Assembly (NCBI GenBank): GCA_963702425.1
Contig: CAVPCQ010000025.1
Location: 24,916 to 88,915, forward strand
Source: an uncultured Acidobacteriota bacterium
GTDB lineage: Bacteria; Acidobacteriota; Polarisedimenticolia; J045
Length of the DNA: 64,000 bases
Direction of reading: 5' to 3'
Within the stretch, counting starts at the first letter, position 1, and every line of letters begins with the position of its first letter. Below, piece by piece: positions 1 to 64,000 of this stretch. Both the position numbers and the translations under genes were made by a program. The notes below the pieces were generated by a model that saw nothing but the letters and a program-made list of their open reading frames with translations, made no database searches and was not told the origin of the DNA.

Positions 1-604
1 AGATCCTGTCCATCGGCGCCAGGTCGCCGTCCATCGAGAAGACGCCGTCGGTGATGATCACCTTGACCCGCTTGTCGGCGTGCTCCTGGAGCTTGTCCTC
101 CAGGTGGGCCATGTCGCCGTGCTTGTAGGTGTCGTGCATCGCCTTGGCCAGGCGGATCCCGTCGATGATCGAGGCGTGGACCAGCCGGTCGCTGATCATC
201 ACGTCCTCGGGGCCCAGGATCGCCTCGAAGACGCCGGCGTTGGCGTCCAGGCAGCTCGGGAAGAGGATCGTGTCCTCGGTCCCGAGGAACTCGGTCAGCT
301 TATGCTCGAGCGTGCGGTGGACGTCCTGCGTCCCGCAGATGAAGCGGACCGAGGACATCCCGTAGCCGCGCTCGTCCAGCCCGCGGTGGGCGGCGGCGAC
401 GACCTCGGGGTGCGACGACAGGCCAAGATAGTTGTTGGAGCAGAGGTTGATCACCTCGCGCGGCGGGGCGTCGGTCGGGAACTCGACCGAGATGTGCGAG
501 GACTGCGGCGAGTGGATGTACCGCTCCTGCTTGAACAATCCCTTCTCCTGCAGGTCGGCCAGCGTCGCCTGCCAGGTTTCCTTGACGGCAGCCGGGTAAG
601 CCAT
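1..604 (-). CDS. PLP-dependent alpha-oxoamine synthase (Kbl/BioF family), paralogue; runs off the window start
   Basis: Manual translation of the minus strand from ATG at 604: MAYPAAVKETWQ...[12 protein letters not shown]...[14 protein letters not shown]...DRLVHASIIDG...[14 protein letters not shown]. Confidence 0.9.
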   Translation of the reverse strand, partial: MAYPAAVKETWQATLADLQEKGLFKQERYIHSPQSSHISVEFPTDAPPREVINLCSNNYLGLSSHPEVVAAAHRGLDERGYGMSSVRFICGTQDVHRTLEHKLTEFLGTEDTILFPSCLDANAGVFEAILGPEDVMISDRLVHASIIDGIRLAKAMHDTYKHGDMAHLEDKLQEHADKRVKVIITDGVFSMDGDLAPMDRI

Positions 605-606
605 GG

Positions 607-852
607 CTACGCCCCCTTCTGGAACTTCTGGACCAGCGCGATGATCGAGGTGACGGAGTCGAACGCCTCGGGCGAGGCCTCCTCGTCGGGGATGCTGACC
701 GCGTACTTCTTCTCGAGGAACCGCTTGAGGCTGACCATGCTGAAGCTGTCCACGATGCCCGACGAGATCAGCTTCGTGTTTTCGTCGAGCGGCATGTCGT
801 CGTCGTCTTCCAGGTATTCCTTGCGGATGTAGTCCAGGATCATTTCTTTCAC
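607..852 (-). CDS. Acyl carrier protein
   Basis: 81 aa acidic protein with GIVDSFSMV phosphopantetheine-attachment motif. Confidence 0.9.
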   Translation of the reverse strand: MKEMILDYIRKEYLEDDDDMPLDENTKLISSGIVDSFSMVSLKRFLEKKYAVSIPDEEASPEAFDSVTSIIALVQKFQKGA

Positions 853-865
853 GTGGGCCTCCGTC

Positions 866-2570
866 TCAGTCGTTTTCGAGCGTGCTGGTGTCGCCGATCT
901 CCTCGCCCCACTCCTTCGCCTTCAGCAGCCGGCGCATGATCTTGCCGCTGCGCGTCTTCGGCAGCTTGTCGACGAATTCGATCTCCTGCGGCATCGCCAG
1001 GGGCGAGAGCTTCTTGCGGATGAAGTTCATGATGTCCAGTTCCAGGTCATCGTCGGGCACGACGCCGGGGCGCAGCGCGACGAAGGCCTTGACCACCTCC
1101 ATGTTCATCAGGTCAGGCTTGCCGATCGCGGCCGACTCGGCGACCGCCGGGTGCTCCAGCAGCGCGCTCTCGATCTCGAACGGCCCGACCAGGTGGCCGC
1201 CGGTGTTGATCACGTCGTCGTCGCGCCCGGTGAACCAGACGTAGCCGTCGGCGTCGAGGCTCCCGCGGTCGCCGCAGATGTACCAGCCGCCCAGGAACTT
1301 GCCGTAGTAGGTGGCGGAGTTGTTCCAATAGTGGCGCATCATGCTGGGCCAGGGCGGCCGCACCGCGATCATCCCGACGCGGCCGGGCTCGGTGATCGGC
1401 TCGCCGGTGTCGGGATCGACGATCGTCGGCCTCCAGGGCGGGGAAGGCGCGGCCCATGCTGCCCGGCTTGACCGGCATCCCGGGCAGGTTCGTGACCACG
1501 ATGCAGCCGGTTTCGGTCTGCCAGAAGGTGTCGTGGAAGTCGAGCTTGAACGCTTCGCGGCCCCAGTGCACCGCTTCCGCGTTGAGCGGCTCGCCGACGC
1601 TGGCGAGGTGGCGCAGCGAGGAGAGGTCGCAGGCCCGGACCGGCTCGAGGCCGTCCTTCATCAGCATCCGGATTGCGGTCGGGGCGGTGTACCAGACCGT
1701 GATCCTGTGCTTCTCGATCGTCTTGTACCAGCGCTCGCTGGAGAACCCCGCGTCCAGCACGACCTGCGTCGCGCCCATCGACCAGGGGCCGATGATTCCG
1801 TAGCTCGTCCCGGTGACCCAGCCCGGATCGGCCGTGCACCAGTAGATGTCGTCGTCCTTGACGTCGAGGACCATCTGCGTGGTCAGGTACTGCGCCACGA
1901 CGCTGCCGTGGACGTGGAGCGCCCCCTTCGGCTTGCCGGTCGTGCCGCTGGTGTAGTGCAGCACGCTCGGCGTCTCGGCGAAGGTCTTCGTCGCCGTGAA
2001 GCGCTCGAGGCGGTGGTCCTCCATCCGGAACGCGACCTCGCCCTCCTGCAGCGGCTTGCCGTCGGCGTCGTGGTCGATCACGATCACGACCTTCAGGTCG
2101 GGCAGCTTCTCGCGGATCTTGCGGACCTTGGCCAGGTGCTTGCGCTGCGTGATCACGGCGCTCGCGCGGCTGTCCTCCATCCGAGTCAGGAGCGCGTCGG
2201 TGCCGAAGGCCGAGAACAGCGGCTCGACCACGGCGCCGGCCTTGAGGATTCCGAGGAACGAGATGTACAGCTCCGGCACCCGGTCGAGGAAGAGGCAGAC
2301 GCGGTCCCGCGGCCGGACGCCCTGCTTGGCGAGGTAGTCGGCCCAGCCGTTGGAGAGGACGGAGAGGTCGCGGAAGCTGAACCGGCGCACCTCCCCGGCG
2401 TGGTTCTCATGCAAGAGCGCGGTCTTCTCGCCACGGCCCTGCTCGACGATCCGGTCGGTGCAGAGCCAGCCGATATTGACGGGGCCGTGCTCCGCGAGCC
2501 CGAGCTCGCGTCGTGCAGCATCCCAGGACGTCTTGGCGCGCAGCGATTCGTAGTCCGAGGCCGCGATCAA
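866..2570 (-). CDS. Acetate/acyl-CoA ligase (AcsA-like AMP-binding enzyme); frameshifts near 1370-1430
   Basis: YTSGTTGKPKG, TADPGWVTG, DTFWQTETG in ORF 1113..2771 and PKTRSGKIMRRLLK in ORF 866..1372; TTG start at 2570 after GGAGG. Confidence 0.88.
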
Positions 2571-2810
2571 ACTCCCTCCTCCCGTGCGGTAGAGCACGAC
2601 CGGCACCCGGCCGCCTGGTGGGGGAGGGGACGGGCTCGCACAGTTTAACATCCCGGTAAGCCCCCCGGAAGCCGCCCCGGGCGGGCGAAACCGGCGCGAA
2701 ATCCGGTCTTGCCCCGCCGCCGGAGGGTGGTCGGCGGGGCGCGCCGGGGCGACAATGGCCCGCCCTCCCATCCCCCCGGGACACTCGTCCTCGCGAGGAC
2801 GCCTTCAGCG

Positions 2811-4001
2811 ATGTTCGGACACCTCAAGGACCACCTGACGACCGAGCTGTCCGCGATCCGGAGCTCCGGGCTCTGGAAGAGCGAGCGGGTCATCACCAGC
2901 CCGCAGGGGCCGGCGATCACGCTCGACAGTGGCCAGTCGGTCCTGAATTTCTGCTCCAACAACTACCTCGGGCTGTCGGGCGCGCCGTGGCTGATCGAGG
3001 CCGCCCAGGCGGTGCTCAAGGACCGCGGCTATGGCATGTCCTCCGTCCGCTTCATCTGCGGCACACAGGACATCCACCGCGAGCTGGAGCAGCGCATCGC
3101 GGAATTCGTCGGGCAGGACGACGCGATCCTCTACGCCGCGGCGTTCGACGCCAACGGCGGCGTCTTCGAGCCGCTGCTCGGCGAGGACGACGCGATCCTC
3201 GCCGACCGGCTCAACCACGCCTCGATCATCGACGGCGTCCGGCTCTGCAAGGCGCGGCGCTTCGTCTACAAGCACAACGACATGGACGAGCTGGAGGCCA
3301 AGCTGCAGCAGGCCCGCTGGTGCCGCTTCCGGCTGATCGCCACCGACGGCGTCTTCTCGATGGACGGCGACCTCGCGCCGCTGCCCGACATCTGCGCGCT
3401 GGCCGAGCGCTACGACGCGCTGGTCATGGTCGACGACTGCCACGCCACCGGCTTCATCGGCAAGCACGGCCGCGGGACGGCCGAGCACTGGGGCGTCACG
3501 GGGCGGGTCGACATCACGACCGGGACGTTCGGCAAGGCGCTGGGCGGCGGTCAGGGCGGGTTCACCGCATCGCACCGCGAGGTCGTCGACCTGCTGCGCC
3601 AGCGCTCGCGGCCGTACCTGTTCTCCAACACGCTCGTCCCGGAGGTGGTCGGCGGCTCGCTCGCGGTGCTCAAGCGGCTGTCCGAGACGACCGCGCTGCG
3701 CGACAAGCTGGAGGCGAACACGCGCTACTTCCGCGAGCAGATCGCCGAGCTGGGCTTCGAGATCAAGCCGGGCTGGACGCCGATCATCCCCGTCATGCTC
3801 CACGACGCGGTGCTGGCGCAGAAGGTCGCGGCCGACCTGCTCGACGAGGGGATCTACGTGATCGGCTTCTTCTACCCGGTGGTCGCAATGGGCGAGGCGC
3901 GGATCCGCGTGCAGATCTCCGCCGCGCACGAGCGCGAACACCTGGACCGCTGCCTCGCGGGCTTCGAGAAGGTGGGGCGGCGACACGGAGTGATATCGTA
4001 G
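2811..4001 (+). CDS. kbl: Glycine C-acetyltransferase (2-amino-3-ketobutyrate CoA ligase)
   Basis: [62 protein letters not shown]. Confidence 0.93.
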
Positions 4002-4027
4002 GGCGCGATGGACGCGGGAGATCACGC

Positions 4028-4705
4028 GTGAGCCTGCTCGCCTCGGCCTGGGCCGCCTGCCGGGCGCTGAGCGCCCGGGTGCGCGGCGGTGCGGACGCCG
4101 TCGGAACGGCCGGAGCAGCGCCGAACCGGGGCGACGCGGAGTCCGCCTCCGACGACCGCGTGCCGACCGACTTCGACGAGATCGAGCGCCTGCTCCTCGC
4201 CTCCGAAAAACACGCCCCGGCCGACCGCCGCGTCGCGGACGGGATGGTCTGGCTGGCCGGGCAGCGCGCCGAGGCCGGCCAGCTCGAGGAGGCCTACCGC
4301 CTGCTCCACCGCGCGATCGCGATCCGCGAGCGCGCCGGACGCCAGGGGGGGCGCGGGATCACCCGCACGATGGAGGCGCTGTCGAGCGTCGCGGCCCAGA
4401 TGAGACGCTACGACGAGGCGCTCGAGATGCGGCGCCGGACGCTGCGCAACCGGGAGAAGATCCACGGCCCAAACCACCCCGAGGTCGCCTACGGGCTGGC
4501 CCAGCTGTCGAACCTCCTGTGGGAGATGGGACAGACCCGTGCCGCGTGGGAGTGCCACCGCGGCGCGATCGACATGGTGCGCGAGGCCCCGGTCGGCCAG
4601 ATCCCGGCGGAGCTGCGCGAGGCGTTGCGGGACTTCCCGGGCCGCAACGGCGACGGGCGCCCGCACCCGCCGCGGATGCCGCGCTCCGAGATCGGCCTCA
4701 ACTGA
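4028..4705 (+). CDS. TPR-repeat protein (kinesin-light-chain-like repeats)
   Basis: C-terminal part of ORF 2987..4705: EEAYRLLHRAIAIRE, YDEALEMRRRTLRNREKIHGPNHPEVAYGL; start uncertain. Confidence 0.65.
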   Translation: MSLLASAWAACRALSARVRGGADAVGTAGAAPNRGDAESASDDRVPTDFDEIERLLLASEKHAPADRRVADGMVWLAGQRAEAGQLEEAYRLLHRAIAIRERAGRQGGRGITRTMEALSSVAAQMRRYDEALEMRRRTLRNREKIHGPNHPEVAYGLAQLSNLLWEMGQTRAAWECHRGAIDMVREAPVGQIPAELREALRDFPGRNGDGRPHPPRMPRSEIGLN

Positions 4706-4861
4706 CGGCAGGCGCAGCCCCGGCGTAGTCTCGTGCCCAGGAGCGCCCCCCCCGAGCGACCGGCGAAGCCTGGGCCGCTAGCCTGCCGGCGCGGTTCGGC
4801 GTACCTTCCGGCGGTCTCGAGCGCCCGCCGGGGGAGCGCCGAAGACGGAAGCGCCCGGATC

Positions 4862-6506
4862 GTGACCATTCCGCTACATGCCAGGCTCTCGAAGCGAAAC
4901 ACCCTCATCGCCCTGGCGTGGGTGGCGAGCGGGAGTGTCCTGCTCGCCGGAGCGGCCCCCCCGAGACGGTCGTCGTCGGCGACCGGACCGTGATCGTCGA
5001 GAAGGAACTCCCTTCCGCCGCGGCGTCCGCGCTGTCCGTGAACGATGCCCTCCGCGAGGCGAGCCGCGCGCGCCCGCGCGTCGCCCCGCGCCTTGCCGAC
5101 TGGCTCGAGCGGGCCGCGCCCGGCGAGCGGACCGTGATCCTGCGCGTCGATCCGGAGGCCGGACTGGATGCTCGTCGAGGTCGATCGCGCGGAGGCCGCG
5201 GAACTTGCGCGTGTCGCCGGCCCCGACACCCGGCTCGAGCTGCTCGCCGAGCGCGAGCCGGCGCTGCGCTGGGTGCGTCCGACGCTGGGTATTCCGCGCG
5301 CCTGGAAGATCGCCGGCCACGGCGAAGGGGTGAGGGTCGGCCTAGTCGAGATCGGCGGGCTCGGCCGCACGACCGACACGGTGATTCCGTTCCTGCGCTA
5401 CGGCGGCTGCGCCGACACGTGGCACGCCACGATGGTCGGCGGCGTGATCGCCCTGCGCCCGGCTGCGACGTGGAACCGCTGGTTACGAAGGGATCGCGTC
5501 GTCCGTACGACTGCTCGATGCCGGCGCCTGCTCGGCCCGTGACCACGACCTATTCGCCGCGATCGACTGGGCGCTGGCGCAGGGTGCGACGGTGCTGAAC
5601 CTCTCGTGGGGTGCGCCGACCGGCGGCGCCTACGACGCGGCCGCCACCCTCGTCGACGAGATCGCCTGGAGCCGGGGCACGCTGATCGTCGCGGCGGCAG
5701 GGAACGACAGCGCGTCGGTCTGGTCGCCGGCGCTCGCGCACAGCGCACTGGCGGTCGGAGCGACCGACGATCGCGACACCGAAACGGTGCGCGACGACGC
5801 GCTCGCGGGCTTCTCGTCCTGGATCGATCCGCGGAGCGGGAGCGCGAAACCAGAGCTGCTGGCGCCCGGGGAGGACGTGGTCACGGCGGCTCCCGGGTTC
5901 CAGGCGATGGCCCGCGCGACCGGCACCTCGGTCGCCGCGCCCGCGGTGACCGCCACGGCGGCGCTGCTGCTCGGCGCGCGTCCCGACCTCGCGGGCCACG
6001 GTCCGGCCGTTCGGGCGCTGCTGCTCGCCTCGGCGGGGCTCCAGCCCGGCGCTGGCGATGCCGATCGCAGCCCCGGAGATCGCGCGGGCGAGGGCTACCC
6101 GCGAGCCGAGATCGCGGCGGAGAGCGCGAGCGCCGGGCGCTATGGCTGGCAGGAACTGAGGTCCGGCGATGCCGGCACGAAGCGCACGCTGGCGACCCTG
6201 CGCCTGCGGCGCGGCCAGAAGGTCCGGGCCGCGATCGCGTGGGACCAGCCGGGGAGGTACCACGCCGCCGGCCTCGGTGCGATGGCCGACGTGGATCTCG
6301 CCCTGCTGGCGCCGAACGGCGCCGTCGTCGCCGAGAGCCGCGCGGCGGCAGGCGCCTACGAAGCGCTCACGGCCCGGGCGCCGGTCGGCGGCTACTACCG
6401 GCTGGTGGCGACCGTCTTCCGCCACGACACCCTGGATCGCGAGGGGCAGCTCCCCGGGCGCACGCCGCTCGGCTGGGCCTGGGCGATCATCCCCTCGGTC
6501 CGGTAA
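4862..6506 (+). CDS. Secreted S8 subtilisin-like serine protease, frameshifted
   Basis: Pieces in several frames: hydrophobic N-terminus, GEGVRVGLVE, HATMVGGVI, VLNLSWG, AAAGND, KPELLAPG, GTSVAAP, plus a C-terminal beta domain (IAWD...DVDL). Confidence 0.8.
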
Positions 6507-6578
6507 CCGGCTGCCCGGCCCCCTGCGGCGCCGGGGTGGGTTACCTTACGCACCGGGACGTTCCGGTGCGGAGAGCCG

Positions 6579-7847
6579 ATGGACCGACACGATAGCCCGA
6601 GCCGCCTGCGGGTCGAGGACTTCGAGCGCCTGCTCGACGTCACGCGCGCGCTCGCCCACGAGCTGGATCTCGACGCCCTCCTGACCCACATCGTCGACGC
6701 GGCGCGGGCGCTGCTGGATGCCGAGCGCGGCAGCGTCTTCCTCTACGACGCGAAGACCGGCGAGCTGTACACGAAGGTCGCCACCGGCAGCGGCCAGATC
6801 CGCGTCCCCCCGGGCCGCGGGATCGTTGGCGAGTGCGCCCAGACGCGGGCCGTGATCAACGTGCCCGACTGCTACGCTGACTCGCGCTTCGACCGCAGCT
6901 TCGACCAGCGCACCGGCTTCCGCACGCGCTGCCTCCTGACGGTGCCGCTCGTCGGCCACGACGAGGCGCTGGTCGGCGTGATGCAGGTCCTGAACCGGCG
7001 GGGCGGGTCGTTCGGCCAGCAGGACCAGCGCGTCGCGACCGCGCTCGCCGCGCAGTGCGCCGTCGCGCTCCAGCGCAGCCACATGCTGGAGGAACTGCTC
7101 GAGAAGCAGAAGATGGAGCGCGAGCTGCAGGTCGCGCGCGAGATCCAGCTGCGGTTCCTGCCGCAGAAGATGCCCGACCTGCCGCCCTACGAGTTCGCGG
7201 GGTGGATGCGCCCCGCCGACGAGACCGGCGGCGACGTCTTCGACACGATCCCGGCCGGCGACCGGCGGGTGGCGCTGCTGCTGGGCGACGCCACCGGCCA
7301 CGGGATCGGTCCGGCGCTGAGCGTGACGCAGGTGCGGTCGATGCTGCGCATCGCGCTCCGCCTCGGCGCCAGCCTCGAGGCATCCTTCAAGAACATCAAC
7401 GACCAGCTCGCGGCCGATCTTTCGAGCAACCGCTTCGTGACCGCCTTCCTGGGCGTACTCGACGCGGACGCGCACGAGATGCGCTTCCACAGCGCCGGCC
7501 AGTCCCCGGTCCTGCACCTGGTCGCGGCGACCGGCGAAATACGCGAGCTGCCGACGACCGCGCTGCCGCTCGGGATGTTCGCCGGGTTCCCGGTGCCCGA
7601 CCCGCCCCGGATCGAGCTGGCGCCGGGCGACATCGTCGCCCTGATCACCGACGGCGTCTTCGAGCGCGAGGCGGAGGGCGGGGAGCTGTTCGGCACCGAG
7701 CGCGTATCGGCGCTGCTGCTCGAGCACCGCGCGGCCCCGCTGGAGGAGATCATCGGTGTCGTCGTGGCCGCCGCAGATGCTTTCGGTGGGACCAGTCCGC
7801 AGGCCGACGACATGACGCTGCTGCTGGTCCGCCGCGGCGAGGGCTGA
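6579..7847 (+). CDS. GAF + SpoIIE/PP2C serine phosphatase (RsbU-like)
   Basis: N-terminal GAF domain; AREIQ, GGDVFD, GDATGHG, TDGVFE, QADDMT. Confidence 0.93.
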   Translation: MDRHDSPSRLRVEDFERLLDVTRALAHELDLDALLTHIVDAARALLDAERGSVFLYDAKTGELYTKVATGSGQIRVPPGRGIVGECAQTRAVINVPDCYADSRFDRSFDQRTGFRTRCLLTVPLVGHDEALVGVMQVLNRRGGSFGQQDQRVATALAAQCAVALQRSHMLEELLEKQKMERELQVAREIQLRFLPQKMPDLPPYEFAGWMRPADETGGDVFDTIPAGDRRVALLLGDATGHGIGPALSVTQVRSMLRIALRLGASLEASFKNINDQLAADLSSNRFVTAFLGVLDADAHEMRFHSAGQSPVLHLVAATGEIRELPTTALPLGMFAGFPVPDPPRIELAPGDIVALITDGVFEREAEGGELFGTERVSALLLEHRAAPLEEIIGVVVAAADAFGGTSPQADDMTLLLVRRGEG

Positions 7848-7851
7848 GCGG

Positions 7852-8757
7852 TCAGAACGGGATCTCGTCCCCTTCGCGTGCCAGCGACGTGTTGGGGAAC
7901 TCCGCCCGGGCCAGCGCCAGGATCTGCTCCAGCTCGTCGTCCGTGTGCTCCGGGTGGTGGTGGAACAGCACGAGGTTCTTCACCCGCGCCGTGCGCGCCA
8001 GCGCCACGGCGGCGTACCACGTGCTGTGCCCCCAGCCGCGGCGCAGGCTCTCGTACTCCGACGGGATGTAGGTCGCGTCGTAGATCAGGTGGTCCGCGTC
8101 CTCGCAGAAGACGTTCAGCGCCGCGTCGACCGCGGCGTCGCCGTGCTCGTGGTCGGTGGCGAAGATGACGCGCCGCCCGGCATGGTCGAGGCGAAAGGCG
8201 TTCGAGCCGTCCGGGTGATTCAGCGGCAGCGTACTCACCGTGACGTCGCGGATCGTGAACGGACGCCCGTCGATCTCGACGTATTCCAGCATCGCCGGCG
8301 AGCCGGCGAGCGCGACGGGGAACCAGGGCGGCTGGATCAGTTGCTCGAGCGTGTCGCGGAGGCTCATCCGGTGGGGCGCGCAGCCGCGCACGACGATCCG
8401 GCTGTGGCCATCGTAAAGCGGCATGAACAGCGGCAGCCCTTCGATGTGGTCGAAGTGGTAGTGCGAGAAGAGCAGGTGGACCGTCGTCGGCTTCCCGGCG
8501 CGCTCGGCGCGGATCGCGGCCCCGAGGTGCCGCAGGCCGGTCCCTCCGTCCAGGACCAGGTACTCGTCCTCGGCGAGCCGGGCGGCCAGGCAGATCGTGT
8601 TCCCGCCGTAGCGCAGCCGGTCCGCCGCGGGAGTCGCCACGGTCCCCCGGACCCCCCAGAAACGAAGCCCATAACTGGAAGCGCTCACCGGTCCCTCGTC
8701 CGCCGGCGGTCGCTCGTCGCCGGACAGCTCACGGATTCTAGCCCGACCCGACGCCAT
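7852..8757 (-). CDS. MBL-fold metallo-hydrolase (possible cyclic-nucleotide phosphodiesterase)
   Basis: FWGVRGT, YGGNT, DGGTG, SHYHFDHIEG, NHPDG, TDHEH, GWGHST, FHHHP; start uncertain. Confidence 0.88.
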   Translation of the reverse strand: MASGRARIRELSGDERPPADEGPVSASSYGLRFWGVRGTVATPAADRLRYGGNTICLAARLAEDEYLVLDGGTGLRHLGAAIRAERAGKPTTVHLLFSHYHFDHIEGLPLFMPLYDGHSRIVVRGCAPHRMSLRDTLEQLIQPPWFPVALAGSPAMLEYVEIDGRPFTIRDVTVSTLPLNHPDGSNAFRLDHAGRRVIFATDHEHGDAAVDAALNVFCEDADHLIYDATYIPSEYESLRRGWGHSTWYAAVALARTARVKNLVLFHHHPEHTDDELEQILALARAEFPNTSLAREGDEIPF

Positions 8758-8962
8758 CGCCCTCGCCTGCTGGTCCGGCCTGGCGTTGCCAGCGGCCAGA
8801 ACCTCGCTCAGGTCAGCAAGATAACAAGTAACTGAGCTCTAGCTAACTTTGCCGACACGGTAAACTAGCCTCAATATAGGGTTAGCGGAAGCGTATGCTC
8901 TTCCGCGTTCGGAAGGTCCCGGAACGGGGGACGAAGAGTCCGTGCGAGGGAGGGGCGGGACC

Positions 8963-12387
<3,425 letters not shown>

Positions 12388-12388
<1 letters not shown>

Positions 12389-14418
12389 TGGCCCGGCGGG
12401 CGGGTCCGCGCCCCCGCGTCCGGTCGCACCGGACCCGCACCGCCGTTCTCCTCGCCCTGCTCCCCGGCCTCGTCGGGGCGCTCCTGATGAACTGGCCTCC
12501 CGCCGAGGGGCTGGAGAAGTCGGGGCTCGACTTCCTGTTCATGACCCGCGGCTCGCTTCCCGAGCCCCCGAAGGTGCGCGTCGTCGCGATCGACGACGAC
12601 TCGTACGAGGAGCTGGGCTTCGAGCCGACCAGCCCCTGGCCGCGCGGCCTGCACGGTGAGCTGATCCGCACGCTCGCGGCGCAGGGCGCGCGGGCCGTCG
12701 CCTTCGACGTGATCTTCGAGGAGGCCGGCGACCCGGAGCAGGACGAAGCCCTCCGCTCCGCGCTGGAAGAGACCGGAATCGTCGTGCTCGGCGCGACCGT
12801 CGACCAGGTCATCGACCCGCGCTTCCGGCGGGCCCAGACCGTCGAGCCCTACGAGCCGTTCGCCCGCGCGGCGGCCGCGCTGGCCGAGGTGAACCTGCTG
12901 CCCGACAGCGACGGCGTGATCCGCAGCGCCTGGCTGGTGCCCTACGGCCGGCCGGGCCTGGCGCTCGCAGCGTACGAGAGAGCGACGGGCGACACCTCGC
13001 AGCGCGACGAGGAGGCGCGCCTGATCGACTACTACGGCCCGCCGCGGACGGTGCGGACCGTCTCGCTCTACCAGGCGCTCGAGCCGGAGCGCTTCCTACC
13101 CCCCGACTTCTTCGAGGACGCGATCGTCTTCGTCGGACTCTCGCAGGCCGCGGCCGCGGGCCCGGCGGCGAAGGACGCCTTCATGACGCCCTACCGCGGG
13201 GCCAGCGGCGCCGCGACCTTCGGCGTCGAGATCCACGCGACGATCGCCGCGAACCTGCTCGAGGGACGCCGGATCGACCTGCTCCCGCCCTGGGTCGAGA
13301 TCGGGATGTTGATCCTGCTGCCGATCATCGCCTCGATCGCTTTCGTGTGGCTGGGGCCGCTCTACGGACTGCTCGCCCTCGCCGCGCTCCTGGTCCTGCC
13401 CTTCGCGACGAGCTACGTCGCGTTCAACCACTTCCAGCTCTGGACCCCGACCGTGATCCCGGCGGCGATCCAGCTCCCGCTGGCCTATGTCGTCAGCGTG
13501 ATCTGGTTCTACCTGACCACCGTGCGCGACCGCGAGCGAATCAAGCGCGCCTTCTCGCTCTACCTCTCGCCGGCGATGACCAAGCAGATCGCGGAGGACC
13601 CTTCGAAGCTCGACCTCGGCGGCGAGGAGATCGTCGCCACCGCGATGTTCACCGACATCAAGGGGTTCACCACGGTCGCCGAGTTGATGTCCGCCAAGGA
13701 GACCGCGGCGCTGCTCAATCGCTACTTCTCCGAGGCGACGCGCCACGTCTTCGACTCCGGCGGGACGCTGGTGAAGTACATCGGCGACGCGGTCTTCGCG
13801 ATCTGGGGCGCCCCGTTGAAGATGGAGGACCACGCGGAGAAGGCCTGCGAGGCGGCGCTCGCGCTCTCGCGGATGCAGGCTGGCGGCGACGGAACGGAAG
13901 GCGAGGACCACCCGGTGCACCAGCTCAAGACGAGAATCGGCGTGCACACCGGGCCGATGCTGGTCGGCAACCTGGGGTCGGCGCAGCGCTTCGACTACAC
14001 CGCGATCGGCGACGCGGTGAACCTGTCGGCGCGGCTGGAAGGCCTGAACAAGCTGTTCGGCACACGGGCGATGATCTCGGGGGACACGCTGGCCCTGGCC
14101 GGCGGCCACTTCGCCGTGCGCAAGCTGGGCCGCGTGCGGGTCGTGGGACGCGGCGAGCCGGTGACGGTCTACGAGCTGCTCGGCCGGACCGGCGAGGCGA
14201 CCACGCCGCCGGCGGAGACGGTGGCCCGGTTCGAGGCGGCGCTGGCAGCGTTCGAGGCGGGCCGCTTCGCGGAGGCGGGGGCGGCGTTCGAGGCGGTTGC
14301 GCTCGAGGGCGAGGTCGCAGACGCCCCCGCGGCCTTCTACACGGGTCTCTGCCGCCGGTACCATGAGCAGCCGCCGCCGGGACCGTGGGACGGCGTGGTG
14401 ACCGCGGAGTCGAAGTGA
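12388..14418 (+). CDS. CHASE2-domain class III adenylate cyclase
   Basis: ATG overlaps the upstream TGA; CHASE2 (VVAIDDDS, WPRGLH, FGVEIHA), TM helices, MFTDIKGFT, KYIGDA, IGDAVNLSARLE. Confidence 0.93.
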
Positions 14419-14446
14419 ACGGGTCGTGAGCAGGAGGAGTCGGGCG

Positions 14447-14833
14447 ATGTCGCGGAAGTTCGTCGTGGGGATGGCCGTCCTGGCGCTCGGCGCCGCCTTC
14501 GCAGCCGGACGGGCGAGCGGTGCCGGATCGGCCGTCGCGCCGGCCGCCGGAACGTCGGTGACCGCCGCCGAGGGATACGGCCTGGTCGCGCTGCGCAACA
14601 CCTACGATCCCGGCGAGAGTGCGCCGCTGCACGAGCACGCCGCCCCGCGCCTGGTGGTCGTGCTGTCGGGCGGCTCGTTCGAGGTCACGGCCGGCGACGG
14701 GGCGATGCGCACGGTGGACCTCGCCGCCGGACAGGTCATGTTCCGCGGGCCCGAGACGCACGCGCTGAAGAACGTCGGCGACACGACGATCGAGACGATC
14801 GAGCTGGACCTGAATCGGGGACAGCAACCGTAA
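14447..14833 (+). CDS. Secreted cupin-domain protein
   Basis: Signal peptide; PGESAPLHEH...THALKNVG cupin motifs. Confidence 0.75.
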   Translation: MSRKFVVGMAVLALGAAFAAGRASGAGSAVAPAAGTSVTAAEGYGLVALRNTYDPGESAPLHEHAAPRLVVVLSGGSFEVTAGDGAMRTVDLAAGQVMFRGPETHALKNVGDTTIETIELDLNRGQQP

Positions 14834-14883
14834 GTCGGTAAGTCGGCCGAATCGGGGACAGCAACCGTAAGCCGGTTAGCCGG
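14812..14883. repeat. Tandem direct repeat GAATCGGGGACAGCAACCGTAAG(T/C)CGG, two copies
   Basis: Copies begin at 14812 and 14849; a related copy lies at 42926-42965. Confidence 0.85.
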
Positions 14884-16576
14884 CGGAATCGCCCCGCTCG
14901 CGCTCCCGCTCCAGCAGCGCGCTCGCCAGCACCAGCGGCCCGACGCGGCCGACGAACATCGCGACCGCGGCCACCAGCTTGCCGGCCGTCGTCAGCTCCG
15001 GCGTCAGGTTCATCGTCAGGCCGACGGTGCCGAGCGCCGAGGCCGCCTCGAACGCGACCCGCCGGTCGAAGGTCCCCTGGGCGAGCGCGAGCAGCAGCGC
15101 GAAGGCCCCGTACGAGCCCAGGTACGTCGAACGCCAGGCGCAGCGCGCGCCGGCGCTCGCGCGTCCCGGGGCCCCGGCCGCGGAGTGCCGCCGGGAGCAG
15201 GGCCGCGGCCGTGCTCGTCTTCATCCCGCCGGCGGTCCCGCCCGGCGAGCCGCCGACCAGCATCCAGGCGATCGAGAGCACGATCGCCGGCCCGCCGAAG
15301 GCCGCGAAGTCGAGCGAGTTGAAGCCCGCGGTGCGCAGCGTCACGGACTGGAACAGGGACGCCAGCCACTTCGATCCCTCGTCGAGCGGCGCGAGCGTCC
15401 GTCCGGCTTCGAACCCGCGGAACAGGAGCATCCCGGCCACGATCAGGAACGCGGTCGTCCGAGCGCTGCACGCTGCTCCCAATCGAAAGGCGAGCGGTCG
15501 CGTGTCGTCGCGCGCCGGCCCAGCCGGATCAGCAAGACGAAGCCGAGGCCGCCGAGCACGACCAGCGCGGCGATCACCAGGTTGGTCGGAACGTCGGCGA
15601 CGAGGCCGGTCAACGAGGCGTTCCCCTTGAAGAGCGAGAAACCGGCGTTGCAGAACGCGGAGACCGCGTGGAACGCGGCCCAGCCCCCGCGCGTCACCGC
15701 GTCGGGCACGATCTCCCGCCAGGCCCAGAACAGCCCCGCTGCGCCGACGGCCTCGATCGCCAGGGTGACGCCGATGATCCGCCCGAGCAGCGTGCGCACG
15801 TCGGTCGCGTCGTCTTCGGTAATCGCCTCGGCCAGGGCCTGCTCGTGCCGTCCGGTGTACCGCCGCCCGCCGAAAACCGCGAACGCCGTCGTCAGCGTCA
15901 GCACGCCGAGCCCGCCGACCTGGATCAGCGACCAGCAGCACCCCGTACCCCAGCTTCGAGAACTGCCCTGCCGTGTCGACGACGACGAGCCCCGTCACGC
16001 AGCCCGCCGAGGTCGCGGTGAAGAGCGCGTCGACGAGCGACAGCGGGACGTCACGATGGCAGCCCGGTAGGAGCAGCGCCAGCGTGCCGGCGCGCGACCA
16101 GCAGGCCGAACGAGACGACCGCCATCTGGGCCGGGGCGAGCCGCAGGCGCAGGAGGAGCTGGTTCGCGAGCGACGACCGCGCGGCCACGATCGCGAGGAA
16201 GTAGAACTGCACGACCAGGACGAGCAGCGCCCACGTCGGGTCCGGGATGTCGCGCGCCGCGAGGTAGGCGGCCTCCGGAGTTTCGTTCAGTCCCAGGTAG
16301 ACGAAGACCTGCGACGCGAGCACGGCGAGCATCGAGAAGTCGAGCCAGCGCGTCCTGAGGTAGTCCAGCGGCTGCCCGGCGACCAGCAGCTTCGAGAGCT
16401 GCAGCAGCGACGAAGGCGACGACGCAGAGGAACTGCAGCCGTGTCAGCCACCCGTCCCACGGCGGTCCGACGAGCAACCCGTAGACGAGGATCGCCGCGC
16501 CGAGGCCGGTCAGCGCGGGAATGGCCATCGCGGCGTTGATCCGCGCGATGGACCGGCTGCGCTCCGCGGGCCTCAC
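14876..16576 (-). CDS. TrkH/KtrB potassium uptake membrane protein, frameshifted
   Basis: FHAVSAFCNAGFS, QSVTLRTAGFNS, GGSPGGTAGGMK and FEAASALGTVGL pore loops in different frames. Confidence 0.85.
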
Positions 16577-17885
16577 GCTGCGTCGTCGGTCCCGTCGGGC
16601 CGGGTGGTCGGCGCCGGCCCGGGCGGCCGCGCGTCGAACTCGAGCGGCACGCGGGCCAGCGCGCGGTAGGGGACGCGCACGAACGCGCCGTCGTCGGTGC
16701 GGAGCGTCAGCGCCAGCGGACCGTCGGCGACGACGACGCCGGCGAGCGGGCCGACCCGCACGCGCGTTCCGCGCTCGACGAAGCGGCCGTAGTGGAGCGC
16801 GAGGCCGGCGAGGAAGTCGGCGGCGAAGTCGCGCATCCCGACGAGGAAGAGCAGCGCCAGGAGCGCGGAGAGCGCGAGCAGCGCCACGCCGGGCGGCCCC
16901 GGCAGCAGCAGGCCGGCGACGAGCACGAAGAGCCCGATCAGCAGCAGCTGGATCGTGATTCCGGCGGTGTGGGGGCCGCCGAACGAGCGCGAGACGGCGC
17001 GCAGGCTGGCGCGCAGCAGCAGCGCCAGCAGTCCCAGCAGGACCAGGCGCGGCAGCAGGCCGAGCAGTGCCACCCCCGTCTCGCTCGCCGCGCGCCAGAC
17101 GAGCTCGGTCAGGCGCACGCCGTAGGCGGAGGTCGTCGGGATCAGCCGCAGCAGCGCGACCGCGAAGCCGTACGTCAGGACGAGGTAGGCGACCCAGCGC
17201 AGCACGGCCAGCAGCGAAGCTCAGCAGGCGGCGAACCGCCGACGCGCTGAGCAGCGTGACACCGCCGACCTCGATCGCGTGGCGGTGCCAGCGCGGGTGG
17301 AGCAGCACCGAGCGCAGCCTCAGGTAGAGGAACCGTGTCGCGATCAGCGCGGCGAGCCAAAGCACCGGGATGACGATGCCGAGCACCGCGCTGCGCAACA
17401 GGCTCGCGGAGTAGAGCGCCGCCTTCTCGCGCGCGAAGCGCGGCCGGGTCTCCTCCATCCAGCGCCGTGCGACCTCCTCTGCCGGAAGGCCGGCCACGAT
17501 CGAGTCGTTCGGACCGGCCCGCAGCAGCTCGCGACCGCAGACGAAGAGCGCGGGCCGGCCGTCGGCCTCGCCCAGCGAGAAGCTCTCCGGGGTGCAGGCC
17601 GGATCGACGAGCGCCTCGTCGATCCGCACCGCGGCCAGTTGCGCCCGCTCCGCCGCGGAGAGCTGGCCGAGCGGGGCGTAGACCGTCGGGCCCGTGGTGC
17701 GGCCGATCCGGACCGGGAAAGCGGCGGCGGCCGGCGCGAGCGGAGGGGGCGACGGCGAAGGGTGCGCGGGGCTCGGGGTCGGCGGGGGGGCCGGCGTCGG
17801 CGGGTCCGTCGCGCTCGCCGGCAGCGCCAGGGCGGCCAGCGCGGTGGTGACGGCGAGCCATCGCGAACAGGGTAAGCGACCTCAC
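16573..17885 (-). CDS. MscS-family mechanosensitive channel with periplasmic N-terminal domain, frameshifted
   Basis: TM segments, then DFLAGLALHYGRFVERGTRVRVG...LTLRTDDG..VRVP. Confidence 0.7.
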
Positions 17886-18074
17886 GGCGGCATGATAGCG
17901 GACCCGGCCAGGAGGCCTCGGCGGCGGCTCGCTGCGACGCCTGCGCCGGGTCGCCCGGTGCCACCTCGGGACGGTCCGGCCGGCGCGAGCAATCGCCGGG
18001 CTGTGGCCGCCGGGCCGCTCTCCCTTATCCTGCTCGGGTCGCCGCGGGTCGACCCGCGCGGCCGAGAGGTGCCG

Positions 18075-19022
18075 ATGCACGTGCCGGATGGGTTCCTGAG
18101 CGCCGGGGTCGCGGCGGGGGCGTGGGCCGCGGGCGCGGTCTCGCTGGCCGGCGCGCTCGGCGCCGAGCGGCGCGACCCGGAGCCGGTCCCCGCCGGCGTG
18201 CTGGGCGCGCTGGCGGCGTTCGTGTTCGCGGCGCAGATGGTCAACGTCCCGGTCGCCCCCGGGACCAGCGGTCACCTCGTCGGCGCGACCCTGACCGCGG
18301 CGCTCGTCGGGCCCTGGCGTGCGATCGTCGTGATGGCGGTCGTGCTCGCGGTGCAGGCGCTCCTGTTCCAGGACGGCGGGATCACCGCCTACGGCGTCAA
18401 CCTGCTGGCGATGGGAGTCGTCGCGGTCGTCGTCGGCTTCGCCGTCACGCAGGCGATCGCGCACCGCGTCGGCGGCGTGCGCGGACAGGCGGCAGGGGCG
18501 GTCGTCGGCGCGTTCCTGGCGACGCTTGCAGCGGCGAGCGTCGTCGCCGCCGCGCTGGCCCTGTCGGGCCTCTACCCGATCGGCGGCATCCTGCCGCTGA
18601 TGCTCGTCACGCACGTCCCGATCGGCCTGCTCGAGGCGGCGCTGACCGGCGCGATCCTCGCGACCGTCCTGCGCTGGCGCCCCGACCTGGCCGCCGGCCT
18701 GCAGGATGGCCGGCCCGTGTCGCGGCCGGTCGCGACGGCGCTCGGCGCGCTCGGCGTCGCGCTGCTCGTTGCGGGCTTCGTGGCTCCGTTCGCATCGACG
18801 CTGCCCGACGGCCTCGAAGCGATTGCGGAGCGGCTCGGTTTCGCCGGTGCAGCGCGTGCGCTGTGGCCGGCCCCCGCGCCGGACTACGAGATCCCCGGCG
18901 TGGCGGCGCTGGGACGGGTGGCGCCCGCCGTCGCCGGCCTGGGAGGCACGATCGTCGCCGCGGGCCTCGCGTGGGCCTTGTCGCGCGGCCTGGCGGCTCG
19001 CGGCCGGGCCGGACACCGTTGA
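18075..19022 (+). CDS. ECF transporter S component NikM/CbiM fused to a PDGLE domain
   Basis: N-terminus MHVPDG, GTSGHLVG, QALLFQDGG, ASTLPDGLE. Confidence 0.9.
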   Translation: MHVPDGFLSAGVAAGAWAAGAVSLAGALGAERRDPEPVPAGVLGALAAFVFAAQMVNVPVAPGTSGHLVGATLTAALVGPWRAIVVMAVVLAVQALLFQDGGITAYGVNLLAMGVVAVVVGFAVTQAIAHRVGGVRGQAAGAVVGAFLATLAAASVVAAALALSGLYPIGGILPLMLVTHVPIGLLEAALTGAILATVLRWRPDLAAGLQDGRPVSRPVATALGALGVALLVAGFVAPFASTLPDGLEAIAERLGFAGAARALWPAPAPDYEIPGVAALGRVAPAVAGLGGTIVAAGLAWALSRGLAARGRAGHR

Positions 19023-19663
19023 GCGGCGTGCGCACGATCCGCCGCCCGGGCCTGGTGCTTGCGGCGGGACTCGCGCTCGTCATCGCGTCGGCGCTGGCGC
19101 CGGCCGGGCTTGGCGGCCGGGCGATCCACACCTGGTCGTGGGCGCTGTGGGGCGCCGCGTTTCTCGCCGGGCTCGCGTTCCTGAGCGCCGCCGGCCTGAC
19201 CGTCGCGCAGGCGGTGCGGCGCCTGGCGTGGCTGATGCCGCTGGTCCTGCTGCTCGCGCTTCCGGCTGCGCTGCTGGCTTCGCCCGGCCACCGGATCGAG
19301 ATCGCGCTCGCGCTCGGCGCGCGTGCGCTGGCGGCGACCGCGGCGGGCGCGGGGATCGCCAGCCTGCTTGGTCCGCTCGGGCTCGTGCGCGGCGTGGCGG
19401 CACTCGGCGTGCCGCGGCGGCTCGTCGACGTGCTGGAGGCGGCGCTCGGCAGCCTCTCCGGCGTCTTCCGCCAGGTGAAGGGGATGCTGCGCGCGCGCGA
19501 AGCGCGGCGCCCGGCGTTCGGCGCGTGGAGTTCGCTCGCGCGCGAGCCCGTAGCGACGGTCACCGGCTTCGGACGCTTCGCGGGTGCGCTGTTGCTGCGC
19601 TCGCTGGAGCGGGCCGAGGCGCTGGAGCGCGCCCGCCGCGCGCGCGGCGGGGGCGAGGCGTGA
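19019..19663 (+). CDS. ECF transporter T component (NikQ/CbiQ)
   Basis: Hydrophobic protein with AREARR and RSLERAEALERARRARG motifs; overlaps both neighbours by 4 nt. Confidence 0.8.
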   Translation: MSGVRTIRRPGLVLAAGLALVIASALAPAGLGGRAIHTWSWALWGAAFLAGLAFLSAAGLTVAQAVRRLAWLMPLVLLLALPAALLASPGHRIEIALALGARALAATAAGAGIASLLGPLGLVRGVAALGVPRRLVDVLEAALGSLSGVFRQVKGMLRAREARRPAFGAWSSLAREPVATVTGFGRFAGALLLRSLERAEALERARRARGGGEA

Positions 19664-20427
19664 CCGGCGCGGTCGCGCTCGAGGTCGAGCACCTCGCCTA
19701 CCACTATCCCGACGGGTCGGCCGCGCTCGACGGCGTGTCGTTCCGCGTCGCACCCGGAGAGCGCGTCGCGCTGCTCGGACCCAACGGGGCGGGGAAGTCG
19801 ACCCTGCTGCTGCACCTCGCCGGGCTGCTGCCGGAGCGCCAGCGCTACCTGCACCGCCACGCCGCGCACGACGCGCCGCACCGCCACGACGTGCAGGGGC
19901 ACGTGCACGTCGACGGCGTGGAGCTGAGACCGCACGCGATCCGCGCGATCAGGGACAAGGTCGGGATCGTGTTCGAGGATCCCGACGACCAGCTGATCGG
20001 CCTGACCGTCGGCGAGGACGTCGCCTACGGGCCGCGCGCGCGCCGCTGGCCGCCCGCGGAAGTCGAGCGCGCGGTGCACGAGGCGCTCGCGGCGGTCGGG
20101 CTGGCAGGCTTCGAGGAGCGCTTTCCGCACCACCTCTCGACCGGCGAGAAGCGGCGGCTCTGCCTGGCCGGCGTGCTGGCCTGCCGGCCGGGCCTGCTGC
20201 TGCTCGACGAGCCGTCGGCGGGGCTCGACCCGCGCGGCCGGCGCGAGCTGGCGGCGCTGCTCGACGGGCTGCCGGCGACGATCGTCGCCGCCAGCCACGA
20301 CCTGGCGTTCGTCGAGCGGCTGGCGCCGCGCGCGATCGTGCTCGACCGCGGGCGCGTCGTCGCGGACGGGCCAACACCCGCGCTCTTTGCCGACCGCGAC
20401 CTGCTGCGGCGGCACGGGCTGGACTGA
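19660..20427 (+). CDS. ECF transporter ATPase (NikO/CbiO)
   Basis: GPNGAGKST, LSTGEKRR, LLLDEP, SHD. Confidence 0.92.
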   Translation: MTGAVALEVEHLAYHYPDGSAALDGVSFRVAPGERVALLGPNGAGKSTLLLHLAGLLPERQRYLHRHAAHDAPHRHDVQGHVHVDGVELRPHAIRAIRDKVGIVFEDPDDQLIGLTVGEDVAYGPRARRWPPAEVERAVHEALAAVGLAGFEERFPHHLSTGEKRRLCLAGVLACRPGLLLLDEPSAGLDPRGRRELAALLDGLPATIVAASHDLAFVERLAPRAIVLDRGRVVADGPTPALFADRDLLRRHGLD

Positions 20428-20449
20428 GCGTCGTGTCCGAGGAGACCCC

Positions 20450-22298
20450 ATGAACAGCTTCGTCCTGCGCGTGCTCGACCCCCGCGGCCCCACCGCCGGC
20501 TTCCTGCTCGAGTTGCGCGAGGAGCACGCACTGTCGGACCTGCACTGGGCGATCGCGACCGCGCTCGGCGTGGCAGGCGAGGGGAGCTACGCCTTCGACC
20601 TGGCCGGGGGCGAGGCGCCCGACTTCGACGATCCCGACTTCGTGCTGGACGACAGCGTCGCGCCGCTCTTTCCGCTGCGCGAGGTGATCGACGAGCTGGG
20701 CGGGCGGATCTGGCACCGCGCCGGGCGAGGGAATCGGGACCGAGATCGTCCCCGAGCGGCTGCGCGTCGCGTACGCGCACGCGACCTACCCGCGCCGCGC
20801 CGGGACCGGCACCGAGCTGGAGGGCTCGCCGGTTCGCGGCGACGCGACCGAGACGAGCGGGCGTCTGCGGAGCGAGGCCCGCGTCCACGCCGCGGCGATG
20901 GACGAGATCGTGCGGCGCGGCACGGTCGGCGACCTCGATCCGGAGCACGGCCCGCTCGATCCGCGCGCGGCGCTCGAGCGGCTCGGCGAGCTGCTCGACT
21001 GGGCCGCGGGCGATCGGCGACGGGTTGCCGCGGTGGAGATGCTGGCCGAGTCGCACTGGAGCTACTGGCTACGCCAGTGGCTGACCGGCGAGGCGCCGCG
21101 CCTCGGGCTGGTCGACGAGGCGGCGGCGCTGCTTGCGCGCTGGGCCGAGATCGACCGGCGCGAGGATGCGCTGGCGCGGCGCGCGCTGGTGCTGGCCAAG
21201 ACCGGACGCGGCGCCGCGGCGATCGCCGAGGCCGACACGGTGCTGGCCAGCGCGCGGCGCGACGGCTGGGCGATGTTCCTGGCCGCGCAGGCGCTCGAGG
21301 CCGCGGGCGAGCCGGCGCGCGCCGAGACGGTCTATCGCGAGCTGCTCGGCGCGGAGGACATCCCGCCGACCTTCGAGCTCGGCGTCCTCGAGCGGCTTGC
21401 GCCGCTGCTGGCGCGCGCCGGGCGGTCGGCGGAGGCGGCGCCGCTCGTCGAGCGGCTGGCCGCGCTCGAGAAGGCCGCGGCCCGCGACGGGGTCGACGAG
21501 GAGTTGGACGAGCTGGGCGCGCTCGACGACGAGGCGGACGAGGTGATCGACGACGAGGACGACGACGAGCTGATGGGCTTGGTCGCGGCCGAGGCCGAGG
21601 CCGACCTCGAGATCGGCGCCCCCGAGCTGCCGGACGAGGGGGACGAGAGCGCAGCTTTCCGGACGGCGCGCGCGGCGCTGCTCGAGTTCGCCGCGCGCCC
21701 GGAACACGCGTCGCGCGTCGCGGCGGCGCTGACCGAGGCGATGGACGAGGAGTTGTCGCAGTACACGCTGCAGGACCTGCTCGAGCGGTTCGCGCCGCGC
21801 GGGGCCGCGCAGGCGCTGGTCGAGTGGGTGCTCTTCGATCACCGCGACGAGGCGGGCGAGACGATCGCGGCGCGCTTTCTGCGCGAGGACGGGCCGTCAC
21901 TCGATGACGACCAGCGGCTCGTGCTCGAGCGTGCGATGAAGAGCCCCGTCAGCCTCTACCGCGTGAAGGCGATCGCCCCCGGCCGCGGGATGACGCTCGC
22001 CGACCTGCCGCGCGGTCGGACGATCGCGGCGCTCGATTCGCTGCTGGCGCACCGCTTCGACCCGGAGGACCTGGTCGCGATGCGCGTGGTGGAGCTGGAC
22101 GGGGCGCCGCGCCCGACTGGCGGCTGCTTCGCCTTCGAGGCCGAGGACATGGGCGAGCTGATGGCCGCGCTGCTCCAGGCCTACGAGGACTACACCGAGA
22201 TCTTCCCCGGCAGCGGCTGGGACGAGGTGCTGCGCGAGCACTTCGACCTCTTCCCGGCCTTCCTCGCCTTCAAGTCGACGCGCGAGCGGCAGGCGTAG
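20450..22298 (+). CDS. Hypothetical protein (pRiA4b ORF3-like N-terminus, helical repeats, acidic tract), frameshifted near 20750-20890
   Basis: LSDLHWAIATA N-terminus; ORF 20898..22298 with EWVLFD...SLYRV C-terminal domain. Confidence 0.55.
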
Positions 22299-22333
22299 GC
22301 GGGCGCTCTGGGCGGCCGCAAGGGAGAACGGAG

Positions 22334-22786
22334 ATGGCACTCAAGGTGTCCGAAGAGATCGCGATCGATGCGTCGCCGGAGCGGGTCTGGTCCTACCTGG
22401 CGAGCGAGCGCGGGCTGGCGGCGTGGAACGACGGCCTCGTGCGCGTGGAGCCGCATACGCTGCGCGCCGGCGAGACCTGCCGGATCGTGGTGCGGGCAGC
22501 AGGCAGCGACATCGAGCAGTCGCAGGAGGCGACGGTCGTGGTTTCCGAACCGCCGCGCCGCCTGGGTCTCGAAGTCGCGGGGGGGATGCTGCCGCCGGGC
22601 GTGAGCCTGCGCGTCGACCTGAGCCTGCGCCCCGTGGGGACCGGGACCCGGCTGGTGGTCGATGCGGAGGCAAAGCTGACGGGCTTTCTCGCCGGGCTGA
22701 TCGGCTCCTCGATCCTGCCGCTGGCGACGACGCGGTTCCGCGCCGCGGCGGCGCGGCTCAAAGAGGCGGCGGAGGCGGGGCGGTAG
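22334..22786 (+). CDS. SRPBCC/START-fold (CoxG-like) protein
   Basis: IAIDASPERVWSYL...W motif; 150 aa; GGAG RBS. Confidence 0.8.
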   Translation: MALKVSEEIAIDASPERVWSYLASERGLAAWNDGLVRVEPHTLRAGETCRIVVRAAGSDIEQSQEATVVVSEPPRRLGLEVAGGMLPPGVSLRVDLSLRPVGTGTRLVVDAEAKLTGFLAGLIGSSILPLATTRFRAAAARLKEAAEAGR

Positions 22787-22825
22787 TTGGCGGTGCGACG
22801 CGCCAAGCCGGTGCACGTGTCCAGC

Positions 22826-22860
22826 CGTGCAATCTTGCATTCGGAATGCAAGATTGCACG
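22826..22860. other. Perfect 17-bp inverted repeat with 1-nt spacer between convergent genes
   Basis: CGTGCAATCTTGCATTC-G-GAATGCAAGATTGCACG. Confidence 0.85.
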
Positions 22861-22901
22861 ATCCAGGCCTTCAGCGTCCTGCGGCTGCGCCCCGTGCCCT
22901 G

Positions 22902-25900
22902 CTACCGCCACTCCCCCGCCGCCACGAACGCCCCCCAGTAGAACGGGTGCGTAGACAGGCCCGCCCGGCGCCGCTCCTCGAGCGTGCGCAGGCTGGCCTG
23001 CCGCACCGCGTCCGCCGTCGTCGAGCCGTTCAGGCGCGCTTCGTACAGCGCCCGCATCCAGGCCCGCGAGGCCTCGTCCTGCACCGGCCACAGGCTCATG
23101 ATCAGCGTCCCCGCTCCCGCCACCTCGAACGCTCGACGCAGGCCGAGTACGCCTTCGCCGTTCATCACCTGGCCGACGCCGGTGTTGCAGGCCGAGAGCA
23201 CGACCCAGTCGACGCCGGAGAGGTCGAGCGACGCGATCTCCTCCGCGGTGAGGATGCCGTCCTCCTCGCCGGGGCCGGCGTCGTCGCGGTGGTTGGCGCC
23301 GGCCAGCGCGAGGCCGGAAGAGAGCAGGGGACTGGCCGTGCCGCCGGCGCTGAGACACTTCGGCTCGAGATAGAAGCCGTGGGTGGCGAGGTGGACGATG
23401 CTCCGGGACGGCGCGAGCTGCTTGAAGAGCGCTTCGTGGGCCGCCGGGCCGGTCAGCTCGAGCGCCGCGTCACGCGAACCCTCATGCGCCGACCAGATCG
23501 CCGTCACCTCATCGGCCTCCAACTTCGAGGCAGGCAGCGCCTCGAAACGCAGCGAGCGGAAGTCCCCGCACGAGGCGCGTGGGCCGCGGTAGGTATCGGC
23601 GAGCGCGGAGGGAAGCGCCGCCGGCGCGCTCGCCCGGGCAAGCCGCAGGACCTCCGCGCCGCTCGCCGGCGCGCGGTCGAAGTCGGGGGCGCCGAGTGCG
23701 AGCAGCGTCGGCGTCCCGCCGCCGGCCGGTCCCGGCGGGCGCGCGAGGTCCCGCTCCGCCGAGAGCAACTGGATCACCGGACCACGCTCGACGAGATAGC
23801 GCCCGTTCGGCGCCGGCAGCGTGGCCAGGTTGACGAGGTGGAGCGCGCCGTCGGGGACGACGAAGACCTGCTTCGCTCCGCCGACGTGCCTTGCGAGCGG
23901 GTCCCAGACCGCGCGCCGCAGCGCCTCGCCGGCGCGTCGCGCGCGCTCGTCCGCGTCGCGCGCGGGCGCTTTGACCGCCGCTGGCTTCGCGGCCGCTTCC
24001 ACGCGCCACGCCGCGACCAGCCGTTCGATCTCCTCCGCCGGGCCGAGCGGGACGGCGACCGGCTCGCTCGCCGCGCGCAGTACGAGCGCCGTGTACGTCC
24101 GGCGCGGAGCGCGCGCGACGCCGCCGGGGGCCGGCGGTGTCCGATCCCATGCCGAGGGGTCGTGGATCGCGTACGCCACCAGCGCCGCGCCCGCGGGAAG
24201 GGCGTCCTCGACGTCGCCCAGGCTGACGCCGCGCCACGCCTGCGCGCGCCGGAAGGCGGCGCTCTTCGCCGCCAGCGCGGCCTCGTCGCGCTCCTTCTCG
24301 TCACGCGCGGCGCGCAGCCGCTCGGCGTAGCGCTCCGGTGTGTCGGAGGCGATGCCCCGGACCGTCAGCCGGGCCAGCCGCGTCCGCGCCGCCTCGAACT
24401 GCGCCCGGAGTGCGGCGCTCTCGGCATCGCCGTCCCCGGCCGCGAGCCGGCGCCGGGACGCCATCTCGTCCAGCACGAGGGCCCGCGAGCGCACCAGCGC
24501 GTCCCAGGCTGCGCGCGTCCTCGCCGATGCCGGGTGCGCCACGGCGAGCGAGAGCGCGAGGTCCCAGCCCCACGGCGTCGCGGAGGAGAGCGTGAGCGCC
24601 TGCCGCTCGGGCAGCCCGCCGGCGTAGAGCGCGAACTGCTCGCGGCCGATCCGCGCCGCCGCGAGCACTGCGCGTTCGGCGCCCGCTACGTCGCCCGCGT
24701 CGGCGCGCACGGCCGCGAGACCGAACAGCGTGTTGAGGTGCGTGATCTCGAGCCCTGGCGTCCCGTCGAGGACGGCCTCGTTCGCCGCGTACAGCGCGGC
24801 CGCTTCCTCGCCGCGGCCCGAGAGGCGCAGGTTCCGCGCCAACTCGGTGTGGCACCAGAGCGCCTCGTGCTTGTCCGGGCCGAGGGCGCGATCGTAGATC
24901 GAGCAGGCCCGTTCCAGTCGGGTGCGGCCGGCATCGAGATCACCGAGATCCGTCAGGAGCGAGCCGTCAACGACGAGGGCCTGTGCGATGTTGGGATGAT
25001 CGGGCGGGAGAAAGTGCTCCTGGATCGTGACGGAGCGGGTGACGAACGGGCGGGCCTCGGTGAACTTCCCCTCATTGAGCAACAGGTAGCCGAGCACGGA
25101 GAGCGCGGCGGCCGTCTCCTCGTGCATCGGCCCGAAGATGCGCTCGTGGAGCTCGAGCGCGCGACGTGCAGTGACCTCCGCTTCGGGCAGGTCGCCGACG
25201 TACTGCTGGGCTTCCGAAAGGACTCGTACCGTGATGGCGACCCACGGATGGTCGGGTCCCTGCGTTCGCTCGAGGATCGGGAGGGCTCGCTGGAGAGCCG
25301 CAAGCGCGCCAGCCGGGTCGCCCGCGCCGACGGCGGCCCACCCGAAGTTCACGAGCTGCCCCGCGAACTCGGGCGAGTCGGGTCCGAGAGCGGTTTCCAT
25401 CGCCGCGATCGCTCGCTCGCGGTGGGCGAGGGAGGCGTCCTCGTCGCCTCGGCGCTTGAGGAGGCTGGCGTATCCTCCCCACGCACGTGCCGTGAAGATG
25501 CTCTCCGGTCCTGGCGTCGACTCCAACACCGCCAGTGCCGACTGGTAGAGCTCGTCGGCCTCTTTGTAGCGTCCGAGGCGGTAGTAGGCCCACGCCAGCC
25601 CGGACTTCGCGCTGGCCGTTCTCGGATCGGCGTCGCCCAGGGCCGCGCGCCGGACCGCCAAGCTCCGCTCCGCCAAGCGCATCGCGTCTTCGACATCTCC
25701 CAGCTGCTCGACACCCCAGCACATCCGCAGCAGGCTGTCGGCGACCGCGAGGTCGTCCGGCCCAAGAGCGGCCTCGCGGATCTTGAGCGCCCTCTCGTGC
25801 AGCGCGCGGGCCGCGGCCAAGTCGCCGCCTTCACCCTCGATGATCGAAGCGAGGTTGTGCAGGCTGGCCGCAATGCGCGGGTCGTCCGGCCCGTAGGCTG

Positions 25901-26225
25901 TCTCGTGGATGTGCAGGGCGCGCTCTGCCAACTGCCGCGTGGCGGGATCGCGCGAGCCGCTGCAGTTGCAGAGCACCTCGACCAGCAGGTCGATCGCGTC
26001 GGCGGCTTCGACCGAGTCGGGTCCGGGGTTCGCTTCGGCGGCCCTTAGCCATTCGCGGGCGACGGGTACGGCTTCGCGATATCGACCCTGCTCGACGAGA
26101 GCGCGGGCGGTGGACGGTTTGCGGGCAGACCCGGGGCGCGCGACTTCGCCCGGGCCGGCGCGACCGGCTCCCTCCGCTGTCGCGAACAGGCCGAGGCAGA
26201 TGATCAGAGTCATCGGAGTCCGCAT
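22902..26225 (-). CDS. Secreted TPR + CHAT (caspase-like) protease 1
   Basis: Signal-like N-terminus MRTPMTLIICLGLF; many GPD..A TPRs; VVPDGALH; catalytic HLATHGF and VLSACNTG; HPFYWGAF. Confidence 0.93.
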   Translation of the reverse strand: MRTPMTLIICLGLFATAEGAGRAGPGEVARPGSARKPSTARALVEQGRYREAVPVAREWLRAAEANPGPDSVEAADAIDLLVEVLCNCSGSRDPATRQLAERALHIHETAYGPDDPRIAASLHNLASIIEGEGGDLAAARALHERALKIREAALGPDDLAVADSLLRMCWGVEQLGDVEDAMRLAERSLAVRRAALGDADPRTASAKSGLAWAYYRLGRYKEADELYQSALAVLESTPGPESIFTARAWGGYASLLKRRGDEDASLAHRERAIAAMETALGPDSPEFAGQLVNFGWAAVGAGDPAGALAALQRALPILERTQGPDHPWVAITVRVLSEAQQYVGDLPEAEVTARRALELHERIFGPMHEETAAALSVLGYLLLNEGKFTEARPFVTRSVTIQEHFLPPDHPNIAQALVVDGSLLTDLGDLDAGRTRLERACSIYDRALGPDKHEALWCHTELARNLRLSGRGEEAAALYAANEAVLDGTPGLEITHLNTLFGLAAVRADAGDVAGAERAVLAAARIGREQFALYAGGLPERQALTLSSATPWGWDLALSLAVAHPASARTRAAWDALVRSRALVLDEMASRRRLAAGDGDAESAALRAQFEAARTRLARLTVRGIASDTPERYAERLRAARDEKERDEAALAAKSAAFRRAQAWRGVSLGDVEDALPAGAALVAYAIHDPSAWDRTPPAPGGVARAPRRTYTALVLRAASEPVAVPLGPAEEIERLVAAWRVEAAAKPAAVKAPARDADERARRAGEALRRAVWDPLARHVGGAKQVFVVPDGALHLVNLATLPAPNGRYLVERGPVIQLLSAERDLARPPGPAGGGTPTLLALGAPDFDRAPASGAEVLRLARASAPAALPSALADTYRGPRASCGDFRSLRFEALPASKLEADEVTAIWSAHEGSRDAALELTGPAAHEALFKQLAPSRSIVHLATHGFYLEPKCLSAGGTASPLLSSGLALAGANHRDDAGPGEEDGILTAEEIASLDLSGVDWVVLSACNTGVGQVMNGEGVLGLRRAFEVAGAGTLIMSLWPVQDEASRAWMRALYEARLNGSTTADAVRQASLRTLEERRRAGLSTHPFYWGAFVAAGEWR

Positions 26226-26232
26226 ACGCTTC

Positions 26233-29200
26233 CTACCGCCACTCCCCCGCCGCCACGAACGCCCCCCAGTAGAACGGGTGCGTCGACAGCCCCGCCCGGC
26301 GCCGCTCCTCGAGCGTGCGCAGGCTGGCCTGCCGCACCGCATCCGCGGTCGTCGAGCCGTTCAGTCGCGCCTCGTAGAGCGCCCGCATCCAGGCCCGCGA
26401 GGCCTCGTCCTGCACCGGCCACAGGCTCATGATCAGCGTCCCCGCTCCCGCCATTTCGAACGCTCGACGCAGGCCGAGGACGCCCTCGCCGTTCGTCGGC
26501 TGACCGACGCCGGTGCTGCACGCCGAGAGCACGACCCAGTCGACGCCGGTGAGGTCGAGCGACGCGATCTCCTCCGCGGTGAGGATGCCGTCCTCCTCGT
26601 CCGGCCCGGCGTCGTCGCGGTGATTGGCGCCGGCCAGCGCGAGGCCGGAGGAGAGCAGGGGACTGGCCGAAGCGCCGGCTTCGAGGCACTTCGGCTCGAG
26701 GAAGAAGCCGTGCGTCGCAAGGTGGACGATGCGGTTCTTCGGGGCCAGTTCCTTGAAGAGCGCCTCGTGGGCGGTCGGCCCCGTCAGCTCGAGCGCCGAT
26801 CGCGTGGACCGCGCGTCCGAGCTCCACAGCGCGGCGACCTGGTCGACCTCCGTGCGCGACGCGGGGAGCGCCTCGAACTTGAGCGAGCGGAAGCTCTCGC
26901 AGGCCGAGCGAGGACCGCGGTAGACCGAAGTGGACGCCGGCGCGATCAGCGTCGGGACCGCGGCCTGCGCCAGCCTCACGACCTCCTCCGTCCCCGTGGG
27001 CGCACGGTCGAAATCGGCGCCCCCGAACGCGATCAGCGTCGAGGAGCCCAGGCCGAGGGCGCCTCCCGCACCAGGTCGCGCTCGGTCGACAGGTAGTGGA
27101 TCAGCGGTCCCGTCTCGACGAGGTAACGGCCGGCCGACGTCGGCAGGGCGGCGACGTTGACGAAGTGCAACGGTCCGTCCGGCACGACGAAGGTGCGCTT
27201 CGCCCCGGCGAGGTATTTCACGACCGGATCCCACACGATGCGGCGGAGTTGTTCTCCCGCGGCGCGGTAGCGATCCTCGGCGGCCCGCTCCGTAGTCCGC
27301 ACCGCGGGCGGTTTGGCCCCCGCTTGCTCGCGCCACGCCGGCGACGAGTGGGTCGATGCGCGCGGCCGGTCCGAGCGGAACGACGACCGGTGGCGCGCCC
27401 GACGCCAGCACGAACGCCACCAGTTGCCACGGGATCTGCCCCATCGTCCCGCCGACGGCCCAGGGGATCGGCTCCAGGGCCTGGGGATCGTAGACGGCGT
27501 AGGCGACCAGCGCGGCGTCGGGAGGGAGCGCGCGCGCGACGTCCTCGTAGCCGATCCGCAGGTGCGGCGCCTCGAGCGCCACCTCACCGGCCGCGTCCGA
27601 GCCCGCGAGCGCGCTCTCGATCCGCTCCTTCTCGCCGCGGGCGGCCTCGAGACGCACGGCGTACTGCTCGGGCGTGTCGGCGCCCGGGCCGCGGACCGTC
27701 ATCCGCGCCAGCGTTTCCCGCGCGGCCACGAGCTGGGCCGCCAGCGACGCCGTGGCCGGGTCCATCGGTCGGGACGCCATCCGGTGGCGCGCGGCGAACT
27801 GGTCGAGGACCAGCGCGCGCGCGTGAACGAACGTGTCCCAGACCAGGGCGACCCGCTCCGGATTGGGGTCGCGGAGCAGGATCGTCAGCGTGCGGTCGGG
27901 GCCGCGGATGTTGCCCGACACAGCCAGGGCCTGCCGCTCCGGGAGCGCGCTGGCGAACAGCGAGACCTGCTCGCGGCGGATCTGCTCGGCGTCGAGCGTG
28001 CAGTCCAGCGCGCCGGGGAAGTCGCCGAGGTCCTTGAGCAGCGCCGCCTTCTCGATCAGCGCCGTCAAATAGTCCATTCGACTGCCGACGCGCTGAAGCC
28101 GCGGCAGGTAGTCTTCCGTGATGGCCAGGGCTTCCGCCCCGCGGCCGGCGAGCCGCAGGTTGTGCGCCAGCTTGAGATGCGCGTCGACGGAGGTCAGGTG
28201 GTCCGGCCCGAGGAGCTGGTCCAGCAGCGCCGCCGCGCGCTCGATGGTCGCGCGGCCGGCGTCCAGCTCGCCCAGCTCGGTCAGGAGCCAGCCGTAACCG
28301 AGGAGACAGCCGGCGTAGTTGCTGTGCCCGGGTCCTTCCGTCTTCTCGCGAATCGCCAGGGCCCGCTCCTTGAGCGGCCTGGCGGCGCCCAGCTTCCCCT
28401 GCCAGACCGACACGCTGGCGACCGTCTCGAGGGCCGTCGCCGTCTCCGGGTGATCGGGGCCGAAGGCGCGCTCGTGCAGACGCAGTGCTTCTTCGGCCAT
28501 CACCTTTGCTCCGGGCACATCGCCGGACTCGCTCAGTTCCTCCGCGAGCAGGCGGGTCGCGATCGCGACGAACGGGTGCTCCGGCGAGAAGGCCGCCCGG
28601 AAGATCTCGAGACTGCGCCGGGTCGGGGCGAGGGCGCGGACCGGGTCGCCCGCCGCGAGCGCGGTGTACCCGAGGTTGACGAGGGCGACGCCCAGCGACT
28701 GCGACGCCGGGCCCGTCGCGGCCTCGGCGACGGGGATCGACCGCTCCCGCAGCGCGAGGGCCGCATCCAGGTCGCCGCGGCGCTGGAGCACGCTCGCGTA
28801 GCCTTGCATCGCATCGAACGTGAAGTAGCTGTCGGGCCCCGCGGTCCGCTCGAGGACGTCGAGGGACTGCCGGAAGAGCGACTCCGCTTCTGGGTACTGG
28901 CCCGCGAAGTAGGCAAGCCAGGCAAGCCAGGAGACGCTGAACGCCGTCAGGGGGTGTTCCGGTCCGTAGGAGCGCAGCCGGATGTCGTGGACCCGCTCGG
29001 CCAGCGCTTGCGCGCGCGGCCGGTCACCTGCCGTCCTGGCGGCCTCGACCGGCAGCGCGAGGCTGGTCGCGACGTCGGGGTGATCGGGGCCCAAGGCACT
29101 CTCGCGAAGCGCCAGCGCGCGCCGCAGGAGCGCATAGGAGCAGTCGCGGTCCCCGGCCCCGAGGTTCTGGACCATGCCGAGGTTCTGCAGGCTCGCGGCG

Positions 29201-29544
29201 ATGCGCACGTCGTCCGGTCCGAACAGCGCCTCGTGGATCCGCACCGACCGGTCGGCGAGTTCCTGCGTCTCGGGCTGGCTCGTCTTCCCGACCATGACGA
29301 GCGACGCGACGAGCAGGTCGATCGCGTCGGCGGCTTCGGCGGAGTCGGGCCCCCAGCGTGCCTCGGCCGCGCAGAGCAGTTCGCGAGCCGAGGACTCGGC
29401 GAGGAGGAACCTGCCGCTGTCGACGAGGGCGCGGGTCGGGGCGGGATCGGTGTTGCTGCAGGGGAGGTCCGCGGCGTGTACGGAACCCCCCACCGCAATG
29501 AGAGCGGCCAGCCACAAGACCGTGCCCGCTCCCCATCGGAGCAT
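26233..29544 (-). CDS. Secreted TPR + CHAT protease 2 (compensating frameshifts about 27060-27340)
   Basis: Signal peptide MLRWGAGTVLWLAALIAVGGSVHA; TPRs; VVPDGPLH in the alternate frame; HLATHGF and VLSACSTG. Confidence 0.92.
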   Translation of the reverse strand: MLRWGAGTVLWLAALIAVGGSVHAADLPCSNTDPAPTRALVDSGRFLLAESSARELLCAAEARWGPDSAEAADAIDLLVASLVMVGKTSQPETQELADRSVRIHEALFGPDDVRIAASLQNLGMVQNLGAGDRDCSYALLRRALALRESALGPDHPDVATSLALPVEAARTAGDRPRAQALAERVHDIRLRSYGPEHPLTAFSVSWLAWLAYFAGQYPEAESLFRQSLDVLERTAGPDSYFTFDAMQGYASVLQRRGDLDAALALRERSIPVAEAATGPASQSLGVALVNLGYTALAAGDPVRALAPTRRSLEIFRAAFSPEHPFVAIATRLLAEELSESGDVPGAKVMAEEALRLHERAFGPDHPETATALETVASVSVWQGKLGAARPLKERALAIREKTEGPGHSNYAGCLLGYGWLLTELGELDAGRATIERAAALLDQLLGPDHLTSVDAHLKLAHNLRLAGRGAEALAITEDYLPRLQRVGSRMDYLTALIEKAALLKDLGDFPGALDCTLDAEQIRREQVSLFASALPERQALAVSGNIRGPDRTLTILLRDPNPERVALVWDTFVHARALVLDQFAARHRMASRPMDPATASLAAQLVAARETLARMTVRGPGADTPEQYAVRLEAARGEKERIESALAGSDAAGEVALEAPHLRIGYEDVARALPPDAALVAYAVYDPQALEPIPWAVGGTMGQIPWQLVAFVLASGAPPVVVPLGPAARIDPLVAGVARASGGQTARGADYGAGRRGSLPRRGRTTPPHRVGSGREIPRRGEAHLRRAGRTVALRQRRRPADVGRPLPRRDGTADPLPVDRARPGAGGALGLGSSTLIAFGGADFDRAPTGTEEVVRLAQAAVPTLIAPASTSVYRGPRSACESFRSLKFEALPASRTEVDQVAALWSSDARSTRSALELTGPTAHEALFKELAPKNRIVHLATHGFFLEPKCLEAGASASPLLSSGLALAGANHRDDAGPDEEDGILTAEEIASLDLTGVDWVVLSACSTGVGQPTNGEGVLGLRRAFEMAGAGTLIMSLWPVQDEASRAWMRALYEARLNGSTTADAVRQASLRTLEERRRAGLSTHPFYWGAFVAAGEWR

Positions 29545-29635
29545 CGGCCTGCCTCCCGGGGACGCCCGCGGCCGCGCCGGCGGCCGCGGGCGTCCTGACC
29601 GGATCATACGCCGATGCGGGTCGTCCGGCGGCGGG

Positions 29636-32600
29636 TTACGGCGTCGGCTCGTCGCCGCTCGTGCCGGCGGCGTTGACGGCGATGACCAGGTAGTACTCGT
29701 TGAACGGCAGCGGCGAGCGCACCAGCGAGGTGCCGGCGGTCGTCCTCTCGACGGCGAAGTCCGAGAGCGGCTGGTTCGAGACCCAGACCTGGTAGTAGGC
29801 CGCGCCGTCGTGGGAGGCGTCGATCGGTGGCGGCGCCCAGTTCACGTCCACGCTGGAGGCGGACCGGGTGACCATCAGCGAGGACTCGACGGCGTTCGGC
29901 GGGTGCGTGATGCCGAGGGCCGCGCAGACCTGGCGTTCGCCGATGACCTTCACGTTGTCGAAGCCCATCTCGACGATGTTGTCCGATCCCAGGTCGCAGG
30001 CCTCCATGTGATCCGGTTGTCGGCGATGAGCGGGGTCAGCGGGGTCAGGTCCTTCTCGACTGTCACCCAGCCGCTCGTCATGTCGTACCGCGTGATCAGC
30101 TGCGTGGCGGGCGTACTGTCGGCCGTCACCGTGTACCACTGTGCATAGTCGTCCTGGGACTGGCTCGGTGAGTTCTGTAGAGCCAGAGGTCGAAATAGTA
30201 GACGACGCGCTTGTAGCCGGTGTAGTCCATGCTCGGCGAAGAGACGATGGGCAGATGAAGCCGACGGTGTCGACGTCGTTGGCGTTGGGACTGCCTCCGG
30301 GCGCTCCATTCTCTGTGACGTAGCACTTCGACCCCGCGTCGTTGGGGCTGTCGATCGCCGGGTTCGCCTGGCGGGTTCCGTCGATCGTCCCCACCGGAAC
30401 GCCGCGCTGCCAGATACCGCGACCGGCAGTTCCGGCCACCTTCGTCCAGCCCTTGTCCGTTTCGAACCTGTCCGCGAAGATCGTCTGCGGTCTGCGTGCT
30501 GCCGAAGTCGACCGTCCACGGTGAGAGGGCGCGCGTCCCGGCCTCGTCCACGATGTCGAGGTCGAACGTGAGCGTGTCGAGGCAGGTGCGGTCCGCCGGC
30601 GCCGTCACGGTGAATCCCGGCCCCGCGGAGGTCGCCGAGCCGCCGGGCGCGATGTCCGGGAACGTGGCGCCGTCTTCGTGCACGAGCAGCCCCGCGTCCC
30701 GCTCCGCAGCGTGGCGACCGGCGCCCGGGCGGTCACGGTCCCGTCGTTGGTGAGCGTGGCGGTCAGGCGCGCGGACTCTCCCGGCTCGAGCACGCCGTTC
30801 CCGTTGCCCCAGCCGGGCTGCGTGTCGTCGACCGTGACGCCGGTCACGCGCAGCGCCGAGCGGCCGCAGACGGTCGCGCGCTCGATGCGGACGTTGTCGA
30901 TCCCGTACTCGGCGAGCAGGTAATGCGGGAAGCGTGACGAAGCGGATCGACATCGTGCTGGTGGGAGTGAGGTAGTCTGCGAGGTCGATCTCGCCGCGCT
31001 GCCAGCTCGGACGCGCGTCCGTGTCGAAAATCTGCACGAGCGTCGAGTACAGCGAGCTCAGGTGAACGGTCTGGCTCGTGATGCCGTTGTGGATCTCGAG
31101 GCTGAAGCCAGCCGCGATGAGCCCAGTAGTCGAACGAGACGATCGTCGCCCCGCCGGTCCCGTCCCAGGTGGGCGAGATCAGGCTGACCGCCGCGTCGTT
31201 GTCGTAGGCCGCGATCGACGCGCCGCTGGGCCGTCGCCGGTGACCCACGCCATGGTGCCGCTCGACGCCGCGGGCGGCGCGAACCAGAAGCCTTGGTAGC
31301 GCGTCCCGCGCGGCGCGGCGAGCACCCAACCGCCGGTCGCGTCGCCCGTATTGTCCGTCGTCCAGCCCGCGGCACCCGACTCGAAGTCCCAGGACTGGAC
31401 CGCCGTGCGGCCGAGCGTCGGCACGCGCGGGAACCAGCGGACCACCTGGGACGACCCGCGATCGTGGGCGTCGACCGGATCGTCGAGCGTGCCGTGCTGT
31501 GCGAGCACGAGGTAGTAGTAGGTAGACTGCTCTGGTAGTAGGCGTGGCCGCCTGCGGCGGCGTGTCCTGGAACGTGGTCCCGGTCGTGCGGCCGACGAGC
31601 AGCCGCTCGAACGGCTCGAAGCCGGATTCCGGGGCGCGGTAGACGTTGTAGACGATCGGCGTGCTCGACCCCGGACATCCCGGAATCGCGGGGGACCAGG
31701 AGAGCGTCAGCGCGCAGGAGGGGTCGCCGTCGGCGACCGTGAGCTGCGGGTCGAAGATCGGGAGGCGCTGCAGGTGCCCGTCGCCGTGGCGTCGGCCGTG
31801 CCCGAGGCGCCGCTGCGGCAGTACGTGCCGCCGGAACCGAGGGCGACGAGGTAGTAGCGGTAGCTCCGGCCGCCGAGCGGCGTTCAGTCGATGTAGCTGG
31901 TCGTGTTCGTGGTATACGCGATCCGCTGCGCCAGGTCGAGCGGGTTGTAGAGATCGTCGCGCCAGATCTCGACGGCGGCGGCCCCGGGCGCGCTGTAGCT
32001 CAGCGTATCGCGTTCTCGCCCTCGGGCGCGGCGAGGTAAGCGTCGGCGCGGCGGGGGCGGTGCAGGCATGCGCCGCGGGAACGACGAACCCCGCGTGGGG
32101 CGCGGTGTCCGCGTCTCCGGTCGTCGAGGCGTCCTGGCCCATGCCACGCTTCGCGAACACGTTCCAGATCACCTTGTGATGCGCCGAGCCATAGAGCGCC
32201 GTGTCGGCTTGAGCAGCGCGTCGCGGGCGACGAGGAAGGTCGGCGTGCAGGCCGCGCTCTTCATCCCCTGGACGACGAGATGCTCGAACGTGTCCCGACC
32301 CGCGGACGGCTCGAGGGCGAGCAGCGACTCGCGGAGGTCCCACAGGGCTCCGGCCCAGATCATCCCGTCGCCGTGGACCTCGCAGCCCTGGTTCGCGACC
32401 TTGCAGAAGTCGGCATAGGTCAGGTTGTGGAGCGCGCTCCGGCGTAGCCCGGCGTCCGAAGCCGAGGCCCCCGATCCCGTTGAGCTCATGAAGGAGTGGC
32501 CATCCCGTCGCCCCAACCCTCTGCGATGGCCCCCGACTGGGTTCCGCGGAGGCAGTCGTGCTCGTTCCGCCCCCGACCAGGCGCGTGCTGACGCCGTGGG

Positions 32601-34006
32601 TGTACTCGTGGTAGGTGGCGCTTCTGTCGTAGGCGCCGGCGCGCTCGCTGTCGCTCCCGGCGTAGCCGTCGTGGTCGTCGCAGTAGCAGACAGTCCCACC
32701 ATTCCAGACCGATCGTGGCGCTGCCCCCGTCGACCAACAGGTCGAGAACCACGCCTCGTCGCGCGGCGTACCGCCCGCCATGACCACCTTCATCGGATCC
32801 CCGCCGACCCCGCCCTTCCCGAAGTTGTCCTGCTGGTAGTTCCCCGACGCCTCGTCGAAGCCGAGGTCGTAGAAGCGGTCGTGCGCGTCGTTGACCACCC
32901 ACCAGGCGTTGACGAGCGCGGATTCCGGCGTGTTGAACGGGTAGTCGTAGATCCCGGTCGGCTCGGCGAGGGCCGGCTCGGTGGCCCAGCGCAGGTGGCC
33001 GGTCGCGTTGTTGCCGCGAGCGTCGTGGCGGGAGCGGCGATCCAGTTGCCGACCGATTGGCCCGCCGCCGCCGGGATCGGGAGCCGGTCGTAGAAGTCGG
33101 GGGCGTACTCCTCGACCACGGGAATGGGCAGCGGCGTGTTGATCACTCTCGCCTCGGCGTAGAGCGTCAGGTTCTGGCGGTAGAGGAACGACCCGTCTGC
33201 CGCGTCGACGAGCACCAGGTAGTCGGTGTAGAGGTTCGGCTCGCCGATCCGCGTCTCCCAGGCGAGCCGCGCGCCGTCCTGCGTCGGGAAGACCACCAGC
33301 CGCGCCTCGATCGGCCGCGCGAACTCCGCGCGGTCGAAGACCGTCCGCTGGTCCACGCCGTCCGACGCCTCCACCTGGACACCGGTGAAGACGCGGTCGG
33401 GGTAGGCGTCCCGCGCCGCGCGGGCGACGGCCTCGACGGCGCTGACCGTCGGCGCGACGCGCAGGTCGAGCTGGCCGTAGAGGCTGCCGCCGGCACTGAT
33501 GGCCGCGTTGTCCGGCCCGAGGGTGACGCTGATGACGGCGCCGAAGACGTCGAGCCCGGCGACCGTCTGCGCGAAGTGGACGTGCGACCAGCCGTTCGCG
33601 CCGGGGATGGTCGAGGCATGGCGCAGCCGGTCGACCTCGCGCGGTGTCAGGCCGAACAGGCTCGCGTTGGCGCGCAGGAAGGCGCGCGCGGCATCCTCCG
33701 GTGTCCCGGGGAACGGAGCCGAGAGCGCCTGGCCCGGAGGCGCGGCGATCCACGCCGGCGACCCCGACATCCCGTCCCAGTACAAGGTGAGATCGGGGAT
33801 CGCGGCGCGCAGGGCGTCGCCGGACGCAGCTGGGCCGGCGTGGGCGCGCGCATGACCCAGCCCGCGCGCGCGGCGTCGGTCGCCGGCAGGCGGACGTCGA
33901 GCGCCGGCTTCTCGACGGTCCCGCCGGGCTGGAAGGCGAACGCCGGGATCAGCGGAGCGAGCATGGCCAGGGCCACGAGCGCGATGCGAGACGAGCGCAG
34001 CATCAT
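29636..34006 (-). CDS. Large secreted M36 (fungalysin) metallopeptidase with FTP/PepSY propeptide and multiple C-terminal beta domains; many frameshifts
   Basis: Signal peptide; HVHFAQTVAGLDVFG; HDRFYDLGFDEASGNYQQDNFGKGG; HEYTHGVSTRLVGG; EGWGD; EVHGDGMIW; PTFLVARDALL; IWNVFAKRGMG. Confidence 0.88.
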
Positions 34007-34068
34007 CGGAACCTCCCCCTCGGCGTGGAGCCGCGGCGGCCGCCGCGGAGCGCACCGTGTACTGGACT

Positions 34069-34094
34069 TGTCGCGGAAAGGGGCGGTGTGTCAC
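34069..34094 (-). promoter_or_regulatory. Putative ECF-sigma promoter GTGACA-N15-CGACA upstream of the M36 gene
   Basis: Lies in a ~44-bp block nearly identical to 40938-40981. Confidence 0.7.
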
Positions 34095-34136
34095 CGCCCC
34101 CGGCGGAACGAGGCGCCAGAACGCGGGGCGTGCGGC

Positions 34137-37100
34137 TCACGGCCCGCTCGCCTCGCAGGCGTCCCCGACGCCGTCGCCGTCGGAGTCGGCTTGGTCGGGA
34201 TTGGCGACCTGCGAGCAGTTGTCGCAGGCGGTGCCGATGCCGTCGTGGTCCCCGTCCTTCTGCATGGGATTCGCCACGGTTGGGCAATTGTCGGAGAGAT
34301 CCGGGATGCCGTCGCCGTCCATGTCGCTTCGCACAGATCGCCGGTGCCATCGCGGTCGAGATCCTCCTGGCCGGGGTTCGCGATCGTGGGACAGTTGTCG
34401 CAGAGGTCGCCGATCCCATCGCTGTCGAGGTCCTCCTGCGCCGGGTTGGACTGGTCCGGGCAGTTGTCGAGCGCGTTGCTCACGCCGTCGGCGTCCCTGT
34501 CGCCGTCGGGGGAGAGGAACTCGATCGTCTTGCCGATGCCCCGGAAAGCGACATCGTCGATGTACCAGCCGGGTAGTTGACCGAGCCGTCGCTGGTCAGC
34601 AGGAAGCGAATCCGGACCGTCTGGCCCGCGTAGGCGGTCAGGTCGTAGGACACCTGGAAGTAGCCTCCGAGGTGGGCTTCGAACTCACCCAGCGTGGCCC
34701 AGCTCGCGCCGCCGTTCGAGGAGATCTGGACGCGGCCGCGGTCATACCAGTACTCGGACTGGAACCAGTGCCAGAACTTGAGGACGGGGTGTGTCCCGGC
34801 AGGAGCCCGAAGCTCGGGTGCCTCGAGCGACGCCGAGCAGGAGGACGGGTAGCTACCGGCGAGGTTCGTGGCCCACACCCTGGTTCCCGAGTGTGCGGCC
34901 CCAGGGCCCGAGGTCGGCACGCCCCACTGCCAGGGGTCATTCACCCCGGAGTGGGTGAAGCCGCCGCCGTCGGTCTCGAAGTCCTCCAGGATCGTCCGTG
35001 ACGACGACGACGTCGTTTCCTTCGGTGTCGTCGCCGCGCAGGAGCACGACCTCGGGCACGGTGTCGCGCACGTCAAGCGTCACAAGCCCGTCTACGAACT
35101 CGACGAGCGCGCGGTTCGTCCCGCCGCCGCTGATCAGCAGGCCCTGGGCGGCCGTCTCGCCGAAGACGGCGGAGCCGGAGAGCGTAAGCGTCGTCCGCAC
35201 GCCAGCGAGGTCGGTCACGAGCTCTTCGTGTCGCGGTGCTCCAGGCGATAGGTGACGAGACTCGACTCGCCGGTCAGGCCGTACTGCGGAACCACGGGGG
35301 TGACCACGAGCGCGTGGTCGGGGTACGGGTCGCAGATGTCGCCGAGGTGGTCGCGATCGCGGTTGGCTTGGTCGGCGTTTGGTGTGCCGGGGCAATTGTC
35401 GAGGGCGCAGGTCGAGGCTGGGTGACCCGCGTTGCCATAGCCGTCCTGGTCCGTATCCGTACAGGTGTCGCAGGCGTCGCCGACACCGTCCCCGTCCAAG
35501 TCGACCTGGCCGGGATTGTAGGAGGCGGGGCAGTTGTCGAGCGGGCAGGTCGAGGACGGGAACCCCGGGCTGCCGAGCCCGTCCCCGTCGGGATCGACGC
35601 AGGCGTCACACGCGTCCCCGACGCGGTCCCGGTCCGTGTCCGCCTGGTCCTGGGTTCGGGAGATCCGGGCAGTTGTCGGTCGAGTCCGATCGGCCGTCGG
35701 CGTCGGGGTCGTCGCAGGCGTCGCCGACCCCGTTGGGGTGCACGCGGTCCGCCTGGTCGGGGTTCGAGATACCGGGCAGTTGTCGAGCGGGCAGGTCGAG
35801 GCCGGGAACCCAGGGTTCCCGAACCCGTCGCGGTCGGTGTCGGTGCAGGTGTCGCACACGTCGCCGAGCGGTCCCGTCCGTGTCCGCCTTGTCCTGTGGG
35901 CGTTGGCGACATCCGGGCAGTTGTCGGTGGTGTCCGACCGGCCGTCGGCGTCGGGGTCGTCGCAGGCGTCGCCGACCCCGTTGGGGTGCACCCGATCGGC
36001 CTGATCGCGATTGCTCGTCTTCGGGCAGTTATCGCTGCCGTCGAGGACGCTATCATCATCGAAGTCCGGGTCCCGCGGGTCGAGTCCACGCGCCAGTTCT
36101 TCGGCGTTGTTCACCCCGTCGGCATCCTCGTCGCCGTCGGGTGCGAGGAACTCGGTCGTCGTCAGGTTCCCCCGGAGGGCAAAGTCGTCGATGTACCAGC
36201 CCGGCGCGGTGGTCCTCCAGTCGGTGGACATGTCGAAGCGGACCTGGATCTCCCGTCCCGCGTACGCGGAGAGGTCGTAGGTCCGCTTGGCGTAGCCACC
36301 CAACGAACCCTGGAGCGTCTGAAGCGTGTCCCAGGTCGCGCCGCCGTCTGGCGAGACCTGGACGCGGCCGACGTCGTACCCACTCCGAATGGAACCAGTC
36401 CCAGAATTCGAGGACCGGATGGGCGCCCATGGCGAGCCTGAACATCGGAGACACGAGAGCCGCCGAGCAGTTGTCCGGGTAATTCCCGCTCAGGTTCGTG
36501 GCCCAGACGTTCGTTCCGGAGTGCGCGGCCCAGGGGCCCGAAGTCGGCCGGCCCCATTGCCATGGGTCGTTCGTCCCGGAGTGAGTGAACCCGCCGTCGC
36601 TGCCCTCGAAGTCCACTTCGAGATCTGTCTGGACCACGACATCGTTGCCCTCGCTGTCCTCGCCCCTGAACTCCACGACCTCGGCCGTCGCGTCGCTCGC
36701 CGTCAGCGTCACGAGCCCGCCGACGAACTCGACGAGGACGCGGTTCGTCCCGCCCCCACTTAGCAGCAGCCCTTCGGTGGCGCTCTCGCCGAACGAAGCG
36801 GAGCCGGAGAGCGTTAGGGTCGTGCGGACGCCGACGAGGTCCGTCACGAGTTCGCCGCTTCCGCGGCGCTCGAGCCGGTAGGTCACGGTCGCGACTTCAC
36901 CGACGATGTATTGCGGCGCCACCGGCCTGACGATGAGTGCGTGGTCGGGGTACGGGTCGCACACGTCGCCGAGATCGTCGCTGTCACTGTTGAGCTGGTC
37001 CGTGTTTGTTGTATTGGGGCAGTTGTCGAGGGGACAGACCGAGGCCGGGAAGCCCGGGTCGCCGAAGCCGTCGCGGTCGGTGTCCGTGCACGGATCACAG

Positions 37101-40100
37101 ACGTCGCCGAGGCCGTCGAGGTCGTCGTCCTCCTGCGCGGGGTTGGGCTGATCCGGGCAGTTGTCAAGGAGATCGAGTACGCCATCGCCATCATGGTCGT
37201 CGCAAGCATCACCGAAGCCATCCCCATCGGCGTCTTCTTGACCCGCGTTGGCTTGACTCGGGCAGTTGTCACACGCACTGCCGCGGCCATCTCCGTCCGG
37301 ATCTTCCTGAGCGGGGTTGGGCTGGTCCGGGCAGTTGTCGAGCGGGCAGGTCGAGGCCGGGAAGCCCGGGTTGCCGAAGCCGTCCCCGTCGGTGTCGGTG
37401 CAGGGATCGCACCCGTCGGCGGTGCCGTCCCCGTCCGTGTCCTCCTGCGCGGGGTTGGCATTGTCGGGCAGTTGTCGCGCAGGTCGACCACGCTGTCGCC
37501 GTCCGGGTCGTCGCAGGCGTCGCCGATCCCGTTGGGGTGGACGGCATCGGCCTGGTCGGGGTTCTTCGTCGCCGGGCAGTTGTCGAGCGGGCAGGTCGAG
37601 GCCGGGAAGTCCGGGTCGCCGAAGCCGTCGCGGTCGCGGTCGGTGCACGGATCGCAGGCATCGCCGACCCGGTCCCAATCGAGATCGCCCTGACCGAAGT
37701 TGGCCGCGGCGGGGCAGTTGTCGCAGGCGTCGCCGCGGCGGTCGCCGTCTCCGTCCGCCTGCTCGGTATTGGCCGCCTCCGGGCAGTTGTCGCACTCGTC
37801 CCCCGGACCGTCGTCGTCGCGATCGGTCTGGCAGGCGTTCATCACGGAGACGCAACTGTCGCAGGCGTCGCCGACCGCGTCGTGGTCGGCGTCGGCCTGG
37901 TCCGGATCGCGGTCGGCGGGACAGGTGTCGCAGGCGTCGCCCCAGCCGTCGCGGTCGCCGTCCGCCTGGTCGGGGTTGGCGGTGACGGGGCAGTTGTCGG
38001 TGAAGTCGCCGACGCCGTCGCCGTCCAGGTCCTCCCCGATGACCCAGGACCGCCCGGCCCCGAACGCCTCGGCGAAGCTGACGCGGGCCGTCGTCTCGCA
38101 GCGGACGCTGTCGCGGCCGACGACCTCGAAGACCAGGTCGGCGTCGCGGCCCGCGGCCGCCGCGCCGGTCAGCGCGCCGGCTGCGAAGCGGTACTCGTAC
38201 GACGCGAACTGCGGGCGGGCGCCCCAGGCCGGGGGGCGGTTCCCGCGGATCGACGGTGACGGGCCCCGGTGTCGGCGCCGGACGCTCCGGGTCCGGCAGG
38301 TGCAAGTCGCCGACCGGCGCGTCGCGCACGACCCCCAGGCTCAGCTCCGCGTAGTGCCGGGCGTCGTCGCGCGGGACCTCGATCCGGCCGGCCGCGGAGA
38401 TCGTCGCCCACAGGGCGTCGGCCGCTTCCGGGTCGTCGGCCAGCAGGCGGACGATTCCGGAGTTCCTCTCCGGCACCAGCAGCAACTCGATCTGGATCGT
38501 GCCGGGCTCGGCGGCGGGATCGTGCTGAATCTCGAGATGCGCCGGCAGCGCCGGCAGCAGCAGGTCCGCCTCGTGCCGCGGGCGCGGACAGACGAATTCT
38601 CCGTCCCCGTCGACCTCCAGCCGCCAGGTGATCGGCGACCGCTCGACGGGCGTCGGGGCGCCGCGCGGGATCGGCGGCAGCCAGGGGGCGAGCCGGACGT
38701 CGAGCGTTCGTCGCGTGCAGGCGCGGAAGGCGTTGGCGAGCGTCGTCGCCTCGGGCTCCTGGTTCGTCGCGCGCAGGTGATACGGACCGGGCGGCGAAGC
38801 CCGGCGGGCACGATCGCGGTCATCGCCTCGCCCGAGGACCACGCCACGTCGCTGCAGCGGCGGGGTCGGGCGCAGGACCTCGAGACCGGTGGCTCGGACC
38901 GACGACGAACGCGAGGTCCCCGGCGAGCGCGACGCTGCTTGCGCTCCGCCCGGGTCGTGCTGGCGCGTGGCAAGCGCTGGCTGGCTCGGGTCGCTGACGT
39001 CGACAGTGACGAGAGCCGCCTCGGTCGTCCGCGACGAAGGCGAGGCGTCCGGAGACCGTGACGCGGACGGCGAACCCGCCCGTGGCGTAGCTCGCCGACG
39101 AGCGACGGCGCCGCCGGGTTGCCGACGTCGATGATCTGCAGCCCGGCGTCGCCGCTCCGCAACGAAGGCGTAGGCTCCCGGAGACGAACACGCCGGAGGC
39201 CGAGCCGGGCATGCCGACGCTGCCGACGAGCGCGGGCACCGCGGGATCGCTGACGTCGATGATCTGCAGGCGCGCCGCAGCCGTCCGCCACGAAGGCGTA
39301 GGTCCCGGAGACGGCGATGCCCCGGACGCATAGCCGCGTCCCGAGGCTTCCGACCACCGCGGGGGCCGCCGAGATCGCTGACGTCGACGATCATGAGCCC
39401 AGCCGCCAGCCGTCCGCCACGTAGGCGTGGTCCCCCGCGACAGCGACGATCCGGTGGCGCAGTCTGGCGGGCTACCGAGGCTGCCGACCAGGAGCCGGCG
39501 CGGCGGGGTCGCAGACATCGACGACGTGGAGGCCGCCGTCCTCGTAGTCATAGGCGTCCGCCACGAAGGCATGGCTGCCGGAGACGGCCACGCCGCGCGC
39601 GTAGCCCGGCAGTGCCGACGCCGCCGAGCGAGCGACGGGGCCGCCGGGTCGCTGACGTCGAGGAGCTGCAGCCCCGCCCAGTCGTCCGCCACGAAGGCAT
39701 GACTTCCGGAGACGTGCGACGTCCTGCGGCTCGCCTCAGCCCGCCGAAGCTCCGACGACCGCCTCGGCGCAGGCGCCGTCGGTGATCTGAAGGCCCGCTG
39801 AGCCATCCGCGACGAGGGCGTACTCCCCCGAGACGGCGACACCGACGCCGTCTCCGGGCGTGTCGCAGTGACCGGTGATCGCCGGTGCGGCGGGATTGCT
39901 CACGTCGATCATCTGGACGCCTTCGGCCCCGTCCGCGACGAAGGCGGTGTCGCCGGCCACGGCGACGTCTCCGGCGAATCCCGGTGTATCGACGATCCCG
40001 ATCAGCGACGGCGCCGCCAGATTGCTCACATCGACGATCGACAGCCCGCTGTCTCCGCCGGCCACGAACACGCGCGTCCCGGAGATGGCAACGCCGTTCG

Positions 40101-40884
40101 CAGAACCCGGCGTGACGAAGCTCGCGACGAGCGACGGCGAGGCGGGCTCGCTGACGTCGATGACGTCCAGGCCGGCGTCGCCAAGGGCGACAAAGGCGTA
40201 GCCGCCTGAGACTGAAACGTCGTTGGGCGTGTATCCTCTGAAGTCGAGCCAAGTGACGTGCGAGGGCGCCGACGGACTGCTCACGTCGATGACCTCGACC
40301 CCACGCGACCATCTGCTAGCCAACGTGACGTACGCGTCGTTCCCCGCGACGGAGATGCCGCGGGTTGGTCCTTCGCAGGAACCGCCGCCCAACTCCTCCC
40401 AGCTTTCGGAGACCAGTCGCGGTGCTGCGGGCTCGCTCACGTCGACGATCGCGAGCCGCCTGTAGCACCAGCAATATCCCCACCAATCGCAGCCGCCTAG
40501 ACTCCCTGCGACATAGGCGTATGTGCCGGAGACTGCAACGGCCTGCCCCAAGTCGCCCCAATTGTCCACCGTCGCGACGAGCACAGGTGCTGCAGGATTG
40601 TGGATGTCGACGATCTGAAGATCCCCGTCGGCGACGTACGCGTAGTGCCCCGCAACAGCGACGGATCCCGCGTAGCCCGGCGTGCTTACGCCGACCGGCC
40701 CCGGCAGCAGCGCGACCTTCGCCTGCGGCTCGAACCCCGCGCCGTGGATCGCGACCGCCGTGTCCGCGTCCACAAACCCCTGCTTCGGTTCGACCTGCGT
40801 AACGACCGGCGGCTCGGCCAGGACTCCCGACACCGCGAGCAGGCAACCCAGCGACGACAGCGCACTCCGCGTGATCCTGGTCAT
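34137..40884 (-). CDS. Giant secreted protein: IPT-like + LVIVD repeats + thrombospondin type-3 repeats + two MAM/InhA-like modules; many frameshifts
   Basis: Signal peptide [18 protein letters not shown]; repeated GxYAFVAD..GLQIIDVSxP; [15 protein letters not shown] repeats; [18 protein letters not shown] twice. Single-gene status is inferred. Confidence 0.8.
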
Positions 40885-40938
40885 GGGACCCTCCCCCGGG
40901 ACGCGTCCCCGCGCACCGGACCGACCGATCACTTCAGT

Positions 40939-40964
40939 TGTCGCGGAAGAGAGCGGTATGTCAC
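40939..40964 (-). promoter_or_regulatory. Putative ECF-sigma promoter GTGACA-N15-CGACA upstream of the LVIVD/TSP3 gene
   Basis: Same motif and spacing as 34069-34094 and 41197-41222. Confidence 0.7.
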
Positions 40965-41196
40965 CGCCCCCGGCGGAACGAATCGCCACGACTTGGGCCA
41001 CCGCGCTTCCCCCACGCGCACGCGCGGGGTTGCGACCGAAAGACATCCCCGACGGGCGATCCCCCTGCCGTCACCCCGGGGTGGCGAGGGGAGCATACGC
41101 CGCTGCGCCATCGGCGGAACGCGAAGCCATGTCCTTTCCTCACGGATTCCCGCCAAGTTCCAACCCGGAACGACAACCGGTAACTCGGCCCATGCC

Positions 41197-41222
41197 GTGA
41201 CATCCACCCGCCCCGCACGACA
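41197..41222 (+). promoter_or_regulatory. Putative autoregulatory ECF promoter GTGACA-N15-CGACA
   Basis: gtgaca-tccacccgccccgca-cgaca about 145 bp upstream of the sigma gene; only the two boxes are conserved. Confidence 0.65.
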
Positions 41223-41365
41223 GAGAGGGTCGGAGAGCGCCGATGTCCCACGGATGCGCCGAAAGGACCACACCCCAGCTCGGTTGGGGAAGGGTGCGCG
41301 TGCGGACCGACAACCCGGCTAGAATCAGACCCATCTTCAAGCTCCAGCAGGCCGGGGGAAGCACC

Positions 41366-41968
41366 GTGGCCGAGCCGTGGAAAGCCGTTCCGGCAGAAAG
41401 CGAGCCGTGGGACGCGGCGCTCGTCCAGCGCTTTCTCCAGGGCGAGCCGCTGGCGGTGCGGCGCGTCGCAACGCTGGCCCGCCAGGTCGCCGCGACCCAC
41501 GCCTACGCCATGCCGGCCCCCGAGCGGGAAGACGTCGCCCAGGAGGTTGTCCTGCAGGTCTACCGCGCGCTGACCGCGCGCGGGTTCACGTTGCGCGGCG
41601 GGCTCGAGCCCCTCGTCCGCGCCGTCGCCCACCGGCGCTGCGTGGACTGGATGCGGCGTGGGCGGCGCATGCGCCCGCTCGGCGTCGACCCGCCCTCGCG
41701 AGAGACCGCACCCGACGACGCGGCCGCGCGGCACGAGGAAGCGCTCGCCGGCGCCGAGGTGATCCGCCGGCTGAGCGAGCCGTGCCGAGAGGTCCTCCGG
41801 CTGCGCATCGCGCACGGGCTGTCACACCGCACCGTCGCCGAGCGGCTCGGTCGCAGCGAGGGGGGCGTCCGGAATCTCCTCTCGAAGTGCCTGCACGAGG
41901 CCCGGCGCCTGCTCCACGAACTCGACGCGCACCGTGGCCCCGGCGGTGACCGAGGACCGACACGATGA
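41366..41968 (+). CDS. ECF sigma factor
   Basis: Region 2 EDVAQEVVLQV..AVAHRRCVDWMRR; region 4 LSEPCREVLRL...GLSHRTVAERLGRSEGGVR. Confidence 0.92.
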   Translation: MAEPWKAVPAESEPWDAALVQRFLQGEPLAVRRVATLARQVAATHAYAMPAPEREDVAQEVVLQVYRALTARGFTLRGGLEPLVRAVAHRRCVDWMRRGRRMRPLGVDPPSRETAPDDAAARHEEALAGAEVIRRLSEPCREVLRLRIAHGLSHRTVAERLGRSEGGVRNLLSKCLHEARRLLHELDAHRGPGGDRGPTR

Positions 41969-42951
41969 TGCACGACGAAGCCACCCCGCTCCTGCTCGAC
42001 CTGGCGCTCGGGACGCTGGCGCCGGACGAGCGCGCCGCGCTCGAGGCGCACCTCGCGGCGTGCGAGGAGTGCCGGGCGATGCGCCGCACCGTCGAACGGC
42101 TCGTCGCGGCGGTGCGGGAGGAGACGTCCGACGCAGGGCACCCGGATGCCGACGCCGTCGTCTCATTCGCGTTGGGGGGGCTGTCCGGTGCGGGGAGCGC
42201 CGCGGTCGCGGAGCACGTCGCGTCTTGTGCGGCGTGCGCGGCGGAGGTCGATGCCGTGCGGCGCGCGGAGGCCGAGTCGCGCGAGGAGGCCCTGGCGGGT
42301 GACATCCGCCGCGATCCGGGCGGCCGCGCGCGGGAAGGGACGCGGCCCGCGCCGCGAGCGACGTCTCGCCGCGCGTGGGGTGCGCTGGCGGCAGCGGCGG
42401 CCGGGCTCGCTGCGCTGCTGGCGTATCCGGCGTATCTCGGGCTGGTGCGGCTCCCCGTCGTGGAAAGCCGGTCGGCGGACGTGGCGCGCGAGACGCAGTC
42501 GCTCGCGACGCGTGTCGGCGCGCTCGAGGGTGAGCTGGGCGCGGCGCGCGACGCGCTGGCGCGGGTGCGCGAGTGGGGCGGGGCCACGCCGCTGCATCTG
42601 CTCTCCGCTGCGATGCGGGGCGGGGAAGAGGCGCGCACGGTGCGGGTCGATCCGGCGCAGCCGGTTGTGGCGCTGGCGGTCGAGCTGGGCGCGCTGCCGG
42701 AGAGCGCCGCAGCGACGCCGGTCCGGTTCGTGATCACGCGGGCGGACGGCGGGGCCGCGTTCGCGGCCGACCTCGCCGCTGCCGACGTGCGGCGCGAGCT
42801 GCGCGAGGCGGGCGTCGTCCTGCTGCTCGTGCCGAGCGCGCGGCTGGCGCCGGGGAGTTATCGCCTCGCCGTGACGCTGGGTCCCGAGGCGGAGGCCCGC
42901 CGGCTGCTCGAGCTGGGCTTCGCGGCGGGGACAGCAACAGCAAGTCGGTAA
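41965..42951 (+). CDS. Membrane-anchored zinc-finger (zf-HC2/ZAS) anti-sigma factor with two ZAS motifs
   Basis: HLAACEEC and HVASCAAC; TM helix WGALAAAAAGLAALLAY; C-terminal extracytoplasmic domain; overlaps the sigma stop codon. Confidence 0.85.
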   Translation: MMHDEATPLLLDLALGTLAPDERAALEAHLAACEECRAMRRTVERLVAAVREETSDAGHPDADAVVSFALGGLSGAGSAAVAEHVASCAACAAEVDAVRRAEAESREEALAGDIRRDPGGRAREGTRPAPRATSRRAWGALAAAAAGLAALLAYPAYLGLVRLPVVESRSADVARETQSLATRVGALEGELGAARDALARVREWGGATPLHLLSAAMRGGEEARTVRVDPAQPVVALAVELGALPESAAATPVRFVITRADGGAAFAADLAAADVRRELREAGVVLLLVPSARLAPGSYRLAVTLGPEAEARRLLELGFAAGTATASR

Positions 42952-43006
42952 GCCGGTCGAGCCGGGGACTCCAACCGCCCCTGGCCGACCCCCCGCAGTC
43001 CACCCC

Positions 43007-43855
43007 TCAGAGGTACTTCGCGATCATCGCGTCGTCGATCCGCGACGGGTTACCGCGCCACACCACCTTCCCGTCCTTGAGAATCGCGGCGGCCGGGACC
43101 CCCGTGACGTTGAAGGCGGCCGACAGCTCGCCCGTTTCCTTCGCGGTCGGGTAGGTCACGCCCTTCTCCTTGATGAAGGTGAGCGCCTGCTCCTCGGTCG
43201 AGTTCCTCGTCAGCTTGGTCAGGCCGATGACCTGCAGCCCCTTGTCCTTGTATTTCTGCCAGATCGCCTCGAGCTTGGGGACCTCGCGCTGGCAGTGCGG
43301 GCACCACGACTCCCAGAAGACGACGAGCGTCGCCTTGGCCTTGGCCGGATCGACCTGCTTTTCGCCCTGGTACCACTTCTCGACCTTGATCACCGGGGGC
43401 GCGTCGCGCCCGACGACGGCCAGTTCCTGCGAGAGGCGCGTCGTCGACTTCCAGGCCTGCGTCGCCGAGAACTGCGCCTGCCCTTCGGTGAGCTTCGCCT
43501 TCGCACCGGCGAGATCTCCGGCCGCGACGAGCTGGTTGATCTGCGAGACCGCGAGGCTGGCCTTCTCCTCGAGCACCGGGTCGACCGGAGGGGCGGCCGG
43601 GGCGGCCGGCCGCGCCGCCTGGGCGAGCTTCTGCTCCATCGCGGCGAGCTGCTGGCGGAGTTGCTCGATCGCCGCGGCCTGCTGCTGGACCTGCGCCTCG
43701 AGCGCGGCGACGCGGTCGGCGGCGGGTGGGGCGGCGGGCGGCGGCGCGGGCGCGGGCGCGGGCGCGGTCTGTGCGCCGACCGGCATCACGGCGGCCGACA
43801 GCGCCAAGGCGATCAGGACAGCGGCAGCGCGGAATGGGACGCGGGGGGGCCTCAT
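43007..43855 (-). CDS. TlpA-like thiol-disulfide oxidoreductase, secreted
   Basis: Signal peptide, coiled coil, FWESWCPHC, FNVTGVP. Confidence 0.9.
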   Translation of the reverse strand: MRPPRVPFRAAAVLIALALSAAVMPVGAQTAPAPAPAPPPAAPPAADRVAALEAQVQQQAAAIEQLRQQLAAMEQKLAQAARPAAPAAPPVDPVLEEKASLAVSQINQLVAAGDLAGAKAKLTEGQAQFSATQAWKSTTRLSQELAVVGRDAPPVIKVEKWYQGEKQVDPAKAKATLVVFWESWCPHCQREVPKLEAIWQKYKDKGLQVIGLTKLTRNSTEEQALTFIKEKGVTYPTAKETGELSAAFNVTGVPAAAILKDGKVVWRGNPSRIDDAMIAKYL

Positions 43856-43910
43856 CGATCATCCTCCGGGGGCCGCCGTCCGGCGGCGCGAGGCGGCATG
43901 GTACCCGGTC

Positions 43911-44558
43911 TCAGGGCGCTCGGCCGCCCTGGTTCGTCGAGGTCACCTGGCCCGCGCCGTCGACGATCCGGAAGTCGAAGCGGATGTCGTAGTAGACCGG
44001 CACGAGGGTCAAGGAGCCGACCGCCGTCGCGTCTGGGGTTCCGTCGGCGTCCGCATCGATCGAGGCACCCCGCTTCGCGAAGTATCCGGGCTCGAACCGC
44101 CAGCGCCGCAGCACTCGCTCGACCGACTGCCGGAAGGCGGCGGCGTGGGGGCCCGCAGAGGACGCCTCGAGCGGGCTGTCGGTGACGGCGGTGAGCGTTC
44201 CGTCGAGGCCGATCAGGAGCCGCACGGTGACCCAGGCGTCCCCGACGCCGTCCTCGAGCGCCCGTTCCGGGTACTCCGGGAGCGGCAGCCGGCCGCTGAC
44301 CGCGACCGGATTCTGGAAATCGCCCTCGTCCGCGGTCCACTCGGGCATCTTCGCCGACGGGTCGGGCAGGAACCGGTAGGCGCTCTGGCCGAGACGTGCC
44401 GGCGGGGCGGCGGGCGGGGCGGCCGCGGACGGCGCGGTCGCGACGGGTGCGGGCCGCGGTGGTGAGGCGCAGCCCGCCGCGATGAGCGTCGCGAGCGCGG
44501 ACAGGAGAAGGGCCGTGCCGGGCAGCACGGGGCAGCAGTGGCGGTGCGGTCGCGTCAC
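43911..44558 (-). CDS. Lipoprotein with TonB C-terminal-like domain
   Basis: Lipobox IAAGC; PEYPERALEDG...VTVRLLIG..G...WRFEP. Confidence 0.65.
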   Translation of the reverse strand: MTRPHRHCCPVLPGTALLLSALATLIAAGCASPPRPAPVATAPSAAAPPAAPPARLGQSAYRFLPDPSAKMPEWTADEGDFQNPVAVSGRLPLPEYPERALEDGVGDAWVTVRLLIGLDGTLTAVTDSPLEASSAGPHAAAFRQSVERVLRRWRFEPGYFAKRGASIDADADGTPDATAVGSLTLVPVYYDIRFDFRIVDGAGQVTSTNQGGRAP

Positions 44559-44601
44559 GGGCGCATCGTACTCGCGACACCGCGTGACCTACAATCTTCC
44601 G

Positions 44602-45549
44602 GTGCGTTCCCTCGTCGATCGTCGCGAATCCGGCTTCGGGCCGCGCGTCCGGCCGGCCGTGCTGCTTCTGGCGGCGCTCGTTCCGGCGGTCGCGCCCACC
44701 GCCGGAGCCGTCCACGCCGCCGAGGTCCGCGTCCTCGACGCCGCCGGCGCACCGGTCGCGGATGCGACCGTCCTCTGCTGGACCGGAGCGAAGTTCGCGG
44801 ACCTCACGGGCCCGGACGGCATCGTCCAGGTGCCCGACGGCTGCGCCGAGGTCCGCTGCGAGATGCCGCGCGGCGACATGTCCTCAGGGCAGGCGCCGGT
44901 TCGCAACGGGCGGGCGGTCTGCCGGATGCAGCGCGGCGCGTTCGTCGTCGTCGCGCCGGCGTTGCCCGACGCCGCGCGGGACCTGCAGGTGCTGCTCTTC
45001 CACGACGACGGAACCGTGGGCGCGAGTGCGCACTACTTCGGCGAGCGTCCGGAGGACGGCGCGACGCAGAAGCGGCTCGGGCCGGTGGTGCCGGGACGGT
45101 ACACGCTCGACGTCTCGGCGCCGGAGGAACCGGGCTGGTCGTGCGCGCGCGACCTCGGCGCGCTGGCGGCCGGGGAGACGCGGGTCGAGCTGCTCTACCG
45201 CGAGCCGCTGACGGTCACCGGGCGCGTGATCACGGCGTCGGGCCGGCCGGCGCGCGGCGAGATCGTCCGGGCGAAGCCCGCGCCCGCGCCGCCCGGAGCG
45301 GACGTCGGCGCCGCGTGGCGCTGCTCGACCGAGCGGCGGGACCGAGAGCCGCTCACGGCCGACGACGGGTCGTTCACGCTACGCGTCGATCCGGCCGCCT
45401 GGCCGATCGTGATCGAGGTCGGCCACCCGCAGGACGAGGAAGGGACGACGACCTGGCCGCTCGACGGTCCGCCGACGGGACCGCTGACGATCACGCGCCG
45501 GCCGACGCCGTACGAGAAGGGGTACGCCGGACGGCCCGCGCCGAAGTGA
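44602..45549 (+). CDS. Secreted carboxypeptidase-regulatory-like (beta-sandwich) protein
   Basis: VLDAAGAPVADATV, VTGRVITASGRP, TADDGSFTL; start uncertain. Confidence 0.6.
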   Translation: MRSLVDRRESGFGPRVRPAVLLLAALVPAVAPTAGAVHAAEVRVLDAAGAPVADATVLCWTGAKFADLTGPDGIVQVPDGCAEVRCEMPRGDMSSGQAPVRNGRAVCRMQRGAFVVVAPALPDAARDLQVLLFHDDGTVGASAHYFGERPEDGATQKRLGPVVPGRYTLDVSAPEEPGWSCARDLGALAAGETRVELLYREPLTVTGRVITASGRPARGEIVRAKPAPAPPGADVGAAWRCSTERRDREPLTADDGSFTLRVDPAAWPIVIEVGHPQDEEGTTTWPLDGPPTGPLTITRRPTPYEKGYAGRPAPK

Positions 45550-45640
45550 CCTGAGGCGCGGCCTGCTCCGCGGGCCTCCGCAAGGTCCGATGGGCCGGGG
45601 CCCACCGCGCCGCCGCCCTCGGCCCGCGCCTCTTCCGCCG

Positions 45641-45681
45641 AAAAAGCCGCGCGCCCGGCCCCCTCGGGACCGGGCGCGCGG
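45641..45681 (-). terminator. Rho-independent terminator of the citrate synthase gene
   Basis: GC-rich hairpin ccgcgcgcccgg...ccgggcgcgcgg followed by a T run on the minus strand. Confidence 0.7.
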
Positions 45682-45705
45682 TATCCACCACGCGGAAACG
45701 GCGCG

Positions 45706-47025
45706 TCAGGCCGGCGGCGCCGCCGCGATCTGCTTCTTGACCCAGCCGGTCGTGACGCTCTTCGGCCGCTCGAGCGGCATCCCCATCGCGCGCGCCCAGA
45801 CCAAGTGCGCCAGGGTGCCCATCGCGCGGGAGACGCCGAACAGCACGGTGTAGTAGTCGTACTCCTTCATGCCGTAGTGGACCAGCAGCACGCCGGAGTG
45901 GGCGTCGACGTTCGGCCACGGGTCCTTGGCCTTGCCCTGCTCGAGCAGGACCGGCGGAACGACGTCGTAGAGCATCGCGACGATCTGGAACAGCTCGTCC
46001 TTCGGCATGTGCTTCAGCGCGAACTCGCGCTGCGCGGTGTAGCGCGGGTCGGTCTTGCGCAGCACGGCGTGGCCGTAGCCCGGCACGACCTGGCCGCTGT
46101 TGAGCGTGTCCCAGACGTACTTGTGCAGCACTTCCTTGCTCGGCACGCCGCCGCCCAGTTCCGCCTGGACCGCCATGATCCAGCGCAGCACTTCCTGGTT
46201 GGCGAGGCCGTGGAGCGGGCCGGCCAGGCCGTTCATCCCGGCCGCCAGCGCGAGGTAGGCATCCGACAGCGCGGATCCGACCAGGTGGATCGTGTGCGCG
46301 CTGACGTTGCCGCCCTCGTGGTCGGCGTGGAGCACGAGGTACAGCCGCAGCAGCTCGGCGAACTGGGGGTCGGTGTAGCCGAGCATGTGGGCGAAGTTGG
46401 CGCTCCAGTCGAGGTCCTTCGGGCCCGGCGGGATGTGGACGCCGCCCTTGTAGCTGCGGCGATAGATGTAGGCGGCCAGCAGCGGGAGCGACGCGAGGAT
46501 GTTCATCGTGTCCTCGTACATCGGGTCCCACAGGTCGGTCTTGGCGAGGCCGTCGCGGTACTTCTTCGCGAAGATCGACTCGGTCTGCATCGCGTTGATG
46601 CCGATCGAGAACTGGGTCATCGGGTGGCAGTCGACCGGCAGCGCGTCGAGCGTCTTCTTGACGTGCTCGGGCAGGCGCTCGCGGCTCCGCCACTCCTTCG
46701 TCACCTCGGCCGCCTCGGCAGCGGTCGGGACCTCGCCGATCAGCAGCAGGTAGAACAGCGCTTCCGGGAGCGGCTCCTCGCCGCCCTTGATCTTCGGCAG
46801 GGCCTCGCGCAGCTCGGGGATCGACATCCCGCGGAAGCGGATTCCCTCGACCGGGTCGAGAGCCGACGGCTCCCAGACCATGCACTTGATGTCGCGCATG
46901 CCGCCGTAGGCCTGGGCCAGGGTGACGTCGGCGATCTTCATGTTGCCGTGCTTCGCGAGGATGTCCTTCACCTCGGCGCGCAGCGTCTTGGCCTTCTCGA
47001 CGAACTTCTCCTTGAGCGTGGACAT
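45706..47025 (-). CDS. gltA: Citrate synthase, eukaryote-like type
   Basis: [68 protein letters not shown]. Confidence 0.95.
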
Positions 47026-47328
47026 GCGGACTCTCCCTTCGAGAATGGTTAGGCAATACAAACCAGATAGTAACGAAGCGGTATTGTGGCCCAAACCGGG
47101 GGCCGAGAGAAGCGGATTAAGCGGGGTCGGCGAACCGGTTTCTCCCCGGGGGAAGGCAGGGCGAGAGGCGCCCGGGCGCGGGGCCGCCGGGGAGCCGGGA
47201 CCGGTTCAGGCGGGGCCGGCGGAGGTTCGCCGGACGAACTCCAGGTGTTTCTTGGGCTTGCTCCCCCGGGGAGTGGGTCCGGTCGCTGGCTGTCAACCAA
47301 CGGGTCGGGGGTCTGAGTCCGGGGTGAG

Positions 47329-47662
47329 GAGCCAATCCTCCTGTTTTCGAACTCGGCGTCGGGCGGTTAACGGGGAAGGTGTGTCCGGGGGGCTCCGGGA
47401 TCGCGGAGGAGCGCGAGGGGGCGCGGGGAGGCGGGGGGTAGCCGCCGGGTCGCGGCTCTCCGCGAGCTTTCTGGCGCGAGGCCGGCTGAGGTCCTGTCGG
47501 CGCCGGGGGCTTGAGCGCTCTGCTCCTCTCCGCGATAGTCAAGAGAGCCGGGCGGACGCCTCGCCCGGTTCCGCGTTCTCGGTGGCGCAGAAGAGAGCGT
47601 TCGTCCGGGAGACGGCGTCACCGTGGATCGGGGAGTTCGAAGAACCCCTCTGGCCCATTTCA
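47329..47662. repeat. Right-end repeat copy A1 (solo element end)
   Basis: GAGCCAATCCTCC..TTTTCGAACT...GGAAGGTGTG...GCCCATTTCA; homologous to copies at 50342, 55566, 61121 and 63984. Confidence 0.85.
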
Positions 47663-47698
47663 CCAGACCCGACAGAGGTTCGCGGAGAGGAGAGCGCT

Positions 47699-48002
47699 TT
47701 GAGCCAGCTCCTGATCCAGCAGTACCTAAACCAGCTTCAGGACCTCCGGAAGGTGGGCGGTACTCACCGCGAATCCGTGGTCCGGGAAGCCTTCAAGGAC
47801 CTCCTCAAGGGCTGGGCGAAGTCTCAGGAACTTATCTTCGTTCCCGAGTACGAGATCACCACGCCCGCAAAGGAACGGCGGTACGTCGATGGCGCTCTCC
47901 TGCATGCCCTCCGCGTGCCATTCGGCTACTGGGAGGCGAAGGACGAGAAAGACGATCTCGACGGCGAGATCGACACAAAGCTGCGGCGCGGCTACCCTCA
48001 GG
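47699..48002 (+). pseudogene. N-terminal fragment of a Type ISP/IIG-like restriction-modification (N6 methylase) gene, truncated at the element end
   Basis: SQLLIQQYLNQL...ESVVREAFKDLL...YVDGAL...FGYWEAKDEKDDLDGEI..KLRRGYPQ, ending abruptly at the TG terminus (48003). Confidence 0.7.
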
Positions 48003-48196
48003 TGAAGGCGGCCACCGATCTTGGGACGCGGCTGGACGCGGTTCTCGGCATCGCAAAGGTTGTCGCGAAGCTCACTCAGCGCGGCGAAATCGGGCCGAGC
48101 GTGAGCACAGCGACGGGAATCGCTTGTCGAGCGGCATGCCGGGCTGCTCGAGCGCAGACGGCGCCCCCGGCCGGAACAAGACCGCAGATACCTCCC

Positions 48197-49498
48197 TCAC
48201 GCCGCGCGGGTCAACAAGACGACGGGAAGGTGCGCTCGCCCTTCCAGGTACCGCACCTCGAGCGCGAGCCGCACGCCCGGGCGACCGCGCACGGGCGCCT
48301 GCGGCCGGGCGCAGCGCGAGGAGCGCGGCCATCGCGCCCGGGGTTCGAAGCGCGGCCGATGATGCGCCGGCCGGCGCCCGAAGTAGATCTCGTCGGGGGT
48401 CGCACCCGCCAGCCCGGCGTGCGGGCGCTGGCCGTTGTACCAGTCGGCGAAGAGCGACAGCTCCCGCCCGACGCTCCGCCACCGGACCGGCGCCAGCCAG
48501 CGCCGCACGCCTTCGTCCTTGAGCGTCCGGATGCAGCGCTCGATGAGCGCAATGCTGCCGTGCTTGCCGATCGCGCCGAAGCGCTGCCGGATCCTGGCGC
48601 GACGGCAACCGCGCCGGAACGATCGCGCCGTGAACTCACGTCCGCGATCCGTGATCAGGTGCCGCGGAGACCGCCCCGCCGCCCGGATCATGCCGGCGAG
48701 GAAGGCGCTCATCGCCTTGGCGGTGGGCCGGCCGCGAAACGCGCGGACGCCCATGATCCGCCGGGAGAAGTGGTCGACACCGACGGCGACCCAGCAGCAG
48801 AACGGCCAGCGCTGGGGAAGCGACCAGGGCAGCCACGGGATCCAGAACCCGGCGAGCGTCGGCACGGTGGTCAGGTCGACCAGCCAGATGTGATTCGGGC
48901 GCGACGACCGGATGCGGCATTCGCTCCAGACCGTCGCGACAGGCGCTACGCCTTGGGGCCGGCGTTTCAGCATCCGGCGGACGGTCGTCCGCCCGAGATG
49001 AAGCCCAGCGCGGGAGAGCACGGCCGCGATGCGCGCGGTCCCCATCGCGGGGCACAGCACCTTCAAGCGCCGAACGAGGTGCGCGACGAGGTCCGGGAAC
49101 TTGTTGACGGGCTCGGGCGTCTGGACGAGCGCGGAGGACCCGTCCTCGTCGAGCCGCATCATCCAGGAGGCGACGGTCGCCTCCGTGACGAAGAATCGCT
49201 CGGCGGTTTGCGCTGCCGACCAGCCCCGAGCGGCGCGGAGCTCAAGGATCGCGAGACGCTCCACCGCCGGGTAGTGCGGGCGGCGATGCGGCGGGACGCG
49301 CTCCAGGCGAGCGTCCTTGATGCGCAGTTCCTCGCGGAGCAGGGCCACCTCCTGCTCCAGTCGGACCGATGCAGCGACGCGATCGGTGGCCGTGGTCAGC
49401 GCGACGCGTGCGAGGGAGAGGGCGTGGACGATCGCGGCGCGGACAACTCGGGGCCAGCGGGAAGGGAGCGGAGCACAAGACCATTGCTCGACCGACAC
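48197..49498 (-). CDS. Integrase-core (rve) DDE transposase, IS481/IS3-like
   Basis: HTH; WLVDLT, ITDRGREF, IERCIRTLKDE, WYNGQRPHAGL..TPDE. Confidence 0.9.
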   Translation of the reverse strand: MSVEQWSCAPLPSRWPRVVRAAIVHALSLARVALTTATDRVAASVRLEQEVALLREELRIKDARLERVPPHRRPHYPAVERLAILELRAARGWSAAQTAERFFVTEATVASWMMRLDEDGSSALVQTPEPVNKFPDLVAHLVRRLKVLCPAMGTARIAAVLSRAGLHLGRTTVRRMLKRRPQGVAPVATVWSECRIRSSRPNHIWLVDLTTVPTLAGFWIPWLPWSLPQRWPFCCWVAVGVDHFSRRIMGVRAFRGRPTAKAMSAFLAGMIRAAGRSPRHLITDRGREFTARSFRRGCRRARIRQRFGAIGKHGSIALIERCIRTLKDEGVRRWLAPVRWRSVGRELSLFADWYNGQRPHAGLAGATPDEIYFGRRPAHHRPRFEPRARWPRSSRCARPQAPVRGRPGVRLALEVRYLEGRAHLPVVLLTRAA

Positions 49499-49584
49499 CA
49501 CACAACCTCCAAGAGGCGTGGACGATCTTGCCGACGTCACGCGAGCCCGATTTCGTCGAGCCTCGACATCGACGATGGCGCAGC

Positions 49585-49977
49585 TTAGGGCGAACGGCGC
49601 CGGCGGACTCGAATACGTCCGGGCTCGACGACGACGATCGGATCCGAGGGCGGCGACTGGGAGAGCGACAGCAACGCGCGGACGATGATGACCTTCAGGT
49701 CGGCGACAAGGACCGCGGTCGGGACGCGCACGAGCACGAAGCCGGGCACGCTCCGGCTGCCGGGGTCCCGCGGCGCGACCATCCCCACATCGCGCGTCAC
49801 GAGAATGCGGGAGGACGCGGCGGCGAGTTCCCGGACCAGGGCATCCGAACGCCCGCCGAGCGCGACATCGACCGCGTGCACCGCATCGAGTCCCGCATCC
49901 CGAAGGTCGGCCGCGAGCGAGCGCGGCAGATCCTCGTCGACCAGGAAGCGGGACCAGGCCGGGGAGACAGGCGCCAT
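49585..49977 (-). CDS. DUF5615 PIN-like toxin (VapC45-like)
   Basis: FLVDEDLPRS...LRDAG.DA....D..L....R.LVTRD. Confidence 0.8.
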   Translation of the reverse strand: MAPVSPAWSRFLVDEDLPRSLAADLRDAGLDAVHAVDVALGGRSDALVRELAAASSRILVTRDVGMVAPRDPGSRSVPGFVLVRVPTAVLVADLKVIIVRALLSLSQSPPSDPIVVVEPGRIRVRRRRSP

Positions 49978-49980
49978 CGT

Positions 49981-50214
49981 CTAGCCGACGGCGCGGACGG
50001 TCTCGTCGCCGAGCAGTCGCGCCGCGTAGCCGAGGGCGGCTCGGATGCCCTGCTCCGTGACGCCGTACTCGGCGCAGATCGTGGCCATGCTGTCGCCCGC
50101 GGCAAGATGACCCACGACCACCTCGACCGGCACGCGGGTGCCCTTGATCAGCGGCTTTCCGGCCTGGACCGCGTCGTCGATCACGATCCCGGGAGCAACC
50201 TCGGTGACGGCCAT
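49981..50214 (-). CDS. DUF433 antitoxin (VapB45-like)
   Basis: GKPLIKGTRVPV...LAAGDS...I..EY.VT...IRAALGY. Confidence 0.9.
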   Translation of the reverse strand: MAVTEVAPGIVIDDAVQAGKPLIKGTRVPVEVVVGHLAAGDSMATICAEYGVTEQGIRAALGYAARLLGDETVRAVG

Positions 50215-50676
50215 GCTCTCCTCCGCTGCGGGTGTCGATGCCGGCCCGCCCTTTCCGGGCTGCCGCTAACTCACAGCCCTGGTGCATGTTACGCCAGCTG
50301 CTCCTCGGCGGCCATCGGGTTCGAGGAGCGTTCCGAACGGGGAGCCAATCCTCCACTTTTCGAACTCGGCGTCGGGCGGTTGACGGGGAAGGTGTGTTCG
50401 GGGGGCGGCTCCTGGTTCCCGCAGCGGCGCGAGGGGGTGCGGGGAGGCGGGCGTTGGCCGGTAGGCGACGGCTCTCTGCGGGCAGCCGGGATCGGCGCGG
50501 TCGAGACTCTCGTCGGCGTCAGACCCTTGAGCGCTCTCTTCCTCTCCGCGACTGTCGAGAGAGCCGGGCAGACGCGCTGACCGACTCCGTGTAATCGGCA
50601 GCGAAGAGGGGAGCGTCCGGCCGGGAGACGGCGTTACCGGGACTCGCGGAGTCCGAAAAATCGCTAGCCCACTTCA

Positions 50677-50930
50677 CCCCGTCCAGGTCCTCGAGGACGA
50701 TCATCTCGTGGACGCCGCGCGCCGCGACCTCGGCGGCGGAGCCCGCCTGGAACGGGACGCCCGCGCGGACAAGCCGGTCTCTCATCGCCATGAGCGCAGC
50801 CCCGTCGGACCGGGGCTCGCCGACCTCAAGTCCCAGCAGATCCGTGGCGAAGGCGCGCCACGCGCCGAGGTCGCTGACCTCGAGGCCCAGGTACCCAAGC
50901 CATGCGGCCGTGCTCCTGGGCTTTTCCCGT
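50677..50930 (-). pseudogene. Extradiol dioxygenase/VOC N-terminal fragment, truncated by the element end
   Basis: LGYLGLEVSDLGAWRAFATDLLGLEV...RGVHEMIVLEDLDG, running into the terminus at 50676. Confidence 0.65.
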
Positions 50931-50931
50931 A

Positions 50932-51900
50932 CTATTTGACGGCGACCGGGTTGACGATGGCCTGCACGGCGCCGGTGATGCGTGCGGGCCCGAGCGTGAA
51001 CAGAAACTCCCAGGCCTGGTCCTTGACGAGTTCGGCGGTGTCCATGTTCTCCAGGATATGAATGCCGTTGAGCGCCAGGAGGATCTGGTGGACCTCGAAC
51101 ACGCCCGCGTCCTTCTCGAACGGGATCACCTCGAGGCTCGGGGTATCGGCGCCAACCATGGCCACCTCGAGCGCAGCGAGGTACTTGGCGCCTTCGATTC
51201 CCAGGCCCGGACCCACGGAGCCGAACCGACCATTGTCCTTGCCGAGCAGCTTGAGCCAGCCGGTATGGAACAGCACGACGTCGCCCTTCTCGATGGACGC
51301 GATGCCCTGCCGCTTCATGGCACCTTCGATCTCGGCGCGATTGAACGGCGTGCCTTCCTTGACGAGGTCGGTCCCGAAGTAACCGGCCATGTCGAGCACG
51401 ATCCCGCGTGTTGCGACGGCGGGCACGTTCTCGATGCCGAGCTTCGTGAGGCCGTCGGCCAAGGCGAAGTCGCCGGCGCGGTTGCAGTTGAAGTACAGAT
51501 TGTCGATGCCGACGTGACCGAAGCCATCGATCTGCGAACCGACGCCGTTCCAGCCGATGACGATGTCGTCGTTGTACGTGCTCTTGGTCGGCCCAAGCGA
51601 GGCTCCGCCGGCCTGGCCCGGCTGGAGGATGGTGATCGCAAACCTGCGCGGGGGGTAGGCGGGCGTGTCCTTGTTCGTCTCGATGCCCAGGCGGTAGACC
51701 TTGCCCTTTGTCACGAGCTTCGCGGCAGCCAGCGTCTTGGCTGGCGTCACGTAGTTGAGGTTGCCGACCTGGTCCTTCGGCCCGAACTTCGAGGCGGTCA
51801 GGCACGGAGGCGTCTGGGCCGTGGCGGCGCCGGCGATGAGTGCCGAGCAGGCAGCGCTCAAGCCCAGGAGCCTGGCGGGACGCGAAAGAGAGACAGACAT
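50932..51900 (-). CDS. Secreted cyclase-family (kynurenine formamidase-like) metal hydrolase
   Basis: FGPKDQVGNLN, GSQIDGFGH, RGIVLD, GDVVLFHTGW, VGADT, HQILL..NGIHILEN. Confidence 0.88.
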   Translation of the reverse strand: MSVSLSRPARLLGLSAACSALIAGAATAQTPPCLTASKFGPKDQVGNLNYVTPAKTLAAAKLVTKGKVYRLGIETNKDTPAYPPRRFAITILQPGQAGGASLGPTKSTYNDDIVIGWNGVGSQIDGFGHVGIDNLYFNCNRAGDFALADGLTKLGIENVPAVATRGIVLDMAGYFGTDLVKEGTPFNRAEIEGAMKRQGIASIEKGDVVLFHTGWLKLLGKDNGRFGSVGPGLGIEGAKYLAALEVAMVGADTPSLEVIPFEKDAGVFEVHQILLALNGIHILENMDTAELVKDQAWEFLFTLGPARITGAVQAIVNPVAVK

Positions 51901-51994
51901 TGCTGCACTCGCTCCTTCTAGCGTGCTTTCCGAGGACCCCGGGCGGCGTGCTTCGGTGATAGCCTCCCGTTCCGCGGTCGCGACGCAGGTGACT

Positions 51995-52771
51995 TCAGCG
52001 GATAGCGTAGCCTCCATCGACGCGGATCGTTTCGCCGGTGACAAAGTCCGAAGCGGATGAGGCCAGGAAGATCGCCGGGCCGGCCAGTTCCTGCGGCAGC
52101 CCCCAGCGCCCGGCCGGCGTACGGGCGAGGATTTCGTCGCCCATGGTCTTTAACGCATCGCCGCGCACCGGCGCAGTCATGTCGGTCTCGATCCAGCCGG
52201 GGGCGAGCGCGTTCACTTGAATGCCGTACGGAGCGAGTTCGATCGCCATCGATTTGGTCAGCTGGACGATCGCGCCCTTGGCCGCGCTGTAGGACGGCAC
52301 CAGGCCGGAACCGAAGTAGGAGTACATGCTACCGATGTTGATGATCTTGCCGTGCTTGCGAGTTGCCATCGATGCGGCGGCGAGCTTCGACAGCAGGAAA
52401 ACGGCGCTTAGTTGCGTCTCGATTACGCTGTCCCAGGATTCCGGGGTCTCCTGGAGAATCCCGCCGCTCAAGGAGACGATCCCAGCGTTGTTGACCAGTA
52501 TCTCCACCGGGCCGAGTTCGGCTTCGACCCGCCGGAATGCCGGCTCCAGTGCGGCGCGATCGGTCACGTCGACCGCGACGGCCATGGATGGTGCCCGGGT
52601 GGCCTGCAACTCGGCGAGAACCCGTGCGTTCTTGTCCTCGTTGCGTCCCAGAATGGCTACCGCCGCTCCGGCTTCGGCAAATCCCAGCGCGATGCCGCGC
52701 CCGATGCCGCCGTTGCCGCCGGTGATCAAAGCGACCCGGCCGGCCAGACTGAACGAAGCGGTTGCCACCAT
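51995..52771 (-). CDS. SDR oxidoreductase (KduD-like)
   Basis: TGGNGGIG, NNAG, YSAAK, PGWIETDM, TPAGRWG. Confidence 0.9.
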   Translation of the reverse strand: MVATASFSLAGRVALITGGNGGIGRGIALGFAEAGAAVAILGRNEDKNARVLAELQATRAPSMAVAVDVTDRAALEPAFRRVEAELGPVEILVNNAGIVSLSGGILQETPESWDSVIETQLSAVFLLSKLAAASMATRKHGKIINIGSMYSYFGSGLVPSYSAAKGAIVQLTKSMAIELAPYGIQVNALAPGWIETDMTAPVRGDALKTMGDEILARTPAGRWGLPQELAGPAIFLASSASDFVTGETIRVDGGYAIR

Positions 52772-53083
52772 CTGCGTTCTCCTCGGGAAACGAACGTACC
52801 GACGATCTGGGTCCCGTCACGGCGCCGCAGGCGACCATGCCCGCAGCCGATGGGAGCCTCGCCAGCGGCGGCGCCACAGTAGCACGGGTGTAGTGGTCCA
52901 GCGACTTTGGATCGCAGCCGGATGCGGTTCTCGCCGTTGCGAAGGCCGTGGCGACGCTCATTCGGCGCGGCGAAATCCGGCGGAGCGTCAGCACAGCGAC
53001 GGAGATCGCTCGTCAAGCGGCATGCTGGGCTGAGCGAGCGCACACGGCGACCTCGGCCGGAACAGAACCACGGATTCCCGCCC

Positions 53084-54385
53084 TCAGGCCGCGCGGGTCA
53101 GCGTGACGACGGGAAGGTGCGCTCGCCCTTGCAGGTACCGCACCTCGAGCGCGAGCCGCACGCCCGGCCGCCCACGGACCGGCGCCTGCGGCCGGGCACA
53201 CCGCGCGTCACGGGGCCATCGCGCACGGGGTTCGAAGCGCGGCCGATGATGCGCCGGCAGCCGCCCGAAGTAGATCTCGTCGGGGGTCGCACCCGCCAGC
53301 CCGGCGTGCGGGCGCTGGCCGTCGTACCAATCGACGAAGAGCGACCGTTCCCGCCCGACGCTGCGCCACCGGATCGGCGCCAGCCAGCGCCGCACGCCTT
53401 CGTCCTTGAGCGTGCGGATGCAGCGCTCGACGAGTGCGATGCTGCCGGGCTTGCCGATCGCGCCGAAGCGCTGGCGGATCGCGGCGCGACGACAGCCGCG
53501 CCGGAACGACCGTGCCGTGAACTCACGTCCGCGATCCGTGATCAGGTGCCGGGGCGCCTGCCCCGCCGCGCGGATCATGCCGGCGAGGAAGGCGCTCATC
53601 GCCTTGGCGGTGGGCCGGCCGCGAAACGCGCGGACGCCCATGATCCGCCGGGAGAAGTGGTCGACACCGACGGCGACCCAGCAGGAGAAGGGCAAGCGCT
53701 GGGGAAGCGACCAGAGCAGCCACGGGATCCAGAACCCGGCGAGCGTCGGGACGGTGGTCAGGTCGACCAGCCAGATGTGACTCGGGCGCGACGACCGGAT
53801 GAAGTGCTCGCTCCGGACCGTCGCGGCAGGCGCCACGCGACGGGGGCGGCGCTTCAGCATCCGGCGAACCGTCGTCCGCCCGAGATGGAGGCCGGCGCGG
53901 GAGAGCACGGCGGCGATCCGCGCCGTCCCCATCGCGGGGCAGAGCACCTTCAGCGGCCGCACGATGTGTGCAACGAGGTCCGGGAACCTGTTCACGGGCT
54001 CGGCCGTCTGGACGAGCGCGGAGGGCCCGTCCTCGTCGAACCGCATCATCCAGGACTCGACGGTCGCCTCCGCGACGAAGAACCGCTCGGCCGTCTGCGC
54101 TGCCGACCAGCCGCGAGCCGCGCGGAGCTCGAGGATCGCGAGGCGTTCCACCGCCGGGTAGTGCGGGCGGCGATGCGGCGGGACGCGCTCCAGGCGAGCG
54201 TCCTTGATGCGCAGCTCCTCGAGGAGCAGGGCCAGCTCGTGCTCCAGGCGGACGGAGACGGCGACGCGATCGGTGGCCGCAAGCAGGGCGACCCGGGCGA
54301 GAGAGAGGGCATGGAGGATGGCCGAGCGGGCCTGCCGAGACCAGCTTGGGGGCAGTCGAAGCTTGGTACCGCGGTTGCCCGACAC
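53084..54385 (-). CDS. Integrase-core (rve) DDE transposase
   Basis: Highly similar to 48197..49498; GTG start after GAGGAGG. Confidence 0.9.
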   Translation of the reverse strand: MSGNRGTKLRLPPSWSRQARSAILHALSLARVALLAATDRVAVSVRLEHELALLLEELRIKDARLERVPPHRRPHYPAVERLAILELRAARGWSAAQTAERFFVAEATVESWMMRFDEDGPSALVQTAEPVNRFPDLVAHIVRPLKVLCPAMGTARIAAVLSRAGLHLGRTTVRRMLKRRPRRVAPAATVRSEHFIRSSRPSHIWLVDLTTVPTLAGFWIPWLLWSLPQRLPFSCWVAVGVDHFSRRIMGVRAFRGRPTAKAMSAFLAGMIRAAGQAPRHLITDRGREFTARSFRRGCRRAAIRQRFGAIGKPGSIALVERCIRTLKDEGVRRWLAPIRWRSVGRERSLFVDWYDGQRPHAGLAGATPDEIYFGRLPAHHRPRFEPRARWPRDARCARPQAPVRGRPGVRLALEVRYLQGRAHLPVVTLTRAA

Positions 54386-54543
54386 GATCGAACCCTCCTC
54401 GGAGCGCCCCTCCTCGACCTCGCTGCGGAGCGAGACAAGTCGCTGCAGGGACGGGACATAGAGGCGCGGAGAGAGATCCGGAGAAGCGCTGATCCACCGC
54501 ACCGCTCGGGGGCGCCGCTGGACGGCTTGGCCTGCAATGCATA

Positions 54544-54557
54544 CACTGATGTCAGTG
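54544..54557. promoter_or_regulatory. Short palindrome, possible antitoxin operator
   Basis: CACTGA-TG-TCAGTG just upstream of the RHH antitoxin RBS. Confidence 0.4.
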
Positions 54558-54576
54558 CTTTCAAAGGAGATACAGG

Positions 54577-54825
54577 ATGGCGAGCCTGACCATTCGAAAG
54601 CTCGATGAGAAGACAAAGACGCGACTGCGCGTGCGCGCCGCCCGGCACGGTCGCTCGATGGAGGAAGAGGCCCGCTCGCTCCTGCGGTCGGCGCTCGGCG
54701 AGGACGCCGTTCCACGGGGCAGCCTGGCCGATTCCATCCGGGCCCGCTTTCGCCGACTGGGCGGCGTCGAGTTCGAGATCCCCTCTCGCGAGCCGATCCG
54801 TGATCCGCCGAGGCCGGGCCGATGA
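54577..54825 (+). CDS. FitA-like ribbon-helix-helix antitoxin
   Basis: MASLTIRKLDE..K.RLRVRAARHGRSMEEEAR. Confidence 0.9.
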   Translation: MASLTIRKLDEKTKTRLRVRAARHGRSMEEEARSLLRSALGEDAVPRGSLADSIRARFRRLGGVEFEIPSREPIRDPPRPGR

Positions 54826-55241
54826 TCATCCTCGACACGAACGTGCTCTCGGAGCTGATGAAACCGAAACCCGCCGCGCCGGTCGTGGCCTGGATCGGCG
54901 AGCAGCCCACGGCCGGCCTGTACACGACGGCCATCACCCAGGCCGAGATCCTCCACGGCCTCATGCTCCTTCCGGCCGGTCGCCGTCGGCGTGCGCTCGA
55001 GGCCGCTGTGACCTCCATGTTCGCGGAGGACTTCGAAGGCCGGATCCTTGGGTTCGGCTCCGATGCAGCCCCGCCCTACGCCAGGATCGCGACCGACCGG
55101 CGCCGAGCGGGACGGCCCATCTCGCAGTTCGATGCGCAGATCGCGGCGATCGCGTTGACCACGGGCGCGACCGTCGCCACCCGCAACGTGGACGACTTCG
55201 AAGGCTGCGGCGTCAAGGTCGTGAATCCCTGGCAGCCCTAG
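54822..55241 (+). CDS. vapC: VapC/FitB PIN-domain toxin
   Basis: IILDTNVLSE, AEI, FDAQIAAIA, ATRNVDDF, VNPW. Confidence 0.93.
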   Translation: MIILDTNVLSELMKPKPAAPVVAWIGEQPTAGLYTTAITQAEILHGLMLLPAGRRRRALEAAVTSMFAEDFEGRILGFGSDAAPPYARIATDRRRAGRPISQFDAQIAAIALTTGATVATRNVDDFEGCGVKVVNPWQP

Positions 55242-55886
55242 ACGAGCGTAATCGGGGCGTTCGGCCTCGATGCCGCCTCCATGGCGCCCGCCCGGATTGC
55301 CTTCTTCGCTTCCTCCCGGCGGGTGCATTCGGCCAGGGGCTTTCAGACAGCGGGAGATCTCGTTCTCGTCGTCGGCGGAAGGAGACGAGCGACTTCGGAG
55401 TTCCCGGGGCCGGCGTTCCATCGTTGCAGAGGCGAGCGATACGTCGACGAGGGAGCGATGATCAATCGGAAGGCCTCGAAGTCCACGAAAGCAATCTGCT
55501 GCAGCGAAAAGGGATGCCCCTCGGGGCGAACCTGGCCAACCAGTTTGGGATGCGCCCCGAACGGGGAGCCAATCCTCCACTTTTCGAACTTCGGGCGGGG
55601 CGGTTGACGCGGAAGGTGTGTCCGGGCTGCTCCGGGCTGCCCGAGTGGCGCGTGGGCGCGCGGAAAGCCGGGCGGCTGTGGACGGGTCATGGCTCTCTGC
55701 AACCGGCCAGGTCCAAGTGCGGCCAAGCTCCCGGTCGGGCCCAGGGGCTGGAGCGCTCTCTTCCTCTCAGCGTGAGTCGAGAGAGCCGCGCGAGGGCGCA
55801 TCGACTGTCTCACCGACGCTCCTCGCGTGGAGAGAACCAAGTTCCTGAGAATGAGGGCCTTGGAGCGGAGACGGGGACTCACTCAC

Positions 55887-57055
55887 AAGACCGCTGGCAC
55901 AGTACACCGGCGCGCGGATCGTGCTGATCAAGGTCGGCGGGACGATCGGCCTGACGCGCGACATCCTGGTGCGCGAGGCCAACAGCTACCTCACCGTCGC
56001 CGGCCAGACGGCGCCGGGGGACGGGATCCAGCTCAAGAGCTACGGCATCCAGCTCCGCGAGGGGGCGCACGTCGTCGTCGTCGACCACGTCTCCGCCGAG
56101 TGGGCGGTCGACGAGAACGTCAATGTCTGGAGCTGGGCCGAGAACGTGAACTTCCAGTGGTGCCTGATCGCGGAGGGATCGCTGACCGGTCACCCGAAGG
56201 GACCGCACTCGATGGGGCTGCGCCGGGGCGCACCCGCGGATCACGCTCTCGGTCCACCACTCGCTGCTGGCCCACAACAGCGGCCGCAACCCGCTGCTTC
56301 AGGACAACAGCGAAGGGGTGTACGACTTCCGCGACGACGTCGCCTACGATTGGCAGAACAACAACGCCGGCGACACGAAGCTGGGTACGCGAACCAACTA
56401 CGCCGGCAACCTCTACCTGAAGGGCCCGAGCAGCAGCCCGGTCGAGGACTCCGTCTTCTACGTCCCCGATCGCACCAACAGCGAGAGCGTCCGGCCATGG
56501 GTCGACGGCAACCGCAGCCCGCGCTGCCCGTCGGGCTGCACCGACGAATGGGACATCGGCGTCTGGACCTGGAAGAACGGCACGCACTTCGACGCCGACC
56601 CCGCGCTCTACCGCGTTTTGCAGCCGTTCCTGGCGCCGGCGGTCGCGGCGCTGCCGCGGCGCGACGCGGTCGACACGCGCATCGTCACCGACGTGCGCAA
56701 TCGCACCGGCGCGGTCGGGATCGGCAGCGGGCACCCGGCGCTGCGCTCCGCCGCGTGGCCGCCGGACCTGGACCACGACGGGATGCCCGACGCCTGGGAG
56801 CAGCTCCACGGGCTGAACCCCCTCGACGCGCGCGACGCGCGCGGTGACTTCAACGGCGACGGCGACACCGACATCGAGGGGTTCCTCAACAATCGCGACC
56901 CCGCGGCGCCGGCCCCGTCCACCGCGGCGGGAGCGGTGCCCGACGGCCACGCCGTGCCGGGCCTGTCGCTGACGCTGGTCCGCGCCGCGGGCGGAGCGCC
57001 CGGCCGCGCTGGAGCCGTGCCTGCCGCAGGAGGTCGCGGGCTGCCCGTAGGCTGA
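55887..57055 (+). pseudogene. Pectate-lyase-like protein lacking its N-terminus, frameshifted
   Basis: VGGTI.L, TVAGQTAPGDGI, VDHVSAEWAVDEN, HSMG, DLDHDGMPDAWE..HGLNP. Confidence 0.7.
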
Positions 57056-57118
57056 CCGAGAACGAATCCGGGGAAGGGGTCGGGCACGGTGCTACGCTGT
57101 TGAAGTCAAGGGGTTCCG

Positions 57119-58870
57119 ATGCGCGTGATCCCCGTGCGGCTCGTACTCGTGGCCGCGGTCGTGGCCTGGGGAGGGTTGTGCGCGCTGGCCGACCTCGACG
57201 TCGCGACGCTCACTCTGGCGACCGATGCGCCCACGTCGATCGCCTGGAGCCTCGCGCCGGACGCGACCAGCTACGGTCTCTATCGCGGCACGATCACGGC
57301 CGCCGGATTCCCCCCGTTGTACGACCACCGCTGCCTGGCGACCGAGATCCCCGAAGCCGAGGCCAAGGAGGGGGATGTGCCGCGGCCGGGCGAGGCGTTC
57401 TACTACCTCGTCACCGGCCTCGCGCGAAACGAGGCGGGTCAGATCGTCGCCGGCAGCGTCGGGCGGGACTCCTCCGGACGCCTCCGGCCCGAGGGGCCGG
57501 TCTACACCTGCGGCCAGCGCCTGTTCGTCGATCCCGCGGCCGGCGGGGCGGGGGATGGCCGCTCGTGGGCGGACGCCTGCACCTCCGTGAGTGCCGCGAT
57601 CGACGCGCACGAGAGCGAAGCGCGCGGGCTCGAGCTGTGGGTGCGCGGGAGCGTGACCGAGGAGGCCGAGGTGCCGTCGCGTTGGGAGAAGCGCGGCTAC
57701 GCGATCCTGGGCGGCTTCGCGGGGACCGAGTCGCTCGCCTGGGAGCGCTCACCAGCGGATCACCCGACGCTCCTGACCGGCCTCGAACGCCGCTATCTCG
57801 CGCGCTGCATCAACGGCTGCGCGCTGCTGCTGGACGGGCTCGAGCTCGCAGGGCCCTCATACCCGGTCATGATCTACTTCCCCGCCACCTCGCAGCTCGA
57901 GCTGCGCCACGTTCTGTCGGCCGTGCCGGTCTCCTTCGGCGCCGGCAACGGCGGCGGCGGCGGGCTCAAGACCGGGCGCCTCGAGATCGTCGACTCCGAG
58001 ATCGCCGCGTCGGCCGGCTACGCCCTGCGCATCTTCGCCTACGAGCAGTGGGACGTGCAGGCGCGCCTCTATCGCAGCCGCTTCGCGGGCGGCACCGACG
58101 CAGCGATCCGAATCGACGCCTGGTCCGACCTGACGCACGCGCGGATCGACGTCGACGTGGAGTCCTGCCAGATCGAGGGGGGCGGGCGCGGGATCTGGGC
58201 AGACGCCTGGAACATCTCACCGTACTACGGGGCCCGGATCCGGCTGCGCGTCGCGTCGTCGATCGTCACCGGGACCGCGACCGCGACCGACACGATCGAT
58301 CTCGACGTCCGACAGCGAGGCAACGAGGTTTTCGACGGCGCGTCGCCCACGACCATCGAGGGCCTGCTCGTCGGGGACACGGTCCACGGCGGAGGGGGGA
58401 CGGGTATCTCCCTGCACGCCTCACGGGCCCTCGCGGACCCCCGCGTCATCGCTCGCTGCCGGGTCGAGCTGTGGGACGACCTGCTCACCGGCCACGCTGC
58501 CTACGGCGTCTCCGAGACCGCCTCGACGCCCGGCGGGGAGGTGTCGGCGCAGGCGACGTTCGTCGGCAACGGTTTCTTCGACAACGGCGCCGCCTACCTG
58601 CGGAACGGCGTGGAGGTCTTCCCGACCGGCGACGAGGTCAATGCCTGCGCGGGGGCGCGGGACAACTTCGAGGCCGATCCGCTGTATGCCGGCGCGCCGG
58701 CCGGGGACCTGCACCTGGCCCCCGGGTCGCCGGCGATCGATCGCGGCCACCTGGACGCTCCCCGTCCCGCGGCCCGCGACGTGGACGGCGACGCGCGGTC
58801 GCTCGACGGGGACGGCGACGGCACTGCCGTGCCCGATGTGGGGGCGGACGAGGCGAGCGGTCCGCGCTGA
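57119..58870 (+). CDS. Secreted beta-helix protein with choice-of-anchor-Q-like C-terminus
   Basis: Signal peptide; FVD..A.G..DGRSWADA; GGFAGTE; DPLY....DLHLAPGSPAIDRG...D.DG..R...PDVGADE. Confidence 0.75.
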   Translation: MRVIPVRLVLVAAVVAWGGLCALADLDVATLTLATDAPTSIAWSLAPDATSYGLYRGTITAAGFPPLYDHRCLATEIPEAEAKEGDVPRPGEAFYYLVTGLARNEAGQIVAGSVGRDSSGRLRPEGPVYTCGQRLFVDPAAGGAGDGRSWADACTSVSAAIDAHESEARGLELWVRGSVTEEAEVPSRWEKRGYAILGGFAGTESLAWERSPADHPTLLTGLERRYLARCINGCALLLDGLELAGPSYPVMIYFPATSQLELRHVLSAVPVSFGAGNGGGGGLKTGRLEIVDSEIAASAGYALRIFAYEQWDVQARLYRSRFAGGTDAAIRIDAWSDLTHARIDVDVESCQIEGGGRGIWADAWNISPYYGARIRLRVASSIVTGTATATDTIDLDVRQRGNEVFDGASPTTIEGLLVGDTVHGGGGTGISLHASRALADPRVIARCRVELWDDLLTGHAAYGVSETASTPGGEVSAQATFVGNGFFDNGAAYLRNGVEVFPTGDEVNACAGARDNFEADPLYAGAPAGDLHLAPGSPAIDRGHLDAPRPAARDVDGDARSLDGDGDGTAVPDVGADEASGPR

Positions 58871-59107
58871 GGGGAGCCTCAAGCGGGCGCGCCAGCCCGC
58901 GGACAGGCCGGCTGTTCTGGGCCACCGATCTTGGATCGCAGCCGGGCGCGGTTCTCACCGTCGCAAAGGCCGTCGCGACGCTCACTCAGCGCGGAGAAAT
59001 CCGGCCGAGCGTCAGCACAGCGACGGAGATCGCTCTTCGAGCGGCATGCTGGGCTGCACGAGCGCACACGGCGATCTCGGCCGGAACAGAACCACGGATG
59101 CCCGCCC

Positions 59108-60389
59108 TCAGGCCGCACGAGTCAGCGAGACGACGGGAAGGTGCGTTCGCCTTTCCAGGTACCGCACCTCGAGCGCGAGCCGCACGCCCGGCCGCCCGCG
59201 GACCGGAGCCTGCGGCCGGGCACAGCGCGAGGAGCGCGGCCATCGCGCCCGGGGTTCGAAGCGCGGCCGATGATGCGCCGCCGGCCGCCCGAAGTGGATC
59301 TCGTCGGGCGTCGCACCCTCCAGCCCGGCGTGCGCGCGCTGACCGTCGTACCAGTCGGCGAAGAGCGACAACTCCCGCCCGACGCGCCACCGGACCGGCG
59401 CCAGCCCCCGCCGCACGCCTTCCTCTCTTGAGCGTCCGGATGCAGCGCTCAATGAGCGCAGTGCTGCCGTGCTTGCCGATCGCGCCGAAGCGCTGGCGGA
59501 TCCCGGCGCGACGGCAGCCCCGCCGGAACGATCGCGCCGTGAACTCACGCCCGCGATCCGTGATCAGGTGGCGCGGCCCCTGCCCCGCCTCCCGGATCAT
59601 GCCGGCGAGGAAGGCGCTCATCGCCCGGGCGGTGGGCCGGCCGCGAAACGCGCGGACGCCCATGCTCCGCCGGGAGAAGTGGTCGACACCGACGGCGACC
59701 CAGCAGCAGAACGGCCAGCGCTGGGGAAGCGACCAGGGCAGCCACGGGATCCAGAACCCGGCGAGCGTCGGGACAGTGGTCAGGTCGACCAGCCAGATGT
59801 GGTTCGGGCGCGACGACCGGATGCGACGCCCGCTGCGGACCGTCGCGGCAGGCGCCACGCGCCGGGGCCGCCGCTTCAGCATCCGGCGGACGGTGGTCCG
59901 TCCGAGATGAAGCCCGGCGTGGGAGAGCACGGCGGCGATCCGCGCCGTCCCCATCGCGGGGCAGAGCACCTTCAGCCGCCGCACGAGGTGCGCGACGAGG
60001 TCCGGGAACTTGTTCACGGGCTCGGGCGTCTGGACGAGCGCCGATGGTCCGTCCTCGTCGAGCCGCATCAGCCAGGAGGCGACGGTCGCCTCCGTGACGA
60101 AGAATCGCTCGGCGGTTTGCGCTGCCGACCAGCCCTGAACGGCGCGGAGCTCGAGGATCGCGAGGCGTTCGACCGCGGAGTAGTGCGGGCGGTGACGCGG
60201 CGGGACGCGCTCCAGGCGAGCGTCCTTGATGCGCAGTTCCTCGCGGAGCAGGGCCACCTCATGCTCCAGGCGGACGGAGACGGCGACGCGGTCGGTGGCC
60301 GCAAGCAACGCGATCCGGGCCAGGGAGAGGGCGTGGAGAATCGCGGAGCGGGCGCGGCGGGGCCAGGTTCGGGGAAGCGCGGGCTCCAT
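59108..60389 (-). CDS. Integrase-core (rve) DDE transposase, frameshift near 59425
   Basis: MEPALPRTWPRRARSAILHAL; D, D, E motifs; C-terminus in ORF 59108..59548. Confidence 0.88.
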
Positions 60390-60625
60390 ATCGAGATCCT
60401 CCCCCGGCATGGGATCCGCCAGTCGGGAAGCGGATCGGGCGGCGCCGGAGCATCGTGCAACGAGGCCGGCGGGATCGGTACCGGCCGTGCCTGGCGTGTC
60501 TAACGAAAGAACGGATGCGGTATGATCACCAGACCGGTACGCGCCCGTGCGGCGCGACGCGGATACTGCAGGGGAGCCTGATCCCCCGGGGAGTGCCGGG
60601 CGCAGCCCGGACGCGAGAGGCCAAG

Positions 60626-60865
60626 ATGATCCGAGCTTATACCGATGCGGCGCTGGAGCGGGCTCGATACACGCAGCTCGAAGATGGCTCGTACTGCGCG
60701 GAGGTACGCGGCCTCCGCGGGGCGATCGCGACGGGCGCGACCCTGGAGTCCTGTCGTTCACAGCTGCAGGAGGTCGTCGAGGAGTGGATCCTCGTCCGCG
60801 TCGCTCGAGGGCTCGACATTCCAGCGCTCGGGGGCGTGAGAATCAGGATCCGGAAGGCAGGCTGA
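60626..60865 (+). CDS. hicB: HicB-family antitoxin (short)
   Basis: LEDGSYCAEV.GL.G..ATG.TLE.CR..L.EVVEEWI......G..IP. Confidence 0.88.
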   Translation: MIRAYTDAALERARYTQLEDGSYCAEVRGLRGAIATGATLESCRSQLQEVVEEWILVRVARGLDIPALGGVRIRIRKAG

Positions 60866-61083
60866 TGCCTTCTTGGCGGCCGGTGAAACGCCGCGAGCTG
60901 GTCGCCGCCTTGCGGCGGGTGGGATTCACGGGGCCGTACTCGGGTGGTCGGCACGAGTTCATGCAGAAGGACGACCTGGTTCTGACGATTCCGAATCCCC
61001 ACGGCGGGGACATCGGGATCACGCTGTTGAAGATCATCCTCAGGCAGGCAGGGATCACAAGAGCGCGGTGGGAAAAGTTGTAG
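60865..61083 (+). CDS. hicA: HicA-family mRNA interferase toxin
   Basis: RELVAALRRVGF...GGRHEFM...IPNPH..DI...LL..IL.QAGI. Confidence 0.9.
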   Translation: MPSWRPVKRRELVAALRRVGFTGPYSGGRHEFMQKDDLVLTIPNPHGGDIGITLLKIILRQAGITRARWEKL

Positions 61084-61696
61084 GGCTGGCAGTCGTCGTT
61101 TGAGATGCGTTCCGAATGCCGAGCCAATCCTCCAGTTTTCGAACTTCGGGCGGGGCGGTTGACGGGGAAGGTGTGTCTGGGGGGCTCCCGGTTCCCGCAG
61201 TGGCGCGAGGGGACGCGCGAAGGCGGGCGCCGGCCAGGAGGTGACGGCTCTCTGCGGGCAGCCTCGACCGGGCGCGGCCGAGGCTCTCGTCGGCGCCAGG
61301 CCCCTGAGCGCGCTCTCTCTCTGCGACAGTCGAGAGAGCCAGGAAGACGCGTCGCCTGACCCCGTGTTTTCGACGGCGAAGAGGGGAGCGTCCGGCCGGG
61401 AGACGGCGTTACTGCGAGTCACGGAGTCAGAGGAATCGCGGGCCCACTTCACCTGCTTGGGAACGCAACTCGTTGAAGGGCAAGGCGGACGAGGTATTGG
61501 CGAGGGACGGGGCGCTCGGGGTCCATCCCGGGGAACGCCGTGAGGGACGGGACCTTCATCTAACTCAGCAGAATACACTGGTTTGTTACTTTCTTCAAGA
61601 CTCCTTAGGACCTACTGCTGAATTGACGGGGGGACCCAGCGATCTCGCTCAAACTGGGCATCCCGGAGGTGACGATGCGGCGTTCACGGATATCGC

Positions 61697-61734
61697 CCGT
61701 TCACGATTCGTGTACAATAGTGAATCGTGAACGG
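61697..61734 (+). promoter_or_regulatory. Inverted-repeat operator flanking a TACAAT -10 box upstream of abiEi
   Basis: CCGTTCACGATTC-gtgTACAATagt-GAATCGTGAACGG. Confidence 0.75.
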
Positions 61735-61793
61735 ACCTCCACGGACTGTTCATCTCAATCCACTCGTTCACGGAACGTGAACAGGCCAGCTAG

Positions 61794-62831
61794 GTGAACA
61801 CAATGGGACTCCACGAACAGAATGAGAACCGCATCCTTGAGGCGGCCCTGGCGGCCTGCGAACGGGTTACCGGCTTGCTCTGCCGTGTCATCCAGCTCGA
61901 ACCTCGAATCACGACTGCATGTCGCGCGGACGCACTCATCGAGATTCGAAACGGTCCCCGACAGTACCGCTTCGCGGTCGACGTCAAGAACGTGGACCGG
62001 GTGGCCGCGCTTGGTCACGTCCAAGCCCGACTGATGGCGTGCCCTGAGCCAGGTCTTGTCGTTGTGAAGTACATGACCGAAGAGCTAGCCGACAACTGTC
62101 GTCGTCTGGAACTCAACTTCATCGACACGGCAGGCAACGCCTATCTCAAGGCTGACGGACTCACGGTCTTCGTAGTAGGTAGGAAACCCCGCACCGCCGA
62201 GCCGAGACCAACATTTCGAGCCTTCAATGCCACCGGACTCCGAGTGATCTTCGCCCTTCTTTGTCGGCGAGAGCTTCTTCAAGCGCCATACCGAGAAGTC
62301 CAGAGAGAGGCTGGGGTTGCATTGGGAACAGTCGGCTGGGTACTGAACGACCTGCACAACAGAGGCTATCTCGTTCACCAAGAGAACGGGAATCGATTCA
62401 TGGACGCGGAACGGCTCGCTGCACAATGGGTAGAACACTATCCACTCAAGTTGCGCCCCAAGTTGAATGCCAAGCGCTTTCTAGCCACCGATCCGACATG
62501 GTGGCATCGCTTCGACCCCTTGGAATACGCTGCGTACTGGGGCGGTGAAGTCGGCGCAGATCGACTAACAGGCGATCTGCGACCCGAGCACATTACGATC
62601 TACGCTCGCGAGGATCCCAAGGAAATGATACTGCGAAACCGGCTGCGGGCTGACATACACGGGAACATAGAGATCCTCGATACATTCTGGGACTTCCCGC
62701 CGACAGGGGAGCATCCGGATGTTGTACCTCCGCTGCTCGTATACGCTGACCTAATGGCTACGGTGGACCAGCGCAACCATGAGGTTGCTCGGCGAGTTTA
62801 CAAACGACATGTTGGCCCCGCTCTCGATTAG
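61794..62831 (+). CDS. Type IV TA AbiEi-family antitoxin
   Basis: FIDTAGNAYL, HTH (APYREV...GVALGTV), WGGEVGA, VPPLLVYADL; lower GC than the flanks. Confidence 0.85.
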   Translation: MNTMGLHEQNENRILEAALAACERVTGLLCRVIQLEPRITTACRADALIEIRNGPRQYRFAVDVKNVDRVAALGHVQARLMACPEPGLVVVKYMTEELADNCRRLELNFIDTAGNAYLKADGLTVFVVGRKPRTAEPRPTFRAFNATGLRVIFALLCRRELLQAPYREVQREAGVALGTVGWVLNDLHNRGYLVHQENGNRFMDAERLAAQWVEHYPLKLRPKLNAKRFLATDPTWWHRFDPLEYAAYWGGEVGADRLTGDLRPEHITIYAREDPKEMILRNRLRADIHGNIEILDTFWDFPPTGEHPDVVPPLLVYADLMATVDQRNHEVARRVYKRHVGPALD

Positions 62832-63687
62832 ACCGGACTGCCCCATCGACGGGATCCAGCTAGCGATCCTGTGTGGTGTCCGCGAGGCATGCCTAGCAAC
62901 GGAGATAGACTACCTGGTCGCAGGAGCGACCGCGCGCGACTTGATTCTGTTTCACGTCCACGGTCGACGAATCAGGCGACGAACACAGGATATCGATATC
63001 GGGATCGCCATTCCAAGTTGGAGTGAGTTCCAGCGCCTCAAGGACGCGCTTACAGCACAACCGTGCTTCGTCACGGGAGAGGTACCACACGCTGTCTATT
63101 ACGCAGCAGCGCCCGACATGATCCCGTTTCGAATCGACATCATCCCATTTGGCGGCGTGGAGAACGAAGGCGGGCAAATCCTCTGGCCGCCAAGCGGTGA
63201 CACAGTGATGGGAGTGCGAGGGTTTGACGTCGCCCTCGCCCACTCAGTGCTGATTCAGCTTCCAGAAAACGGCCTCGTACGCTCAGCTTCGTTGGCGGGA
63301 TTGGTTCTCCTGAAACTGTTCGCGTGGCTTGATAGGGGCAAATTCACCGGAGTTGCGAAAGATGCGCTAGACCTGGCCGTGATCCTTGTCGAATACGCCG
63401 ACGCAGGTCAGCTAGATCGGTTATACGGTGAACGCAACGACCTGATGGTCACGACCGACTATGACGTGACCTCAGCGGGTGCCCTGCTCCTTGCAGACGA
63501 TGTGAGGAGCATCACGCCAACCGGACTCCTTGACGAGTTGTACCGGGAACTCGTACAGGAAGACGCTCTCGACCACATACAAAACCAGATCGCGCTGAAG
63601 CAACTCCGAGCGGGCAGGGAAGTGGAGGAGATCGAGGAGACACGCCTACTCCGGCGGTTCTGGGGCCGGCTGTTCGACTCAATGTGA
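62809..63687 (+). CDS. AbiEii-family nucleotidyltransferase toxin
   Basis: VAGATARD, RRTQDIDIG, IDIIPFGG, LLKLFAW.DR..KDA.D. Confidence 0.87.
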   Translation: MLAPLSIRPDCPIDGIQLAILCGVREACLATEIDYLVAGATARDLILFHVHGRRIRRRTQDIDIGIAIPSWSEFQRLKDALTAQPCFVTGEVPHAVYYAAAPDMIPFRIDIIPFGGVENEGGQILWPPSGDTVMGVRGFDVALAHSVLIQLPENGLVRSASLAGLVLLKLFAWLDRGKFTGVAKDALDLAVILVEYADAGQLDRLYGERNDLMVTTDYDVTSAGALLLADDVRSITPTGLLDELYRELVQEDALDHIQNQIALKQLRAGREVEEIEETRLLRRFWGRLFDSM

Positions 63688-63960
63688 AGTGCGCTAGGTG
63701 CGCCGCGAAAGGTCCGTCGTTCCGGCAGGTGCAGGTCCCGTCCCGGCAGCGGTGCTGGAGGTCGGACCTTGCGACGGGGAGATCGCGGTTTCTTCGCGAA
63801 TGCACCGATCGGGCGCCGGGTCGCAGGGCGGCGCGGCGAGGCGAAGGAGAAGGCTGGCACGCCGGTCGGGCATCAGGGCTCTACGAAACGCTCGGCGACG
63901 GCGCTAGGCCAAGTTGCTGCAAAAGACAGAGTTGCCTGCCGTGCGAGCCCGGCCGGGGCG

Positions 63961-64000
63961 GTTTGGGATGAGTTCCGATCACGGAGCCAATCCTCCGCTT
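63961..64000. repeat. Start of a fifth right-end repeat copy (cut by the window edge)
   Basis: GTTTGGGATGAGTTCCGATCACGGAGCCAATCCTCC matches copies at 55545 and 61098. Confidence 0.8.

What the first reader, a model, noticed from the sequence alone, without database searches (positions are those of the whole stretch)
47329..64000. Transposon family with a swappable toxin-antitoxin cassette slot
Seen: three related elements (48003-50676, 52889-~55885, 58913-61451) share one layout. It runs TG terminus, ~190-bp left end, minus-strand rve DDE transposase, variable slot, ~335-bp right end, CA terminus. The slot holds an unrelated TA system each time (DUF433/DUF5615, FitA/VapC, HicB/HicA), in either orientation. 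A fourth system, AbiEi/AbiEii, lies just before another right-end copy. Known: IS derivatives with passenger genes exist, and TA modules can stabilise mobile DNA or block phage. Inference: this is a transporter-IS family that captures or exchanges TA modules at a fixed position, building a defence or addiction array. I do not recognise it as a described family.
Basis: partly seen in the sequence, partly recalled or inferred. Interest (0 to 1): 0.9.

Follow-up and report, generated by a model that had tools for sequence, protein, structure and literature searches.

The report
Toxin-antitoxin cargo transposon, tRNA-derived end
Three copies of a small jumping gene each carry a different toxin-antitoxin pair between the transposase gene and an end piece that matches the DNA behind a tRNA gene, which makes this a clear but not revolutionary variant of the known cargo-carrying insertion sequences.

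Summary
Three elements (48003-50676, 52889-55906, 58913-61451) share the layout IRL, about 190 bp, minus-strand HTH+rve transposase, slot, about 370-bp right end (RE), IRR. The slots hold DUF433/DUF5615, FitA/VapC and HicB/HicA. AbiEi/AbiEii precedes a fifth RE copy that the contig end cuts.

New points:
- The backbone is a widespread IS of about 1.65 kb, distantly IS481/IS3-like, with its own inner IRR about 158 bp upstream of the transposase gene. Element 2 still has that inner IRR.
- The RE is not ordinary IS DNA. It is the 3' part of tRNA-Asn(GTT) plus about 320 bp of its trailer, as at the rdgB-tRNA-Asn locus of this genus, ending in an IRR-like tip. It occurs only in this genus.
- Across 5 genomes and 12 metagenome contigs, 5 of about 15 cargo types are clear TA pairs and 2 are TA-like. 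The rest include a STAND NTPase, small membrane proteins and unknowns.
- Arrays and cargo changes look like head-to-tail accretion, adjacent deletion and recombination between shared flanks. No cassette recombinase was found.

Verdict: a new variant of a known kind (transporter IS; TA cargo as in Tn3). The scan earlier noted, on other DNA, an IS1 cargo transposon with a built-in tRNA (e1-5261248).

The parts
47262..47662 (+). Solo right end RE0: a decayed full-length tRNA-Asn copy (about 47262-47334) plus trailer-derived RE body, ending in the IRR tip at 47662. No cargo; citrate synthase (45706-47094, minus) lies upstream.
   Evidence: orthologous locus in a sister genome. The start coordinate 47262 and the full-length reading come from comparing the sequences by eye.
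48003..50676 (-). Element 1 (2674 bp), IRL tip 48003 to IRR tip 50676
48197..49462 (-). Element 1 transposase, 421 aa, uninterrupted frame (HTH_23/28 + rve + rve_3)
49585..49977 (-). DUF5615 PIN-like putative toxin, same direction as the transposase gene and 122 nt upstream of it
49981..50214 (-). DUF433 putative antitoxin
50310..50676 (+). RE1: degenerate tRNA-Asn 3' fragment, conserved core (GAGCCAATCCTCC at 50342), trailer-like body, IRR
52889..55906 (-). Element 2 (3018 bp). Absent from the orthologous site in two sister genomes, where homology stops exactly at 52888.
53084..54349 (-). Element 2 transposase, uninterrupted frame, 90% aa identity to element 1
54484..54501 (+). Degenerate inner IRR of element 2 (..GCGCTGATCCACCGCA), at the position of the IRR of cargo-less relatives
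54577..54825 (+). FitA-like RHH antitoxin
54822..55241 (+). VapC (PIN) toxin
55242..55533 (+). Extra conserved non-coding stretch ('RE-ext'), shared in part with a copy that carries DUF4258/MqsA-like cargo in a sister genome. Function unknown.
55534..55906 (+). RE2 with IRR tip at 55906
58913..61451 (-). Element 3 (2539 bp). A 93% identical full-length copy lies on contig C30.
59108..60371 (-). Element 3 transposase, broken by a frameshift near 59424-59437
   Evidence: (2-bp spacing difference)
60626..60865 (+). HicB (UPF0150) antitoxin
60865..61083 (+). HicA toxin; its stop codon directly abuts the tRNA-like fragment
61089..61451 (+). RE3 with IRR tip at 61451
61794..62831 (+). AbiEi, first gene of a cargo+RE module that has no transposase of its own and follows element 3's IRR by 342 nt
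62779..63687 (+). AbiEii nucleotidyltransferase toxin
63684..64000 (+). RE-ext (63684-63960) plus the start of RE4 (core at 63984), cut by the end of window and contig

Best explanation
This is a genus-restricted transporter-IS lineage derived from a widespread single-ORF DDE insertion sequence of about 1.65 kb, distantly IS481/IS3-like.

Backbone. The basal IS has 16-22-bp terminal inverted repeats (TGTAGTGGTCCAnCGA). Its right IR lies about 158 bp upstream of the transposase gene.

Outer right end. In this lineage the transposase also uses a second IRR further out. That IRR is the tip of a 370-bp segment that matches the 3' part of the tRNA-Asn(GTT) gene plus about 320 bp of its trailer at the rdgB-tRNA-Asn locus. 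The most likely origin is that an IS next to that locus used an IRR-like sequence at the end of the trailer as a surrogate end, in the way ISEcp1 mobilises neighbouring DNA. Whatever lies between the IS and this borrowed end moves with it.

Cargo. It is usually one small operon and very often a toxin-antitoxin pair.

How cargo variety and arrays arise. Ordinary IS processes are enough:
- new copies land head-to-tail at or near resident IRRs;
- deletions that start at an IS end remove the neighbour's transposase and leave cargo+RE modules strung behind one IS;
- homologous recombination between the shared flanks (IS on one side, RE on the other) reshuffles cargo and ends.

Why TA pairs predominate. 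They are compact, self-regulated and hard to delete, and they probably stabilise the element. In two cargo types (DUF433/DUF5615 and MNT/HepT) they sit 70-120 nt upstream of the transposase gene in the same direction and may be co-transcribed with it.

Shown: the anatomy, the tRNA-Asn correspondence, the unit character of IRL to outer IRR, the junction types and the cargo census. Inferred: the direction and mode of the first capture, use of the outer IRR by the transposase, IR-targeted insertion, and the role of the TA pairs.
For: Backbone:
- Pfam HTH+rve. NCBIfam best match IS481, 121 bits.
- 77 related loci in Acidobacteriota, Planctomycetota, Myxococcota and others. At least 2920 homologues at E<=1e-30.
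- I gave 34 of those 77 loci. 24 of the 34 show the IRL motif. Of those 24, 6 have an IRR 140-235 bp upstream (element lengths 1619-1709 bp), 2 (L027, L039) have both an inner IRR at 158 bp and an outer one at 2156 or 2682 bp, and 16 show none within 5 kb.
- Element 2 keeps an inner IRR, and decayed genomic copies end there.

RE corresponds to the tRNA-Asn trailer:
- ARAGORN finds a complete tRNA-Asn at the RE-like locus in 4 of 4 sister or own genomes, and none in 11 other RE loci or in the window.
- rdgB-tRNA-Asn synteny is family-wide.
- The RE occurs in 5 of 5 genomes of the genus. In the other 18 genomes of the family there are only two 40-nt weak hits.
- The RE resembles the basal right end only in its last 25-35 bp.

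Unit mobility:
- Element 3 and C30 are 93.2% identical over 2540 nt, from IRL to IRR, with different flanks.
- Element 2 is absent from the orthologous site in two genomes, with the break exactly at the IRL tip.
- A metagenome contig joins another flank exactly at 48002/48003 (table 7, run X2).

Accretion and deletion, four different junctions:
- element 3 IRR, 342 nt, AbiE-RE4;
- C30 IRR, then the 9-nt tip of an inner IRR, then FitAB-RE;
- in G009, an element-3-like IRR, then transposase scraps, inner IRR and FitAB;
- in G008, an RE cut to 140 nt fused to the first 240 nt of a neighbour's transposase gene.

Reshuffling:
- The FitAB cassette is 95-97% identical in 4 places but sits next to REs only about 53-70% alike.
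- On the RE tree, starred branches force at least 2 lineages each for FitAB and for HicBA.

Cargo census. PIN domains are rare genome-wide: 10 matches in 5.1 Mb, 2 of them in these elements.
Against: - No target-site duplication was found for any of the three elements, for C30a, or for 8 relatives with clear IRs. This is unusual for a DDE transposase and leaves the transposition chemistry unconfirmed.
- The right flank of element 2 is not homologous to the empty site beyond 6 nt, so no clean occupied/empty pair exists.
- The direction of origin is not settled. Outgroup tRNA-Asn trailers are unrelated to the RE. Synteny among the four native loci breaks exactly at the RE tip. The native copies differ more from each other (78-86%) than neighbouring genes do between genomes (90-97%). 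All three points would also fit an RE that came from the element.
- The RE tree is poorly resolved: 10 of 17 inner branches are open, and a single native clade is not rejected (p-AU 0.22).
- A stretch of about 55 nt just behind the tRNA end is nearly invariant in all copies while the rest of the RE drifts to 70-80%. The model does not explain this constraint.
- 16 of 24 relatives with an IRL have no detectable IRR, so the share of cargo forms in the wider family is unknown.
Confidence: 0.6

Rival explanations
1. Docking-site model. The tRNA-like fragment plus the invariant core of about 55 nt is an attachment site. A site-specific recombinase (a tyrosine integrase of the tRNA-targeting kind, or the transposase itself) inserts and swaps cargo there, so the element works like a small integron for TA and defence modules.
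For: - The core is the most conserved part of every copy, native loci included.
- The tRNA remnant starts at the anticodon stem in RE0, in its orthologue and in element 3, which is the extent I recall for anticodon-loop att sites (recalled, not tested).
- One copy (G010, next to citrate synthase) is a hybrid: true tRNA sequence up to the T-loop, RE-type sequence after it.
- One contig in each of two metagenome runs joins DUF433 cargo to another RE variant, with the switch inside the core at 50367 (table 5).
- 6 of 12 outgroup contigs break within 650 nt after tRNA-Asn, as expected at a hotspot for mobile DNA.
Against: - No tyrosine recombinase lies on the contigs that hold the window, the native tRNA-Asn locus or C30. 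There are 10 matches genome-wide, all elsewhere.
- None lies on the contigs that hold the native loci of three sister genomes. Only one truncated and one sub-threshold fragment lie near any RE copy.
- Cargo lies on the tRNA-5' side of a single core and is not flanked by two cores.
- Homology between copies of one element ends at the IR tips, not at cores.
- The length of the tRNA remnant varies between copies, which fits decay better than a fixed att site.
Confidence: 0.15
2. Reverse origin. The RE, tRNA-like segment included, is old element DNA. The sequence now found behind tRNA-Asn in this genus was put there by recombination between the tRNA gene and an element's tRNA-like segment, so the 'native' locus is the derived state.
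For: - Trailers of tRNA-Asn in 11 outgroup loci are unrelated to the RE, and some carry ordinary terminators.
- The four native REs end where synteny ends.
- G010's native copy has a good IRR (16 of 18) while those of G000 and G008 do not.
- IS left-end remnants lie 2 kb and 6 kb behind the native RE in G010.
Against: - An element must first have acquired a tRNA-Asn-like segment from some genome, so this only moves the capture back in time.
- Non-coding trailers are not expected to be conserved between genera.
- RE0 carries a whole decayed tRNA-Asn copy, which fits capture of a complete gene plus trailer.
Confidence: 0.15
3. Island background. TA genes are simply common in this variable region, and their position beside the IS copies has no bearing on the element.
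For: - The region is a patchwork of mobile DNA.
- Not all cargo is TA.
Against: - The same cargo travels with the same backbone to other contigs and other genomes: HicBA in 3 places, FitAB in 4, DUF433/DUF5615 in 5.
- Slots hold one operon with little spare DNA.
- The DNA between elements encodes a cyclase, a dehydrogenase and unknown proteins, not TA pairs.
Confidence: 0.05

Closest known systems
Transporter IS (tIS) of the IS481 family, e.g. ISArsp12 / ISPfr21 (PMC6305408, passages read)
   Same: A single rve-type DDE transposase gene plus a few passenger genes inside one pair of IRs. The size is similar (2.6 kb against 2.5-3.0 kb).
   Different: Those carry an ArsR regulator and a permease, not TA pairs. 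The transposase here scores below the IS481 cut-off. One end here matches a tRNA gene's 3' part and trailer. Many different cargos occupy one position.
TA gene pairs in Tn3-family transposons (Lima-Mendez et al. 2020, PMC7157771; abstract and sections 8 and 14 read)
   Same: Several unrelated type II TA families (PIN, HEPN and others) sit at one fixed position next to the transposition genes. They were acquired several times and exchanged by recombination, and a role in stable invasion was proposed.
   Different: Tn3 elements have a transposase of about 1000 aa, a resolvase and a res site, and the TA pair sits by res. Here the element is a small IS without a resolvase, and the TA pair sits between the transposase gene and a borrowed end.
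ISEcp1-type transposition units (PMC6061673, search listing and abstract only; mechanism recalled)
   Same: An IS mobilises adjacent DNA by pairing its left end with a weakly similar sequence beyond its own right end. Element 2, L027 and L039 show an inner plus an outer right end.
   Different: ISEcp1 is an IS1380-family element, picks a new surrogate end each time and leaves 5-bp duplications. Here one surrogate end became a fixed, conserved part of the lineage, and no duplications were seen.
Mobile insertion cassettes (MICs) and integron cassette arrays with TA cassettes (recalled; MICs are mentioned in PMC7157771, figure 2 legend)
   Same: Cargo modules without a transposase are strung behind one another and bounded by element ends. 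TA pairs occur as recurrent cassettes.
   Different: The cargo+RE modules here have only one IR-bearing end. There is no IntI integrase and no attC.
IS3-family copy-out-paste-in transposition and insertion next to resident IRs (PMC3299598 and PMC2909936, abstracts and one passage; Loot et al. 2002 seen only as a title in a reference list, content recalled)
   Same: Head-to-tail copies at or near a resident IRR and deletions that start at an IS end are what this chemistry can produce.
   Different: Neither circles nor IR-targeting were shown for this IS. The protein is a single ORF with no frameshift.

Membership tests
IS481 family | Single-ORF transposase with N-terminal HTH and rve DDE core | tested here: met
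   Pfam HTH_23/HTH_28 + rve + rve_3 in one frame of 421 aa
IS481 family | Scores above NCBIfam's curated cut-off for IS481 transposases | tested here: not met
   NF033577: 121.3 bits against a cut-off of 224. IS3 NF033516: 94.4 against 160. The best plasmid relatives are 26-31% identical IS3-family genes.
IS481 family | Short terminal IRs beginning TG(T) and a target-site duplication | tested here: inconclusive
   IRs were found. No duplication was found at 3 window elements, C30a or 8 relatives.
Transporter IS (tIS) | Passenger genes lie inside the IRs and move with the IS | tested here: met
   Element 3 and C30 are 93% identical from IRL to IRR, HicBA included, in different flanks. The same cargo and backbone occur in sister genomes.
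Type II / IV toxin-antitoxin modules | Adjacent or overlapping small gene pair with recognised toxin and antitoxin domains | tested here: met
   Five pairs have both partners above Pfam cut-offs. Genes are intact.
Type II / IV toxin-antitoxin modules | Toxin arrests growth and the antitoxin neutralises it | not testable with these tools
   Needs expression tests.
Integron-like cassette platform | Tyrosine recombinase next to the array and a recombination site at each cassette border | tested here: not met
   No PF00589 match on C25, C29 or C30, and none on the contigs holding the sister genomes' native loci. Cargo is bordered by one core, not two.
ISEcp1-like capture of adjacent DNA | The IS's own right IR is retained inside, with a second IR-like end beyond the cargo | tested here: met
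   Element 2 inner IRR at 54484-54501 and outer at 55906. L027 and L039 have both.
ISEcp1-like capture of adjacent DNA | The whole unit is flanked by a fresh target duplication | tested here: not met
   None seen.
Structured RNA in the right end | Covarying base pairs or an Rfam match | tested here: not met
   Rfam found nothing in any RE at E<=1. RNAalifold covariation term +1.15 on 9 copies; the long GGCTCTCT/AGAGAGCC stem never varies.

The most novel reading that the evidence does not exclude
The tRNA-Asn-derived fragment and its invariant 55-nt core are a working recombination site carried by a transposon. The IS would then offer a portable copy of a chromosomal island hotspot, into which TA and defence modules are inserted and exchanged. 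That would make it an integron-like collector built on an insertion sequence, one that spreads its collection by transposition.
Probability: 0.15. Interest if true: 0.8.

Novelty: new variant of a known kind. Interest (0 to 1): 0.5.

Why it matters
It extends to a small IS what was described for Tn3-family transposons: unrelated TA modules that recur at one fixed place beside the transposition gene. This strengthens the idea that TA pairs serve mobile DNA itself.

It gives a traceable example of how an IS can turn a piece of chromosome (a tRNA gene's end and trailer) into a permanent transposon end.

It shows how arrays of TA and defence-like genes can grow by ordinary IS processes.

It also flags a large, mostly uncultured-lineage IS group that current IS models do not name.

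Tried and rejected
RNA in the right end. Rfam at E<=1 found only a chance miRNA hit outside any RE. RNAalifold on 9 copies gave no covariation support. Rejected.

RE as a diverged copy of the IS's own right end or of the transposase 5' region. Local alignments against three basal right ends gave z<=2, except over the last 25-35 bp. Rejected.

Integrase-driven exchange. PF00589 searches in the own genome and four sister genomes found none on the relevant contigs. Not supported, but MAGs are incomplete.

Target-site duplications. Searched by eye and by offset at 3+1 elements and 8 relatives; none found. The only empty site matches on the left side alone.

RE-ext. It does not align with the native rdgB-tRNA spacer, and it has no other copies beyond those listed. 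Unexplained.

Multiple independent captures from the native locus. The RE tree cannot tell (p-AU 0.22). I left out of that tree the copies shorter than about 190 nt (L103, L088b, RE4, the C17 piece, the L132 piece).

PADLOC. No significant hit for 10 cargo proteins; the best were AbiEii at E 3.7e-4 for the C37 nucleotidyltransferase and a 9e-4 hit. I therefore make no claim of anti-phage defence.

Promoter scan of 47200-50800. 0 sigma-70-like sites and 2 terminator-like sites, one of them the tRNA-end hairpin of RE0. Not informative for this phylum.

Read laying. Only short Logan contigs were available. They confirm the junctions at 50676 and 52888/9 in run X4, which may be the source sample and so is not independent. 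They show another flank at 48002 in X2. No IRR-IRL circle junction was listed. Depth, holes and habitat are not used as evidence.

The census rests on my own ORF calls (GC3-filtered in part) and 7 family searches. Small or atypical genes may have been missed, and unknown cargos may still be TA pairs.

Supplementary files of papers were not opened. Table S and Fig. S2 of PMC7157771 may list TA positions that bear on the comparison.

Literature searches found no paper on an IS481- or IS3-like IS with TA cargo or with a tRNA-derived end. That is what these five searches show, not proof of absence. ISfinder and TnCentral could not be queried.

Full report
WHAT IS THERE. The window is G000:C25:24916-88915, about 70% G+C. 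The repeat finder gives three copies of a left-end plus transposase block and five copies of the start of a right-end block.

The ends:
- IRL tips are at 48003, 52889 and 58913.
- IRR tips are at 50676, 55906 and 61451, with a further solo tip at 47662.
- IRL and the reverse complement of IRR agree as TGwAGnnGGCCAnCGA.

Each element has a minus-strand gene with HTH_23/HTH_28, rve and rve_3 domains. The frame is uninterrupted in elements 1 and 2 and frameshifted in element 3.

The slots hold:
- DUF433 + DUF5615 (minus strand);
- FitA-like RHH + PIN (plus strand);
- HicB/UPF0150 + HicA (plus strand).

AbiEi/AbiEii lies between element 3's IRR and a fifth right-end copy, which is cut by the contig end. 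The copy at 47297-47662 follows citrate synthase and has no TA before it. Between the elements lie a cyclase, a short-chain dehydrogenase and two proteins without Pfam hits.

THE BACKBONE IS A COMMON, SMALLER IS. NCBIfam ranks IS481 first (121 bits, cut-off 224) and IS3 second (94 bits, cut-off 160). Among 72,556 plasmids the best relatives are 26-31% identical IS3-family genes.

The protein family is large. 77 loci in MAGs of Acidobacteriota, Planctomycetota, Myxococcota and others encode relatives. At least 2920 proteins reach E<=1e-30 among the 8000 candidates scored, with a gap between a close clade (78-92% identity) and the rest (<=63%).

I examined 34 of the 77 loci, those with a near-full-length match and some flank. 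24 of them show the conserved IRL motif 160-250 bp after the stop codon. Of those 24:
- 6 have a matching IRR 140-235 bp upstream of the start, giving elements of 1619-1709 bp, two of them with perfect 20-22-bp IRs;
- 2 (L027, L039) have both such an inner IRR and a better or equal outer IRR, 2156 or 2682 bp upstream;
- 16 show no IRR within 5 kb.

Element 2 of the window keeps a degenerate inner IRR (tip at 54501). Several decayed copies elsewhere in the genome end at that position. Elements 1 and 3 have lost it.

THE RIGHT END MATCHES THE tRNA-Asn 3' END AND TRAILER. A profile of six RE copies finds 9 copies in the genome, plus the cut one at the window's end, and copies in two close MAGs. 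It finds the RE in 5 of 5 genomes of the genus. In the 18 other genomes of the family there are only two 40-nt weak hits.

One genomic copy (C29) starts inside a complete tRNA-Asn(GTT) gene. The same rdgB-tRNA-Asn-RE arrangement is present in three sister genomes. ARAGORN finds no tRNA in 11 other RE-bearing loci or in the window.

Alignment shows that every RE copy begins with a more or less decayed 3' part of this tRNA and ends that part with GGAGCCA. A nearly invariant stretch of about 55 nt follows, then a body that has drifted to 70-85% identity, then the IRR-like tip. RE0 is preceded by what reads as a whole decayed tRNA-Asn copy.

rdgB-tRNA-Asn synteny holds across the family. In other genera, homology stops at the tRNA's last base and the trailers are unrelated. 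The RE resembles the basal IS right end only in its last 25-35 bp.

CARGO CENSUS. In the five genomes of the genus I count 24 RE copies that still have their inner border:
- 4 native loci;
- 2 without cargo (one orthologous locus next to citrate synthase);
- 5 with DUF433/DUF5615;
- 3 with FitA/VapC;
- 3 with HicB/HicA;
- 1 with AbiEi/AbiEii;
- 1 with MNT/HepT;
- 1 with a weak DUF4258 + MqsA-like pair;
- 1 with a DUF6036 nucleotidyltransferase plus a 234-aa unknown;
- 2 with unknown small proteins;
- 1 interrupted by an ISL3 transposase.

A scan of metagenome contigs with the core motif returned 15 contigs. 12 of them carry the RE, and 10 of those have 400 nt or more on the cargo side:
- 2 MNT/HepT, one of them with the transposase start next to it;
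- 1 native locus;
- 1 nSTAND1 NTPase;
- 2 with the same 142-aa unknown, one of these with an AraC-type regulator further upstream;
- 1 small membrane protein;
- 3 unclear.

By distinct cargo type, that is 5 clear TA pairs, 2 TA-like, 1 STAND NTPase, 1 IS insertion and about 6 unknown, out of about 15. L027, a Terriglobia relative with a different outer end, carries a weak YoeB-like + HTH_3 pair plus a DUF4261 protein. L039 carries what read as an ABC ATPase, a permease and a TlpA-like protein. That reading is by eye and was not scanned.

TA pairs are therefore strongly over-represented for slots of about 1 kb. PIN, for example, has only 10 matches in 5.1 Mb, 2 of them in these elements. The enrichment figure itself is an inference, not a computed test. 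TA pairs are not the only cargo. PADLOC recognises none of the window's cargo.

MOBILITY, ARRAYS AND RESHUFFLING. Evidence that the unit moves:
- Contig C30 holds a copy 93.2% identical to element 3 over 2540 nt, from IRL to IRR, with HicBA and with different DNA on both sides.
- Element 2 is missing from the orthologous cyclase/dehydrogenase locus of two sister genomes, where homology (95-97%) stops exactly at 52888.
- Short metagenome contigs bridge the 50676 and 52888/9 junctions in one run. In another run, a different flank is joined exactly at 48002/48003.

Cargo+RE modules without a transposase always follow another element's IRR, and the junctions differ:
- Element 3 IRR, 342 nt, then AbiE-RE4 (window).
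- C30 IRR, then the last 9 nt of an inner IRR, then FitAB-RE. The same unit sits behind the RE0 orthologue in G010, whose RE is nearly identical to C30's, so this is one event that was later moved by recombination.
- In G009, an element-3-like IRR is followed by two scraps of an element-2-like transposase gene, its inner IRR and FitAB.
- In G008, an MNT/HepT element's RE is cut after about 140 nt and fused to the first 240 nt of the transposase gene of a DUF433/DUF5615 element.

These are the products expected from head-to-tail neighbours and from deletions that start at or near an IS end.

The FitAB cassette is 95-97% identical in four places, yet its REs differ widely. On a 20-row RE tree, starred branches force at least two RE lineages for FitAB and two for HicBA.

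In the DUF433/DUF5615 and MNT/HepT types, the TA genes lie 70-122 nt upstream of the transposase gene in the same direction. In the other types they are divergent.

WHAT DID NOT HOLD UP:
- No Rfam family and no covariation in the RE.
- No tyrosine recombinase on the relevant contigs of five genomes.
- No target-site duplications anywhere. Another first-stage note on this stretch said the same.
- The right flank of element 2 does not match the empty site.
- The RE tree cannot say whether native copies are one clade (p-AU 0.22).

MECHANISM. Shown:
- An IRL-to-outer-IRR unit that includes cargo.
- An inner IRR where the basal IS ends.
- An outer end that corresponds to the tRNA-Asn 3' part and trailer.
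- Several independent tandem/deletion junctions.
- Mosaic cargo/RE combinations.

Inferred:
- An IS beside the tRNA-Asn locus first used an IR-like sequence at the trailer's end as a surrogate right end, as ISEcp1 does. The weak tip of the G000 and G008 native copies (10 of 18) may be the original state.
- The lineage then kept this end.
- New copies tend to land by resident IRRs.
- Adjacent deletions and recombination between the IS on one side and the RE on the other create arrays and swap cargo.
- TA pairs persist because they resist deletion and stabilise the element.

The invariant 55-nt core, the missing duplications and the break of synteny exactly at the native RE tip are not explained. 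They keep two rivals alive: a working recombination site at the core, and an element-to-chromosome origin of the native RE.

COMPARISON AND VERDICT. Transporter ISs with passengers are known in the IS481 family (ISArsp12; PMC6305408 passages). Several TA families at one position inside the transposition module, gained repeatedly and exchanged by recombination, are described for Tn3-family transposons (PMC7157771, sections 8 and 14). Capture through a surrogate end is known for ISEcp1 (PMC6061673, listing and abstract; mechanism recalled).

What is new here:
- the combination in a small, unassigned IS group;
- the fixed tRNA-derived end;
- the string-like growth of cargo+RE modules.

The scan's earlier notes on an IS1 cargo transposon with a built-in tRNA (e1-5261248) and on a gene scrap carried in a mobile module (e1-1524130) are analogous. 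I did not test them.

I rate this a new variant of a known kind, interest 0.5.

Noticed in passing
window 61452-61508; L117 3470-4969 (G010:C2): A repeat family of about 1.1 kb has dozens of 80-93% identical copies on contigs C17, C19, C23, C32 and others. A 57-nt end piece of it abuts element 3's IRR, and a full copy follows the empty site of element 2 in a sister genome.
   Followed up: partly
L139, L142, L145, L146, L148, L150 (outgroup genomes of the family): 6 of 12 outgroup contigs that hold rdgB-tRNA-Asn end within 650 nt after the tRNA, one of them at the very next base. This suggests repeated or mobile DNA behind tRNA-Asn in other genera too.
   Followed up: partly
L011, L013, L016, L017, L027, L039, L040, L054: Relatives of this IS with clear, even perfect, terminal repeats show no target-site duplication. 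Flanks often read ..GG on the left and CC.. on the right.
   Followed up: partly
window 61454-64000: The AbiE module is much poorer in G+C (about 59-66% per 2 kb) than the rest of the window (about 70-75%), as expected for recently imported DNA.
   Followed up: no
L165 384-2150 (metagenome contig): An nSTAND1 NTPase of at least 588 aa (134 bits) sits directly on the cargo side of an RE copy. It is a defence-like cargo that is not a TA pair.
   Followed up: partly
L099 29-1294 (G009:C16): An ISL3-family transposase gene lies directly upstream of an RE copy, so a second IS family has hit the same spot.
   Followed up: no
window 56318-57055 and 57119-58870: Two co-directional genes (245 and 583 aa) between elements 2 and 3 have no Pfam match. 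A 69% identical paralogous stretch lies on C32, and weaker ones occur in sister genomes.
   Followed up: no
window 55242-55533 and 63684-63960; L090, L102, L099, L106: A conserved non-coding stretch of about 270 nt ('RE-ext') precedes the tRNA-like fragment in a subset of copies that carry different cargo. It has indels, no Rfam hit, and no match to the native rdgB-tRNA spacer.
   Followed up: partly
L133 2761-4777 (G009:C6): An intact element-1-type copy with DUF433, DUF5615 and a 434-aa transposase in one direction, with gaps of 3 and 82 nt. It looks like a three-gene operon.
   Followed up: partly
G010:C2:669202-669441 and G009:C7:160205-160390: A truncated tyrosine-recombinase fragment (47 bits) lies about 1.1 kb beyond a cut RE copy. 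A sub-threshold fragment (24 bits) lies 80 nt from an RE tip piece.
   Followed up: no
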